A DNA stretch of 64,000 nucleotides from the NCBI RefSeq assembly GCF_964204865.1, contig NC_135253.1, positions 14,508,001 to 14,572,000 on the forward strand. Reading direction: 5' to 3'. Under the pieces are notes generated by a model, which worked only from the letters and a program-made list of their open reading frames with translations, was not told the origin of the DNA and did not search any database. Shown here one piece after another: positions 1 through 64,000 of this stretch; position 1 is the stretch's first letter, and every line of letters starts with the position of its first letter. The position numbers were made by a program, and so were the translations under genes. Source of the DNA: Styela clava (Eukaryota).

Positions 1-382
1 AGTTCAGGGACATTTAATTCATCCCTACATATATACCGTTCAATATGTTTTCAATGTTAGTCTAGTCTTGGAAAGTTTTGAGATTGTTTTTATCGTGGAA
101 AACTGAATAAAATGAAATAAAGAGGCCTCCTCATTCACTGTTTTTATCGTGGAAAACTGAAAATGGAATGGAGAGTTTATAACGCCTCTTCAATCACGTA
201 GTCGTTAGAGGGTTGTGATTAGAGTGGTAGTGACTTCAACGTGGCAGAAAGCCAATCTAAAAATGCAATTCTCATACAGTGAAATCCCGTTTCAAAGCTC
301 TTTTGAAACCACGGGAATATTTACCGTAGTCCGTAGCGTTGGAACATATTTCGGTAATTAGTATTACACAAATTACATAAAA

Positions 383-436
383 TCAAGTACAAGATATTAC
401 CTTAGTCCTTCAAGTACAAGATATTACCTTAGTCCT
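383..436. repeat. 27-bp perfect tandem duplication
   Basis: TCAAGTACAAGATATTACCTTAGTCCT occurs twice head to tail. Confidence 0.85.
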
Positions 437-900
437 TCAACGTCAAAGATTATGAGTCTAACGGAAAAATTGCGGTAGCGGGTTTACCTACGAGTGGCCA
501 ATACCGAATAGTTCACTGTTTCGAATACATTTGAAGTTCAAAATACGCTTATCTATAATATGCGAAAGAATTTGCATGCAATAAACAATGGAATAACTGG
601 CTATATTACCAGGCATTTCATATTCACAGATTACTGCGATATATATTTTAGAATAGTAACGCTTTTATTTTTTCACAAGTCGACGTAATCATGAGTTACG
701 TTAACAGATTTAAATTAATATGGCAAGGCATTTGAAATAGTGGTATCGGTCATGGATTTGAATATTTGGCGCAACACAAAATCATCCTGGTAAAAAGTTC
801 ATACTTTCAAATACCAACCATTATTCAAATTATTTGCCAAAAAGCGGGATAAGGTATAAATTATTTTTCCGACTTGGGACAATTTTTCCAAGAGTCTTAA

Positions 901-1380
901 AATACGAATCAAAAATTAATTATATTCAGGCGCTTTACCACACATTTTAAGTCCACAAATTGCCGTTGTATTTTGGAGTAATAATACTTTTATTATTTTG
1001 TGAATACGAAAATACGAATCAGCAATTAATTATATTCAGGCACTTCACCACACATTTTAAGCCCACAAATTGCCGTTGTATTTTGGAGTAATAATACTTT
1101 TATTATTTTGTGAATACGAAAATACGAATCAGCAATTAATTATATCCGGGCACTTTACCACACATTTTAAGTCCGTGTAGTGTATTTTTGAGTAATATTA
1201 TTTTGTGAATACGAATCAGAAATTAATTATATTCGGGCACCTTGCCACACATTTTAAGTCCACAAATTCCAGTAGATTTCAGAGTAATAATACTTTTATT
1301 ATTCAGTAAATCCGAAAATATGAATCAAAAATGAATAATATCGGGCAGTTCACTACACATTTTATGCTCACAAATTGTCG
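901..1380. repeat. ~110-bp tandem repeat (about 4.5 copies) flanked by a ~210-bp imperfect direct repeat
   Basis: Unit AATACGAATCAnnAATTAATTATATTCAGGCnCTTnACCACACATTTTAAG... starts at 901, 1011, 1121, ~1209 and ~1317. Segment ~692-885 (AGTTACGTTAA...GTATCGGTCATGGAT...AAAGCGGGA) recurs at ~1392-1600. Confidence 0.85.
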
Positions 1381-3267
1381 TCGCAACCATAAGTTACGTT
1401 AAACAAAACTAAATTAATAACGCATAATAATTTTATATGCTAGTATCGGTCATGGATATAAATAATTTGCACAACAGAAAATCATCCCAGTAAAAAGTCG
1501 AAACTTTCAAATATCATTATCAAAATTATTTGCCATAAAGCGGGAAAAAGTATTGATTATTTCCTCTAATAAATCGACTTGTTTTCCGACTCGCGACAAT
1601 TTATTGGGTATCATAACAATTACGACATTGAATAATCTTCAATTTCTTGACGTAATGGAAATGAATGTGTAAAATCGTTTGAAGATTCCCGCAAAAACGA
1701 AAAACCGTGTTTACGATGAAAAGAGACTATATGTATTCGAATATTTGATTCGTTTTGGACAACCCTGTCTACGAACCACAGTCTTCTTTTCTACAATACA
1801 ACAATAATTTTCGACCCAATTCTTTAAAAAGGTTCGCCATTCCTGCTAGACTAACCCATCAAATTGCGTGTTCCCTGACTACTACATGAAACATTAGCGT
1901 TTTCTGACCATCAAATGTTTGAGATTGTTTTGTAAAGTTCAAAAACAATTAGGTTGAAACTTTTCAGTTGCAGATTAGTAGTAATTTGACTCCAGTGTAA
2001 ATGTCGAATATTCAGGGAAGTATTTCACTGGCTTTATTTCGCTAAATGTCCGTACAATTATAGAGACCCTGCTCAGCGCAGAATGTTTTCAAAACATTTC
2101 GCCTATAAGTTTTTGAAAGTATAATTTCATTTGATTTCAATTGAAAATCTAGAAAGGCTTTTTTTATCTTATACTCACCAGAACAAATATTACAATCAAT
2201 AGATATGAATATTGAACGTATTACTAGCTCAAAATAATCCCTCATCAAACGCATTTGAACGCGAAATAACGGTGCACGAAACTACGCCAGTTATAAGCAC
2301 TATTAAATATTAAACAATGCGGATATATATAGCACCAAGGTCTAACCCACCCTATTCCAAACAGCACGGAAAATTTGTCGCAAATGCGTCTTTCCTTGGA
2401 ATTCAATTGCAACAGAGAACAAGACTTGCGTTACACGTAACACATTAATTTATAAGTTGCTCCTTCGCTATTCAGTAAGACATGGGTTGGATTCTGTACC
2501 AGGTAATGGTAATTATGTTCCTCCAGAAGTAAAGCATGCAAGAAGATTCCTAAAAAGTCAAACTAGTCTTCGACATTTTCTTTCTGAAAAACGATAAAAT
2601 GGATGAATTTGGTGGTTTCCAACATTTTGTGTTGAAATCTTCTATTAGTTGGTTTTTGAACTGTTTATACCAAAATCCCTATGTTTAATTACCTTGCCTT
2701 TTGTAGATTCTTTGCCAGTGTTATACAAAAGTCGCATTTTCATTTTTACGCAGTTCAAATAGTTTGTCGCGTTTTCATGAATAATATTATACAAAAGTGA
2801 GTAATACTACAACGTATATTCCTATTCAAAGACTCTCCTCTAGATAGGAATTCACCCAATATCATAAAAATCATTTTATAGCATAATATATCGAACACAT
2901 CTTTACATCAAAAGGTTATATTCAAATTATAAAACCAATTAACTTCGAAAGAAATTTTGAGAATTGAAATTAAACGAAACACGGAGAATGAACTCTTCAT
3001 GCAGTGTGATCGTGAATTATGCCAAAAATATTTTAAAGCAAAACAGGATTCTTCTACATATATACTTGAGCAATTTAAAATATTTGTAATTGAAAAGAAT
3101 TGTTTAATAACAGTATTTGGAATAGAAATATCGCAGGCTTCGGGGTGGCGTAAAAAATTGTAGGGACAATAATACCAGGGAAAAATTGAAATTTCCATGA
3201 CGAAAGAGATAAAACATATGACCTCATAAATGATGGCACGATCCACAATGCTATGCCAGCCAATGCA

Positions 3268-3377
3268 GACCTCTTGAAATATGCGCAACAAGCTGGCGCA
3301 TAACCTGAACTCAGGTTGTGTACCAGGTTAGGGTTCAGGTTGTGCGACATCTTGGTGCGCATACTTCAGGAGTACCC
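3268..3377. mobile_element. Short palindromic MITE, family CTCCTGAAGTATGCGCACC (degenerate copy)
   Basis: AACCTGAACTCAGGTTGTGTACCAGGTTAGGGTTCAGGTTGTGCGACATCTTGGTGCGCATACTTCAGGAG is near-identical at 24315-24400 and, inverted, at 55460-55569. Confidence 0.75.
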
Positions 3378-3599
3378 AAAACTTGATGAGAGAAACGTAA
3401 TAATATATCAAACATTAAAAGATTGTATTAAAATTATTAATCAGAAAAATATAAAAAAAATGTTCAAGACTTGATGAGAAAAATGTAATAATATATAAAA
3501 CATTAAAATTAATCATAAAATAAAGACACGATGTAAAATCGGACAATACCTTTTAAATGAATTTTAAAATGTGAAACACTGATCAGATTAGTTCCTTAA

Positions 3600-4445
3600 A
3601 TTTGACAATGTTCGTTTCCAAATCTGACACGCATTTCGCCATTCTTAACATGACACCCGTCAACCCACTGCCCTATTTCGCCCTCCTTAATCTGACACGC
3701 ATCGACCATATTTCATCATCTCTAACCTGACAGGAATCGACCCTATTTCGCCACCCCCAATTTGACACGCTTCGTCCGCATTTCGCCATCCCTAATCTGT
3801 CACGCTTCGACCGTATTTTGCCATCTCTAACCTGCCACGCTTCGACCGTATTTCGGCATCTCTAATCTGCCACCACGCTTCGACCGCATTTTGCCATCCC
3901 TAATCTGCCACGTTTCGACCGTATTTCGCCATCCCTAATCTGCCACCACGCTTCGACCGCATTTTGCCATCCCTAATCTGCCACCACGCTTCGACCGCAT
4001 TTTGCCATCCCTAATCTGCCACGCTTCGACCGCATTTCGCCATCCCTATTCTGCCACGCTTCGACCCCATTTCGCCATCCCATTTTGACACTCATCGACT
4101 GTGTTTTCCAAGCCCGAATTTGACAGGTACTAATCCATTTCATCAGCCCCAAATCTAAACACTTTGGCCATATTTCTTTGTAATTTTGAGGCAATTGTTC
4201 ATTGTTATCTGTATACTAAACAGCGCATTATGACAGTCGATTTTGGCAAAAACTGACAGCCATCGACCGCATTTTGCCATACCTAATCTGCCACCATTCG
4301 ACCGTATTTCGCCATCCCTAATCTGCCACGCTTCGACCGCATTTTGCCATCCCCAATTTGTCTTTTCGTCCCTATTTCGCCATCCCTAATCTGCCACCTT
4401 TCGACCGTATTTCGCCATCCCTATTTTGCCATCCCCAATATGACT
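3600..4445. repeat. GC-richer ~35-bp minisatellite
   Basis: Unit CTAATCTGCCACGCTTCGACCGCATTTTGCCATCC repeated with variants, interrupted at ~4150-4250. It abuts the truncated 5' end of the retrotransposon. Confidence 0.9.
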
Positions 4446-4470
4446 TTTATGCTACCAACCCTCCTCTGGA

Positions 4471-6138
4471 ATGACAGCAAAGAAATTGATTGCAAAGAAA
4501 TCATGGTTACAAGGACCAGAATTTCTCTACCAGAATGAAGAGAACTGGCCACAAATGCCAGTTAAATTACCAGATTTACCATTGGAATTTATTCAGAAAA
4601 AGCCAATGAATGTCCTAATTAATCTAGTGACGGAGAATGAACCATTGGACAAGTTCATCAACTATTATTCTTCATGGTATAAGTTGAAGAAAGCTACGGC
4701 ATGGATTATCAGATTCAAAATTTATTTACAAGCTAAACCAACTGTTCAAAAAGGTAAATTGCAAACAGAAGAGTTGAGAAGATCCGAAAATGAGCTGATA
4801 AAGTATTTACAAAATAGTGAGTTGAATAAAGTTATTGCAAAGTTACAAAATTCTGATGTACAAGGAAAAAGTGTGCTTAGAAATTTGAAAATTGCACCTT
4901 CAATGCAAAAGTTGAATCCTGTTTTAATTAATGGAATATTGAGAGTGGGTGGAAGATTGCAAAACGCACCCATAGAATTTGATTTGAAACATCCAATAAT
5001 ACTGCCAAGTAACCATCATATCACACAGTTGATTGTCAGAGAATACCATAAAAGTTCACATCATTGTGGAGCAAGTCATACATGGAATTTGCTGAGACAG
5101 AAGTTCTGGATTATTAATGGAGCTGTTGTTGTAAAGCGAAATATTCGTAATTGCATTTTTTGCAAAAAGAGAAATGCTTCGATGGGTAAGCAATTTATGG
5201 CTGACCTAACTAAAGAACGTGTGACACCAGATCAACCTCCATTCACATGTGTTGGAGTTGACAACTTCGGACCGTTGTTGGTGAAGCAAGGAAGAAGTTC
5301 TGTGAAGAGATGGGGCTTGATAATAACCTGTGCAACAACTAGAGCAGTGCATTTGGAAATTGTGCATAGTATGGATGTCAATTCATTTATTAATGGATTA
5401 AGAAGATTCATTGCCAGAAGAGGCAAGATGTCAACCATTATATGTGATAATGGGAGCAATTTTACAGCTGGAAATAAAGTGTAGAAGAAAGAAATTCAAA
5501 TTTGGAATTCCAGTAAAATGGGAGAATTTTGCAGACAAAGTGATATCATATTCAAGTTCAATCCTCCCACAGCTTCACACTTTGGAGGTTTCTATGAAAG
5601 ACTCATCAGATCAGCAAGGAAGATATTGACTGCATTATTGCATGATCAATTGGTTACTGATGAAGCGTTGTCTACTATATTTTGTGAAGTTGAAAGTCAA
5701 TTGAATTCAAGACCACTTACACCTATTAGTATGGATCCTTTGGATGAAGAACCCCTTTCACCAAATCATTTATTGTTGCTGAAACATAAAGCAAATTTAC
5801 CACCAGGAATATTTGACAAGAAAGATTGTTATGCGAGAAGAAGATGGCGTCAAATACAATATTTGGCTGACCAATTCTGGATAAGATGGTCCAGAGAAGT
5901 ACTCGTCAATCTACAAGCTCGACATAAATGGTTGAAGAAGGAAGACAATTTCAAAGTCAATGATCTTGTGCTACTGGTTGACAACACAATACCAAGAGGG
6001 AAGTGGCTGACTGGCAGAATTATGGAAGTTATACCAGACAAATTTGGAGCTGTCAGACAAGTGACTGTCAAAACTTCTCATGGGTTTTTAAGAAGACCTA
6101 TAGCAAAACTTTGTATGATTCAGAGAGCTGATGAGTAA
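4471..6138 (+). pseudogene. BEL/Pao pol C-terminal region (integrase) with one in-frame nonsense codon
   Basis: ORFs 4471-5484 and 5518-6138 are in the same frame and separated only by TAG at 5482-5484 (GNKV*KKEIQIWNSSKMGEF). Confidence 0.88.
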
Positions 6139-6235
6139 TTCATTGTTAGTTGTATTACTTATTTGTGATGATTCTCACTTTTTCTTTTTGAATTGTAAGA
6201 TGTATTCTCTTCGTTCCTACATCTGGGGCGGGGAA

Positions 6236-7288
6236 TGTTAGCGAGAATCATAACGTGTTTCTAATTTGATGACGTTTTACGTTGTTACGCAGACGTTGCA
6301 AACGTATCGACGCAGCATTATTGCGACAGAGTCCTGTTTCTCGATTAATCCCGGGAATTCTAAATTATCGCCACGCTGCTTCGATGAGTTGGCACCTTCT
6401 GTCTTGTATCCAGTGTAATCTATTGCGCTAGTTGTTTATCGTGTTTAATATTGGATTTACTATTCGCGGTTAGGATAAACGATTCGAATTGAAGTTATTA
6501 ATTGGGTTTAAAATCAACGGTTTATACTGGAGTTGTAATATAATGTAGGGATACAGGTTAGGGTTGTAATATAGTCCAAATAGAATGATAAATGCTGTTT
6601 CTTGTATTTAGTCACATAAGTTAAGTTGTATTTACTTTGGATTATAAATTGTTGAATTGAGTTGCCTGGAGATCCTAAACATTCGGTATGTAAATATTGT
6701 TTTATCTTGTATGATTTATTCTGTATTTTAGTATTGTGAATACTATTTTATCCTATGTGATTTAATCTGTACATAATTGTGACATATGGTTATCTGGTAA
6801 TTGATGTGAATTGTTATTGCTTGTAAAAATGGTAATGCTGTTATATTTGATTAATTGTGCCATATAAGCTATTTAGTTTTGTCTATTATTTTGCAGAAAA
6901 CCGTTCCAATAACAACGTTCCTTTACGTTCCTCATACCCGGTATCAAGATTTACGTTACGTTCCATTAACAACTTTCCGGTACCCGGCAAGTTCTATTTT
7001 CCTGATTCATGTTCGAGATTTGATTTGAAGTGTCTGTTGATTGTTATTAAAGATATTCACCGATTTCAAGTTGAATTATATTGGGGCAGCATTTGAAAGG
7101 CACAGAAGAATCTGGCGGCACTTTAACCGCTGTTTACAGACTTTAATTGCTTGAAAGCACGGACTAGTTGTAACAATTAACCGATATAGGTTTGGGGTCA
7201 GGACTGGGGTATTGGGACGCGTTTTTGAAGTCTCCAATCTCTTAATGTGCGTGAGAAGTAACCAGGCTACATAGAATCGAGCGCAACA
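6236..7288 (+). repeat. Putative 3' LTR of the BEL/Pao element
   Basis: Begins TG immediately after the PPT; imperfect inverted end TGTTAGCG...CGCAACA. No second LTR in the window to confirm the end. Confidence 0.6.
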
Positions 7289-7518
7289 GACGGTCACCGT
7301 AATTTGGATACAGTGACACAATGGAATAACTCAAAACCACTCATGGCATAATGGTAGCGAGAACGTATGATATATTTAAAAAACGGTTTAAGCAGTCTTT
7401 GAATTATGCTTATTTATTGTGGCCTAACTCCTAATGGCATTACATTTTAGCAGGCAATTGGTACACATATGGATCATTCAATTGAACGGATGAGCAATAA
7501 GTACAATGTTTAGACTAC

Positions 7519-8050
7519 CTGAAAAAGCATTGCATAAGGCATCCATCTCATCACATTTATTGCTTCATTTGGTTGTTTCAGAAGTTTTCCATCGTTTACA
7601 TTAAAATCGTTTTTGCACAACTTCAGGATGTTATTATCATGAACATATTTTATCACTGGTGATTCCCAGCAATAAGTTTCACAATATTTGATGAAATCTG
7701 AGGAATATCCAGTTTCGTTTTTCACTGGATGACACGTGATATTTCCGACTGTTAAATTGTATATATATATATATAAATTATAAGGCGATAGTATCGAAAT
7801 ATTCCAGATTGGAAACAAAATACAACTTTTTAAACGCTCAAAACAGTTTCATATTTTAAGTAGAATTGTAACTCTATAATTTTTACTCACCGATCAGTTC
7901 AGTCAATTTGACAGCGATTGCTAGAATAATAACCAGGCGAACACCAATAAACTGCAATATGCGATCCGGTCCAAGTTCTATTACTGTCTCACTTTCATGC
8001 AGTTGAAACGCTTCATCTAAAGCTGTCAAAATCGTATTTTGACCTGACAT
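7519..8050 (-). pseudogene. Pannexin/innexin-like gene A, exons 1-2 only (close paralog of gene B); truncated or interrupted
   Basis: Exon 1 8050-7891 (MSGQNTILTALDEAFQLHESETVIELGPDRILQFIGVRLVIILAIAVKLTELI, GTGAGT donor). Exon 2 7748-7519 (VGNITCHPVKNETGYSSDFIKYCETYCWES...WMPYAMLFQ). Both exons are open with intact splice sites. I found no exon 3-6 homologue in 1-7500, and the LTR lies ~200 bp into intron 2. Confidence 0.75.
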
Positions 8051-8717
8051 CCTAACACTGCCTTGAAAATTGCGTACCAAAGAATGGGCTTACCAGCTTT
8101 AATAAAATGTTCTTTCAGTCTGACTTAAACAATGGCAGTCAGGGCTTATCGTTTCCTGCAACGGTCTGTGATTTTGAATGCCTCGATTTACTCATAGTTT
8201 CTTAACGGTGAATATGGTAAATATAATACAAAATTTCAACTTAATTTTTCGTTTTTGTCTATTATTAAGTTGATAGCGCGTAGGGTAAATCAGTAAACGC
8301 ATATTTGTCCGTATGTTTTTAATTTACTTTCGTGATTTAAGCAAGGACGTAAAATTGCGATTTAAGTGATGCGTCGACACTTTAAATAAAACTACAGCAT
8401 AAATGTGAGTAAAATCGTGCGACTCTGAGGATTCCCAGCAGTGAACGTTTGCATACTTTATAAACGGTTTTTAACTTTGTGAGTATTTGTCACAGGACAA
8501 CATGACATTTGCACCCCATAAACACTGATTTCAACGTCAAGTATCAATATACTCTGGTATATTCGTTTTTTCGCATATTTTGTCGGCATATACACAAGCG
8601 TGGCATGTTTATAAAACTGCACAAGAAATTTCTCTTCGAAGGTTTGAATTTTGTTGGTGTGTTCCAGTAAACGTTATTGGACCTTGTGCCTTTAGTTTTG
8701 TGAATATTCAGATTTAC

Positions 8718-8872
8718 CGGCCACTTCTGACATTTTCAACAACAGTCAGCAATTCCAAAAAAGAAACTTCCAAAAAAGGTAGAAATTGCTCAGATGGAAC
8801 CTCCATAACCATTTTCTCATCGTGCGTTAGGGAAGCTTGTTCCAGTTCTTCGAATATTCCTGTTTGACTCGT
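8718..8872 (-). pseudogene. Degenerate exon-1 relic of a further pannexin-like paralog (gene C-like)
   Basis: Reads TSQTGIFEELEQASLTHDEKMVMEVPSEQFLPFLEVSFLELLTVV/KMSEVAG|GTAAAT, against gene C MSQAETLQGLDTASQKHEQELVIELSSDRILHFLGVSLPILLAVVTKITEITG|GT. The start is ACG in place of ATG. Length is 155 nt versus 157 nt, i.e. a 2-nt frameshifting deletion, and the phase-1 donor is retained. Confidence 0.78.
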
Positions 8873-11670
8873 GTTGTAGCATAGCTATTAATAAATAAAA
8901 ACCTTGGGCAGTGGTTCCCATCCTTTTTCGTTATATTCCTTCCTTCGCCTATTTTAGAACTCTTTATTCCCTTTCACTATGCAAAAAACTGCTTTATTTA
9001 TTTAATTTTTATCGTAATAGTAATTCATATCAATAATAGGAAATCAAAGACTATTAGTGACGCTACTGAAAATACAAAATGAAATTTTCAGAGGGGGATT
9101 TCGTCTTCATTGGGAAACATGGCTATAAATTTTTTGAACCAATGATCAAATACTATTGCTTATGCGCGTATACCACTCTTCCCACTATATATATCTGCTA
9201 GTCTCTCTGCTCATCATGATTCATGACATGCTCGTTTTCTGAAATAGAAATTCAGAAACGTGGGAAAACTGTAAATATTGTTCATGAGATATAACTTTTC
9301 ACGTCACACTTATGTGGCCCGCTAGTCTTGGTGGACAATATTTATGACCCCTGGTCAAAAAACCTTGCCCAACCCTGCTCTAGATGACAGTTAAATATTA
9401 TATTTACTTGCAGTCATCAATCCTGGTAAAACTTGCCACTGATGTTTTGTTATAAGCAATAAATACAAAGCAATTGATAGGAAGACAGCAATTAAATTGC
9501 AAAGCATTTCATTACTTTGAAAATAAATTGGCAACCATGAATATTAAAATCCGCTGTTATGAAATTGCTTCATGCATAGTCTACCATTAAAATTTTAGAT
9601 GGAGGCATTGGATTTATTTAAAATTGCAATAATTTTATGCTGTGTACTCAAGATGGAACTAATTCAATTAATGACGAAAAAGTCCTGTTTCTCTACTAAT
9701 AATCGTGAATGTCTCCGCTATGAACTCCAAAATAAAATTGAATGTTATACGTTAAAAATTAGTAAATATAGTACAAAATTTCTACTTAATCTTCGGTTAT
9801 TCGCTATTATTAAGTTAATAGCGCATATAGGGTAAATCAGTAAACGCATATTTGTCCGTATGTTTTCTATTTACTTTCATAATTCAAGCAATGATATAAA
9901 ATTGCAATATAAGCAATTAAAAACATGCAAACAAACTCTTGATTGATAGAGTGTACAAAGACGATTATTTAGTTTCAGTACACAAGGGCCCGTAATTGTC
10001 GTCAATCTTGTATGCAATCGTGTATGCAATTGTTTTAGGAAAGAATTTTGACTTAGGAGTTCAGGTAAAATACTGGCCTTGGGTACACTTTATATTCAGA
10101 TACGCTGTTGCTCTATCGGATGTTGTGGGAACATCGAAACTCCAGTGCTTTTTTTAATCTATTAAATCAAACAAATTGTGTATTCTCTGTGTGTATCGAA
10201 ACTTTAAAATGTAATGATCTAAATTATATATGCATTGTGCAAATATTATAATATCAGTTCGTTCATGGTACTATTTTAAAATTTATATTGGGGTGCCTTA
10301 TCATAAACTACTCAACACGAATATATCCTCATAATCGAAAAAATTTAAAATAGTTCTTATCGTGCATTTGAAGTTGCGAAAGATCTAAATGCTCGCGTTA
10401 TTCGTTTTTGTTGCGAAATAACGATCTATCAGCTTTTGTACTAGGCTCACCTTTACTATCATCGTATTTAAATTGAAAATTGAATGGCGGTGTCTCATAT
10501 AACGATATTCTTTCATTAAACATTGTATAAATTGTAACATTGGACGTCACCTCAATTAAAAGTACAGCATAAATATGAATACAACAAACTGTGCGTGTCT
10601 GAGGATTCCTAGTAGTAAACGTTTGCATATTTATAAATCTTTTTAACGTTGTGAGTAATTTTCACAGGACAACATGACGATTGCATCCCAAAAAAACATT
10701 GATTTCAACGTCAAGTACTATTTCTCTCTGGTATACTCGTTTTATTTTCATTTCGAACCCAACCTGCACCTGACCTCACGATTCCTTTACGGATTACGCC
10801 AACGACACTGATGGGTGCTGCGGTGATTGAAGTATTAATAACCTAATTAACAGGTTTTTATCAACGCAAACTTGGCTACATCTGACGAGGTCGATGAGAA
10901 ACAGACGTTTTCCGCTAGTATATAGTGTATGCTATGCATAACATGTTCAGATAAATTTCCCGTTTGCGTGTTTTGAAACCTTTCAATCCTTGCCAACTTT
11001 GCATGAAAACTCTGTTTCCATTATTTGTTCAATCCTATATTGATCCTTAGTGATACAAGCAACTCACACTATGGATTTTGTACAGTTTAATTATTTGGAG
11101 TATGTATCACAATAATTGCAAATAAGTGAACAAGATTTGTGAAACTACGCTAAATATTAAATGATATTTCCTCCCCAGGAACATGAAAATTCCTCAAAAT
11201 TTCTCCCCGGTCGGAAAACTATGGTCTAACCAAAGGAATAAAAAGTAAATCAACAATAACATATCTTGTACATGAAATTCAGGTATATATATTATATTTA
11301 TTTGCAGTCATCAATCCTGTATATATAACTTGCTAAAATTATATGAACAAACTATTACCTAGCGAGGGTAAAGCCATGTTATTTCAACACACAAATATAA
11401 ACTTGAATATTTACGCAATTAATAACAAGAAATGAATGTTTAGAGAATATAAATTACTGATATGATAACCATTACATCCCATAATCTATCATGAATGCGA
11501 GCAACATTAGAAACGATAGCGACTGAAGAAATGTCGAAATTCAAACAGAACGTTGAGCCGACAAATATATGATTCTTCAGACCATTCATATCCGATTTTA
11601 AAGTGTTCAAATATTGATATAATTACACGAGGTTTTGGTTTATAACATTATATCAAATTCTTGTCTTATT

Positions 11671-14600
11671 TTACTTTTTGTCTTGCATTTCACGCAGTGC
11701 TGCCATCATCGATATGCTTCCCAGATTTTGGATATGTTCCAAAAACACGCACGCTTGTCGATGACGACTCTTTGAAGTAGAATATAGGTGGCTCGAAGAA
11801 ATAATCAGATATATAACAATATTCATGAAATTGATAACAAGAAACGCCAACATTTCGGTCTTTCTGTGAAGGGTGCAGACAATGTATTCGTTTTCATAAT
11901 ATAAGACATTGCACCTGAAAATATTGAAATTTATTTCAAAATAGTGGTTGGCGAGACAGTTGTCGATAAAAAATATACATACATATTTGCAATACGTTTT
12001 TCACGTCTATTCCCTTTCATCAAGATTTTTCTCAAATAATGTGGATGATTAGGGATTTTTTTAACAAGACTTTATCGAAACAATTGTTTTAAATCAAGTT
12101 TTTTTTTACCTGTTTTGTTGAAATCAATGTCCTAATTGTTTCTATTGTATTGAATGTATTACAGCAAAAATACCGATGTAAAAACTCGACTTATTCTTAT
12201 CGTCAATATAGCTAGCTGACGAAATGCATCATCTTGCCGTAGTTTCACGGCGATGCGAATGGGAGACAAAACAATTTCTGACTCAATAGCCCTTGATTTA
12301 AAACGGGCTATTAATGATGATGTCCATAATGATTCAAATCCCATGTCAACCCGAATCTACTGATCATACAATTAGGTCACATAGTCAGCGTGTATAATGA
12401 ACCGGAGGTCGATTGCTACACTTCGTTTGTTACCATTTATCTTGGTTGTTCAGTGACTTTGCTTAGCTCAAGCTTGAATACAAAATGAAAAGAAAGAAGT
12501 TGAGCAGTAAAAAATAATAGAGGAAAGAGACTTACAGAAAGCTTTCTGATTCCCATATGTCAGATCCCAACATTTCAAAAACAAACGCTATTCCTCTAAT
12601 TATCGTTAGCGATATGATTATTGCAAATACGTGTTTCAAGTAGTATCTGATAACCAGAAATCGACTGCTGAAATTTTCTTTGTGACACCACTGGTGCAAT
12701 ATTGCATCTTCCATGGGATACACACCTCCCTGGTCTTCAAAGTGTTTTATAAAAGTCAGTTGGGATATAGACAGTAGGTATGGGTAACATTCCAAAGAAG
12801 AAAAATTCTCGTAACACAGCATTGAAAATAAGTGTCTGTCAAGCATTTTGGATTTATCACTCTGTGTAATTCCATGTGCCGTATTTCTTGATTTCGTTGT
12901 TTCATTTTTGGGATCTTCAAGATCATGGTCGTTCCGCTATATTAAAATAAGTGTTCATATAAACACGTGTGCTCTTTACATACCGAACGTAAAATAAATT
13001 CAAAACTGTAATAAGAACGATTCATATTAAGTGTGTATTAATTCATATCAACTATACATAGTGTTTTAACTTTTAACAACATCAATTAAACCATAACCCA
13101 CGTGAATTTCCATGTCTAGCGTTTGTCCTCTGACTTTCTCAAGGGCTTTATTGACTTCATTCCTTATACCCGGGGTATCATTGTTAACTACTTCGCCGTT
13201 TAGATGTGGTGAACGTTGTTTACAACCGCTAACATGTAAGCTACCATCGTAGTATTTACTCCTATAGATATATTATAATCTACGGTATATACTTTGCTAA
13301 ATAAATAGATTGAATATTGTTTATTTAACACAGAAGGGGCCAGGAATCATTTCATAATATTGTATTTGTTGTTGCAACCAAAATTTGGCATTCGCTGTTA
13401 CTGATGAACAAACTGCTTCAATTCTACAATCGTTTAAAGTTTTTTTCCCCAAAGGCTATCGCGTTCACTTGCTTTAAAATTTTCGAAATATTGCGCCACA
13501 AAATGGAGAGGTCGACTATGAATGTTCGGGTGACCGTACATTTGAACCCACGTACATTTGAACCCATGTGTATATCCACGGGTTCAATCTACATGCGGGT
13601 GCTAAAACCCATGGGTTAGGGTTAGTGTGGGTTCAACTATCCGAAAAACAAAAAAAATTCCATAGGTGCAATGGCATACAGGTGCAATTGCCATGGGTTC
13701 AAATGTACGTGGGTTCAAATGTAATGGAACCGAATGTTCGACCAAAAGAGCACGAAAGAAGCGTGTCAATTTCGTGTCTAATTATTTGAGCAGTTCTCTT
13801 TTATCTAGTAACAACTATTTGCAAGTGGTACAAATGACATTTTGCGATATATACCGATAAAAGAAAAAAAATAGGCCCAGTGTTATCTAATATCTACATA
13901 TATATATATATACAATACACATACAATTGAGCAACCCATGTTACATTCAAGTGAAAATAGTAGTGTCCCAGGCTAACCTTCGAGATCTATCATCCGAAGA
14001 GTTTTAATGTATTTAATGAAATTGTGAGTAGCTTTACAAAACTATGCAACTCACTCATCGTATATTCCTGCAGGAACATCTTTGACTTTCTCATAAATTT
14101 GTTTGATAAATAGTTTCATACATTTCAAATGCTCCATCAATGGTACCCGAACTCGCAGGTTCCACCACGCAGAAGGAAGAGATAGCAAAAACGCCTAAAA
14201 TAAATGTGAGCACAGAAGGCATTGTTATTGCACAAAACGCTAATATTGAGCAGTCAGAGCAAATGATCTGTTTTTGAACAATATCATAATCAATTTGCAT
14301 ATTCAAAATCATGTTTATTTATACTGACGTATGTGATAGAAACATTGTACTTTATCAAACCATTGGAGCACATATATACATGGTTCATTTTATTTGAGGG
14401 GTGACCCAACAATAATCATATAGTGTCCGAATAGACTACCTGAAAAATCATTACATAGGGCATCCATATCATCACATTTATTGCTTTTTTTGGTTGTTGC
14501 AGGAGCTTTCCACCGTTTGCCTCGTTAAATTCGACATTGCACAAGTTCTGGATGGTATTATCATCGACATCTTTTATCACTGGTGATTCCCAACAATAAG

Positions 14601-14908
14601 ATTCACAATACTCGATGAAATCTGAGGAATATTCAGTTTCGTTTTTGACCGGATGACAGCTGATACTTCCCACTGCAAAATTATATGCAAGGTATCGTCA
14701 TAACCAGTTATAGGCGATAGTATTGAAATGTAGCTTTAAAATACTCACCGACTAGTTCATTTAACTTGGCAGCGATTGCTAGAACAAGAACCAAACGAAC
14801 GCCGATGAACTGTAAAATGCGATCTGGTACAAGTTCTGTCACTACCTCACTTTCATACCGCTGTTGAAACACTTCCGCTAAAGCTGTCAAAATCGTATTT
14901 TCTGACAT
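11671..14908 (-). CDS. Pannexin/innexin-like channel B (6 exons, ~445 aa)
   Basis: Exons 14908-14749, 14672-14440, 14194-14055, 13261-13102, 12936-12536 and 11914-11671; all introns GT-AG, frame continuous over 1338 nt. Four TM segments with pannexin-type motifs EL..DRIL (pre-TM1), ISC...YCW (EL1), WMPY...LP..WW...LKCMK...IY (TM2), FLVIRYYLKH (TM3) and FLC...C (EL2). Confidence 0.85.
13529..13731. mobile_element. MULE-like MITE (9-bp TSD) in intron 3 of gene B
   Basis: Inverted ends GTACATTTGAACCCACGTACATTTGAACCCATG / CATGGGTTCAAATGTACGTGGGTTCAAATGTA; perfect 9-bp TSD GAATGTTCG. Other copies at 52007-52188 and 53613-53799. Confidence 0.85.
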
Positions 14909-16601
14909 CTTATTATTCCAATTACGCACTGAAGAATTCAAGCTAGGTATTGAATCTGTGCGCCAGCTTCATACAAGCAATTCAGGAATTTTTTTAATGT
15001 ATAGAATTGGGCCAAAATTGTGACATTTAACCTGAACGTATTCAAAAGAACACGTTACAACATCTATACCACAACTATGATTAAGCCAAACTTGAATGTC
15101 GCACAATTCAAGGCTATTATAACTAGACATATGAGAAGAAGGACCAATTTGTCGACCGAACAAAATAAACGTCGACGGTTGTAAAATCTCATTGATCAAA
15201 TCTAGTTTCCAGAATTGATTAAAAACGAGTAATCAACTGTGTTTCATTCTTCAAATTTGAACAGGTTAAGTTAAAGTATGTAGATATACATTCATGTGTT
15301 TAACCGATGCCGTATAAAATAGTAGTGGGAAATAGTGCTATGAAGCATATAGAAAAGAGCACAATAGCTATTCTGTTTTCAATATAAGCATACGTCAGAA
15401 AAAGAGCAAAAGATAGCGCTGAGAAATCTTTTGTTACTGCTCGTATGGTGAGAGTCAGAATATTGTTGAAAGTTTTGTATTCTGTGAATGAGTAATGGTT
15501 GGTTGTATGGAATGACAAACGGTAGATAAATCTTGTATGGCTTACTAAATTCGATTCAAATTTATTTATATATTACTCGATGTATCGTATTTTCATGCCT
15601 GACTAACTGGTTACCGGTCATTTGAACCAGAAGGGTTGTTTATTTCCCCCAAGTAATGTACAGACTAGATACAGCAATAGATGAATGATGTAGTTAGCGT
15701 CTCGAATTCGGAAAGTAATGGCGATGTTTCATTTAAGTCTAAAAATATATATATTAGGTCATGGAAGCGTCAACATTTTTGCAAACAGTTGAGGTAAATT
15801 CGTACGACCTTACTCGTTTATTTCGTAGATCCCGGCTGTAAACGTGAATATCCTTGCGAGTGAAAAATATTACAAACGTGGAGAATGCATGCTTCACTGC
15901 GATTCTTTAACGTCGCTTTTGAATAGAATAACATTCTATCAAACCCTATAGCGATTCGTTACCGCGTTCAATAACTTAGACGACCGAAACTTGGCGTGTT
16001 GACTTAGGTTAGAAGGCTGTGAGAAAGTCAATAGGGCTTGTTTGTCGAAACTTGGTTCTAGATTTATTAAATAACAAAGTATAAAAGGGAAGAAATTAAT
16101 GTCAGTGAACAGTGAGTTTTAATAATTGTGAGAATGAAGTTTAAATGTAACTGTTGAACTCTTATTGATATCATCAATAAAATGCGTTCATAAAATTTTA
16201 AGCTTGTCGTTTGGGATTTGCACGTTAACGATAGTTTATGTGTTATGCGAGCTAACTAGACTATATAATTGGACTGTGTAGAACAATGATTTTATACGAA
16301 CTCCCGTGTCATGAATATAATTTCTTGATTACATTTTCTAGCAGTAAATCATGTTTGAAATAAATAACAATTCAGAATAGTTTGTTTAATTTTCAGTGAA
16401 ATACACTGTATTCGTAATATACAATGCCGCAACGCTAATCTCAGACAAGAAAAGAATTACGAGCATAGTTTTTCCAGTATCAAATCTTATTACATCAGTC
16501 TCTTCTCTATAATTCTATTGAAAAAAAATAAAATGAAAGATGCAATAATATCAGTAAAATAACGTTTACTTTTACAGTGATATATACATAACAGCAATAG
16601 A

Positions 16602-19600
16602 ATGAGTCAAGCTGAAACATTACAAGGTTTAGATACAGCATCTCAGAAACATGAGCAGGAGCTTGTTATTGAGCTGTCATCTGACCGAATTCTACATTTT
16701 CTTGGAGTATCATTACCAATACTTCTAGCGGTAGTTACCAAAATTACAGAAATAACAGGTAATATATTTTACTTAATCTCTTTACCTCAAGTATTTTGGG
16801 TTCTATGTTAGTATTTTTCAAAAAAATTGATAACTGACTATTGACTACGGCGCACTTCGTGAATGGAGCGTGTTTGATTGATGCTGTTTGCGTTTTATTG
16901 CACTATTCCTAAGATCTGAGTTTTGATAAGTAAATGGTCAATAGTCACCCTGGGTGGTAAGCTCAGATCAACTAATAAAACGAGAATATCGGTCGGAGAC
17001 CGAAGACTTATCGATCGGAGGTTAGGGGATCCCCCAAAACAGCGTTCTTACTCCATAGTGACACCGTGTGTCCCATCACTAATTAATTAATAACTCGCTA
17101 ATAATTATATTACATAATTATACGACACAATTCATCGAAAATCAATAGGCTTCTGTTCCGAACTATGATGAATGCACATGCAAAATTTGGACAGATTCAA
17201 CCTCGCTTTCGTGAGATATCGCGTGTATCTAACAGACAAACAAACAAACAAACAGACAAATACCTATCAACATACTTACCGATCTCAAGATCGATAAGTA
17301 ACGATAGTAAAACATTTGAGCAACTTTTCAATAGATAGCACTTTGTGCATGAAATATGTGTCAAAATACGTATTCAATTTATACGGCTTACCTTATTTTT
17401 TGTTATGTCTCCATTAATTTCTGATTTAAATCATTTAGAATCAGGTGGTGCAACATTGTATTTTTCACGGGCATAGATATTTTATGCAATTATGTTCTGA
17501 AGGGGAATATATAACGAATAAAATTGGTTTATTGTTTGTCGTATAGGAACTTTCTATTTTCCCGTCAATCTCATTCCAAATTAAAAAGCTGGTCTTTATT
17601 GAATATTTTTCAGGTAATAATCTTTCATGTTTCACTATTAATGAAAAATCAGCATCTGCAAGCTATGTCAAACATGCTACAACATATTGTTGGGAAGAAT
17701 CGCAAACCTTGCACACGGTTAATATGCCATTTTATGGACAAAATGTATCTTCGTGTGAAAAGGCGTTTGGCGAAAATAATTTGAGCCATTTATACAATCC
17801 TTCAGATTATCTTGATTGCTCTACAAGAGTTAAAAGATTCATACAATGGATGCCATACGCAATGCTCCTGGAGGTAAGGATTACTTGCTTTGTTCGTGCA
17901 TATACTCAAATCCATGACTATAGACAAGACAAAATCCGAAAAGCTCTACCCTACTTGTCCATATATAAATGAATAGATAAATATATAAGAGGATCATTTA
18001 AGTTTACATTTTTTCGGTCGCCGAGCACGCTAATCAATACCAATATTACAATGTAGAATGAGAAATTCGATTCAAGAATCAACAAACAGTCGTAAGCAAA
18101 ATAAAATATTTCAATTTTAAAACAGAAATGTTCAGAGCAATATTACTTGCATAGTTAACAATTAGTCATTGATTTCTTTTTAGCTAACCATTTTCTTCTC
18201 AATAATTTATCTCATATTTTCAACACAGGCGTTTTTATTTGCTCTTCCAATGGCATGGTGGCATTTTAAAGTTGGAGCAAGAATGATGGGACATTTAAAA
18301 TTTATGCAAAAACTACTCGAAGATATATACGAAAGCGTCAAACAAATTCCCGCGGGAATATATAGATGGTACAGTTTAAGATAGATTTTATGTTATCGTA
18401 AATTTAGATTGGCCGTAATTTTGGAACAAAATCAGAATTGCTATTAATTTATCACTGCTGTTCGAATTTGTACAAAATATTTGCCCTCGTGTGAATAGAA
18501 TTACCGATAAAATATACAAAAATGTGTCCAGAGTAATCGTGTGCACGTCATAACCTATTTCTAAAAATTAAAGTAGGGTGGAGAGAACCTCGAAGTAAAG
18601 TCATTTCACTGACTATTTTTGCGTCAATTTTCAACTATTTTCTTTACAGTGAACCATATGACCAAGATGGAGATTTACTCAATTGCTGGGGTAAAGTTAA
18701 AATAGAACAAAGCAAGGCAACTTCAAAACAGTCAATCACAGCTTCATCCACAAGTCCAGGCCCAAGTATTCAAGACCAACCGTCAGCAGGTGTGACATAC
18801 CAAAAAGACGGTTCCAAAGTATCCATACTATCATCTGAAAACGATAGCAGCAGCAACGATGAACAACACTCAAATAATGATATAAATGCCTCGGTGAGTA
18901 GAGTATCATCTAGCTCTCAGCCAACGACAACTCCCAAAGCAGACTCTAAAAATGTTACGGCACAAATAGAATCAGTTCCAACTTTACATGCAAAGAATGG
19001 ACAAAGAGATGGTGAAAAGTCAAAGGATGATCACATCAAAAATCGCCCAAAAGATGATTCGAAAACTGAAAAAACGGAAAGTTCTGTTTCAGCAAAAGAG
19101 ACTACCACCGCAATGAATTCGTCTACTTCGCAAGAATCTCTCACCCAACGAAACGCCGAGGATAAAGAAAAGTCTGTTTCGTCACAGACAAAAACGGCCA
19201 AAATAGGCAAAACTCGTAAACCTTCTAATAGTTCATCAGAAGAAAACGGGAATTTTGATAATGACGAAAATAAACCACTTCTTACTCAAGAGAATTCAAA
19301 TTCTGATAGCATCAAAAAGGCCATTGTTAGTGAAAAGCCATCGGTAACACAAAAAGATGAAAATATGGGTAAATCTTCTACCCAAAATAGCTCAGGCTCA
19401 CAAAATCGTACAGACGTGTCCAATGTTGTTGGAACTTCCAATGAAGAGGGAGAAAATGTATTTGATGCGGAGAAAAGAAGTATAAAAACAGTTATAGAGC
19501 ATATTACAAAACCAGATTTTCACAGATGTAAGGATATCGAAAAAACTGGTAAGTTTTTAGTTGGATTATCTTGAACGTACAAAATGTTTCGTGCAGTTTG

Positions 19601-21290
19601 ATAAGAATTTAAATTACAACCAATCTAGGAATCAGAGGCGTAATCGCAACTCCACTTATGCTTTATTTTTGAAGCCTATTTAAACACAAATTTGTTTATA
19701 TAACTATAGCCCAAAAACTGATATTTCAAGTCTGTTAAGGGTGATAAATGTATTCGCACATATGTAAATATTATGAGTGCCTGTAATTCCAGTGATAGTT
19801 TTGATAAACTTCAATATTCACATAAAAACCTCTTATTTTCATGAGAAGCTTAAAATTTAAATTTTTCTGTTCACTTTGATAATTACCAAAATGAACTCCA
19901 ATGTCTAATTTCGTTTAAATGATTTATCAACTATTATTTCATATTATTCAAAATCTTTATATAAATATTTTAAATTTCAGATGATGATCTTTCTTCATCC
20001 CCATTTGAAGAAAAACTTTTCAATGGAATGGAAGATCGTCACATATTTTCAATGCTTTGCTTTGAAAATTTTGCCTCCTTACAACATCAACCTTACCTAA
20101 AATCAGTTCATCAGTTACTGACTGTTCCAGAATACGAAGAAGATAAATTACGAATACTGCCGTTAAAAGATGGCGTCATGCGTCAATTTTGTCACGAAAA
20201 CAATTTCAGAAGTCGCAGCATTATCAAGATTTACCTATTAAAGTGCATTATGAGCATCACTATTGCTTTATCAATATTCATATCATTGTGTTTTTCGTTC
20301 GTCTACGTGATATTGCCTACTCTTCAAAAAACTACATTTCTGTAAGTATTACAGTTTTATATATTCACTTTTGTAGGCTTTTAATAAATAACTTAACTTA
20401 GTTTTGTTCGATTTCAATATGGCTAATGTGATGCAAGCACATACCCTTTACAATGATAACTGACACAGTCACATAGCTATTATTTTGCTTGGAACAAAAA
20501 ATTGTTTACTTGGTGAACTCGGAGTTATTTGTATTAAACCTGGCCTGTATATACCTTCTGTATATTTCAGCTGTTACAATTAATTAGTAATTGAAACGCT
20601 ATACCACTGTAAATAACTTTTGTACAATATGATATAGCAATTGCGGGTCGCTGATGCCTGGTAAGGCTGTAGTTTTAAATTATTTGGACCTACAGTGCCG
20701 GTAACTTTCATATCGCTTAAATACTGTCTCGGAATCGCCACTTAGTGTGCAATTTTTTTTATTTCAATGACGTCATCGCGCAAAATGGAAAACGAATCCC
20801 AAAGAACTCACAGAAATCTCTGAAATAACTAAATAATAATAGCGTTTCAGCGAAAACAACAATCTTTTATCACTAAAAGTTCTAAGCAATTGGTCCAGAA
20901 AAATACCAATAATATTACAAACAAAACAAATAATCAACACAATAATCCATAAGGTTCATTTCGTGCTCAATAAACGGACTATCTTCCATTTCAATACCAC
21001 CCCGTGTTTTAGTGCTTGTGAGTTTAATCATAAATAACCATTTTCTTTATAGATGCGAGCTACCATACCATGCCGAATGTTTCAGTTGTACCTTATCTGG
21101 ATTAATCAACGTTCATGCAGCTTTCTTTGCGAATTGCATTGTCGTGACAATTTACTTCGTCCTCTCCTGTTGTCAACTGTATTACATACGCTCAGGTTCT
21201 AAGTTGAAAATGAGCCAATTCTTTGAAGATATACGGACGCTCAGTTCAGTTGCTCTCGTTGCTGCTCACAAGGTTCCCCAGGATAAATAA
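16602..21290 (+). CDS. Pannexin/innexin-like channel C with ~300-aa low-complexity intracellular loop (6 exons, ~684 aa)
   Basis: Exons 16602-16758, 17614-17873, 18229-18368, 18650-19548, 19981-20341 and 21053-21290; GT-AG, frame continuous over 2055 nt. Motifs IELSSDRILHFLGVSLPILLAV, NLSCF...YCWEE, WMPYAMLLEAFLFALPMAWWHFKVGARMMGHLKFMQKLLEDIY and FLCELPYHAECFSC. The Ser/Lys/Asn/Thr-rich ORF 18792-19574 is exon 4. Confidence 0.88.
16978..17301. mobile_element. DINE/Helentron-like non-autonomous element in intron 1 of gene C
   Basis: Starts AAACGAG; inverted repeat ACTTATCGATC near the start and GATCGATAAGT at the end; internal ACAA/ACAG microsatellite at ~17232-17260. Family assignment rests on architecture only. 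Confidence 0.55.
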
Positions 21291-21384
21291 TGAACACAGC
21301 TTTTACATAACTTATTATTATATTGATAAGCAATTTCATTTGTGTGAAACGCTTTATTGTGATTAAAAAACGATTAATATAAAC

Positions 21385-21924
21385 CAGGAGTGGCCAATCC
21401 GCGACTCGCGAGCCGCATGTGGCTCTTGAACCGCTTTTATGTGGCTCTTTTCGCCTTTGGTTATTTTACGGAAAAAATTAATTGCAAACTACGATTTATC
21501 ATTTACGATTAAACATTATAATTCATCGTGCAGTTTTCTTTTACGTCGAAGATACGCCTTCATTCCCTTTACCATGCAACTTCCATTATTACGTCACAAT
21601 TAAATTATTTCAAATAGTTTCCCTCTAGTCTCAGATGAGGCTGCAACTGAGTTGAAGATGATCGATCTTTATGAGGAAGACCAATTGAAATTCCATTATT
21701 ACGTTATAATAGGTCCCACTAAGTAGCATGCATAATATTAATAAATGGCTTTTAAATTTCTGCCATAATCATTTCGGTTAGTGATATTTAAAACAGCATT
21801 CCGGCGCAGCTGAATAAAGGTATATATATCTGATGTTCATGTCTGTTCTTGTTGATAATGTGGCTCTTCGCGGTATCAAAGTACGAAATGCGGCTCTAGG
21901 TCCCTGACTGGTTGGCCACCTCTG
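21385..21924. mobile_element. Non-autonomous hAT (Charlie-like) element
   Basis: TIRs CAGGAGTGGCCAA / TTGGCCACCTCTG; 8-bp TSD ATATAAAC/ATATAAAT; subterminal TGTGGCTCT repeats; internal fragment LVSDEAATELKMIDLYEEDQLK resembles a hAT transposase segment. Confidence 0.8.
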
Positions 21925-22538
21925 ATATAAATGATAAATATTGTACGAAATCAATTGTCAGAACAATGACTGAAAATTATTTTCCATTATAGGAAAATTT
22001 ATATTATTGATTGAACAATTATCTAAATGAATTTTGTCTTAAATTAAAATACGTTTCTTACAAAATTCCATTTCATGAAGTAAATTTCACAATCCGCTAC
22101 GGCAAGACATGGTACATATGCAACGGTTCATGAACTACGAAATCAATTTGGTCATTGATCTACTCGACGTTGAGTGGTTACGTGATATGCACCAAATTTG
22201 GTACCGAAGCTTTGCAAATACGAATATAAATATATATTTAAAGTGGCCTAGTTGTTTCTGTTTTTGTGTCTTTGGCACAAATAGTTTACTACGTTGGGCG
22301 TGAAGCTTTTTCAAATGATTTATTAAACGCAGGTTCCTATTTGCAACAATCACAATTGCTGTAATCCTCGTAAATAATGCAATTAATGATTAATAGTGTC
22401 CATGCTTATTCGTTCATCAGGCCACAATTTCAGTCGTTGGTACCTTGCAAAACCAGCACAAAGCATAATTCATATACGGTAAGCTATAAAACACGCATGC
22501 TATTAATAAAACAGACACTGACAGTGTAGTTGACTATT

Positions 22539-25500
22539 TCACTTTGCCTTATTCAATGCCACACTTCCTGTGTCGCACATTTCTTCAAAGTAATAACTTG
22601 ATGCTCGATCTTTACTTCTCCGAATGAAAATCCAATGGGAAAATGAAATAATGAGATAAAAGACATTTACAACGATATTTGCTGTAAGATAGGCAATCAA
22701 ATCTGTCTTCCTATTTATAGTACAAACCATACACTTCTCTTCGTGGTAGATGACATCGCATCTGAAACAAGGGAGAAATGCTCAAAACTTGGACACGAAA
22801 CTTACACATTGGTACCAACGCTGTAAGACTGGTATCCCAGCTGACAGAAAAAGATCTGCGAACAAGTGGAAAGCTATAAAAAGTATTTGCGCTTAAATAA
22901 AACAAATCATCTACATTTTGAGTAAGATAAATCGGGTGCTACAGAAATCGGAGCGGTTTTAAAAGTAAGAGTTATCTATCTAGTGGTTCTATTCATATTT
23001 AATTACTGGTAAATACCACCAGAAAAACAGCTATGGAGTAAGTGAATTTCATCAGTTACATCCTGAAATATTATTCATATCCTGGCCTAATACAGAAAAT
23101 TGATATTGTAGACTTTGTTGTGAACAAGCATGACATAAGAAACTATCTTCTAATGATAGAATCTTTGTAAGATTAATGCAAATACATTTGAAATCTGACA
23201 TGCACTAACCGAAAACTTCCGGAAGTCCAGCCATCCGATCCGAGCACGACAAGTAGCCAGGACGAAACAGCTAGGGACATAACCGAAACCAAAAATCCAA
23301 AAGCATGTTTCATCAAATAAGAACGAACAAGAAATATTCCGTTGAAATTTCTGTTGTTACACACGAGGCGTAAGATGCATTTCGTTTTCGATTTGCCAGT
23401 AAGCCCTTTACTAGAATCTTCTCGAGTTGTCATTGTGACTTTATACACGGATAAAATGTAGGGATGTTGTTCGAGTGAAGAGAAATTTTCAAAGCATAGC
23501 ATTGAGAACAAGTGCCGGTCCAGCATTTCGCCTAAGATTAATTTCCTCATGATACCTTGTTGCTGTTTCACCTATATATAACAAAAACGTAAGTAAAGAT
23601 AAAATGACTGTAATGGGGAAATGATGAAAATTTTACTTCCAAACACACGAAGTCAACCAAATCAAACTCTGTCTCGTGTTGTATACAGATACATTTACGA
23701 GCATAACTCACAGAAACATAATTTACTTACATTCGTCTCCGTGCCCTAATTATGTTATGTCACCTGTTGTAGCCTATATGTTATTTTGCTGGTAGGTGAA
23801 TTTTGGCATGAGATCGATCGGGTTAAATCTGCCTGTATCCAAGGAGCTTAGCAAATTTAAAGCTAATAAAGTTTCTTTCTGGCGGTGCACTCTCTCCAAT
23901 CAATACGAATAAACGAATCTTTTCCTATAACAGCGTTAAATATTCACAAATACTTACCTCGTTATCCGAGTTTATAGGAATAACACAATTGTTGTTTGAT
24001 TTGTTCGAAACATCATTTTTATCTCGTTTGTCAGTTTGTGCGTCGGCGTCGACAGGCGTGTCACCGTCGGCGGGCTTTTCATCGTTGTCGTTCTCAACCT
24101 TCGTGTGAGGTATATTGTGACTTTCTTGAACGCTGGTTGCACTTTTAACAGGTTCAACAGAACTTTTTAGCTCGTCACGTTTGTATTCAGGTCTATACTT
24201 CACCCAACCATCAAGAAAATAACTTTCAGAGTCATATGCGGAATTTCTGAAATAATTGTAACAAGGAAATAACACATTTTATGAGGAAATACTTATGTGC
24301 ATCACATAATAATAAGATGGCGCACAACCTGAACTCAGGTTGTGTACCCGGTTAGGGTTCAGGTTATGCGACATCTTGGTGCGCATACTTCAGGAGTTCC
24401 CAGATAATTTGTTTTTCTCTGAATTTTTTAGAATCTCAGCAATACTCCGTCCTAATTTACGTTTTCGTTTCGTGACGAATATTAGCGACAATGTTCAAGC
24501 CCTCTATTGGTACAGATAGATCATCAAAAAAATATTATAGAGGTTAATACAAATACCCTTGATACACTCCTTTTTCTTTCGGTTTCACTGCATTATAAAT
24601 GTCATCAAGCAAAAGTTTCATAAACTTTAAATGACCCATTAATCTTGCACCAACTCGAAAATGCCACCACACAGATGGAAGAGCAAATAGAAAAGCCTGT
24701 AAATAGAATAAAATGATTACATTCTTTGGTAAATAGAAGTGCTTGATTGTATTGCGAGGTTACTTTCTTAATGTTAATAAAACTGCAAGTCTAATTAAAC
24801 AACATTTAAAATCAACGAACAAGTATTTAAATCCGAATAACTTTGATTCCTTCTAACAGCTTATGATAACAACAGCTCAATAATTCGGTCGAAGCGGGTG
24901 CCTTCTCAAACTGATAAAGAAGTGTGCTTAGATTAGAGTATATAACAGAGGTGGGCAAGGTATTTGAACCAGGGGCCAAAAATTTTGCCCACTTAGACTG
25001 TCGGGCCAATATAGTGTGACGTAAAGAGTTACATTTTTGAACAATATTTACAGTGTTACAAAAGTAAAATTCTTTGAGCTGTCAAAATTTGGTTTCAGTT
25101 TGGTTGTGGCAGCATAAGGCGGGCCAGATTGAATAACCCAACTGGTCGAATTTGGTCCGCGGGCAGTGCTTTGCCCATGTCTGGTATGTAATATATTTCC
25201 ATAGTACATGTTCTAAATCATTTTTGACAAACGTTTTGAACATTTTACCTCAAATAACATTCCATAGGGCATCCATTGCAAGAATGATTTAAAAAATGAC
25301 GGATTTTGGAGCAAATTTTTCTCATTAAGATCGTTATGTTGTAAATTACAACTGGTTACAATGCTTGGAGTATTCATTTCATTAGTCGAAGAAACAGCGA
25401 ATGACTCCCAACAGAAACTCTTCGCATAAGCAATGAAACTGACATCAACTGTTATGTTTGACGCTGGGTAACACGAAAGTTTATCGCCTGCAAGATAATG

Positions 25501-25975
25501 AACTTTTTCAGTGGCAGTTAGCCCGTGTAGAATTTCAAGTTCTCTAGATCAGCTTTATCGATATTTTACGCCATAATACCACGCAAGTATCAATGTATGC
25601 GTAATGAAATATCTCAAAATAATAACAATTCATAATAAAACGAAACAAAAATATGAATTTCATATTATTATACAAACTATTCGTTGTGAGTTTAGGTTTT
25701 CTTGTACCGTTGATCTATAATACACATTTTTGAGTTTTTTTTTTAATTATTTCTTACTTTTATCATTTTAATCATCAAAATTTTAAATAAATCGAACTTA
25801 TCCACAGGAATATACCTACGACTTCCGAAAGCTTTGAAAGTATGGCCAGTAGTATAACTACATAAACTCCAATATAATGCAGTATTCGATCTGATCCAAG
25901 TTCGATGACAATTTCTTTTTCATGCTTCTGAGACGCCTGTTCCAGACCTTTTGTAGCTTCGTAAGGGTTAGACAT
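22539..25975 (-). CDS. Pannexin/innexin-like channel D (6 exons, ~470 aa)
   Basis: Exons 25975-25816, 25487-25249, 24696-24557, 24246-23958, 23571-23210 and 22761-22539; GT-AG, frame continuous over 1413 nt. Motifs IELGSDRILHYIGVY, KLSCYP...FCWES, WMPYGMLFEAFLFALPSVWWHFRVGARLMGHLKFMK and FRCDVIYHEEKCMVC. Confidence 0.9.
24315..24400. mobile_element. Partial palindromic MITE (same family as 3268 and 55460) in intron 3 of gene D
   Basis: Near-identical to 3292-3377. Confidence 0.75.
24946..25183. mobile_element. hAT-type MITE in intron 2 of gene D
   Basis: TIRs CAGAGGTGGGCAA / TTGCCCATGTCTG; TSD GTATATAA/GTATGTAA. The core CCAGGGGCCAAAAATTTTGCCCACTTAGACTG is shared with 58250-58510. Confidence 0.8.
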
Positions 25976-27476
25976 GATAAACTTTACTTGAATGCAAAAT
26001 AACAAATCGCCTAAGTTTCGATTTATATTTCTTTTAAGAAGAATGAGAACCAGAATACCGGATCAGGCAATAGCTTGATCTAAGATTTTTTTGTCACTTC
26101 AGAGGAGGTGGTTCTATACTCATACTCTACACTGCTCAAAGTTCTCGGTTGGTGTATTTCATTTCCAGTTGGCCAATCGTAATCCTTCAATATTTATGTT
26201 ATAAACGTTTGTATAAACGATCTTCTGCCCACTTTGCTACTTTTATTATTCCGGAAATACAGTGCCGATGATTCAATCCTCTCCTACTTGCACAATCATT
26301 AAGATTATTCCCAGACTTGTGCCATGTCTATATTTACCAAGAACACTCTTAATGAAAACCGTGTGTTCATACTTGATCGTGGATATATTAAAAATTGACT
26401 ACTGGAGTCAATGAATAATTCAGAAACCAATGTGTCATGGAAGCATTCGATCGAATGCCCAAGACGAAAGAGAATAGCAACGAAGAAGTAAAGAAAGTGT
26501 AAAATACATTAGTTCCTCGTTACATGTTATGTAGATCTTAAGTAATACATATATTCTTTAACCTCATACAAGATTTCTGATTTACTTTATTTTTAAATAC
26601 TTTTATAAAATTTTCTTTTATTCGAGCTCATGCACCCTATATCATTATACATACAAGGCCTCTCCTAATAGACAAGAACGAAGCCCGTTCAAAAGCAATG
26701 TCATGATTGGATTATAACGTGAATTCATTTGCAATATTTAACATGAGACCATTAATTATGTTGCGAAAAGAAAAAATAAATTGACAAATAATGGTCTCCT
26801 TTCGAAGTACTGGCATAATTTAAAGATCCAAACTTAGCAAACGGAGTTACATGTTTACGACAGACTTTTAGTCTGTGGTGAGAATAACTAAACTTAAAAG
26901 TCGTTCCAAGCAGATGAAAAAGCAAAATGAATGATACATTTTAAAACTTTAGCAATGAATTGATATCATACAAATAAAATATTTTTCGTTGTTTTGTAAA
27001 GAGTTGCAATCGAACTCGGAAATTTGCAAACTTTCAACTTCGATTCAGAAGGATAACTTTGAAAGATTAAAAAGAAAAGGTTTGATGGACATAAAATGGC
27101 TCCTTGTGTAACACTACAGTCTCGTTACCGTTTGAGGTTTTAAATATTTCATAATAAAGTTTGAAGTCACGTTCGAGCAATAATCAACCTAACATTGCAT
27201 TATTTTTTTTGTTTAAATCTTAAAATTGCCTCAGTTTGCTTAATATCTATACATTCTGTGTATTTGATTTTCATATGACAATCTTACAATCATTTTATCT
27301 CTTAATAACAGTCGTAAAATATACCACAACCATTAAACCATTCTTGTTAAAAACAAATGTAATTTAGCTTAAAGCGCAATGTAAAATTATAAGGAATGCC
27401 ATCTATTTTAAGTTATATAAAACAGATTTTTCTAGCAGTATTTCACAAAAAAAAAATACAATTTAACAAAGTCATT

Positions 27477-29361
27477 TTAGAGAAGAGATACGACAAATGT
27501 TACATCATCTGTACCGTTTACCACGGCATCCATTACTTTAGCTGAAGTGACTTCTTCCTCTTTCTTTTCGCCGGATCTAAATTTTATTGCATACAAAGCA
27601 CGATCTTGTGTGTATTCGTCTGGAAGCGTCCAACCCGGATCAGTGATACCTAAATGGCATTAGACAATTCCGTGTAATTAATGTAAATTTTTGTAACTAC
27701 ATTTTCACGCACTCAATGGTTTTCAAGAATCATGTCAGAATGTTTATGAAATCCTGCTTAAATTTTTTAGTATTTATATTTTTTTCGACGATAAACGAGA
27801 AACTATTTTTGCACAGAAGCATGTTGATGAATATTATTTGAACTTTGTTATTTATCTAGATTCTAAAATCATTCTGATAGAACGAATTGTTTTCTATCCA
27901 CAAAAAAAAAAAAATTAAATTGAAAAATATCGATGATGATAAACTTAATTTAGTAAATTGAATCAGTTTTATGCATTAAAATTTCTTTCACAATTACACA
28001 GTCTTGTCTGAGCAGGGTCACTCTCTCTGGACAAGCAAATTCTCAAATTATTGCCAAGCGTTTTTTTGCAGATAGCCTAGCCCTAGATGAGAAATTGCTA
28101 TCGCACTGTCGAGACAAGATTTGAGTAAAAATTGAAAGCAACTAATGGTTAATATAACAATAAAGTGGAAAAATTGAAGTTTGAATCAAAAGTAGATTTG
28201 GAATATCAGGAAAATCAATTTAAAATTTATATAAAATCCTCTCGATGTTATTTTATTGAATGTCATGGATATTTACTGAAATCTGAACGTTATATTTTGA
28301 AATAAATTACATACAATTCTCTTCCATAGGAATAATCTATGTGAATACTGGTAATGAATATTCAACATACTTTTGACCAACTCCATGTTCCAACCTTTGT
28401 TCTCAGCCGGGCAGATTTTATAAAGTCTATAGATTCTGTCCGAAAGATTTTCAGTTTGCAGACAATCGGCCAATGCATCATCGGGAAGCTTGATTTTCTT
28501 GTTATCCTTGTTTATCACTATAGGCATGAATTACGGAACCGTAGTTAATATTTGACTTTATGCCGTAAAAAAAGAAATCAGTTGTCTCATGAAAAATTGT
28601 CTGGGTCGAAGAATTCCAAACAGATGCTCACATCAAATATTGGTTCATGATCGCCACCAAGAGGCGGTATGCTAAACAGTTTGGATTTATACAAAACAAC
28701 AGCGTTAAACAACTTTTTTATTTAACAAACTTTTCATCAGACATGAGGTGGAACTTATTGTTGCAGTTTTGTTATCACTTGTCTGAGTAACTACTGGATA
28801 AATATCAAATTTTCAATAAATTTTATTTTAATACTTATTCCAGTCTCACGTGACTTAACTTTTCATCCTTTTTGATGATTTGTTTTGATTCATGGGAACA
28901 CTAGGTTGACTTTCAACTTTTGCGTCCATATATTAAAGCATTACAGTTTAAAGTAAAAAATAACCGAAATTACTGTCAATCAAAACTAGTTTCGACAGCT
29001 CTTTCTCTCATAGCAAATATGGCGAACTTTGTTCGAGTAAGTTACAAAAATACAGCCGAACTAAGTTAATAACAGCCAAGGTTTCATAACTAATTCAAAT
29101 ACAACTCCAATTATAAAAGCTAAAAGATTTCTTCAAAAGCATTGCTATCAAACTCATTCTTCAATTACTAAATTCTTCTTCAAATGTAGTTGAAACAAAA
29201 TAAAACCAAGATGACAGACCGACATTATCAATAAAGCTATTAACTGACAAAGGCAGTATTTATTTTGGTTCTTTTTAGGTTTTTTACTTCACACTATTCT
29301 ACTTATATATGTTATTAAGTCTAAAAGCGTTTTAATTACAATACTCACCAAAGAAATCCAT
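27477..29361 (-). CDS. Uncharacterised small protein X1 (3 exons, 110 aa), paralog of X2
   Basis: Exons 29361-29349 (ATGGATTTCTTTG|GTGAGT), 28517-28371 and 27649-27477; phase-1 GT-AG introns; 333 nt open. MDFFVINKDNKKIKLPDDALADCLQTENLSDRIYRLYKICPAENKGWNMELVKSITDPGWTLPDEYTQDRALYAIKFRSGEKKEEEVTSAKVMDAVVNGTDDVTFVVSLL. Same exon structure as X2 and about one-third identity to it. Confidence 0.82.
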
Positions 29362-32300
29362 GTTCTTTTTTAATGAACGCTGCTGTTGAACTAATTAAAA
29401 TGTAGCCTACTATCTGTCAGTTACACACATTATGCTATACTCATGCAAAATGAAAACTTATATACTCGAGAAAAAAAGGATTAAGAATCAAGATCATACT
29501 AAAAACAGGAAGAGGATATTATTTCAGGCTATAATAATAATCACTGCCATAAGCTGCCTCAGTCTTCAGTTTCTAAGTTAGTTTTGTATTATTTGTAAGT
29601 AGACCGAGAATTATAAGACTTCTGAGCGTGGTCCTCCTGTTCGGGGGTCTAAATCTAAAAATATTTATGACATATAAACGAAAATGTATTTAATTAATTC
29701 CTGAAGTACAGATTTACAAACTAGAACAACTTAATTTTAGGAGTATTTATATCTTTAGAAGTATCCGTTATCTGTTTTTCATAAGTGGTGATCAACGCTT
29801 TATTAACTAAAAATTTAAATACTTTTTACAACTGGCATTCAGCCTGTCTAGTCGTGTATATAATAATAGACATTAACTACTATATCTAAGCCAAAAACCT
29901 CACGATACCATACTAGTTTTTCGCAATTCAGTGAGGGATTTGAAATCATAAATATGGATGGAAATATGAGAGGAAACTGCAACCTTTTTCAGTCGTAGGA
30001 AATTGAGACTGAATTGGTTATCTCATATTTTATCAGATACAAAGATTACGTTTACAGTAAAACTTTTAAATTATATATTCATAAGACTTATATATGCACG
30101 CAATCTGTAAAGATTATCTATCCCTTTCTTTTTGCCCACTAATGGCAGACTGACTTTTTATAAAATGATATGAAATAAAATTTCGATGTCCTAAATGAGA
30201 AATCAACACAAATTAAATTAGGATCTTCGTAGCATGTTACAAAATAATAAGTAAAACTAAAGTATTTTCCAAAGATTTTACCAAACTTATCAACACCAGT
30301 CGCGTAAAATATAATCTTATTCCTGTAACTAGCGAAATATCAGAATGAAATTGACGTTAAAAAGGGTTACAAAAATGAGGCGTATTCAGTTAAATGTTGT
30401 AAGCGCATGAAAGCTACCGCCAGTTTTTTTAAATACAATCATACTTAACAGAAATTTGTTAGACTTACATTACAGATACACTTGCAACTGGAACAAAAAA
30501 CTCGCATTTTAAAACAAAAATCTCATTAACGCAACACTTCAATTTACAACGACCAGTATGTTTGCAATACATTGCATATGCCCATCGACATCTTCCCTAG
30601 AGGCCAAATTATTTTCACATTTAGCTCATACTTCGGACTAATGATCGTTAAGCTTCGTCTTGAACAGAAAATTGGTAGCGCACTAGAGTTAGCAATGGGG
30701 ATGAATTTATGATTCGGTTTTCCTCACCGTGTTTAAGCGCAGCAACAGTTGGAAATCCACCACACTGCGCACAACTGGATGGAACGAGAACAATTCCTCT
30801 GGTCAAAAAAGGATGATTGACTATTAAAAAATTGCATTTTTGGTTCGTCTCCTCAGCTCTACATTTTCATATGATTCAATTCATATTAGACCGCGTATAT
30901 AAATCATCCTATGTATTTTGTACACGAATACCAGATTTTATTATTCTTCAGCAATTCTATTGTCGTTGTATCTTTTATCTCAATACGCGACAGCCTGCCT
31001 ACTAACCAAGTTTCAATAAATTCTAGTCTAGGTTAACCAGTGATGAATGAATCGCATTGTAAGTCAATAATAATACCAATGATCGACCCTATTATACCTG
31101 TTATGGTTGAGCGATGAGCGAGATGCTTGGATAGTTCACGTTAACAAAATATCATGAAAAATACACGTTAGTTTGAGAACATCTCCTATGCTGTTTCGTT
31201 GTTCGTTCGTTTCGTTCTCGTTGTAAAAACGCTGTAAAGTGTGTTTACTTTTATTAAGAAAAATATCGTACAGCAACCATGATCAAATTGTAAATATCAT
31301 TCTTATATACAACGCAAGCGATGACGCCTCACAGGCAGAAACGCTCACATAATGTATTGTCGGCCTTTGGGGTATATGGCCAATGAATTTCATCCTTCAT
31401 TACCAAGCTTACCTTGAGTTCAAATCAAAAACAACTAGAATCTACTTCTTTAACGAAGTCCAACACGGTCTAAGGTAATCTTCCTCCAAAAATATTGAGC
31501 TCCATGTATAAAAACATTACTTTCAAGAACTGTACTTGTATTTTATGACAAGTTCGGGTCGTATATGCGAGAAGATAACTATTTAAATGAAAGTGGCTGA
31601 CGGTGGAGGCAACCGCCCGGCGGTTTGGTGAAGAGCTCTTGTTACGTATACCATCTTGCGCTACAAAGTTGCTAACGGCAGTCTTCCAAAATATTCATTC
31701 ACAGACACATTATTCAGCAAGCCAATAATAGAAATTCAAAATGCTTGTATTATACTGTTTAACGGGACGATATCTTATCATGTTCTTCGTAAATAAGAAA
31801 ATCGATTTTTCAATGACAACAAAGCAACCAGGTAATTATTAATCCTACACGAATATAATTTTGTCTTACAGGCTTTCGTTTGGATAAAAAATCGATAGTG
31901 ATGAACAGGCGGTGTAAATAGAGAGGATTACCCATTCTCCATGAATAACTTTAAAATTATTCAAGATATAGGTACAAATTTCAACAGTCCATCATATTTA
32001 TGTTTAGATAGTTATTCGTGGCAGATGCTTGTTTGTGAGCATGTTACGGAAAAGTCCTTATTATATGGCGATTCATCATTTTAGAATTAGAGAAAGATAG
32101 TTATCTTACCTCATATTGCATTAAAATCATACTAAATTTAGTGAGATTTTATATTAATTAAATATCATTAGATCACCACAAAAGTTGGGTGGAATTAGGG
32201 ATGCCGAAGCTCAGTTCAGTTTGGATAAGTAATACGAACAATTGAAAAGAATCAAAGTATTATATTAGGGATATTTTTTACAAGGCCTCACCCCCATAAA

Positions 32301-33060
32301 AAACAGCCAACCCTCAAAATATGAAAATTAGTAATTATTAATTTAGGTTTTAGGTTAGGGCTAGGAATGCAGAGATTACTTCTTGACTGTGCGGCGTGAA
32401 ATTCAACAACAACCATCTAATTAACAATTAGGTAATGCGGCATATTGTGATATATAAGGTAGTTCAGTTATCGCTTGCTGTTGAGTTTGTAGCTGATGAG
32501 TTTCGAAACCATATTTTATCACAGACACCACTCAATAAGTCAATATTAAGTAAGCCAATCACCAGCATTAATTGTGTTGTATTGGGAAATGTTCAAACTG
32601 TTTATACTTTATAGAGTTACGTTTGAATTTTAATCATTTATCCGTAATTGTACCGGATATATTTACCATACTAGCAAGCTTCCTCCAAATAGAAGTACGG
32701 ATACGAATGCGCATAGAATAGGTATTACTGGTACATTTTTATGAATGATTTTGCCGGATCAAACCCCTTTCACTCTACTCGGTTACTACATTTTTTTGAG
32801 AAAACTTCTAACGAGTTTTGCATAACGATCAGCTGTGGTTACACAAATACATTTCTCTAACTAACTTAATTTGACCTGACTTCTATATACAGTCATATTT
32901 TTGACAAAAAAGCAATGGTATCACGTAAATAACGGAGATCACATTGGTGAATTTGTTTTTATACGTTTGTGTTATATTGCGCATCAGGACTCTTGGATCA
33001 CAAACAATCTTTCTTGTTATTTATTTTTATGAAAATATTTCCTGAAATATTAGTTATTTC

Positions 33061-33420
33061 CAGGCTTGTCCATGAGACATATTTTTCTGTCCTATTCCCA
33101 TCCCATGGCAATTCTGCCTGTCCCACCCCATCGCATTCCCATCCCAGGCTTAGCGTCTACTAAAATAGGACTACATGTACGAATAGACATGCATAACAAC
33201 AAAATTTACGGACTTTTTATTTAACTTTATATTCATAAATATTATACGTGTGCTGAATATTTTTGAATATATTTTGCTCTTTATAACTAACAAGAGAGCT
33301 AGGCTCAAATATATGGACACGAGTTCCATAACGAAATGTTTTACCATCATTTCCCCGAAAATCATTCGTGTCCCATGGGAAATACAAATGTATGCTGACC
33401 CATCCCATTGGACAAGCCTG
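33061..33420. mobile_element. hAT-type MITE, TIR CAGGCTTGTCCA
   Basis: TIRs CAGGCTTGTCCA / TGGACAAGCCTG; perfect 8-bp TSD GTTATTTC; ATCCC subterminal repeats; second copy at 42390-42837. Confidence 0.9.
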
Positions 33421-36400
33421 GTTATTTCTGTATAATTCAGCGTTAAGTATGAGGCCCTATATACCACTCGTTTGCATTATTGGACACGTAGTGGACATAA
33501 CGATCGTTTCAATATTATGTTGTTCTTGTTGTTTGACACAGAATAACACACCTAGTGGAAATATTAAAAAACCGCTTTTCTCTTCGAATACTGGACCAAT
33601 TGCTTTGAAATTTTCAGTGGTTGAAGATAAAATTTTCCCCCAGAAGGCTATTACTTTTATTCATTTTAAATATTTCTGTTAAATAGCTCTGTGAGATTTG
33701 TTTTTGTTTGCTATGACATCATTAAACGTTCTGCGGACATCGGACGCCATTTTGTGTCCTACTGTACTGCATTGCTTGGTGTGAATATATTTGTAGACTG
33801 TGATCTGACGGTACGGTAAACCGTACTGTACTGCGAACAGACGTGTCCATATATTTGGGCGTAGCTCTCTTGTTAAATATCTAATGAACATCCACATCTT
33901 GAGATCTTTTTCACTTCGAGCATATTCGCATTCATTTCCACCTCTTTCCTTGTAGTGGACTTTTTGTTTTTGCAACATATTTTGTGTCAGTTTAATACAT
34001 ATATATACCAAATACATACCATGAAAATTCCAGATATACATATAAAATAAATGCTGGAAATTCAACTGTAACAGTTTGAGGTTTGTTACTTTGTTAACCA
34101 ATTTTGGAAATTCAACCAATCTCTATTTCAAATTTATCTGTTTAGATTGTTTGAATCTTTTATATCTAACTCGTTAATTTATCTACGTGGAAACGTAGTG
34201 ATTTCTTATTTCACGTAGGAAAATCAACTCCATGTTTTAGTCTGACTAAGTTGGCTTGTAGTAGATACTTGGGTCGAACAGTACGATCAGAAAAAGCTAC
34301 TCCAGGCGTAGCAAAGTAATACGAATAGATTAATAGTGGTTGGTATCTTTACTGTTTCTTGTCGGATGCGAACAATACCATTTGCAAAATAATTCTATAA
34401 TAGGATTTTGTGACTTTTTTTCTCGAGCGCAAGGATCTAACATTCAGATAAGAGTAAAACTCACACCCGGATAGAAAAATGTGATAAAATAGCATGGATA
34501 AATGCAGGACATACACAATTTTAGTTGTTGTCCATACTTTCCTTAACCGATAAGCTTTTCATATTTTGCATTATCTGTTTTAGATTTATTTTATAATTAG
34601 AATCTCAGTATATAGTATTGTTTGATGGCGCTTGAAAAATAAACTTTCTTTGCCATATATCGGTAGTTCGCTTCTAATCGTACTCCTTCAAGTGAGCATA
34701 TGTTTGCAACTCAACATTTCAATTATGAAGATATTTATTATTACAGCAGTAGATCGCAAGACTGTATGTTGCATCGTGGGATATCCGGCAAATTTCCATT
34801 CGTATCATATTACTTCCAAGCAATGGCGTCATTCGATTCATTGCATCCAAAATTGCATTATTGAGAACGCATTTATGACAGCATGTTCCGAAACATTACG
34901 TACCAATGTGTAATGTCAGTGCAGTAAATAGTGATTAATAAAAAAAATTCCTGAGGACTAGCAGTGTGGTCACATTCTTCTACGTATATACATATATATT
35001 ACATTTTATAGTATGTATATATGATTTATCTTACATATTATATTTTCTATACATCCATGTGGCGATGTTCGCGATAGTTCTATGTGTCCACTTTCGGCGC
35101 TGTTGTGCGATTAGTTAGCGTACCATTTGATGCTGGGAGCTATCATCTACATTCTACGTCACACAGGTATTTCTGCTTACTAAATAAGAGACAAAAAACT
35201 TTACAAGATAAAGAAAAAAGCTATTAAGTACCACCTGTAGTCCACTTCTTCTGTTGTTATTCGCTTACAAACTAACCTGCGAATGAAGTCCGCTTTTGTA
35301 GACGGCGCTCTGAGGGTTAGATGGGTAATCAGATGTTTTGCGCCGTTAGGATGCCGTTGTTGTTGCCTGGGAAATCTTATACAGCTTATATCAAGCCTAG
35401 TAAATGCTTTTGAAAGTCAATTTAAATCTTGATCAGTTTAACTCAATTAGAGTCGATTTATTTTGCGTCTTTCAAACATCGGCGAGAGAGTAAATCAATT
35501 ATGACGATATTTTTGGACCGGTAGTAAGGTTGAGGTTTTTGAAAGCTCCTATATGAGGTGATATTTTTGAAAGCGTCTATATGAGTTGATATTTTTCCTC
35601 TCAGATAATTTTTTTTGTGAAATCAAATGAGGGTGGATCGTGAGAACATAAAAAAATGAATATATTGTGCTCACATCTAAAATACATGTCCTAACTGAGA
35701 GAACGGGATACAGTAGACAGATGCCATTATTCGGACTGAATACTGTTTGAGGCTTGGATGCTGAAGCAGACAAAAATAACGTGACCTTTGCAACATCTTG
35801 GTGATGGATTAAAAATGAGAGCCATATGAAGAATTCTGACATTCTTTTTATTCCGCGGTACTAGTTCGGAATCGTTTTATGCAGTAGAAAATATGGAAAT
35901 AAAACCGCTATAAGCACCAGTGAAGGTCACCGACAAGACAGGAACTTTTTAAGCATAATGATTTCTGATACCTGAAGAGTCCGCTCAAAGGCGATTTACT
36001 GAATGCTGTGCCGAATTATATACTGTATTATATAAATCAACTATGTATTTTAACTGGGCGACTGTGTCTTCCACCTGCAACCAGGTACTCACAGCACTAT
36101 ATAGTGTTGTAAAAAACTACCAAAAATAATATTAAATTATGCGATTATTATTAATAATTGTGATATTCAGCTAGTGTAGACTCATATTATTGCATCACTG
36201 AACATGTGTTCATATTGCGTGAGCGTGATTTGACTTAAACTGTTCAGATTGATAATGAAATCAGAAAGACGCAGTGTAGACTAATAAAAACGGATGTAGA
36301 CGTCCGAGCTGTGAATATGCTATTGAGCTTGCTGCAGCGACAGAAATGTGGGCGATAAAAATCGAATCCTTGATGATCGTTTAACATTATTTGGTACTAG

Positions 36401-37049
36401 GGCCTACAAATTATACGAAGTGAATGCTAAAATAATTTTTGAAAGGAATTTAATAAAATGTTTGACCAAAGGCAGTATTATAGGTTCCATGCGAGTTTAT
36501 GAGTGTGGTATTTGTTACCAGGCGTAGATCAGTAATGCAGAGATACAAGAACATTTTCCGTACGCCGGTACGTGATAAATGAAAAAACTAAAGGGTATTC
36601 AATCTTGTTCGACATAATTCTTCTCAAAATAAACCTCCAATTTTCCCAAAATACACCTCCATTAATACCATCTATTTGATGTCTATTTTAGCAATACGCA
36701 TGTGCGTGCTCTCCTTAAATTATTCTACTCATACCTGCGATATTGCTGTCGTTTTTCAGATGAATTTTAAACAAAGTTAAAATAAATTCACATGTTAGTG
36801 GGAAGTACGTACACCCTTTCTGTGACCCTAAAATAGTCTTTATTTAGTCTGTAATTTGTTTGTTCATTTCAGTTTATTCATTGTTTGTTTGATTTTTTAA
36901 ATTGAGTTGTTAATCAACAGTTTTTGTCAAGTTTAAAAATATACTAAGATATATATTATAATTTAGATTATATTAAAATATTCTATTATCACAATCCGGA
37001 CTTGTTGAAAGGCCGTTGCCAGCCAACTCTAAATTACCACTTGGTGGAG

Positions 37050-38126
37050 ATGGAGTTCTACAGTAAGTATAAGTTTAACATAAGCAACCATCAACCTTCT
37101 ATAAAGTCCAATCATAAAGTTGCAAATTTTCAGATTATGTGTAAAACGGGACGTTGTTTTCTTAGTGATCTTTTCACCTTATCGACAATCTATCCAATTT
37201 GAGCTATCCATCAAGTTGAACAGATCTAGTCTTGTGCAACTACCACCAATATCTACATGATTTTTTCACTCATGAAAACAGATTAAGGAGATGGGAACCC
37301 ATGGAAATAACCTAAAAATATATCTTTTTATCTATAGTGGAAAACAAAAATTCTGTCCGAGTGAAGATGCCGGAAGACGAAGTAAAAGTTATAAAAATAT
37401 TAGGAAGAAACAATCTTCCCGATCGATTATTCGCACTGTACCTGATATGCCCGGAAAATGATGGGGATCAGTGGAATCAGCGTAAAACCAAAGGTAGGCT
37501 TGACTATACGATTGAATTCTTTTTTGCCGTTGCGAGATTGCCTTGTTATATTTCACGATTACAACAGTTTGAATTGTTTGCGATTTCGGTAGTAAAGCTC
37601 ATTCGATTATTGCATTTGTGCACTACCGTTATATTTTACGTTTGCCTCAGCTTATTGTGAAATTTGCATTGTTTTCTTGCTATAATGGTCTCACATATGG
37701 TCGGCAGTAGCAGTCTGAGGCGTTAAAGACAGCAAATCATATGTATATTGAAAGTATTTCACAAGTGTTTGTGATTTTTTGTTTTTACCACAAGCTATAA
37801 TGAGCTGTTATCTGTACTATAAAACAAAGAGTACGTTCTGATTGGGGTCAACTAGATTTGGACTTTCATTTATTTGTTTGTGCGTATCACTCCTGCCCAG
37901 TTTTCTGTGAATTTATTCAATTTTCCATTCTTTGGTTTCAGCTATCACTTCTAAAGACTGGGATCTTAATAAACTGACACCGGAAGAAAAAGAACAGCGA
38001 GCAAGTTACAGGGTACAATTCAAGTGTGGCGAGACTGAAGCTGATGCTACAAATGACAAAGTGAAAGGTTTCATTGTAGACACTGATCATGAGGATATGA
38101 TGTACTTCGTGATCTCGCGAAAATAA
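37050..38126 (+). CDS. Uncharacterised small protein X2 (3 exons, 117 aa), paralog of X1
   Basis: Exons 37050-37062 (ATGGAGTTCTACA|GTAAGT), 37338-37493 and 37942-38126; phase-1 GT-AG introns; 354 nt open. MEFYMENKNSVRVKMPEDEVKVIKILGRNNLPDRLFALYLICPENDGDQWNQRKTKAITSKDWDLNKLTPEEKEQRASYRVQFKCGETEADATNDKVKGFIVDTDHEDMMYFVISRK. Confidence 0.82.
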
Positions 38127-41100
38127 AGACCCTTGTTGATCAACCCATTATGCTTGTATTTCATATATAATTGTGTTAAAAACTTAGTCTTCACTTATAT
38201 CTGATTCAGACCAATGATATCGCCACTGTCCAGTAAGTGACCTTACATGGTGTCATACTGACTTCATGGCATCAAAACGTACAGTACTGCAAACTGTATT
38301 ATATTTTATTTGATTATGTTACTATTGATACTTTTTAATATTAATACGAAACCATGATGATTCTGTCTTTATAAATTGAAAAGTATTTGTATTGTTCACA
38401 ATTTAAATTTACTTCCCAATATTTCCACCATGCGTGTTCTATATTTACTGTCTTGCCTTTCACAAGACGGAACTTTCGGCGGTGTTTTTGTGAGAGCGAT
38501 TCGGCCTGACAATATTAGTACGGTCTTTTATCTTGTGTGCATTCAACCATGAAGTAGCTGATAGTTATCACAATACAATTTCGTTTTAAAGTCGTGTGAA
38601 TGTATTTGCGTTTTGAATTTGGGTAATATTATCGATAGAGAGATGTATGTGCGCAGCTTTCGTTTTGATCTTGAACTTTTTGAGATGTTTGCTGACAGTG
38701 CTTATTCTAGGCTGCTGAAATTATGTCACTATCTGCCTAAAATGTACCAGTTGTCAGGACAATTCCCCTGGGAACTCATTTGATAAATTGAAGTCGTGAA
38801 TTATGGATTGAGCGGGAACATGCGAAATGTATGCGTATCAGGAAGAAAGCGTTGTTGCCAAAGTTCCATTCGTCACTGAATCTGCCTTAATTCCTCTATT
38901 TCTAATGCAGGTGTATTGATATGACCAGTTATAGGGTAGTTATTCATTTTTACATTTGAATTTGGTCATAGAAGTTAATTAGTGCTAGCCATTTTATTAT
39001 TGAGTGAGTTTCCAAACATAGGATGTTGTTTAGACCTATGTATATAGCCAGTTTGAATAAATCACCCGTTTGAAATTCTACCTGAAGTGCATATGTATGT
39101 TACAATATTGTAAGTAGGATCTCCTATTGAAGTACGTACATTATTGCGTTTGCTCAAATCAAAGTCAGCGGGAACTCATCCTCATGCACACTGGAGTTTT
39201 AGGGATATTGTCATCGCGTTCTTTTTTATCGAGTATTTGTACCCGAATGTCAATCGTCAATGTTATTTATACTGAACCTACAAATGATGACTTTTCGGGG
39301 TCAAACAATGGTATTGCTAAATTTAGGCTTAAGAATGTTTCAATTTTTTTTATTCTCGATTATATTCCTACATACTCAACCTGCGGATACACAAATAGGA
39401 AACAGGCAAAATTTGAAGCGTCAATTATTTTCACCTATAAAACTGAAAGTTTTCTCTCGTAATTATGTCTCAATTTATGAAACCTAGATAAATGAGAACC
39501 AGCATAAATTATGTTGAGTTATATTTGGAGGGTGACTACTAACTAGTATAAAGCTTACTACACAGTGAAAATGACATTCATTCTTGGTAAATGCTACATA
39601 TGGGAGATAAACAATTTAAAATTAATATTGTCGCTAACGCAGGTACAAATGTGGCAATCAGGAAGTGAAAATACCGAATCACGACGTCAATATGGCGGAC
39701 ATCATTTATCTGGTCCAGGACATGCGTTTAAAAGCATTTCAAATGCAGATTTCAATTTATCATTTTGTTTGCATCTATATATATTCAGTCTAGACAACAC
39801 TATAAATTGCTGCGATGTTTATTGATTTTGAAAATCCCAACAGAAATACTGCAGTAGTATGGGCTGTTGTCTTTTTATGTAACAAGTAATTGAGTTTTGG
39901 TACGCTCCACTCATATTATATCGCATGTTTTTATTAGGTCTACTCTGGGAATGATATAAATGAATCTGGAACAAAAAAGAGTTTGGGTCAAGTGTGTGCC
40001 ACCGTTAAAATATAAACAACAGTAGTTACAGAATGCTGTAAAATTCAGTGTTACGTTTTCGATTATCAGTATTTGCCTTCAAGGCAAAATAAATTAAATG
40101 CGTTCTACACATAACACAGTCCATTTCTTTTTTAAACGTGTCATGTTGTAATGCCTCATCAACTCAACTGTAAAATTAGATTTATGTTATGTCAGCGTAA
40201 ACAATACAGCATTTTAGAATGCTGTGACGAGAAACCACAATTTTTATTGTTAGGCTGTAAAAAAGTATGTCGAGTAGATTTTGATAATGTGTAATCAGTT
40301 TCACTTGGCCCATGCGTCAATGCGTCATTTTATCAATGGCGCAGACCTAATATTGTTTGATTTGACCGATGTTATGAACTGTTTCGCTGAATAAGAACCT
40401 ATTTGTTATTAGATCAAACTTTGCCACAGGCATTTGCACAGAAGCAATGAACCGTGCGTGTGATGCAGCCAAGTCAATCAACCAAGACAAATACTTCACG
40501 ATAACCTTTTTAGACAACAACAGTTTGAAATCCCTATGCAGGGCCTAACGTATGAAAAATCCTATCAAAGAGTTACGTGGGTAATTTTTAATGTGTTCCA
40601 ATTCGTACGCCGTATAATGGTTTATGAGCCTTGTATCAATTTGCAACAGGAACATACATTATATTACAATTTGCTGCATTACTGAGTTCAAGCGAAATAA
40701 GCATTCACAATTTCACACACATTCTGTTGGGAATGAGCTATACATGAATGTGGCTATCAAGCCCTTTTCGAAACACTGTATATTCTAATTCTCATGCAAA
40801 CATTCCTCCATCATGTCGCTAACTTTTTTTCAAAGATTTACGTTACGTTGAGTGATATATATACGTTTGGTATTGTGCAAATTGATGGTGATGCGCGACC
40901 ATTGCATTAGCTCTGACTGATACGTGTTAAACTTTTTATGCCAAACTCTCCCGTTGACGGCTAACACGGAAATGTATGTTCCAGCAGAGGTGTGTGTTAA
41001 CGTGGTACGATCGTGATTGCTTTTATTTACTACTAGGAAATAGTAATGATGTGGCACTGGCTGGAAATACGCTAGTGGTATAATTAGGAGATAGGTCGAT

Positions 41101-41234
41101 ATAGATAGAACTATACTATGTCCATTCTTTAATAGCAACTTTATGATTATCAGATTAACTATTATTTATTGTAATCTACACGAATGGTGTGATATCAAAA
41201 ACTACCATCACCATTAACTGAGTTGTTGGGGACA

Positions 41235-44200
41235 ATGGCGAGCGCTTCTGAAGTTGCCCAAGGACTTGAAAATGCTTCTCAGAAACAAGAAAAAGAAATT
41301 GTAATCGAACTCGGATCAGATCGAATTTTGCATTACATCGGCGTTTATCTTGTACTATTTCTCGCTGTAGTATCTAAGTTATCAGAGGCCATTGGTAGGT
41401 GAATGTATGAACATTTTGAGTATGATATTTTAAAACGTTTCTAATAAACTCTGTATCTTTCAGCCATATTACTTGACCTATATTATACAGCTTTGCGCAG
41501 TTGTTTATTGTGGACTGTGTTGTCCCTTTGTTTCACAATGCCAGAACGAGTTCCCCTTACTTTTGTTTGAAGTAAACTATGCTTGATAAAACAATATTCA
41601 TTTCATTCTGAAAGGTCCCAATTTATCATGTTACCCTGCTGGGAATGTAACTGTGGAATCAGATTTCATTTCGTACGCAACATCATATTGTTGGGAATCA
41701 TCGAATGTGTCATTGTCAGAAACCAACAGCAACGGCAACAACAACGCTTGTAATGTGGATACAAACATTTCTTCAGAAAATCTTTTAAAACATCCATCAT
41801 ATCTAAAGACATTTCTCCAATGGATGCCTTATGGGATGATAATCGAAGTAGGTGTAGATTTCGCCGCTCTTGGAACTGTTAATTGTTAAAATGTTCCCTG
41901 TTTGGTTAGTTACCCCTTTCAATGCATAGAAATGAATAACTTTAAAAATATATCAGAAAAGAAGACTCAAATTTACGCGTAATGACTCACATAAACTGTT
42001 TTCTTTCAGAAAAAGAAACAGCTTTCGATGAAAAAAACATAAATATATGAAATCGGCTAACTACGTATACTTCAGAAATCTTACTGAAAAATATGCTCCA
42101 TTTTAATCTTTCTTAAATCATATAGTAGATAGAAATAAATCATAGGGAATAACTCACCCAATTGGATATTATGAAGATTCTATGCATTAAATAAATCATA
42201 AAACATATTCTAAATTGTGAAATTTTTCTCAGGCTTTTTTTTTTGCGTTGCCGTCTGTTTGGTGGCATTTCCGTGTCGGTGCTAGATTGATGGGACATTT
42301 GAAATTCATGAAAATATTGATAGACGATGTCTATGAAGTTGTGAAGACAAAAAAACGAGGAACATATCGCAAGTAAGTAATATTATTTACAGGCTTGTCC
42401 ATGGGACAAATTTTTCTGTCCAATTCCAATCCCTTAGCAATTATGCCTGTTCTATCCCATCTCATGAGATTCCCATTGGAAGAAAATTCAATAAAAAATT
42501 TTAAATCCAGGTTTAGCGTCTACTAAGTAAGGCTACATGTACGAAGGGACATGCAAAACAACAAAGTTTACGGTCTTTGTTAACTTTATATTCATAACTA
42601 TCATACATGTGCCCATCAGCCCCTTCACGAAGTATATTGTTAATGCTGAATATGTTTTGCTCTTTATGACTAACAAGAGATCTATGCTCAAATATATGGA
42701 CACGAAGTCCATCACGAAATGTTTTACCATCATTTCCCCAAAAATCATACGGTTTTCGTGTCCCACGTATGCCATGGGATATACAAATGTGTGCTGTCCC
42801 ATCCCATCCCATGAGACGTTTCCCATGGACAAGCTTGATTATTTAAAATTATGCAGGTTTATAATAATTACTTCATAAAGATACACTCGCATTATTGTGT
42901 TCTTGAGGCTCTATCAAAATGTTTGATAATAAAATACAGTATTTCGTGGCTCATTTCTAATTAGACTGCACAGAAATCTATCAATTATTACTTTGTTTGC
43001 AGTGCAATACTCGCAAGTTTTTTTTTCACAAACTCCTTCGTGGCTTTTCTTCGCCAATGACACAAAATTTTTCTCATAAATCCACCCAACAAATATCACA
43101 CTTTTACTATTTGTCATGGCATTCTCTTTAGAGGTTCAACCTATGACAGTCGGAGCTATTATTTGGATGGATGGAGCAGCTATGATCCACAATACAAACG
43201 ACAAGGATTAGACTCAGATACTGAATCTGAATCATCGGATCCAGAAGATTCGAATCCTTCTCCAAACACTGCAACAGGAATCAGACAAAGGAATGGAAGA
43301 AATGTCAATTCTGACAGTGCAGAAGACGCACCGCTCGATTCATCAAAAAAAGCTGCTGGTCAGTTAGAAGAAGTCTCAAGTCATGCTAATCCCTCAGCTT
43401 CAAGGATACAGCAACGCAAAAATACACAGAAGGTCAAAACGAAGAAGGTAGAAGTATGCGGGTTTCAAATAGAACTATAATAATTTTTAGGTGCTATAAT
43501 CTTTTTGATTCATTCCTTATTTATTGAAAATCAAACTTCAGCATTATCACTGTACTGAAACTAGTAATTGATATATCATAACAATTTTAATTTCTCAGAA
43601 AAGCATGGAGGACAGCTGGTACGTTCGATTATTTTTCGGTAACATGCGCGATAGAAATTTATTTTCTATGCTTTGCTTCGAAAATTTTGCTTCACTCGAG
43701 CAATATCCTTACATCTTGTCCGTGTACAAAGTCACCGATATTGAAGAAGACAAAAAGGATAAAGATTTGATAGGACCGAAGACTCAGTGTATCCTGCGAC
43801 TTGTGTCAAATCAAAAGAACATGAGTGGTCGTTTCCTAATAAAAGCATATCTTCTCAAACATGTTTTTGGCTTCCTTGTTTCCTTATCTGTACTGGCTGT
43901 GACTGCGTGGGTTCTCGTGACAATTGGATCTGATGGATGGACTTCTGAAAGCTTCCAGTGAGTATAGAATGTAATTATTGTAGTTTAGTAGTGATTTAGG
44001 AAGCTTTACTGCCAGTACCCGTAGGATCCAAAGTAGCAATTGCTACTCAGCCATCTATTTACATTTCAGGCCGTTTTGTACTTTGTTACTTTATACGCGA
44101 TATCCAATTTGGTTGTTTAGTTGCCAATCGTTTCGATCAATCTCATACAGTGGATGAATCCTAACTTTATGTGGAAAAGTAGTGAATAAATTACTTTGAC

Positions 44201-44904
44201 CTTGGGGTACCGATCCCCATAGTTGGAAGCTTGTGGAGGTGTTGAAAAGTTTCACAGAGGGCGAAAAAATATAATAGCAAATCCTTGTCTCGGTGTCGAC
44301 TCCTAAAATTACATCCCGGTAACAACTCACAGTTCCGACAGAAACACGTATAAGTGAAATTGGTAAAGGCAACGGAAATGAAACTTGGTGCGCACTTTTC
44401 CGTGCAAATATATATTGCCATTAAAAACGAAATTCACTTGAATATAATACTATACAAAACTGTACCCTACAAAGGTTGCTAACCCCTAAAAGTACTCAAT
44501 TGCTAGAAAGCATTTTACCTTATACGGCCCATCGGGCGTCTATGCCTTCCAACCAATGGCCGATATAGTGACGTTAATTATAGCTTATTTTATATTTTGG
44601 CGTTTTTGTTGTTAAAAGTTGTTTAAATCGTAAATATGATATCTAATATTATTTTTGTTTTAGGTGTGACATCGCCTATCACGAAGACAAATGCATGATT
44701 TGTACTCTGCATCGGAAGAGAGACATGATCGCATTTCTCGTGGTTAACCTGTTAGTGAACTTCGCATATTTACTTCTCTCTGTTTCCCAATGGATATTCA
44801 TCCGAAGAAGTGAGAATCGCGCAACTTGTTATTACCTGGAAGACATACGAGATCTCGGCAGTGTTGCGTTGCACCAAAAGAAATGGAAAAAGGGAGGAAA
44901 CTGA
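41235..44904 (+). CDS. Pannexin/innexin-like channel E (6 exons, ~482-484 aa), closest paralog of D
   Basis: Exons 41235-41394, 41615-41847, 42233-42372, 43132-43453 (alternative donor 43447), 43599-43957 and 44664-44904; GT-AG, frame continuous. Motifs IELGSDRILHYIGVY, NLSCYP...YCWES, WMPYGMIIEAFFFALPSVWWHFRVGARLMGHLKFMK and FQCDIAYHEDKCMIC. Confidence 0.9.
42390..42837. mobile_element. hAT-type MITE (same family as 33061) 17 nt into intron 3 of gene E
   Basis: TIRs CAGGCTTGTCCATGGGA / TCCCATGGACAAGCTTG; perfect 8-bp TSD ATTATTTA. Confidence 0.9.
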
Positions 44905-46239
44905 GAATATATAAGATTACATATGATTAGAAATAACTGAAGTAGAATGAAGAATATAAGTATCCATAGATAAATGAAATAGGACATTTGCTTTAATGGA
45001 CCTCCGAAAGCTGACTTTATTGTAATGCAATTTTACATACACCATGCACTGCTGCTGTACTTCATCCTTCACAAACCTTCACTGATTTGAATATTTTTAG
45101 AGTACTTCATCCTTCACAAACTTCAAATTTTTTTACTGTTTTCATGATTTGCTAATGTAGTGCTTTATCCTTCGAGTTTTCTATACAATTCAACATCGTT
45201 CGTGTCAATCAGGAGATGCGCGGATGCAGTAAAAATGCAGATCGATCGCCCAAACGCAATTTCAAATGTCTATTTCCCATTTCAGGAAGTTGATAAATAA
45301 TCTTCAAGTATGAAAAGAGAATCATCTTCACATATATGTAATGCTTTATTACTGTCTTGCTAACGGTCGTTGTGCAATGCTATCGCTGAGGTCTTTGTCG
45401 AGCACTATTACGTAACAATAAAGGGAATATTAATGGATTTGTGATTGCTGATTCGATGCGTGTCAAACATGTTAACTGCAGAGCCAGGGCATGGTTCAGA
45501 GAACGTCATCAGTATACATTGAAATGACTGGAGAGACCTCAGACTACTTTGTAACCATGACTTATGTAAGAATTATCTCTATACCAGAAACATTGACTTG
45601 ATTACGATAATTTAACTGATAATTCAGTCTTCAGTTAATCGAAAGACACAATATAATTATAGGCAATAAATTAAAACATTATAATTTGAACAATATTTAT
45701 CGCAAGACACAATCAAAAATTCCACTTCATACTTTTACGTTAACCATTTCACCCTGCATTGCAATATATTATCTAACCTAACTCAGAACAGTTTGACAAG
45801 CATAGCACAGTGGGACATATGTGCTAAAAAGTGGACAAATGTGGGTCGCGGCATTTGGGGGACACCGATTAAATTGAAATTCCACACCCTATTATATAAT
45901 CTTAACTTATCATGCTAAAAATGAAAAGAATAAATTCAAACTAAGTCTGGAAAATAGTATTCACATATACTCGAAACCACGCAGTCAAAATGCAGATGCA
46001 ACCTTTTCATTTTTGTAGTGCATAAATATTTTATTGAGCCTAATCGGTGGGATTCTACTCATTTTTGTCAATCGTCTTTTTAACTGAAACTATATCACAC
46101 AAAATTTTCGAGGCAACACGCGAGAGGATAGAGACATTAGGGCATTCTAGTTCACGCATTCTTTTGACTTTATTGACGCTATGTTACGACTCGAATAGCG
46201 AGATATTTTGAACAACCTCGTTGAGGCCGAACTCTAGAA

Positions 46240-47797
46240 CAGTGGTTCCCAAACTTTTTGTACCATCGCCCCCCTACAGTAATTTATACAACTTCATCGC
46301 CCCCCGGCACTACAGAAAAATGTAAAGTCCGAAACGAATATAATACAGACCAAATAAACAAGAAGACAAATCAAAGTTTATAGTGTTTTCAAATGAGCTT
46401 GGTGATCTCCAGCGAGTTTTTTAATATTATGTATCAAGCACAATCTCAAATCTCCCCGTTTACTGATGGAAAGACGATTTCATTGTTTTGATAGCAATAG
46501 TGTCACGGCTGAAAACCCTTTTCCACCATATAAGAGGTCGGAAAAGAAAGAATCCGGGGCTCTATCTCCATAAACATCGCCCGGTATCACCTGATGACCT
46601 GCACCAAAATACATCATAACAATCTTCGGTAAAATTCCTCTTTGATTCCTCATCATGTACCACGGCTTCCAGTCCGGTTACCAGTCCATAGAATTAATCA
46701 GCCATTTATATTTTTTTTGAAATTTATGAACTTGAAAGTGGGGGAAGCCCTAACCAACCACCGGCTATGCCAGGGTTCGACAACCTTTTGTCGCCCGCGG
46801 GACAAAATAAAGAGTTGCGAGTCCCGGCGGGCCGCACATATTTTTTGAAAGTTAAAAACAGTACAGCGTGCGAAGACTGCGACAGACAATTTGTGAACTC
46901 AACTCAGTCGTCAGAAATCAGAAAAAATTACAAATGACATTTAATGTGACACTGTCTAGTTGCTGCATCATGCTTAATAGCTTTTCGACGGCACACTAAA
47001 TGAAGCCAAGATTGGAACATTTTCTAAATGGGCATCACAACCCTAGTTCTCCGCTTGTTCTTTGTAATGTTCATTTTCCAAAATAATTGTTTGCACACAT
47101 ATAGACTTCCAAACATCAGAGTGAATTTTTTCGCATGGTTTGTCAAATTTGATAGAGATTTTTTTAGGAAGATACATTTTTATAAAAATCAAGCAGTGAT
47201 GCATTTCTCGAATAGAATATGAATTTTATTTCCTCATTGCATTTCATCGCAAGGAGCTCCATTTGAATATTTTCCGATCTATTGAAACCCTGCACTCAGC
47301 ATCAACTCTTCTGCGTGTTGCCATTTGACTAAGTATAATAAAATTATAGGATCGTTAAACGAGTAGCTGTTCACTAAATTGTTAGATTATATATAATATA
47401 ATTTAGTCTAAACGTGTCTCGCGATAAATTCTGTTACGTAAAAAAATATAATACACTCCACGAGCGTAGATTATAAAATTAATTCATCGTCAAATTCATC
47501 GCCGCCGTTTTGTCGCAACAATTCAGTGAAGCGTCGCGGGCCGGATTATTTCGCTTCGCGGGCCAGATCCATAGGTTGTCGACCCCTGGGCTACGCGAAC
47601 TACCTCACAGCGGGGAGCAGTCCAGCAGTCTTCTCGCGTGTGATTATCGCCCAAGGGATTCAAATACAGTAATCAAGTGCACGATGCGCCAGCCGCCGAA
47701 CAAAATCAAGTTTCGCCAAATTGCCCCCTTCGGCTTTTTCGCCCCTGTATCGTTTTCGCCCACCGGGAGACGATATCGCCCACTTTGGGAATCACTG
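46240..47797 (-). mobile_element. Deleted hAT (Buster/Charlie-type) element
   Basis: TIRs CAGTGGTTCCCAAA / TTTGGGAATCACTG; TSD CTCTAGAA/CTCTATAA. The minus-strand remnant FPTSYMVEKGFSAVTLLLSKQ*NRLSISKRGDLRL (~46435-46545) matches the hAT C-terminal dimerisation motif. Confidence 0.88.
46771..47588 (-). mobile_element. Second deleted hAT (GTF2IRD2/Charlie-like) element nested in the previous one
   Basis: TIRs CAGGGTTCGACAACCT / AGGTTGTCGACCCCTG; TSD GGCTATGC/GGCTACGC. Minus-strand remnants MATRRRVDAECRV are joined to NIQMELLAMKC...LMFGSLYVCKQLFWKMNITKNK. Confidence 0.85.
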
Positions 47798-48744
47798 CTC
47801 TATAACACATTATAACCTATTCTTTTAGTTTCAATCTGATACATTCTAGCTATCAACTTAATCGATAATATTGTAGATAGTTCAATTTTATTTGTGAATG
47901 CAATGATGCTCATCAAACTCTAAGTGGTGTAAATTCAGTGTCTCGAAAATGTCGTGACCCACGTGTCCGTTTGTCACACGTGTCCAACTTTTCCACATGT
48001 CCCAAGGTTGTGAAAATTGGCAGATAGGAAAACTATACCTGATTAAACTATTGCAATTACTATTTATAGGAAATATTTTTTAATTCGAAAATTTGAATGG
48101 GAATACATGCATTAAAGATATATCGATACCACTTTTATCGCCGATGCCGATCCAATATCGTCACGCCGATATTTTAATAATATTCAAGTATCATCTTGAT
48201 TGTAAGGGACAGACAGAATAGATAGGGTCAAAGTAGTTGCCTGCAAACTATATTTACGATGATCATTATTTCAGCTTGACGAACATGTATTTCAGAACAC
48301 AATAAATTGATATTTGTGATTCAAATGCATATATGACGTGTCATTGGAATCAAGGCTAACAGTTTAAAGTACTTGAAATAGTACGTATGCGAACTTGCAC
48401 TTCAACACTTTCATTAAACAAATTATGGTAGTTTCTGCAAACGTTTTGTTTCGTACGGGCGCAGGGAATCGCGGTGTTCGATCTTCGTAATTTATATAGT
48501 TGTAGTTATAGGTATATATATATATAAAGCATATTTGGTAATAACATAAACTTTGAAACACTAAGAAGTTTGAAATTACAATAAAACGTCATGGTACCAG
48601 AAAACATGACGTTATTATACTAGTTTCTACCCACGAGGGTGGGAAGCGGGCGCTACTCGTTTGCCAGCACGCTCGGTACTCTTGTACACAATTATTATAT
48701 ACAACAACTGTGGAGAGTGTAAGATTCTCCCGGCCAAAGAAGAA

Positions 48745-49110
48745 TTTTGGTTATCATTATCTATATAATTACTTATCTTTTAAAATATTTTAGATAAGAT
48801 TAATGAGCAGAATATATATATATTTATACTGCAATATCGGTTTATTTTTAGTCAATTAGAGACGTATATCCATGTTCCAACAGCAGTGATATTCATATTT
48901 TTCCAAGAGGGGAAAGTCGACGGAGGAAGTGAATTTCAAGAAAGACAAATTATTCCACATTTTGGTTATCATCACCTATAAAGTTACTTATCTCTTAAAA
49001 TATTCTAATCTTTCAAAATAAATATATAACTTATCTTTTAAAATATTTTTTCCAAGGGGGGAGGGTCGACGGAAGAAGTGAATTTCAAGAAAGACAAATT
49101 ATTTCACATA
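48745..49110. repeat. Local imperfect tandem duplication
   Basis: TTCCAAGnGGGGAnnGTCGACGGAnGAAGTGAATTTCAAGAAAGACAAATTATTnCACAT at ~48901 and ~49050; TTTTGGTTATCAT...TTACTTATC at ~48745 and ~48960. Confidence 0.7.
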
Positions 49111-52006
49111 CTATAACCTTGTTCTGTTTGGAATGTGGTTGTTTCGTCGTCTTTTCATATGCTCTTCTTTGTCATTGCTAAAGTTGATGTTTGCTTAAAG
49201 CAAGACGGGTGCCCTCTACGTCCAAATATGGAAATATTATTGGCCAAAATGTTTATGCTCTGCGATAACAGACGCGCCAAAGAAAGTCACACGCGGATTC
49301 ATCGTTGTAATAAATTTGTACGAATATACATGACACGATTAAACTGCACAGGCAACAACGCACTAAAATTTATCGACGAAGAGCGTTATCCGCGGAAGAC
49401 TTACCACGAGTTGCGTCATCTCCGTGAATTGGAAAGGAGTCAAATATCGACCACGTGTTGGTTACGCTCCACTTAACAAATATGACGACGAGCTCTCGAT
49501 TTCAAATTACTTTCTTTCAAATTATCTTTCAGTATGAATGAAAAAATAATTGAATAAAAAATATTTTTTCAAATGCTTTCCATTAGACTGTAAATGGTAT
49601 TAAACATTAAAATACTAAACTGAATTAAAGCTTAGTTGAAAATCAACCAATTTTCATAATATAATAAACGATCACAGTAAGCCATCCACCAACCCCCCGT
49701 ATCGTGGCTAAAGATGTTAAATTGGTTCAATGCACTTTTACAATTCTATCATATCTTTCTCCAAAACGTCAGAGCGTTGTAATGTCTACCTGTCTGTGTG
49801 GATTCATGAGGAATCGTTATCGCCACAATGTTTCCTGTTGTTGTGCAGTCAGCAAGAGACGCTTCAACTCAGCATTAAATTTGTTGTATTGACGTTACGA
49901 GCATACGAAGCTGTGCCGACGTAATGCGTGATCGTACGCGTATGACATTTTTTCGAAAACTAGTTCAGACTGGCTCTGAAACGACTCGTGATGACACACG
50001 CTGTGGAACAACACAACAGCAGTCGATCGTGGTTCAATCAGTTATTAATGAGGGTTGTAGACTAGAGATACATAAAAATTATGAGTTAGTCCGATGTGAA
50101 TAAATATAGCCGATATGCTTCTGACATACAGTTATCACCTTTGTGTATTTGAGCTACAGGAGATTACTTTATGTCAATCATTTTAAATATTAAGTTAAAA
50201 TAACACTCTCCGTGTAAGATGAGCAGATGGCATGTTTTATCAATATATTTTCCACTATTCTAGTCTATAAACTCGAAATTAGTTCCATACATTTAGTGCT
50301 TTCTGATACGTTAGAATAAAATTCCATATTAGGAAGGCATGTGCCTAATATGGGAAATGGAAATAGATGGGTTGTGCGCAAACAATGCTCGAGGCGCACT
50401 TAACAAGAGAACTCTTTCATGTGGAACGTTAACGCGGAGGTAAATAATACAAGTTTTAACGAGTTTAAAACCATCCGGCGAGGAATATTTCGCAGGGTTA
50501 AAATGTACGAAATTTTACTCAAAGTGCGCTAAAGGCGACATTCAACACGGACACAATAGATCATACTAATATATCGAAAATATTCACTATTTCATCGTAC
50601 TGGAAAGTTTTTGAAAACAATTTCTATAAGCAGGATGAATATACGTAATGATCTGCGATACTCGACAATTAGATTTCCAATATTAAATTCAAAATTTACC
50701 CATTATTCGTCAAATTGAGTCGAAAGCGTATCTGGTGCACACGGAGGAAAACTCGTATGAGTTTTGTAGAAATCAAAATTTATACTGTGTCTCTGATCGA
50801 TTTTGATACTTAATTCGTCAATAATGTGAATTTAAACCATGAGATGTGCTTTTAAAATTACAAACGGTTCAAAAAAATGCGCTAAGTGATTCAATCAATT
50901 AAACGTAATGTTCTATGCCAGTTCAGACCCTTTCTCCGTACTCTACTCAAAAGAACTCACTTGCCAATGGGAGAAAACTGAGTTGCTGTCGTGATATTAT
51001 TTAATAAATAAAAGTCGCAGCTTGTTGAATGAGGGTAATTAAAAAGGTTAGGTGCTCGGAAAACGGACGACTGCTGCGTGCAGAAGCGTGCGTATTTAAT
51101 TTGGGTGTTAGAGTGGTGTGACCCTCTCAGTCTTAAAGAGTATCAAAAATAGAATTGGTGACACCTGGCCTTTTTGTCGTCATTTTTCTTCCTGAAAGTT
51201 TAAATTCGATTCGCAAGAACAACTAATTAACAAAACGATCCATAGATCCACTTGGTTGCCAAAATATATTTATCGTCGAAATTTATGTCTCGGATAAATC
51301 CGTGCATTGGCAATTTGCTATAGCATCAGAATTTACGGCTTTGGGTGTCTTTGATAAAACAACAATAACATTTTCAGGCGAAGAAAAGCAATATTATTAA
51401 CAAAATATAATTACGCAAACTAAGAGTGACTAATAATTCTCTTCACTTCGTTAATATTCGCATCACGCAACCTTAGTTACCCCAACTTCCCAACAGTTGG
51501 AAGTTCATGATTTTTGTTATCATTTTCTTTTTTCAGTATTTGCAAATTGCAATTGCGGTAGTCTGGTTCAATTAGCACAGATTATTTGATGATGATTAAT
51601 CTACTGTCTAGCGCAATTTATAATTAGACGCTCTAAAACTCGCGCATGGGTTCAGCGAAGAAGACTATATCTGACGAATTATTCGTACGTTATCGCGGAG
51701 GTGCGATTAATGTCATTAATGATATAGTCAGCATGTATAATCGTAATTGATCAGAATAGTGAGGTTTGCTGACTGTGTGATCTCAGAAAATTAGAAGACT
51801 CTTCGTGGCCTCAATTATAACTGATCGTCATCAGTTTCGAAGCGGCAACCGTAGGCTGAAATCTTGAAGCTAAATCTGCTAGATGGTCAAAGGTTGGAAA
51901 GCCACCAGTGAGTCGAGCAAGAATAGTGTGAAATGCATTTTGTAGACTTTCTATTACAATATCTACTTACTACCTATCTTACTTTATTTGCTCTTCTGCG
52001 TGTTAA

Positions 52007-52188
52007 GTACATTTGAACCGACGTACATTTGAACCCATGTGTATATCCGCGGGTTCAATCTATATGCGGGTGCTAAAACCCATGGGTTTGGGTTAGTTTG
52101 GGTTCAAATTCCCGTAAAACAAAAAAATGTCCATAGGTGCAATAGTATGCATAGATGCAATTGTCGTGGGTTCAAATGTAATGGAACC
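52007..52188. mobile_element. MULE-like MITE, 5'-truncated copy
   Basis: Same family as 13529-13731. Confidence 0.78.
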
Positions 52189-52997
52189 CAATTATAGGCT
52201 ATCTTCCAGCACAACATCGAGCCGGATTTTCTAGCATTCAGCGCCGTCCATGTGGTTTATTATGGTGAGGCATGTGGTGCAGTGCGAATTGATGACGACA
52301 TTGCGTAGTTTAGTCTACTTTAAAATGGACTTCATAAATTTGCGGAGCCAACCGTCTGTAATCGTTAACGATCTGTTACGAGTTCGCGTACCCTTATTAA
52401 ATGTATCCTGGCCGATGTTGTGCGGTCATTGTTGTAAGGTTGTATTGCATTGTGCAATATATAGCCTACAGATTGTGCGTATATATTTACATATTTTATA
52501 ATATTTCAAGTCATTGCAAAATTTCAAATCTTTTGAAAAGACTATAAGGTTGACTTGAAACTATTTTGGAGCTTCTGGGAATTGATATTTCTTTGGATGG
52601 GAGGTCAGCTAAATTTAACGGAAGTACGGTGTTCTTCCTGGAATGCGCACCTCCGTATATTCACGCCCTTTATCGGTGGCAGAATACACTAGTGCGGTTT
52701 GTTTGAGTTACTCGTACCGTAGTGGCAAATACTTTGAACTAGATTTTAGCACTGAGTTCAGTTATAGCGACCGAAACCGACAGATGTTCCATTCAATTTA
52801 TTCCTACAACGCGAAACAAGATTAAATAAGTGTGATGAAGTTAGATAGATTTGAACATCATTAGGTTATAAAATTATCCACTCCGTAAGTCTAGGATCGG
52901 ATAATTTTCTCATATTAACACTGCAATAATAAACATGTGGAAATAACGTTATATGGTTTTTAACAGTGTATCGTATAATTAGAAGGATTGTGCCGAG

Positions 52998-55900
52998 ATG
53001 GAAAAAGAGACAAATGGTGGCACTAACTCACCAAATGGTAAAGACAAACTTTTGAACGGAAAAGGTCCAGAGGAAAGTAATAATGAACTGGAACTGGGTG
53101 GAAGTCAAGAGTCTGTGCGTCTCAAACGAGAGGTAAGTCAAACTGACTACAAGTTAAGTAACTGAAAAGCTTCTTCATTTATTTTAGTTTCAATGATTTA
53201 TCTGTGTCGATATTGTCGGCTTGAGGCAAAACTGCACGATGCATGTGTATCGCCTGATATGAAGTAAAGAGAATTTTTAGTGGAATGACCTTCATTGACC
53301 CATGTGCAAGTTTGTCTGTATGTTTAATCGCCTGTAGTCATGGATGACTCAGGCCAATAAAATAGGCTGGAAAAGTCAATATACCTATGATTTATTATCG
53401 TTTATACTATTCTATTATACTGAAAATTTTGCTAAGCTGACGACTTTACCTATGTTTGCATTCAATCTTGGTTAGGAATTAAAATGACGTAACTACGTTT
53501 TTTAACACCTGCTCGATATTAACCCTGACAACTGCTGAGATTGGTGTTTAATAAAATCTATATGTGATTCAAATGTTGTTCATAGCAAATTTTTCACACA
53601 TTTATAATTGTCGGTGACCGTACATTCGAACCCACGTACATTTGAACCCATGTGTATATTCGCGGGTTCAATCTATATGCGGGTGCTAAACCCATGGGTT
53701 AGGGTTAGTATGGGTTCAAATATCCGTAAAACAACAAAAATTTCCATAGGTACAATAGTATGCCGGTGCAATCGTCGTGGGTTCAAATGTAATGGAACCA
53801 TAATTGTCATCGTGTCAAAAATTTGTATCACACTCTGGCACTTCTACCTACCTTAACTCGCATTATCATGGTCGTTTCACACCAGGTATTGAATTATCTT
53901 ATCGACATTTGTATTAATAATGTTCTGTTTGCTTTAAAGGTAACGCTCTTGGGAGGAATTTCAGTCATTGTGGGTTCAATGATTGGGAGTGGAATATTCA
54001 TATCACCGGTCGGAGTTCTGAAAAATGTTGGGTCGGTTGGTGCAAGTTTGATAGTATGGTTGTGTTGCGGACTTGTAGCTACATGTGGTACGTTTCGTTG
54101 GAAAATTTATACCTTTTTATGAAATACTTCCAATAATTGATGGAGTGCTTTCGAATTCCAGGATATGTTCTACTTGTTATGGCTCCTCTTGAGCATGTAT
54201 TGTGTATTTGGTATTAATATCACCATAACGAGCGAATGCAAGCAAAATGAAATTAGAAATAATACGTTTTGATACCGGTTGAATCTGGTTGCTGCGCGTT
54301 TGACAGAGTAAAGTTTTTATGGCATTGATGTTGTCGCGTCACCGTCTGAACTACGATAACACGTATATTTGCTGATTTGTACAATGTTTAATGCTTCCCA
54401 CATTCATTACTTTTATCAGGTTCGCTGACATATGCAGAACTAGGGACAATGATACCGAAGTCAGGTGCTGAGTATCCATATTTGCTCGAAGCATTCGGCC
54501 CAATCCCTGCATTTTTGTTTGTGTGGACCTCATCAATAGTGTTAAAACCGTCTGCGGTCGGAATCATCGGTGAGTATCTTAACGCTAAAGTTTTCGAGAA
54601 AATATGCTCTTTGCCTTGGCACCCCTATTTGGAAGCCTCGATTTAAATTATTTGAACGAAAAAATGAAATTTTGCCAACATGTCTTTGAAGCCTTATCTT
54701 ATACACTTCATCAACACAGATATTCTACCGATATTAAATATATTATTAGATATATTAAATTCCGGATACCAGATCAGCATCGTGGTTCTTAATTGGACAC
54801 GAAAATTTATTTGAAAATTCGTTTTTCAAACTAACAAAAAAGTGGTTTGGGTAAACGTTCACTTTGTTATTACAGGATTAGTTTTCGGGGAATACCTCAT
54901 CCGACCGTTCTTTCCAAATTGTGATGAAATACCAACATTGGCAATCAAACTTGCCAGCGCGTGTTGCATTTGTAAGTATTTTTGATGTTGTAATTAATGT
55001 ATATTGTTATCTATGTACTTGAAGGTAACTTTTCCTAAATGTATTTCTTATAGCCCGCCAAATTTACGGAAGATAATACGGTTTATTATGCACGCTTCAA
55101 AATTTGCAAAATGTTGGGTCATAATACTATGGATTTAATAATATTCAATTAGGTAGTGTATAAGAGTTAGCTCGAATTAATCATGTAAAATGTTATCGAA
55201 TACTGTTTCGCTAATCGTTGTCAAAACGCGGCGTTTTTTGTCGGATTAATTCCCTGCAACAGAGTTCGAAGTTTATCATTTGTCAATGTTATAACATTTG
55301 TCTTAAACTTCAGGTTTGGTTACCTTCATCAACTGCTACAGTATGAAAGTAGCGCAGGGAATGCAGATTGTTTTCACGATAGCAAAAATTGGAGCTTTGG
55401 GTGTGATTATTGTAGCTGGAGCGGTGGCTCTCGGATTGGGTAAGATAAATTATGCAATAGGTGCTCCTGAAGTATGCGCACCAAGATGTCGCATAACCTG
55501 AACCCTAACCTGGTACACATACTAAGTTCAGGTTGTGCGCCATTTTGGTGTGCATACTTCAGGAGGTCCATGCAATATTATTATGATACAATAATTCCCA
55601 CACATTTCTGAAATTTTCCAAATATAAATAATATTTTGACCGGGGGGACCAAATCAAACCTATGTTCAAATTTGGAAGTAAAGCTTAAAAGTTTTAATGC
55701 GCGTTGCCTCGTGAAAACCCTTGGTGTAATCACTTTGGCACAGTTTGGCGAATGTTCCATTTTCCCGTGTGCATATGCATACTTTAATATCAGTTCCTAA
55801 AAGTGTTTCTGATCTTTGTCACTTTTGCTACCCTTCGAAATATAGATTATGGAATTTTTATTAACCCATATATAATCAATACAATATTGGTATAAATATA

Positions 55901-58900
55901 CGTCCAATGTTTTTCGATATCAATCTGTTAATACATTTATAGTCGATAGGAAGTTTCCGCATTTCTTATTCGGTCCTGATCGGTTTCGATTGAGAAAAAA
56001 ACTTGAAAATTCAAATTTATTCAAATTCTATTTTTCGTATATAATTTCTTTTGTAAAATAGTGACCTTACCTATTCCAACCTATTCTTTATTAACCCTGT
56101 TCATCAAAATATTACACATTTAGGTACTCATGTAGTATGTGAACCATACTACGGACACCGGAACGTAGTATGTGTACCAGGTCAAGGTTAGGTCATAATT
56201 TCAGGTACAAATACTACGGGAGTCACTTGGCCAATCCCCGAACTCGTAATAGAACTAAAATAAGGAAAATTAGAATGAAATTATGTCCCAATCCCAACCT
56301 ATACACTACGTTCCGATGTTCGTCATCTTGGTGCACATACTACGGAAGCACCCAAATTTGTGGGTAACTTCAAGGCATATATATCTGTCGGGGCTATATT
56401 TATCTGTGTCATCGTGATCTTGTTTTCTACTTATCGTTTTACATCAAAGTGACAAATGTCTTAGTGTGTGATAAATGTGAGCAATCAGAAACATTCATTT
56501 GGATGGGAAGCATACAGAAGTAGACCAGAGCACAACCTTCCCAATTTTATGTATTTAAATAAAATAATACATCCAAAGCCCCAACTTCGCTTATGCTGTC
56601 ATCTTCATAGACAAACTATAATCGCATCGCTATACAGACGTTTCAAGTGTGCACTCAGTTAACCCTTATATATTACAGTCAAATAAGCACTCATTGTATA
56701 TTTAAGAATATTCAGTTACAATCAGATCAACCTGATGTAAGCATTCGAATCGATTGTGTATTTATACTGAGCCCATCTCTGATTTCTTGTAAAGATTTTC
56801 ATCAACACCTATCCGTCATAATATTATCTGTTATTCAGGATACACAGACAACATGGAAACAGCGTTTTCGAGCGAGATGAAATTTTCAACAATAGGGACT
56901 GCTTTTTATCAAGGATTATGGGCGTTTGATGGGTGGAACCAGTTGAATTACATAACGGAGGAGCTTCAGAACCCTTATGTGTATGGAAGTTTGTTTTGAT
57001 ACTGTTTCTTTTTAAATGAATACATACTTATAACATTGAATCATAACGAATCAAATCAATATCACACTTACTAATAAAGTGAAGTTAATACGATATTTTA
57101 ATTTGGTCAAATATTAAACTCGCGGAAGCATTTTCTAATATATTTCGAAATCATACCTGAATGAACTGATTCCTATTTGCCTATTCCCTCAGACACTATA
57201 GAAATGCTGAGACGGATAACCGGCCACGGACGACGCTGTGTGGTTCACTGTGTTATAATCTGCTTAATGTGTTTTTATTTCCTGATTTAATATGAAATTA
57301 CGTTTTCGTTACTTACTACGTATCAGTTTAGAATCTTTGAGAGGGTAGCAAACATTTTCTTTTTTGTTTTACTCATCCTGACATATTTGTATGAATACCT
57401 AAATAATTTATCCGGTGGATATTTTGTGGTGAAAACAAAATAAAGCTTCTACAAAAATGCCTTGACTTCAGTATGTCGAAGATAAACCAAATTTAATAAG
57501 ATGTTCGACAAAGGCCTGGTAACATAATTTTATTATTATTACATATACACAGAAATCTTCCTCGTGCTATTATGATTGGAATTCCTTTTGTTACTGGAAT
57601 TTATCTTCTGACGAACATTGCGTATTGTTCAGCGTTGACAATGGTTGAACTCTTGGGTTCAAGGGCAGTTGCGGTGGTAAGTCGTTGCTTCGAATAGAAA
57701 TGTACTGACAATTACTTTTACCTACAGCGACATAACAACATAGCCTTCATATATTAGATAAAATACTAGTATCGATTGCTGGTTCCCGGTTTGTAGTAAT
57801 TGTGGTCGCCAATTGCCTGGTTTTATTGGCAAGAGTGGATTTGTCACTCCCATGTGACGGCGACCTTGTTTTATTCTCTATATTACAATCGCGATTTGGA
57901 AGGCTCACGGACAAGAATTTTGCACACAACTGGCGATTTGCACAAGTCCCCGCCTCCAACCTCGCGAACTATTCAAAATTTCGAATATATTTGGCAAATT
58001 CTTGATGGTATCAGGCATTCCCGCACATTTTTACTTTTTATTCATTACCACTTTTGACCACGAGATGTATTTTTGCAGACGTTCGGCATAAAAATGCTTG
58101 GAGTTATGTCATGGGTAATTCCGCTTGGTGTCGCTATATCAACATTCGGCGGAGTAAATGGATACACGATAACTGGACCCAGGTAAAGCCGAACATTAGT
58201 AATTTGATTTGCCTCAAGCCTCTCCTCAAACGGCATCTACCGTATATAGCAGGGGTTGGCAAGGTTTTTGGACCAGGGGCCAAAAATTTTGCCCACTTAG
58301 ACTGGCGGGCCATGTTAGCGTGACGTAAAATGTTACATTCTATTAACAAAATTTACAGTGTTTCAAAAGCAAAAGTGGAAATCAATAAATCTTGTACCAA
58401 AATTAAATTTAATCGCAATCTCAACAAATTCCTTTAGCTATATTTTAGCTAAAACATTAAAATTTGGGTTTATTTTGGTTGTTGCAGCATCAGGCGGGCC
58501 AGTTTGAATTATACAGCATTTTTCGCGAATGTATTTTCGATGATGGTTACAGATTTATACATATAAATGAGGTATGAACCACTCCACAAAAGCTCTTTAA
58601 GTTGAAGTACGAGCGCAGGTAGCCCAAACCTTAATTTTGGTGAGAGATATTACGAGGTGACACTTGTACATTATAAATATAAATTACATGCATTCCATAG
58701 TGCTATGTCAATGACTAGTGTGAACCAGTTATTAAACTATTTCGATCTGTTTTCAGAATTATATACAGCGCCGCAAGGAACGGACATACTCCAGATATTT
58801 TGGCAATGGTCAACGTGAAGCGAATTACTCCAGTACCAGCAATTTTATTTAATGTATGCTATTATTATTTGTTTTATCAAGAACATTCATTTGACATACT

Positions 58901-59968
58901 TGATTCTGAATAGAACTGACCAAATCATTCATGTAAATTTGAGCATGGAAAATGAAAGTACAACAAATCTATATGTAATATTGACAGTAGGTATATCCAT
59001 TTTTGAAATGCCTTGTTGGCAAGGACTTTATGGCACTATTGCCGATAAAGCTGAGGTATAATAAAATGCCTTCCACTGGAATAATATAACTTTCTAATAT
59101 GTGTTTCACTATTCCAAAGCAACTGCAAAATCGCATGGATTCTACGCTAATGTTTTTTTTTTGTTCATTTCCATTTTCAGTCTTTGATCGCCATCTTGGT
59201 TACCATTCCTAATGACTTCGATTCACTCGTGAATTATTTTTCGTTTGCAATGTGGCTTTTCCATGGAAGTTCTGCTGTTGCTTTACTCTACATGAGATGG
59301 AAGATGCCAGATCGCGCTCGCCCTTACAAAGTAAGTCTATTCCCTTTTTTTGCTCGTGCTTTATGCTTAGAAATGTATTTACTTGAGATAAAGTAAAACT
59401 CTCACTTTTATCAGTGATATTTTGTTTTGGAAATCCATTTCCACCTTTACAACTACATTTGTTTTTATCATCTCAGGTTCCTGTTTTCGTCCCAATACTT
59501 GTTGTAATTTTTGCAACTTTTCTGGTTTTTTATCCTATCGTATCGAATCCTGCCTGGGAATATTTCTACGCAGCTTTGTTCATTGTCAGTGGACTAATAT
59601 TCTATTTTCCATTTATTTACTATAAAGTAAAAGTACCTTGTTCAGGTAAGTTGTTGTTTGAATAATTTATAAATACTTATTCTATTTGAATAATTTTGCG
59701 TAGAGTAAAATCTCCAAATATACTGTACGTTATTACCTAACATTAGTCGCCTAGGCTGGACTGCATTTCACGTGTTCTGCCTTATTCTATGGTAAAAGAT
59801 AAATTGTTAGAGCGTTTCAATGTGTGGATTTGCTGTTTCGTACGTCACAGTGATTTTACTGATTTTCAAGCATTCTAACAAGCCATTTCTTTTGCAGCGT
59901 ACGTTACGCGAATTCTCCAGAAGATACTGATGGTTGTCCCTTCAGCCGAAACCTCAAAAATTTCATAA
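52998..59968 (+). CDS. SLC7A9: SLC7 heteromeric amino-acid transporter light chain, b(0,+)AT/SLC7A9-like (12 coding exons, ~503 aa)
   Basis: Exons 52998-53132, 53940-54087, 54420-54569, 54876-54971, 55314-55439, 56839-56980, 57553-57676, 58079-58182, 58757-58853, 59181-59330, 59477-59645 and 59898-59968; frame continuous over 1512 nt. Motifs [33 protein letters not shown] (heavy-chain disulphide Cys), [23 protein letters not shown] and LVNYFSFA. Exact orthology needs a tree. Confidence 0.88.
53613..53799. mobile_element. MULE-like MITE (9-bp TSD) in SLC7 intron
   Basis: Perfect TSD ATAATTGTC; same family as 13529-13731. Confidence 0.87.
55460..55569. mobile_element. Complete palindromic MITE in SLC7 intron
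   Basis: TIRs CTCCTGAAGTATGCGCACCAA / TTGGTGTGCATACTTCAGGAG; flanking direct repeat ATGCAATA. Confidence 0.85.
56123..56353. mobile_element. Related MITE in SLC7 intron
   Basis: Ends GTAGTATGTGAACCA / TGGTGCACATACTAC resemble the 55460 family; shares the internal TGTGTACCAGGT motif. Confidence 0.6.
58250..58510. mobile_element. hAT-type MITE, 3'-truncated (family of 24946)
   Basis: Starts CAGGGGTTGGCAAGG; body colinear with 24946-25130. Confidence 0.78.
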
Positions 59969-60808
59969 AAGAATATTTCAACTAATACATATTCACATAA
60001 TACGATATTGCATACCTAACTGAAGCGTTTCGTGTAATGAAAAATTGCAATAACGATTGTAAACTATGTTTATTTTTGGAAAAATAGATTTCCTCCACTT
60101 AGAGCAGACACTGTGCCATGTGCTGCATTTTGAACTCCGTTGAAGAAGTTCGTTTTAAGCCTAAATTTTTTCTACATATGTGTGTTGCATCTCATTCTGA
60201 AGCCTCATATTTTACCACATAAAAGTGCCAGAAAAAAATGTTATTCTCGTTGCTGTTTATTTTTTCTAATCTAAGTGTATCAAATACTTTTAGGTTTTCA
60301 GTTATGCCTGGTTCAAATCTAGTACGGAAGCTAGTATGGAATTTATTTTTTGACCTACATATGTCTAGGTAATTTTGCCCCGTTATATCTGTAAAGCACT
60401 CGCAATTGGCGGATATGCAGATTCATTGGAATCCAATGGTAACTGCAATGTCCTAATCACTTTTATGCATATTGCTATTGTAGGATATTTGCTTAGCTTG
60501 CCTGCTAGTCACTGTTTGCTTGCTATTTATGTCGGTGGATTCGTACACCTAAAATTGTGTCACAGTCATGCATAAAGTGAATGTCCAAGAGGAACCAAAA
60601 TTCTGCTGAACTACGTGCGTAATTGCTGGAATACGCCTGCCGCCAGTCCAAGGCGGGCGTAATTATCATCATGGAGTTGTGTTTTCGGAAATGAATCAAA
60701 ACAATACTGGTCAACTGAAGCAAGACCGGATTTGTACCATATGTCACAATAAAGAAGCGATTGTACTTTTATCTTACTGTTTTAAATATATTCGATGTTG
60801 GTGACGAC

Positions 60809-62552
60809 TAGGCTTGCACGTAATTGACAAAAATCAATTCCGTAATTACGGCCAAATCGATTACGTAATGACCCCGTAATTGCGATATTTTTTCACACAT
60901 TTAAACCTATCATAACAACCAATTGAATCCACTTCATTTTCGATTGGGACATCGAGTTTGGGTTTTCATATTCCTGGCAGTACTACACGCCGGGGACAGA
61001 TGTTAAGACAAGAGTGAATTCAAATTAATTTTATTCTGAATGTTATCTTTTGTGCTAGCTTTGATTTCCTTTATCACCTTCGCAAATTAACCGTCCCAAT
61101 TTTATGCGATCAATTTTATCATTACCGACACTGGTATACGGATATTTATGAAACGATAGTTGACTTTTTTGAAATCGTATTCGAAAAAATGTCGGGTTTC
61201 CAATTTATCAATGCCATGACGAGCGTATTCTCTCGTTTGATTATACTTGCTCTTGCCTCGCGACGAAGACTTGTTATTGCACCGTTTTTAACATTATTCG
61301 ACTTTACTACCTAGTCAGCATTTTATAATAATTATTGATGCCGACTTATTGACGTTATTCCGATTACCATGCTTCATTTTACATTAAATCATGTCGCGGC
61401 CTAAATGTTGTAACATTATTTGCAACAAATTTAGATCAAATATTAATTATTTGCGCATAATTTAAATAACGTACTTATATGATATGGCTTTTCCGAAAAT
61501 ACAAAGTTATATCGCAAAAAAATGCATATTGTGACATTTATTTTGCACGCACGAAAAAGTTAACTTATTTTTCTAACTCAAGTCGACGATCCTATCGGCC
61601 AAGATTGACACAAATTTGGTCGAGTGTCGGTGGTTTTCAAGAATCAAAATAAGTTGCCGCATTTGGTAAAGACAGTTAATCATATTTGGCCGAAATATTG
61701 CGAGGCATTGTGGAAAATATATTGAGCAAGGACAAGTCCGGACTGATATAAAACGATAAAACCGGTAACAGAACATCAAGGTTTTGTAATTGAAAATGGT
61801 TCTCGCACAGAATAAACACACTGGCTCATACTTGATATTTGATAGTAGTTAAATTGAGAATATTGAACTGTTAAAAACAAAAAAAACGATCGTCGAAATT
61901 CGTAAATCTCGTTGCCTTGGTTAAATATAATCCAATGATCAGGACATTTTCAATTAAATACTGCATAAAGATAGTTATACATTAAACATTTAGGCTACAC
62001 TTTAGCTTTTTTTTTTTAATTTCAATCATTGTGGTGGGAAAATCCCACTATTTAAATACGGTAACTATAAAAATAGAATAGGATTCTGGATTCGATTTAA
62101 GCATTCTAAAACAGTGCTTCCCAACCGCCGGTCCGCGGACCGTCAACGGTCCGCAAAGGATTTTTACCGGATCGCGGGAAATCCCGTCATAATGTTGTTT
62201 CTCTGCCGTCTTAATCGCTTTACCGATGCCGAAAAGACGAAGTTGCGTTGGTTCATTACGCAATTTCTCTTCCGTCGTCATATTGCTGTTTGATAAGCGC
62301 GACATTAATTATCACGGTGACGTATTGGCAAGAGAGAGAAAAGTGAGAAAAACGGCTGCAAATACCGAAGCTTTAACTTCTTTTTAAACTTTCACTTTTT
62401 ACAATCGACGGAATTGACTGCTTTGAAGAGAGCTCGTTTCAATCGCGAAAGCGCTCGACCAATAATTACGACTTTACGTAATTCGTAACTTCCCTTCCGT
62501 AATTCGAAATAATTCCGTAATTCCGTAAATCTGTAAATTACGTGCAAGCCTA
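60809..62552. mobile_element. Non-autonomous hAT-like element, 1.74 kb
   Basis: Perfect TIRs TAGGCTTGCACGTAATT / AATTACGTGCAAGCCTA; perfect 8-bp TSD GTGACGAC; CGTAAT subterminal repeats. It contains another hAT-like end, CAGTGCTTCCCAACC, at ~62112. Confidence 0.9.
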
Positions 62553-63104
62553 GTGACGACTATTACTGAGTGAACCAGGAGTAGTGTAAGAGTTATGCGA
62601 ATATTGTGTGAGCTCCCGTTGTGTTGTTTTAAAATTTGCACATTATAATGATAGTCCGGATTGATGTCCTATATCGCGCTCATATTTCACATTTAATGTT
62701 GTTCCACATTTCTAAGCCGGAATTCCATACTCTTATAAATGGAGCTTCACGAGTTGAAATTTTCAACGAAAACTGAAAATCGTGGCTACAATTTTTCCGA
62801 CTTCAGTCACGATGTCTACATCAGGGGTCGACACGGGCAATCGGTTTTGTGAACCACAATTCTTTACCCTGGGTTTTTTAAGAGCGTGATAATTCGAAGT
62901 TGTTGCAGAACATGTCATCTGATTGTCTGACAACCTCGTATTACTGAGATACCATTCAACATTCGCCCATGGAAATTTCTATGCCTTGCTTTCTCGTGGC
63001 GTACTAAGCACGTGTTTTTTTTGCTTTATGACTAATCTAGCCCTAGTCCCACCCTTTGTGATTCTTATATATATCTTTGAAAATTCAAATTCTTTACTTC
63101 TAAC

Positions 63105-63200
63105 TAGAGAAGTATCGGTATCGGCAATATCGGCCATTTTTTTGGTATCGGCCATGTATCTGTATCGGTTAGATTAAGGCCGATATTGCCGATATATTTA
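63105..63200. repeat. TATCGG/CCGATA-rich transposon end fragment
   Basis: GTATCGGTATCGGCAATATCGGCC...GGCCGATATTGCCGATA palindromic array; a similar tract is at ~48120-48172. Confidence 0.5.
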
Positions 63201-64000
63201 CCTTTTTGATATGGTCCAGAATGTTTTAAAAGATAAGTTGGAATACTAATTTTTAATTTATTTTTGTCTGGAGAGATCGTGAGCTATGAGCCATACATGT
63301 CCCCACCCCCGCGAGAGAATAGGATTCACGTGTTTTTAGCTATTTATCAGCTAAACTAGCTCAACTAATTTGGCTATTTTCGCTGTCAAATTTTTATATT
63401 GACATTTTTAATATTACATAGTTTTTATGAAAAAATATATCAACACAGCACATAACAAAAAGCAACTAGGCGCCCAGTTTTAAATCATACAGTGGAATTG
63501 GGGTCCTTCCTTATTAACGGCACATGGACTTTTGGCACGGGTATAAATTCTGACTGTTTGTCGTCAAGTACGAGTGTCATTTAGTCCGTCGACATCGATA
63601 AACTAAATTCCGACACAATTATCCCACTACACAGGTATTAATTTTAATTCTGCTTAACTACACGATTTCTTTATAGATATATTGACTTGTCCGCCTAGCC
63701 ATAGACTGTCTCAAAATATAAGATAGCAATTGTAAAATATTATAAAATAGTGAAGTAAAAAAACATTCTCAACGGTTATCGGTGGGCCTTCTTTTTGTCG
63801 GTGCTGATTGATATTCTTTCATGTTGGCTTTGACTTATTGCGTCGACGATTACGATTAGCCACTAAATTAAATATTTGTAAAATGCTTTTAATTTGAACG
63901 TAGGACGGCGGCGCTAGAATGTGTGGGTGATATTCGATATTCTTTTAAACACGAATAACGATATTCGAAGCTCGCGATATTAACATTAAATTCAAATTGG

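What the first reader, a model, noticed from the sequence alone, without database searches (positions are those of the whole stretch)
7519..44904. Hidden cluster of at least six pannexin/innexin-like channel loci undergoing birth and death
Seen in sequence: four intact six-exon genes (B, C, D, E), one truncated copy (A) and one exon-1 relic within 37 kb, in mixed orientations. They share intron positions, including a 140-nt exon 3 in all four intact genes. Established: mammals have three unlinked pannexins (PANX1-3). The motifs EL..DR, SC...YCW, PY...LP..W...LKF...Y and L...Y match that family rather than connexins. From memory, vertebrate PANX genes also have a phase-1 intron just after TM1, as here; this needs checking. 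Inference: a lineage-specific tandem expansion of divergent large-pore channels in a probable invertebrate chordate, where I recall few innexin/pannexin genes being reported. It could be an undescribed channel subfamily able to form heteromers.
Basis: partly seen in the sequence, partly recalled or inferred. Interest (0 to 1): 0.85.

Follow-up and report, generated by a model that had tools for sequence, protein, structure and literature searches.

The report
Sea-squirt pannexin channel gene cluster
The window holds four intact genes, one truncated gene and one decayed remnant of the pannexin/innexin large-pore channel family in the sea squirt Styela clava. They belong to a roughly 160-kb array, far larger than the one to three such genes that the literature credits to tunicates, but the family is known and every gene is already a RefSeq model.

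Summary
Four six-exon genes lie at the stated coordinates: B (445 aa), C (684 aa), D (470 aa) and E (482 aa). Beside them are a two-exon truncated copy (A) and a decayed remnant of exons 1 and 2. All share GT-AG introns in phases 1, 0, 2, 0 (1 in C), 2 and a 140-nt exon 3.

My spliced models are identical to current Styela clava RefSeq proteins, all named "uncharacterized protein". Transcript contigs from two studies confirm all five introns of B.

Family membership is met:
- Pfam Innexin scores above its cut-off.
- A family profile hits solved pannexin-1, -3 and -2 (E 1e-9 to 5e-4).
- The AlphaFold model of B matches pannexin and LRRC8 pore structures.

Counting an unlinked chromosome-9 gene, the assembly holds about 11 intact-looking genes plus broken copies. 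On chromosome 4 the array spans about 160 kb and includes a near-copy of the window's block (93-98% nt identity) about 110 kb upstream.

A tree puts all Styela copies in one clade, apart from Ciona and Clavelina, so the expansion is lineage-specific.

The cluster is not "hidden". The genes are annotated, and two loci are listed as tunicate innexins in Welzel & Schuster 2022. This scan already reported the adjacent upstream block (s1-817493).

The recent duplicates may partly be uncollapsed haplotypes. Channel function and heteromer formation remain inferred.

The parts
7519..8050 (-). Copy A: truncated pannexin gene with exon 1 (8050-7891) and exon 2 (7748-7519) only. It encodes the N-terminus, TM1, extracellular loop 1 and half of TM2 (130 aa).
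   Evidence: It is 97-100% nt identical to exons 1-2 of the full-length upstream gene A' (LOC120327270). Homology with the upstream block stops at about window 7290, inside intron 2, so the copy was cut by a duplication breakpoint. RefSeq models it as a 138-aa protein, XP_077967934.1.
8270..8869 (-). Relic R: decayed exon-1-like stretch (8869-8729) and exon-2-like debris (8524-8270, holding FIKYANVHCWESS) with stops and a frame change.
   Evidence: tblastn (E 1e-7 against C exon 1; 5e-5 against A exon 2). The same relic lies in the upstream block (window 8369-9732 matches C4:14406489-14407890).
11671..14908 (-). Gene B, 445 aa, six exons: 14908-14749, 14672-14440, 14194-14055, 13261-13102, 12936-12536, 11914-11671.
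   Evidence: Model. Identical to XP_039248073.2 (LOC120325950). Pfam Innexin 28.8 bits against a cut-off of 25. All five introns are confirmed by transcript-like contigs in runs X1 and X4 and are absent from DNA run X9. AlphaFold model pLDDT 80.6.
13519..13731 (.). High-copy repeat of about 213 bp inserted in intron 3 of B; polymorphic.
   Evidence: contigs of DNA run X9 and of X1 skip 13518 to 13732, and depth there is more than 1000-fold above the flanks. Related copies lie at about 51990-52151 and 53613-53789.
16602..21290 (+). Gene C, 684 aa, six exons: 16602-16758, 17614-17873, 18229-18368, 18650-19548, 19981-20341, 21053-21290. Exon 4 is a 300-aa low-complexity Ser/Asp/Lys-rich cytoplasmic-loop insert.
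   Evidence: Model. Identical to XP_039248781.2 (LOC120326525). Its earlier version XP_039248781.1 (96% identical) scores 38.4 bits on Pfam Innexin.
22539..25975 (-). Gene D, 470 aa, six exons: 25975-25816, 25487-25249, 24696-24557, 24246-23958, 23571-23210, 22761-22539.
   Evidence: Model. Identical to XP_039248782.2 (LOC120326526). Precomputed PF00876 is recorded for XP_039248782.1, the earlier version of the LOC120326526 protein.
41235..44904 (+). Gene E, 482 aa, six exons: 41235-41394, 41615-41847, 42233-42372, 43132-43447, 43599-43957, 44664-44904.
   Evidence: Model. Identical to XP_039248432.2 (LOC120326240). Exon 2 alone gives Pfam Innexin E 0.059 at the correct profile positions. Two further full copies and four 5'-truncated tandem copies lie upstream.
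6233..47774 (.). Extent of the recently duplicated macro-unit that carries A to E. It matches C4:14404748-14445370 and 14451847-14489720 at 93-98% nt identity.
   Evidence: blastn.

Best explanation
The region is part of a lineage-specific tandem array of pannexin (chordate innexin-family) genes on chromosome 4 of the ascidian Styela clava.

Each intact gene (B, C, D, E) encodes a four-pass membrane subunit with:
- an N-terminal helix;
- a disulfide-rich extracellular loop 1 carrying N-glycosylation sequons;
- a conserved TM2;
- a long, partly disordered cytoplasmic loop (exon 4) of very variable length;
- TM3, a cysteine-bearing beta-hairpin loop 2, TM4 and a short C-terminal helix.

By homology, the subunits most likely assemble into oligomeric, non-junctional large-pore plasma-membrane channels for ATP, small metabolites and ions, as vertebrate pannexins do.

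The array grew by repeated tandem and segmental duplication and loses copies by truncation at breakpoints, frameshift and repeat insertion.

Shown: gene structures, transcription and splicing of B, family membership, fold, clade structure, and duplication and decay.

Inferred: channel activity, oligomeric state, glycosylation, and any division of labour or heteromer formation between paralogues.
For: - Gene models are identical to RefSeq proteins of Styela clava.
- All B junctions appear in RNA-like contigs of two studies and not in DNA.
- Pfam PF00876 is above its cut-off for B, for C's earlier version and for most relatives. 18 of 34 family members match at E <= 0.01.
- A ten-sequence family profile hits Xenopus and human PANX1 (E 1e-9 to 2e-6), PANX3 (2e-5), PANX2 (5e-4) and INX-6 (0.05). 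No LRRC8 or connexin hit reaches E <= 1.
- The AlphaFold model of B has pLDDT 80.6 and pTM 0.77.
- Foldseek's top 47 ranks are all pannexins (E 3e-6).
- VIA-align gives Z 14-16 with 16-22% identity to pannexins, and Z 17 with 10-13% identity to LRRC8 pore domains.
- The ESM Atlas nearest clusters are chordate pannexins.
- Extracellular loop 1 has 3-4 Cys and at least one N-X-S/T sequon in every copy. Loop 2 has 2-3 Cys.
- There are about 15 exon-5 copies on C4:14.393-14.552 Mb and one on C9.
- All Styela copies form one clade with 99/98 support.
- dN/dS is 0.15-0.33 between recent intact duplicates and 0.32 for B against A'. Older pairs are saturated at silent sites yet keep open frames.
Against: - No functional data exist for any tunicate pannexin.
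- The Pfam match covers only the N-terminal third (TM1 to TM2).
- The homodimer prediction gave no verdict.
- In the profile alignment, the residues aligned with Xenopus PANX1's S-W-R constriction motif (Trp74/Arg75 in human numbering) are not W-R. B and E carry S-D at the matching exon-2 positions.
- The C-terminal tail is only 22-29 aa, so PANX1-style gating need not apply.
- Expression was shown only for B.
- The copy number in the assembly may be inflated by uncollapsed haplotypes.
Confidence: 0.85

Rival explanations
1. Much of the apparent copy number is an assembly artefact. On this reading the window's block (A to E) and the block about 110 kb upstream (A' to E') are two haplotypes of one locus placed in tandem, so the real array is about half as large.
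For: - The two blocks are collinear at 93-98% nt identity, including introns and spacers.
- RefSeq proteins from an older assembly of another individual differ from the window's C and D by about 3.5%. That is as much as C differs from C'.
- The older protein version of LOC120325950 (P0083) matches B', while the new version equals B.
Against: - E-type sequence occurs at least three times in full, plus four 4820-bp units. Two haplotypes cannot give that.
- The blocks differ in structure. A' is full-length but A is truncated. B' has a frameshift. D' is interrupted just upstream of exon 2 by about 2.2 kb of inserted sequence, partly repeat-like. D exon 1 is amplified fivefold upstream only.
- Exons are more alike than introns, and dN/dS is 0.15-0.33.
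- Even if this rival is true, the distinct lineages F, A/B, C, D, E and the chromosome-9 gene remain.
Confidence: 0.3
2. The proteins act as junctional innexins, docking head-to-head to form gap junctions. That would restore innexin-type electrical coupling in a chordate.
For: They belong to the innexin family. Paralogue diversity is the hallmark of junction-forming innexins in protostomes (PMC8769644).
Against: Every copy carries at least one N-glycosylation sequon in extracellular loop 1. PMC8769644 argues that this feature prevents docking in chordate innexins. Sequence and profile matches are best to the non-junctional vertebrate pannexins, not to INX-6. Tunicates have connexins for gap junctions (PMC6391747).
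Confidence: 0.08
3. They are LRRC8-type (volume-regulated anion channel) pore subunits that lack the leucine-rich repeat domain.
For: The highest structural Z-scores are to LRRC8A/C/D pore domains (Z 17). One relative (the chromosome-9 protein) gives a weak Pfam Pannexin_like hit (E 0.003).
Against: Sequence identity to LRRC8 is only 10-13%, against 16-22% to pannexins, in the same structural alignments. No LRRC8 chain reaches E <= 1 in the profile search, while 31 pannexin sequences do. There is no LRR domain, and PF12534 is below its cut-off. Z differences of 1-2 count as near-ties by the tool's own note.
Confidence: 0.04
4. The four 'intact' window genes are recently dead or dying duplicates without function.
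For: They sit in an array with obvious decay: A, the relic, B' and the truncated units. D against D' shows dN/dS of about 1.3 on few changes.
Against: Open frames are kept although silent sites between lineages are saturated (pS about 0.8). dN/dS is 0.15-0.33 for E/E'/E'' and C/C', and 0.32 for B/A'. B is transcribed and correctly spliced in two studies. Splice sites and exon sizes are conserved.
Confidence: 0.05

Closest known systems
Vertebrate pannexins PANX1, PANX2 and PANX3 (heptameric large-pore ATP-release channels)
   Same: - They give the best sequence-profile hits (E 1e-9 to 5e-4) and fill the top Foldseek ranks.
- The topology is the same: N-terminal helix, four TM helices, helix-plus-hairpin extracellular domain and helical cytoplasmic bundle.
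- They share the I/LSC...YCW loop-1 motif, the LP..W.F...LKF TM2 motif, and the TM3 region.
- Extracellular loop 1 carries N-glycosylation sequons.
   Different: - Loop 1 has 3-4 cysteines rather than 2, and loop 2 has 2-3.
- The residues aligned with Xenopus PANX1's S-W-R constriction motif are not W-R. B and E carry S-D at the matching exon-2 positions. An Asp at the second position recalls PANX2, judging from the title of PDB entry 8gtt.
- The C-terminal tail is 22-29 aa, with no long cleavable tail. The variable disordered segment sits in the cytoplasmic loop instead (53-300 aa, exon 4).
- A tunicate-wide invariant loop motif, DRHLFSMLCFENF, has no clear PANX counterpart.
- The genes are clustered and number 10 or more, whereas vertebrate pannexins number three and, from general knowledge, are not clustered.
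Tunicate 'innexins' already in databases and in Welzel & Schuster 2022 (eLife; PMC8769644)
   Same: They belong to the same family and clade. The paper's Styela clava entries XP_039249657/8 and XP_039249659 are genes A' and F of this same chromosome-4 array. Homologues in Ciona, Clavelina and Oikopleura are labelled 'Innexin' by UniProt.
   Different: The paper counts three Styela entries, which are two loci, and states that most tunicates have one innexin. The assembly holds about 11 intact-looking genes in at least six divergent lineages. The window's B, C, D and E are not in that dataset, and RefSeq names them only 'uncharacterized protein'.
LRRC8 (SWELL1/VRAC) pore domain
   Same: The fold is the same, and the structural Z-scores are slightly higher (17).
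   Different: There is no LRR domain. Identity is 10-13%. No significant sequence-profile hit was found. Pfam PF12534 is below its cut-off.
Protostome innexins (for example C. elegans INX-6)
   Same: They share the Pfam family PF00876 and exist as large, often clustered paralogue sets.
   Different: The similarity is only marginal (E 0.05). Innexins form gap junctions and generally lack loop glycosylation (PMC8769644). The Styela proteins all carry loop-1 sequons.

Membership tests
Innexin/pannexin family (Pfam PF00876) | Match to the Pfam Innexin HMM above the curated gathering score (25 bits) | tested here: met
   Gene B (P0001) scores 28.8 bits. XP_039248781.1 (P0002, the earlier version of gene C's protein, 96% identical to C) scores 38.4 bits. 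The F and chromosome-9 genes score 41.4 and 37.0 bits. Precomputed PF00876 is recorded for a D-like and an E-like RefSeq protein, 96% and 99% identical to D and E. The match covers profile positions 5-130 only (TM1 to TM2). Single exons by reference do not reach the cut-off.
Innexin/pannexin family (Pfam PF00876) | Significant sequence similarity to experimentally solved pannexins | tested here: met
   The profile of 10 tunicate family members hits PANX1 at E 1.3e-9, PANX3 at 1.9e-5, PANX2 at 5e-4 and INX-6 at 0.05.
Innexin/pannexin family (Pfam PF00876) | Four-TM fold with N-terminal helix and a helix/beta-hairpin extracellular domain, superposable on pannexin structures | tested here: met
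   The AlphaFold2 model of B has pLDDT 80.6. Foldseek gives E 3e-6 and probability 1.0 to PANX1. VIA-align gives Z 14.4-16.2 over 215-267 aligned residues. This is a predicted structure, not a solved one.
Innexin/pannexin family (Pfam PF00876) | Conserved cysteines in both extracellular loops | tested here: met
   Loop 1 has 3-4 Cys, with three positions invariant across ten family members. Loop 2 has 2-3 Cys. This exceeds the two per loop of vertebrate pannexins, as PMC8769644 notes for tunicates.
Innexin/pannexin family (Pfam PF00876) | Assembly into an oligomeric large-pore channel | not testable with these tools
   No functional or structural data exist. The one complex prediction gave no verdict and is not evidence either way.
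Chordate (non-junctional) pannexins | N-glycosylation sequon in an extracellular loop | tested here: met
   There is at least one N-X-S/T sequon in loop 1 of A, B, C, D and E. Actual glycosylation is untested.
PANX1 subtype | Trp74/Arg75 extracellular constriction and a long C-terminal autoinhibitory tail | tested here: not met
   In the profile alignment, Xenopus PANX1's S-W-R motif pairs with profile columns whose consensus is d-a-e, not W-R. B and E carry S-D at the matching exon-2 positions. The tail after TM4 is 22-29 aa. The genes are co-orthologues of PANX1-3 at best, not PANX1 orthologues.
Within Styela the phase-1 intron after codon 53 is universal.
LRRC8 family | Pannexin-like TM region (PF12534) followed by a C-terminal leucine-rich repeat domain | tested here: not met
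   PF12534 reaches only E 0.003 and 17 bits (cut-off 25), in one relative. No LRR domain is present. The proteins end 22-29 aa after TM4.
Connexins | Match to connexin profiles or structures | tested here: not met
   No connexin family appears in the Pfam scans. No connexin chain appears in the PDB profile search at E <= 1.

The most novel reading that the evidence does not exclude
Styela clava, and probably stolidobranch ascidians generally, secondarily rebuilt a diverse pannexin repertoire of six or more old lineages plus ongoing duplication. Co-expressed paralogues would form heteromeric large-pore channels with distinct pores and loop-based regulation. That would be a chordate counter-example to the 'innexin bottleneck' picture, in which early chordates kept a single glycosylated innexin.
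Probability: 0.3. Interest if true: 0.6.

Novelty: new member of a known kind. Interest (0 to 1): 0.42.

Why it matters
A current account of gap-junction evolution (PMC8769644) rests on chordates having lost innexin diversity, with lancelets, most tunicates and lampreys each holding one gene. That paper lists only two Styela loci.

An ascidian with about ten intact pannexin genes in several lineages at 30-40% identity shows that diversity could be regained in a chordate. All these genes keep loop-1 glycosylation sequons.

The array offers natural variants for testing what sets pannexin permeation and gating. The variants differ in pore-entrance residues, cysteine number and cytoplasmic-loop length, and they lack a C-terminal tail.

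It is also a clean example of gene birth and death by nested segmental duplication. The value is incremental. The family, its presence in tunicates and the gene models were already known, and the adjacent block was already reported by this scan.

Tried and rejected
- Single exons against Pfam and against PDB sequences gave only sub-threshold hits. These were Innexin at E 0.059 and PANX1 residues 117-152 at E 0.23, both positionally right but not significant. Ankyrin-repeat hits to exon 3 were low-complexity noise.
- A six-frame search of the whole genome with PF00876 found nothing useful (best E 0.28, elsewhere), because the genes match exon by exon.
- The joined spliced models were never sent to any search, fold or look-up tool. 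They have no reference, so that step was left out. Once exon 5 had retrieved database proteins, the RefSeq proteins proved identical to my models by local comparison, and I used those instead.
- The search for homologous proteins with the family profile returned only 5 proteins because of its word filter.
- The homodimer prediction for B gave no verdict (score 0.00, controls not run). It is not evidence for or against assembly.
Tandem arrangement in Ciona and Clavelina, and intron positions outside Styela, therefore could not be examined.
- A paper search for pannexin intron positions found nothing.
- The similarity between the loop motif DRHLFSMLCFENF and a C-terminal PANX1 stretch was rejected as unsupported. 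HMMER scored that domain at -3 bits.
- The depth of DNA run X9 over B (about 76) could not be turned into a copy number without a genome-wide baseline, and only one read-laying run was allowed.

Full report
**What is there**

The window is AT-rich animal DNA (GC about 35%). It lies at C4:14508001-14572000 of a 377-Mb assembly.

A translated self-comparison shows five sets of paralogous exon-sized open frames between 7.5 and 45 kb, on both strands. Choosing GT-AG sites that keep the frame gives these models:
- E (+), 482 aa
- D (-), 470 aa
- C (+), 684 aa
- B (-), 445 aa
- A (-), exons 1 and 2 only

The exon sizes are 160 (157 in C) / 230-260 / 140 / variable / 359-401 / 223-244 nt. The intron phases are 1, 0, 2, 0 (1 in C), 2. 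Exon 3 is exactly 140 nt in B to E.

Between A and B lies a decayed copy of exon 1 (8869-8729), plus exon-2 debris with stops.

**Are the models real genes?**

A profile of exon 5, built by reference, was searched against 1.84 billion representative proteins. It retrieved 66 proteins.

Local comparison shows that my spliced models are identical over their whole length to current RefSeq proteins of Styela clava:
- B = XP_039248073.2
- C = XP_039248781.2
- D = XP_039248782.2
- E = XP_039248432.2

Truncated A is contained in the 138-aa XP_077967934.1. This also fixes the organism. All these proteins are named "uncharacterized protein".

The joined models themselves were never sent to a search tool. 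The identical database proteins were used instead.

I laid public contigs on window 9000-15000. Transcript-like runs from two studies carry all five B junctions at exactly the modelled positions, including the exon 4 that I had placed with least confidence. A DNA run covers the introns continuously and shows none of these joints.

**What family?**

- Full-length proteins pass the Pfam Innexin cut-off. B scores 28.8 bits, C's earlier version 38.4 and F 41.4, and 18 of 34 relatives match at E <= 0.01.
- A ten-member family profile hits solved Xenopus and human pannexin-1 (E 1e-9 to 2e-6), pannexin-3 (2e-5), pannexin-2 (5e-4) and innexin-6 (0.05). No LRRC8 or connexin hit appears.
- The AlphaFold2 model of B (pLDDT 80.6) has an N-terminal helix, four long TM helices, a helix/hairpin extracellular domain and a helical cytoplasmic bundle.
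- Foldseek's top 47 ranks are all pannexins.
- VIA-align gives Z 14-16 to pannexins at 16-22% identity, and Z 17 to LRRC8 pore domains at 10-13% identity. This is the same superfamily fold, with sequence siding with the pannexins.
- The ESM Atlas agrees.

Every copy has 3-4 Cys and at least one N-X-S/T sequon in loop 1, and 2-3 Cys in loop 2.

Differences from PANX1:
- The constriction motif is not conserved. In the profile alignment, Xenopus PANX1's S-W-R pairs with columns that are not W-R, and B and E carry S-D there.
- The C-terminal tail is only 22-29 aa.
- The long disordered segment sits in the cytoplasmic loop instead (exon 4, 53-300 aa).
- A loop motif, DRHLFSMLCFENF, is invariant across tunicates.

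**How large is the array?**

Searching the whole genome with the exon-2 and exon-5 profiles, and mapping all exons on 184 kb of chromosome 4, gives this order:
1. F (-)
2. A' (-), full-length, the parent of truncated A
3. relics
4. B' (-), with a frameshift in exon 5 and stops from codon 258
5. C' (+)
6. D' (-), with about 2.2 kb of inserted sequence, partly repeat-like, interrupting the homology just upstream of exon 2
7. five tandem copies of D exon 1 with its upstream flank
8. E' (+)
9. E'' (+)
10. four 4820-bp tandem units, each running from mid-exon 2 of an E-type gene to 1.7 kb past its stop
11. the window's A, relic, B, C, D, E

One further gene lies on chromosome 9 (C9:13750768-13753240).

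Window 7290-47774 is collinear with upstream sequence at 93-98% nt identity. A's homology ends inside intron 2, so A was truncated by a duplication breakpoint.

The chromosome-9 gene and A' have the same six-exon plan (160/.../140/... nt; phases 1, 0, 2, 0, 2). F keeps the 140-nt exon but has seven exons.

**Evolution**

In an ML tree of 31 family members, all Styela copies plus one unidentified transcript form a clade with 99/98 support. Ciona and Clavelina sequences fall outside it. Within the clade, A'/B, C, D/E, F and the chromosome-9 gene are separate deep lineages. No vertebrate or protostome sequences were available for this tree.

Silent sites between lineages are saturated (pS about 0.8) while frames stay open. 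B against A' gives dN/dS 0.32. The recent pairs E/E'/E'' and C/C' give 0.15-0.33. D against D' gives about 1.3 on few changes.

The expansion is therefore old and still ongoing, with purifying selection on most intact copies and visible decay of others.

**Compared with what is known**

Pannexins in tunicates are established (PMC6391747). Welzel & Schuster 2022 (PMC8769644) state that most tunicates have one innexin. They list three Styela clava accessions, which are two isoforms of A' plus F, so two loci of this very array. UniProt labels the Ciona, Clavelina and Oikopleura homologues "Innexin".

No paper in the library describes the Styela array. This scan had already reported the adjacent upstream block with the same conclusion (s1-817493), and my independent analysis agrees with it.

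**Caveats**

- The 110-kb block duplication could partly be uncollapsed haplotypes. Inter-individual protein differences of about 3.5% are as large as the C/C' difference.
- Structural differences between the blocks, and more than two E-type copies, argue for at least some real duplication.
- The within-window count does not depend on this question.
- Channel activity, oligomeric state, glycosylation and heteromer formation are inferred by homology only. The one complex prediction gave no verdict.

**Verdict**

This is a real, correctly described pannexin gene cluster. The identification and the birth-and-death reading hold. "Hidden" and "undescribed subfamily" do not. Interest is moderate: the family's size contradicts a published generalisation, but the kind is known, annotated and already reported by this scan next door.

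Noticed in passing
window 4471-6138 (+): Two adjacent ORFs (337 and 206 aa) that read, by eye only, like the integrase region of a retroelement. They lie just left of the duplication junction at about 6233-7290.
   Followed up: no
window 13519-13731: A very high-copy element of about 213 bp inside intron 3 of gene B. A DNA run and an RNA-like run hold contigs that lack it, so the insertion is polymorphic. Related copies lie at about 51990-52151 and 53613-53789.
   Followed up: partly
G000:C4:14468622-14487050 (loci L009-L010): Four head-to-tail 4820-bp units, 99.3-99.7% alike. Each holds an E-type pannexin gene from mid-exon 2 to 1.7 kb past its stop, without exon 1. RefSeq-aa and 125-aa proteins on them. 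Whether they are expressed, for example by read-through or spliced-leader trans-splicing, is unknown.
   Followed up: partly
G000:C4:14428141-14433886 (loci L005): Five tandem copies of the first 29 codons of D-type exon 1 with about 1.1 kb of upstream flank (98-99% nt). This looks like an amplified promoter/first-exon module, and it is single-copy in the window (25906-27010).
   Followed up: partly
window 28273-28527 (-) and 37337-37660 (+): Two mutually similar small ORFs, unrelated to pannexins, lie between D and E. They belong to another finding of this scan (s1-813361) and are duplicated together with the pannexin block (window 29587-40995 matches C4:14451847-14462674).
   Followed up: no
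window 18650-19548 (+), exon 4 of gene C: A 300-aa Ser/Asn/Asp/Lys-rich low-complexity insert in the cytoplasmic loop. It is six times longer than in B and lies in an intron-phase context (phase 1 instead of 0) that differs from the other copies.
   Followed up: partly
window 880-1380 and 3650-4430: Tandem repeat arrays, with periods of roughly 110 bp and 35 bp, seen in the self-comparison.
   Followed up: no
another piece of the same genome (finding s1-815962): The scan's index lists an 'LRRC8/pannexin-type channel gene without LRRs, apparently fused to death-fold domains' elsewhere in this genome. My exon profiles did not pick it up as a member of this family.
   Followed up: no

What the first reader, a model, noticed from the sequence alone, without database searches (positions are those of the whole stretch)
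22539..44904. Mirror-image two-gene module: unknown small protein plus channel, duplicated as an inversion
Seen in sequence: the order is D(-), X1(-), then X2(+), E(+). D and E are each other's closest paralogs, sharing EKEIVIELGSDRILHYIGVY, LPSVWWHFRVGARLMGHLKFMK, YDS.SY.LDGW..Y.P.YKR and GSDGWTS.SF. X1 and X2 are paralogs, and each lies directly upstream of its channel on the same strand. I could see no non-coding similarity between the arms, so the event looks old, yet all four reading frames remain open. Inference: the X-channel pair was duplicated as a unit and retained, compatible with co-regulation or with X being a channel partner. Passive co-duplication is the null hypothesis.
Basis: partly seen in the sequence, partly recalled or inferred. 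Interest (0 to 1): 0.8.

Follow-up and report, generated by a model that had tools for sequence, protein, structure and literature searches.

The report
Mirrored orphan-gene plus pannexin-like pair
In the sea squirt Styela clava, an old inverted duplication copied a tightly packed pair of genes, a small protein with no known relatives followed by a pannexin-like channel; the layout is real but it is an ordinary kind of gene-cluster evolution, and any working link between the two proteins is untested.

Summary
D(-) and E(+) are sister paralogs: 62% amino-acid identity against 36-44% to the other paralogs, with 100% bootstrap. X1(-) and X2(+) are true paralogs at about 40% identity, with z = 15.8 and 8.0 against shuffles. 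They share an identical three-coding-exon structure, including a 13-nt first coding exon. The order is mirrored and no non-coding similarity is left.

The organism is Styela clava. X2 is annotated by NCBI as an uncharacterized protein; X1 appears unannotated as a protein. X occurs only at this locus and in a second, ~97% identical and partly decayed copy of it 100 kb upstream. A profile search of 1.84 billion proteins found no credible relative.

Three RNA data sets show X1 expressed and spliced as modelled. In one run the X1 mRNA contig ends 49 nt before the D mRNA contig begins, which is operon-like packing.

Synonymous sites are saturated in both pairs while pN stays low (0.245 for D-E, 0.40 for X1-X2). 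The event is therefore old and both genes are constrained.

Duplication as a unit is well supported. Co-transcription is plausible but not shown. A physical X-channel partnership is untested. The channel's pannexin identity rests on weak single-exon matches.

The scan noted the X family and the cluster before (s1-813361, s1-813327, s1-817493).

The parts
22539..26316 (-). Gene D, a pannexin/innexin-like 4-TM channel. CDS runs from the ATG at 25975 to the stop at 22541-22539. Exon 1 is >=26316..25816 and exon 2 is 25487..25248; both are RNA-supported. Further coding exons lie at about 24705-24559, 24251-24141, 23544-23209 and 22769-22539; these limits come from alignment matches and are approximate.
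   Evidence: tblastx/tblastn. RNA splice joint 25486/25815, seen only in RNA runs, and a D mRNA contig reaching 26316. Stop codon. Hydrophobic segments in exons 1, 5 and 6. Exon 3 matches Pannexin-1 residues 116-153 at E=0.012.
26366..30147 (-). Gene X1, an orphan soluble protein of about 110 aa. The 5' exon is ..30147-29349, of which only 29361-29349 (ATGGATTTCTTTG) is coding. Exon 2 is 28517-28371. The last exon is 27649 to about 26366, with the stop TAA at 27479-27477 followed by a 3'UTR of about 1.1 kb.
   Evidence: Joints 28517/29349 and 27645(+4)/28367, with GT..AG ends on the minus strand, in three RNA-like runs of three studies and absent from the DNA-like run; a 2233-nt contig in run X4. 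Sequence. Homology to X2.
30148..35129 (.). Axis of the mirror image: about 5 kb between the divergent 5' ends of X1 and X2. It holds repeat-derived ORFs and no arm-to-arm similarity apart from one 34-nt inverted match (33288-33321 / 33875-33842).
35130..38126 (+). Gene X2 (NCBI LOC120326241, uncharacterized protein, 157-aa model; the 116-aa form starts at MEFY). Upstream exon 35130-35168. An exon ending at 37062 carries the 13-nt coding start at 37050-37062. Exon 37338-37493. Last coding exon 37942-38126 (stop 38124-38126). The 3'UTR end is unknown.
   Evidence: P0001 is 100% identical to the window exons. Sequence.
38127..41234 (+). X2-E spacer, 3.1 kb.
   Evidence: AATAAA at 39056 and 40088
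41235..44904 (+). Gene E, the sister paralog of D. Coding exons lie at about 41235-41396, 41608-41850, 42224-42370, 43127-43237, 43626-43958 and 44656-44904 (stop 44902-44904).
   Evidence: Exon 2 matches Pfam Innexin PF00876 positions 42-97 at E=0.026.

Best explanation
An ancestral, tightly packed two-gene unit was copied once, long ago, by an inverted segmental duplication. The unit was a small soluble lineage-restricted protein gene (X) followed on the same strand by a pannexin/innexin-like channel gene of the D/E subtype. The duplication gave D<-X1 | X2->E.

Shown: the four genes pair up as sisters, the order is mirrored, X exists nowhere else in the genome, both pairs are saturated at synonymous sites yet conserved at the protein level, and X1 and D are both transcribed and correctly spliced.

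Inferred: the pair travels and persists together because it is effectively one expression unit. The X1 mRNA runs through a ~1.1-kb 3'UTR to within about 50 nt of where the D mRNA begins. Either D is made from read-through or polycistronic RNA in the tunicate operon manner, or its promoter sits in the end of X1. In either case the channel cannot easily be moved without X.

What the X protein does is unknown. The likeliest role is a co-expressed accessory or regulatory factor of the same cells; a direct channel subunit is possible but unsupported.
For: - D-E are sisters: 62% identity against <=44% to other paralogs; bootstrap 100%.
- X1-X2 homology: z = 15.8 and 8.0. Both share the 13 nt + ~150 nt + ~175 nt coding-exon structure and the same intron phases, confirmed by RNA joints for X1.
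- X is restricted to this locus and its recent copy. It is absent near A, B, C and the contig-9 paralog.
- Divergence: D-E pS 0.79 and pN 0.245; X1-X2 pS 0.83 and pN 0.40.
- RNA: spliced X1 and D contigs in three studies. In run X4 the X1 contig ends at 26366 and the D contig begins at 26316. Contigs bridge that gap in runs X1 and X7. Contig depths of X1 versus D move together across the runs: 21.8/11.7, 147/57, 155/65.
- In the second genomic copy, D' and X1' are both broken while X2' and E' are both intact.
Against: - Contigs cannot prove that single molecules span both genes.
- The bridging contigs lie on a 1.1-kb segment (25906-27010) that is tandemly repeated in the second copy, and all runs break at 25906-25935. 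The bridge may therefore come from another place.
- No spliced-leader sequence was seen at the D 5' end.
- Classic Ciona operons have no intercistronic DNA (PMC1488885). The match here holds only if UTR ends are counted.
- The X2-E arm was not examined with RNA, and its spacer is twice as long.
- Recent E copies (E'' and the 4.82-kb tandem units) were duplicated without X2, so the channel can be copied alone.
- X evolves fast and is highly polymorphic, almost all changes being nonsynonymous. That fits weak constraint.
Confidence: 0.55

Rival explanations
1. Passive co-duplication. X and the channel are unrelated neighbours that were caught in the same inverted segmental duplication. Each copy is kept, or decays, for its own reasons. 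The abutting transcripts only reflect a compact genome and some read-through.
For: The cluster is a hotbed of segmental and tandem duplication in mixed orientations. E-type genes were recently copied without X. X evolves about twice as fast as the channel. No interaction or shared-regulation data exist. The bridging RNA is ambiguous.
Against: Both members of both pairs stayed intact while synonymous sites saturated. X survives nowhere except beside D and E. The mRNA ends are only ~50 nt apart on the tested arm. D' and X1' are broken together in the second copy.
Confidence: 0.3
2. X is not an independent protein gene. It is a set of 5' leader exons of the channel gene carrying a long upstream ORF. 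The 'module' is then one bicistronic gene, and the X peptide, if made at all, mainly tunes translation of the channel.
For: X1 is absent from the protein collection although it is expressed. That would fit an annotation as UTR or non-coding RNA. RNA coverage is continuous from the X1 last exon to D exon 1 in two runs. X has no relatives and no confident fold.
Against: X1-X2 pN (0.40) is half of pS (0.83), and the conserved MDFF/MEFY start lies in a 13-nt exon; both argue for selection on the peptide. Indels between alleles and copies are in frame. In run X4 the X1 and D contigs are separate and differ 2.6-fold in depth. NCBI models X2 as its own gene.
Confidence: 0.1
3. X1 and X2 arrived next to D and E independently, by transposition or two separate duplications.
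For: None specific. The intervening DNA does contain repeats.
Against: It needs two independent insertions at equivalent positions and orientations beside the two sister channels only. X is not repeated elsewhere in the genome.
Confidence: 0.03

Closest known systems
Pannexin/innexin large-pore channel family (Pfam PF00876; Pannexin-1 structures such as 6WBF, 6M02)
   Same: D and E have hydrophobic segments placed as TM1, TM3 and TM4, with a TM2 split by an intron. They have invariant cysteines in both predicted outer loops. Two consecutive exons give weak, position-consistent matches to consecutive parts of the family: Innexin profile 42-97 and PANX1 116-153. Tunicates are reported to have pannexins (PMC6391747).
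   Different: No exon reaches the family cut-off. The Innexin profile run over the genome does not pick up this locus. Full-length models could not be scanned here. The outer loop 2 has four cysteines, and the family is expanded locally.
Tunicate spliced-leader-resolved operons (Ciona intestinalis, PMC1488885)
   Same: Two co-oriented genes, with the upstream mRNA 3' end and the downstream mRNA 5' end less than 100 nt apart in one RNA data set. Possible unresolved precursor RNA across the junction.
   Different: No spliced leader was seen on D. The distance from coding sequence to coding sequence is 1.5-3.1 kb because of a long 3'UTR. The second arm is untested. Operon genes in Ciona are usually conserved housekeeping-type genes, not an orphan plus a channel.
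Inverted segmental duplications in tandem gene-family clusters
   Same: A head-to-head mirror image of a multi-gene block, with decay of non-coding similarity and retention of the coding exons.
   Different: Nothing unusual, except that the block pairs a lineage-restricted gene with one subtype of a channel family.

Membership tests
Pannexin/innexin family (PF00876) | Match to the family profile above the curated cut-off (25 bits) | tested here: inconclusive
   Only exon-by-exon scans were allowed. The best is E exon 2 at 14.1 bits, E=0.026, profile positions 42-97. D exons gave none. A genome scan with PF00876 gave no hit at the locus.
Pannexin/innexin family (PF00876) | Similarity to solved pannexin at the TM2 region | tested here: inconclusive
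   D exon 3 against more than 20 Pannexin-1 chains, residues 116-153: E=0.012-0.09. E exon 3: E=0.41. The four-paralog profile: E=0.19. Exons 1, 2, 5 and 6 gave no hit.
Pannexin/innexin family (PF00876) | Four transmembrane segments | tested here: met
   The Kyte-Doolittle 19-residue window exceeds 1.6 in exons 1, 5 and 6. The fourth segment (WMPYGMLFEV|YLQAFLFALPSVWW) is split by an intron, so it scores below threshold in each exon alone.
Pannexin/innexin family (PF00876) | Conserved cysteines in both extracellular loops | tested here: met
   Invariant C8, C28 and C49 in loop 1 across six paralogs. Invariant C4 and C16 in loop 2.
Tunicate SL-resolved operon | Same orientation, with upstream and downstream mRNAs less than 100 nt apart | tested here: inconclusive
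   In run X4 the contig ends are at 26366 and 26316, 49 nt apart. Contig ends are not mapped RNA ends. The second arm was not tested.
Tunicate SL-resolved operon | Downstream mRNA carries the spliced leader | tested here: inconclusive
   No extra letters at the 5' end of the D contig, and no loose end listed near 26316. Contigs are a poor test, and 40 loose ends were not shown.
Tunicate SL-resolved operon | Unresolved dicistronic RNA exists | tested here: inconclusive
   Contigs 25906-26533 (run X1) and 25906-26985 (run X7) bridge the junction. They lie on a segment that is tandemly repeated in the second copy.
Inverted duplication of a two-gene unit | Both gene pairs are reciprocal closest relatives, in mirrored order and orientation | tested here: met
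Inverted duplication of a two-gene unit | Equal age of the two pairs | tested here: inconclusive
   pS is 0.79 for D-E and 0.83 for X1-X2. Both are saturated, so they are compatible with equal age but not discriminating.
PLAT/LH2 domain (PF01477), as a lead for X | Match to the family profile | tested here: not met
   Atlas look-alikes score only 0.85, which is below the lead threshold. A Pfam scan of P0001 and P0002 at E<=10 shows no PLAT.
   The AlphaFold2 model from 4 sequences has mean pLDDT 43. The Atlas model has pLDDT 0.33. No fold search was justified.

The most novel reading that the evidence does not exclude
X is a dedicated accessory subunit or regulator of the D/E subtype of pannexin-like channels. 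It is made from the same operon-like transcription unit, so that channel and partner are produced in fixed proportion. That would be a lineage-born auxiliary protein for a large-pore channel family, a family for which few dedicated partners are known to me.
Probability: 0.12. Interest if true: 0.7.

Novelty: new member of a known kind. Interest (0 to 1): 0.35.

Why it matters
The locus is a clean natural case of a lineage-restricted gene kept beside one subtype of a large-pore channel through an old duplication, in a chordate that uses operons. If the two are co-transcribed or interact, it would be a handle on how pannexin-type channels are regulated and on how new genes become tied to old ones. 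If not, it is simply a well-documented example of block duplication in a fast-turnover gene cluster. It also yields one expressed gene (X1) that appears to be missing from the protein annotation.

Tried and rejected
- Pfam on single exons of D, E and the other paralogs gave only one weak Innexin hit.
- The PF00876 genome scan gave nothing at the locus.
- PDB searches with exons 1, 2, 5 and 6 and their profiles gave nothing.
- Word search for X1 found no candidate.
- Word search with the longest D open frame found nothing, because full-length channels are outside the length window.
- The profile search of 1.84 billion proteins with X returned only X2 itself plus bacterial repeat proteins (DUF7507/DUF11, RTX, PepSY, fn3). 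These have 4-7 weak stretches each, and I take them as spurious.
- The structure prediction of X2 was too poor to search with.
- The Atlas PLAT lead was not borne out by Pfam.
- X is not a fragment of the channel and not a repeat.
- A weak X-like match upstream of B (15809-15762, E>1) was not recovered by the X profile and is dropped.
The pooled identity, distance and dN/dS figures were computed from separately aligned exons.
Full report
**What is there.** The window is intron-bearing eukaryotic DNA with about 35% G+C. A word search with the X2 exon returned a 100% identical NCBI protein, 'uncharacterized protein LOC120326241 [Styela clava]' (P0001, 157 aa). A 116-aa sister record (P0002) comes from another place on the same 25.4-Mb contig. 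The window is G000:C4:14508001-14572000 of a 377-Mb assembly.

**The channel cluster.** tblastn with the D exons finds five paralogs in the window:
- A(-), exons 1-2 only, 8050-7516
- B(-), 14908-11698
- C(+), 16614-21266
- D(-), 25975-22539
- E(+), 41235-44904

A sixth paralog, F, lies on contig 9. The finding's end coordinates are exactly the stop codons of D and E.

**Observation check, channels.** Every other pair is 36-44%, except A-B at 73% over exons 1-2. Neighbour joining with 500 column resamplings gives D+E 100%. So D and E are sisters.

**Observation check, X.** With the splice sites read from the sequence, each X has three coding exons.
- The first is a 13-nt exon: X1 is ATGGATTTCTTTG|gt at 29361-29349, and X2 is ATGGAGTTCTACA|gt at 37050-37062.
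- The second is about 150 nt: 28517-28371 in X1 and 37338-37493 in X2.
- The last coding exon is 27649-27477 in X1 and 37942-38126 in X2.

Both introns are in phase 1 in both genes. Identity is 42% and 38% in the two larger exons. Smith-Waterman scores are 90 and 62 against shuffle means of 22-23, with 0 of 2000 shuffles reaching them, and cross-exon controls are at chance. X has no hydrophobic segment and no similarity to the channel. Outside coding exons the arms share nothing but chance-level matches.

**RNA evidence.** One read-laying run was allowed, and I spent it on 24900-30899, which covers the D 5' end and X1. Three RNA-like runs from three studies carry joints that the DNA-like run lacks, all with GT..AG ends on the minus strand:
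- 25486/25815, D intron 1
- 27645(+4)/28367, the X1 intron
- 28517/29349, the X1 upstream intron

This proves that X1 is transcribed and spliced exactly as modelled. It also shows that the CTATAG|TG acceptor is used, so the ATG at 28527 is intronic.

The expressed X1 allele differs from the reference by Q>K, A>P, V>A, S>H and one extra in-frame codon.

In run X4 the X1 mRNA contig (2233 nt) covers 30147-29349, 28517-28367 and 27645-26366. The D mRNA contig (2635 nt) starts at 26316. The ends are 49 nt apart, with depths of 147 and 57. In runs X1 and X7, contigs 25906-26533 and 25906-26985 bridge this gap and overlap their neighbours by k-1 letters.

There is a caveat. The segment 25906-27010 is tandemly repeated in the second copy of the locus, and all runs, DNA included, break at 25906-25935. 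Several RNA variants also match second-copy bases. The bridging RNA therefore cannot be assigned with certainty, and contigs never prove single molecules.

**Distribution of X.** Six-frame searches of the whole genome with X exons find only X1, X2 and their counterparts in the second copy. A profile of X run without filters over 254 kb finds nothing else; that stretch comprised the window, 130 kb upstream, 20 kb downstream and 40 kb around F. A, B, C and F therefore have no X.

A profile search of 1.84 billion representative proteins returns X2 itself and six long bacterial repeat proteins. I regard those as spurious multi-stretch matches. Pfam, PDB and the Atlas give nothing usable. The AlphaFold2 model has pLDDT 43.

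X1 is absent from the protein collection in the 46-147 aa range. It appears to be unannotated as a protein.

**Age and constraint.** Nei-Gojobori counts, summed over separately aligned exons, give for D-E pS 0.79 and pN 0.245, and for X1-X2 pS 0.83 and pN 0.40. Both pairs are saturated at silent sites, which is compatible with one old event. Both keep pN far below saturation, so both proteins have been under purifying selection. X is changing about twice as fast as the channel.

**Second copy.** Window 7290-47774 has a ~97% identical, rearranged copy at C4:14404748-14489001. In that copy:
- D' exon 2 is split by a 2.19-kb insertion that resembles window 60808-61855.
- The last coding exon of X1' is deleted.
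- X2' (= P0002) and the adjacent E' are intact.
- There is an extra E-like gene carrying only 238 nt of E's 5' flank.
- There are five 4.82-kb partial E units.

The deletion junction was not seen in the one DNA run laid. Whether this copy is a paralogous duplication or the other haplotype is open.

This copy cuts both ways for the hypothesis. D' and X1' are lost together, but E-type genes can be copied without X.

**Channel identity.** Only exon-level tests were possible.
- D exon 3 hits more than 20 Pannexin-1 chains at residues 116-153, with E from 0.012.
- E exon 2 hits Pfam Innexin positions 42-97 at E=0.026.
- These two exons are consecutive and match consecutive parts of the family.
- The topology and loop cysteines fit.
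- The PF00876 genome scan and the other exons gave nothing.

I take 'pannexin/innexin-like' as likely, about 85%, but not proven here.

**Interpretation.** One inverted duplication of an X-channel block is by far the most economical history. [quoted passage not shown] That criterion is met only when UTR ends are counted, and the decisive features (spliced leader, spanning molecules) were not shown. Passive co-duplication remains a serious rival. A physical X-channel partnership is pure conjecture at this point.

**Verdict.** This is an ordinary kind of event involving an orphan gene, of modest interest.

Noticed in passing
G000:C4:14404748-14489001 (loci L024-L033), matching window 7290-47774: A second, ~97% identical but rearranged copy of the whole cluster lies about 100 kb upstream. 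It has an extra E-like gene with only 238 nt of 5' flank, five 4.82-kb tandem partial E units, and five 1.1-kb tandem units of window 25906-27010. It could be a recent segmental duplication or an uncollapsed haplotype.
   Followed up: partly
L026 (C4:14423779-14425964) and the counterpart of window 27293-27722: In the second copy, D' exon 2 is interrupted by a 2.19-kb insertion (87% like window 60808-61855) and X1' lacks its last coding exon. X2' and E' are intact. The deletion junction was not seen in the one DNA run laid.
   Followed up: partly
window 22542-25975 versus its second copy; window 37944-38123 versus P0002: Coding differences between the two copies are almost all nonsynonymous: D/D' 11 to 0, and X2/X2' 5 to 0 plus a one-codon indel. 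E, B and C show mixed changes. The excess is marginal statistically (about 0.07 for D alone).
   Followed up: partly
window 26366-30147 (-): X1 is expressed and spliced in three RNA data sets but is absent from the protein collection. It is probably missing from the public protein annotation.
   Followed up: partly
window 4471-6138 (+): Two long ORFs look like a retrotransposon integrase region, next to the truncated paralog A (only exons 1-2 found, 8050-7516).
   Followed up: no
window 33171-33467 and 42533-42832; 33288-33321 / 33875-33842: A repeated element with similar ORFs sits both in the X1-X2 spacer and in an E intron. There is also a 34-nt inverted match in the spacer. Probably transposon remains.
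   Followed up: no
G000:C9:13750768-13753204 (L036-L037): A compact sixth paralog (F) of the channel family sits on another contig, with no X-like sequence within about 18 kb on either side.
   Followed up: yes

What the first reader, a model, noticed from the sequence alone, without database searches (positions are those of the whole stretch)
27477..38126. Unrecognised 110-117 aa protein family (X1/X2) with a 13-nt first coding exon and possible beta-grasp fold
Seen in sequence: both genes have a 13-nt first coding exon (MDFF / MEFY) and two phase-1 introns at equivalent positions. Conserved blocks are NK...K.P.D, NL.DR...LY.ICP, WN....K.IT...W.L, RA.Y...F..GE and FV.S. Identity is only about one-third by manual alignment, far lower than between D and E. 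There is no signal peptide or TM segment, and I do not recognise the family. Inference (weak): the pattern of N-terminal beta-hairpin (MDFFVINKDNKKIKL, compare ubiquitin MQIFVKTLTGKTITL), helix, Y.I.F strand, short helix and terminal strand (VTFVVS) resembles ubiquitin-like/PB1-type beta-grasp domains. There is no C-terminal diglycine, so an adaptor is more likely than a conjugated modifier.
Basis: partly seen in the sequence, partly recalled or inferred. Interest (0 to 1): 0.72.

Follow-up and report, generated by a model that had tools for sequence, protein, structure and literature searches.

The report
Sea-squirt orphan pair with variable tail
The sea squirt Styela clava has two real, spliced, related genes for small proteins of no known family, each sitting just upstream of a probable large-pore channel gene; they likely act as cytosolic binding partners, and one has a short end region that varies strongly between copies and animals, but the proposed ubiquitin-like fold is unproven.

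Summary
X1 (110 aa) and X2 (117 aa) are paralogous Styela clava genes with 13-nt first coding exons and two phase-1 introns. All four junctions appear in transcript-type contigs. X1 is absent from the protein collections, and no relative outside Styela was found.
The beta-grasp idea is neither confirmed nor refuted. X1 alone aligns weakly with ubiquitin and Elongin B, in another register than proposed. X2 and joint profiles do not, both AlphaFold models are unusable, and a PLAT-domain lead is equally weak.
New here: each gene lies head-to-tail before one of two sister innexin-like genes, which suggests a duplicated two-gene unit. X2's last 30 residues are hypervariable, with 13 of 13 listed substitutions changing an amino acid, while exon 2 is invariant. 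Most likely these are fast-evolving cytosolic adaptors with a diversifying tail; the function is inferred. The scan had no note on this DNA.

The parts
29349..29361 (-). X1 coding exon 1 (13 nt, MDFF plus one base)
   Evidence: GT donor; junction 29349/28517 in 4 of 4 runs; in-frame stop 12 codons upstream (sequence)
29362..29466 (-). X1 5' UTR with a probable spliced-leader acceptor AG at 29466-29465
   Evidence: One contig of run X1 begins with 21 unlaid letters before 29466 (record 2); AG at that place. The letters were not shown, so this is inferred
28371..28517 (-). X1 coding exon 2 (147 nt)
27477..27649 (-). X1 coding exon 3 (173 nt, with stop). Codons 87-108 differ between the window and all 4 RNA-type runs by three amino-acid changes and one inserted codon
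26500..27476 (-). X1 3' UTR; it reaches at least 26500, towards gene D
   Evidence: contigs continuous with exon 3 in runs X2, X3 and X4 (table 8)
22539..25975 (-). Gene D, innexin/pannexin-like, directly downstream of X1 on the same strand (ATG at 25975)
   Evidence: the family label is weak (Pfam Innexin in 3 of 6 paralogous exons, best E 0.026)
36965..37049 (+). X2 spliced-leader acceptor AG (36965-36966) and 83-nt 5' UTR without ATG
   Evidence: 17-nt loose 5' end in run X1; the 17-mer has 426 exact genomic matches; 3 of 6 inspected continue with the six letters that fit the junction, 1 of them followed by a GT donor
37050..37062 (+). X2 coding exon 1 (13 nt, MEFY plus one base)
   Evidence: same start as the RefSeq model of the second copy, P0002
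37338..37493 (+). X2 coding exon 2 (156 nt), invariant in all versions seen
   Evidence: 0 differences in the contigs of runs X1, X5 and X7 and in the second copy
37942..38126 (+). X2 coding exon 3 (185 nt, with stop)
   Evidence: identical to RefSeq P0001
38028..38103 (+). Hypervariable segment of X2, codons 86-111: 12 of the 13 listed substitution sites plus an in-frame deletion, all changing the protein
41235..44904 (+). Gene E, innexin/pannexin-like, downstream of X2 on the same strand; closest paralogue of D
35130..35166 (+). Upstream exon used only by the 157-aa RefSeq model of X2; probably not part of the main mRNA
   Evidence: located; it joins at the same AG that takes the leader-like end

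Best explanation
X1 and X2 are real, spliced, paralogous Styela genes for small soluble proteins that likely work as cytosolic binding adaptors, possibly for the innexin-like channels encoded directly downstream of each, through a conserved core and a C-terminal tail that is likely under diversifying selection. Shown: gene structure, splicing, paralogy, long-term constraint on the protein, no detected relative outside Styela, the D-X1 / X2-E mirror arrangement, and the excess of amino-acid changes in the X2 tail. Inferred: (1) the two pairs arose by inverted duplication of one X-plus-channel unit; (2) the proteins are cytosolic and beta-rich; (3) the invariant core binds a constant partner and the acidic tail a variable one (pathogen, allele or paralogue). 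The link to the channel rests on position alone. My odds on the fold: beta-grasp about 0.25, PLAT-derived beta-sandwich about 0.2, something else about 0.55.
For: Real genes: junctions; RefSeq models of X2 and of its second copy; between X1 and X2 synonymous sites are saturated (pS 0.82) while pN is 0.40, and the tail keeps 10 of 29 identities. Soluble: hydropathy at most 1.19, pI 4.7 and 5.5, tail pI 4.2 and 4.5. Pairing: D and E are each other's closest paralogues among the 5 innexin-like genes of the window, with the same saturated pS (0.81) and lower pN (0.23). No X-like exon was found near the other innexin-like genes in 354 kb of C4 or 70 kb of C9. Tail: 13 of 13 listed substitution sites are nonsynonymous and 12 of 13 fall in 76 of 351 coding nt (P about 1e-7). 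In run X1, 9 differences in exon 3 against 0 in exon 2 (Fisher P 0.004) and 4 in 445 nt of 3' UTR (P 0.003); in run X7, 12 in 117 nt against 0 of 154 and 0 of 595. Control: the two cluster copies of D and E differ at 17 of 1811 coding nt, 8 synonymous and 9 not (P 0.004 against 13:0). Two of the tail variants also stand in another RefSeq version, P0003.
Against: No binding, localisation or protein-level evidence exists. 13:0 alone does not reject neutrality (P 0.058), nor does 19 of 20 for X1 and X2 together (P 0.069). X2 against its second copy alone (5:0) is not different from the channel control (P 0.12). The variant tables were cut (55 and 53 rows hidden; 9 of the 12 differences of one run-X7 contig and 1 of run X1 are unlisted), so synonymous changes may be hidden. 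The contigs may mix alleles with paralogues. The channel label is weak: below Pfam's cut-off, and these loci were not returned by a genome search with the innexin family. The gaps to the channel start codons are 1.5 kb and 3.1 kb, and a shared transcript is not shown. The other innexin-like genes have no X neighbour, so the channels do not all need one. The X1 copy in the duplicated cluster is broken.
Confidence: 0.35

Rival explanations
1. A highly diverged ubiquitin-fold protein (residues 1 to about 80-86) with a 30-residue tail: either an Elongin-B-like non-conjugated adaptor, or a single-glycine modifier precursor whose tail is cleaved at the conserved Gly (X1 G80, X2 G86).
For: X1 anchored to ubiquitin scores 30 against -6.6 +/- 9.3 (1 of 600 full, 0 of 600 block and 0 of 100 circular shuffles), and ubiquitin itself ranks first among 24 Styela ubiquitin-like domains. 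Against Styela Elongin B: 5 of 5000. Real-ORF windows: 0 and 1 of 1326. 14 of 15 hand-picked ubiquitin core positions are hydrophobic or Pro in both proteins (register chosen after the fact). The variable region begins at the conserved Gly.
Against: X2: 186 of 600 against ubiquitin and 4039 of 5000 against Elongin B. Ubiquitin-like HMM: 1551 and 1591 of 2000 shuffles score as well; hhalign probability at most 0.3%. Joint test 119 of 400. The Atlas feature search shows no ubiquitin-like cluster among the rows it lists. Intron phases differ from Elongin B (0, 0, 1 against 1, 1). A G86R variant stands in 2 of 6 RNA-type runs and the tail is conserved between X1 and X2; both argue against a disposable pro-peptide.
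Confidence: 0.25
2. A degenerate, perhaps circularly permuted PLAT/LH2 beta-sandwich that docks on membranes or on a channel's cytoplasmic face (roles of PLAT domains in lipoxygenases and polycystin-1 are from established knowledge; those names are).
For: Atlas features: first hits 0.85-0.86, with 10 of the 10 best named hits sharing the PLAT family or clan (one source of evidence). X2 58-87 matches a 9-sequence Styela PLAT C-half HMM (24 of 3000). hhalign against 75 PLAT domains gives P 0.016, or P 0.0043 with a doubled template that allows permutation, against P 0.7 for the reversed template and 0.34 for doubled ubiquitin-like domains.
Against: Atlas scores under 0.9 are leads only, and a third of shuffled proteins also give 10 of 10. 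With the 75-sequence HMM, X2 is matched by 391 of 3000 shuffles and X1 by 1677 of 3000; hhalign probability is only 3-8%. Joint test: 160 of 400 linear, 31 of 120 for the best permutation. Different tests give different registers. Pfam lists no PLAT match.
Confidence: 0.2
3. An ordinary taxon-restricted gene pair whose position among the channel genes is passive: it was carried along by local duplications, and the tail varies through relaxed constraint or a patch copied from an unassembled paralogue.
For: The region is full of recent duplications and rearrangements, and the second X1 copy has lost exon 3 and has exon 1 inverted. The nonsynonymous-only pattern does not by itself reject neutrality. 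No X gene lies beside the other innexin-like genes.
Against: Relaxed constraint cannot raise the substitution density well above the flanking UTR and introns (9 in 76 nt against 4 in 445; introns 6 in 723 between the copies). Two different changes hit codon 100. A patch from a diverged paralogue should carry synonymous changes, and none is listed.
Confidence: 0.3

Closest known systems
RefSeq Styela clava LOC120326241 (XP_039248433) and LOC144422262 (XP_077968388), uncharacterized proteins
   Same: LOC120326241 contains X2 letter for letter; LOC144422262 is the 116-aa copy about 86 kb upstream with the same MEFY start.
   Different: LOC120326241 adds 40 N-terminal residues through an upstream exon, while a leader-like end at the same acceptor favours the 117-aa form. 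X1 has no entry, though it would score E 5.6e-10 in the search.
Ubiquitin and Elongin B (Styela copies, loci L042 and L086; Elongin B confirmed against PDB)
   Same: X1 aligns end to end from Met1; Elongin B has a similar length (114 aa) and also a domain-plus-tail layout.
   Different: X2 does not align; no profile match; no diglycine; other intron phases.
PLAT/LH2 domain (PF01477)
   Same: Similar size; local motif resemblance around X1 W60 / X2 W63 and the strand before the conserved Gly; nearest named Atlas clusters.
   Different: No significant whole-domain match; it would need a permutation or large deletions.
Polymorphic ascidian individuality and allorecognition genes (Ciona vCRL1, Botryllus Fu/HC locus; passages of PMC5465252)
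   Same: Works-like comparison only: ascidian genes with high variation between individuals.
   Different: vCRL1 is a complement-receptor-like protein with CCP domains; X1/X2 are small, soluble, and vary only in a short tail. No sequence comparison with BHF was made, and Styela clava is solitary (recalled).

Membership tests
Ubiquitin-like (beta-grasp) superfamily | Beta-grasp fold in a confident model or structure | tested here: inconclusive
   AlphaFold2 mean pLDDT 38.7 and 39.6. The second model's order beta-beta-alpha-beta fits at the N terminus, but it puts a helix where the last strand should be.
Ubiquitin-like (beta-grasp) superfamily | Profile match to ubiquitin-like families | tested here: not met
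   No Pfam match at E up to 10 for P0001 and P0002; own 24-sequence HMM and hhalign negative.
Ubiquitin-like (beta-grasp) superfamily | Collinear similarity to ubiquitin over the whole domain in both members | tested here: inconclusive
   X1 yes (1 of 600; 116 of 5000 without the first 15 residues), X2 no (186 of 600; 3116 of 5000).
Conjugated ubiquitin-like modifiers | C-terminal diglycine or an invariant processing glycine | tested here: not met
   No GG. One shared Gly (X1 80, X2 86), replaced by Arg in the contigs of 2 of 6 RNA-type runs.
Conjugated ubiquitin-like modifiers | Activation by an E1 and covalent transfer | not testable with these tools
   Needs biochemistry.
Elongin B | Sequence and gene-structure kinship with Elongin B | tested here: not met
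   Styela has its own conserved Elongin B on C9. X2 does not align and intron phases differ; X1 aligns only weakly.
PB1 domain | Acidic OPCA motif (pattern recalled, not from a call) | tested here: not met
   Strict pattern absent from both; a loose five-residue match in X2 only. No Pfam PB1 match.
PLAT/LH2 domain | Significant whole-domain profile match | tested here: inconclusive
   hhalign P 0.016 / 0.0043 with probability 3-8%; HMM and joint tests not significant; Atlas lead under 0.9.
PLAT/LH2 domain | Eight-stranded beta-sandwich fold | tested here: inconclusive
   Models too poor (the Atlas's own model has pLDDT 0.33).
Taxon-restricted (orphan) gene family | Expressed, constrained coding gene with no detectable relative outside the lineage | tested here: met
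   Only Styela hits, none; the one other hit, P0004, is a sum over six repeats of a 27-residue match. How well other styelids are covered in these collections is unknown.
Spliced-leader-resolved ascidian operon (X upstream, channel gene downstream) | Same strand, no intercistronic DNA, downstream gene trans-spliced (passages of PMC1488885) | tested here: inconclusive
   Same strand is met.

The most novel reading that the evidence does not exclude
X1/X2 are dedicated accessory subunits of a Styela-expanded innexin/pannexin-like channel family, co-duplicated and perhaps co-transcribed with them. An invariant core (possibly a circularly permuted PLAT or a degenerate ubiquitin fold) docks on the channel or membrane, and an allele-specific acidic tail under diversifying selection sets what opens it. 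That would make a polymorphic sensor-plus-pore module for pathogen or self/non-self signalling in an invertebrate chordate.
Probability: 0.07. Interest if true: 0.8.

Novelty: new member of a known kind. Interest (0 to 1): 0.4.

Why it matters
At face value this is a well-supported but ordinary orphan gene pair. It adds one unannotated gene (X1) and a probable correction to a RefSeq start (X2). It is worth a second look for two reasons. A 26-codon segment that varies only by amino-acid change beside an invariant exon is the pattern of host-pathogen or self/non-self proteins. And the genes are tied to a cluster of innexin-like genes, although most tunicates are reported to have only one innexin (passage of PMC8769644). 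If X proteins bind these channels, they would be a new kind of polymorphic channel regulator.

Tried and rejected
Searches with no relative: Pfam on exons and full-length X2; word-index searches (only P0001); all 50% representatives (2 hits, P0001 and the repeat artefact P0004); PDB by sequence (best E 0.045, IglE, partial, rejected).
Fold: two AlphaFold2 models under pLDDT 40. Foldseek found 0 matches at E up to 0.001. VIA-align found 0 of 48161 chains at Z 5 or more for either model; one PB1-type domain at Z 3.6, rank 28, is meaningless. A complex prediction of the X2 copy P0002 with Styela Elongin C gave no verdict (score 0.00, partner fold uncertain); it is no evidence either way.
A 22-residue match to X1 exon 2 on C14 (L005, E 0.18) lies on the opposite strand in what looks like an intron of another gene, with unrelated flanks: rejected as chance or a scrap.
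The upstream RefSeq exon (35130-35166) had no cover in the 6 RNA-type runs laid; contigs cannot show absence. No run is on record as RNA; the label is the tool's guess.
Rfam: 0 matches in 26000-42000. A bacterial promoter scan was irrelevant. PDB profile searches for the channel exons found nothing. No scan of metagenome or prokaryote contigs for X itself was completed; those scans went to collecting PLAT domains. Of those 120 loci, 75 passed the length, uniqueness and Trp filters. Of 30 ubiquitin-family loci, 24 were kept.
Literature: no paper holds LOC120326241 (0 papers). Styela clava with ubiquitin-like gave 1 paper, with innexin 1, Styela with pannexin 2, all unrelated by title and abstract start. 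The five-term ascidian search gave 0. The leader's sequence was not found in the three papers searched, so its identity rests and on recall. No supplements were read; the innexin source data of PMC8769644 may bear on tunicate innexin counts.


Full report
Observation. Paralogy is far beyond chance (score 167 against a maximum of 58 in 2000 shuffles); identity is 45 of 107 columns. Contigs of runs guessed to be RNA join both X1 junctions in 4 of 4 runs and each X2 junction in 4 of 6 runs; the DNA-like run keeps the introns. The organism is Styela clava: RefSeq P0001 contains X2 exactly.

Start sites. RefSeq models X2 with 40 more residues from an exon at 35130. A contig of run X1 instead carries 17 foreign letters just before 36961. 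That 17-mer has 426 exact matches in the genome and none in the window. In 3 of 6 inspected loci it continues with six letters that fit the junction up to the AG at 36965-36966, and in 1 of them a GT donor follows, as in a leader RNA gene; the other 3 look like a repeat family. Spliced leaders are established for ascidians (passages of PMC1488885, PMC3074122 and PMC7986045). X1 shows 21 unlaid letters at an AG at 29466, which fits the same process, but the letters were not shown.

Range. Three word-index searches and one full HMMER search of 1.84 billion representatives found only the Styela X2 cluster and one repeat artefact. X1 would have scored E 5.6e-10, so it is not in that collection. 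In the genome the family has the two window genes, an intact X2 copy (P0002) and a broken X1 copy, both in a roughly 97%-identical duplicate of the cluster 86-110 kb upstream. Synonymous sites between X1 and X2 are saturated while pN is 0.40, so both have been held as proteins for a long time.

Surroundings. The window holds five innexin/pannexin-like genes; the label is weak (3 of 6 paralogous exons at best E 0.026; not returned). X1 lies head-to-tail before D on the minus strand, and X2 before E on the plus strand. D and E are closest to each other and equally saturated at synonymous sites, but 63% identical. The simplest history is an inverted duplication of one X-plus-channel unit, after which X changed nearly twice as fast. 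No X-like exon lies near the other innexin-like genes examined. An operon is possible, since Ciona operons lack spacer DNA, but it is not shown.

Variation. X2 exon 2 has no difference in three contigs or in the second copy. Exon 3 has 13 listed substitution sites, all nonsynonymous, 12 of them in codons 86-111, plus an in-frame deletion. The clustering is significant against exon 2 and the 3' UTR and against the channel genes' copies (8 synonymous, 9 not, in 1811 nt). Against this: 13:0 has P 0.058 under neutrality, the tables were cut, and alleles and paralogues cannot be told apart. X1 shows 7 listed coding substitutions, 6 nonsynonymous; all 4 runs differ from the window in the same tail region by three residues and one inserted codon.

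Fold. AlphaFold2 failed twice (pLDDT 38.7 and 39.6). For ubiquitin-like domains I took 24 domains and Elongin B from this genome. X1 anchored at Met1 beats shuffles and real-ORF windows, in a register where ubiquitin ends at X1 G80 and the variable tail follows. X2, the HMM, hhalign and a joint two-sequence test all fail. The ESM Atlas pointed instead to PLAT/LH2 at 0.85-0.86, a lead only. With 75 PLAT domains hhalign gives P 0.016, or 0.0043 if permutation is allowed, but the HMM and joint tests fail and the registers are unstable. Both leads were chosen after looking, and neither survives its strictest test, so the fold is open.

Mechanism. The proteins are small, acidic and lack hydrophobic segments, so they are likely cytosolic. 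No catalytic family matches. A constant core with a diversifying acidic tail fits an adaptor that binds one fixed and one variable partner; the co-duplicated channel is the only candidate that position offers. This is inference (0.35). The rivals are a ubiquitin-fold adaptor or precursor (0.25), a PLAT-derived membrane docker (0.2) and a passive orphan (0.3); the fold rivals are compatible with the main reading.

Novelty. A new, so far Styela-only family, of the known kind of fast-evolving taxon-restricted genes in a birth-and-death cluster. Papers were seen as passages only or as listings; no supplements were read. Interest 0.4.

Noticed in passing
window 7510-44904; G000:C4:14392900-14552900; G000:C9:13751000-13753200: A cluster of divergent innexin/pannexin-like genes: five in the window, more in a duplicated copy upstream, one on C9. 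The first loop exon has three invariant Cys. A passage of PMC8769644 says most tunicates have one innexin. The family label is below Pfam's cut-off.
   Followed up: partly
G000:C4:14404700-14493500: A roughly 97%-identical duplicate of window 7-47 kb. It holds about five tandem 4.8-kb partial copies of gene E (exon 2 broken in four), repeated first exons of D, and an X1 copy lacking exon 3 with exon 1 inverted. It may be recent copy-number variation or partly an assembly effect.
   Followed up: partly
window 18537-19574: Innexin-like gene C has a 345-codon low-complexity, Ser/Lys/Glu-rich exon in its central loop, much longer than the matching exons of D and E.
   Followed up: no
genome-wide, e.g. 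L125-L130: The leader-like 17-mer has 426 exact genomic matches: one looks like a leader RNA gene, two like leader-headed inserts, three like a repeat family; many come in pairs 5-6.5 kb apart.
   Followed up: partly
window 33054-34005 and 42383-42875: A dispersed repeat between X1 and X2, covered by very many contigs in RNA-type runs, with a 72%-identical relative inside an intron of gene E.
   Followed up: no
window 3630-6138: A 35-nt tandem array followed by an integrase / DUF5641 fragment of a retrotransposon; described only.
   Followed up: no
window 53000-59700: Amino-acid permease gene of the SLC7 type (Pfam AA_permease_2, E 3e-4; the subfamily name is recalled).
   Followed up: no
L088:1399-1749 and L089:1402-1755: Two intronless Elongin-C-like genes, on C18 and C4 (the name rests on the Skp1_POZ match and recall).
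   Followed up: no
L051-L056, L059, L060, L067, L068: Clusters on C5 and C14 of three-domain ubiquitin-like ORFs, most ending in RGG, resembling ISG15/FAT10-type modifiers (the comparison is recalled).
   Followed up: no
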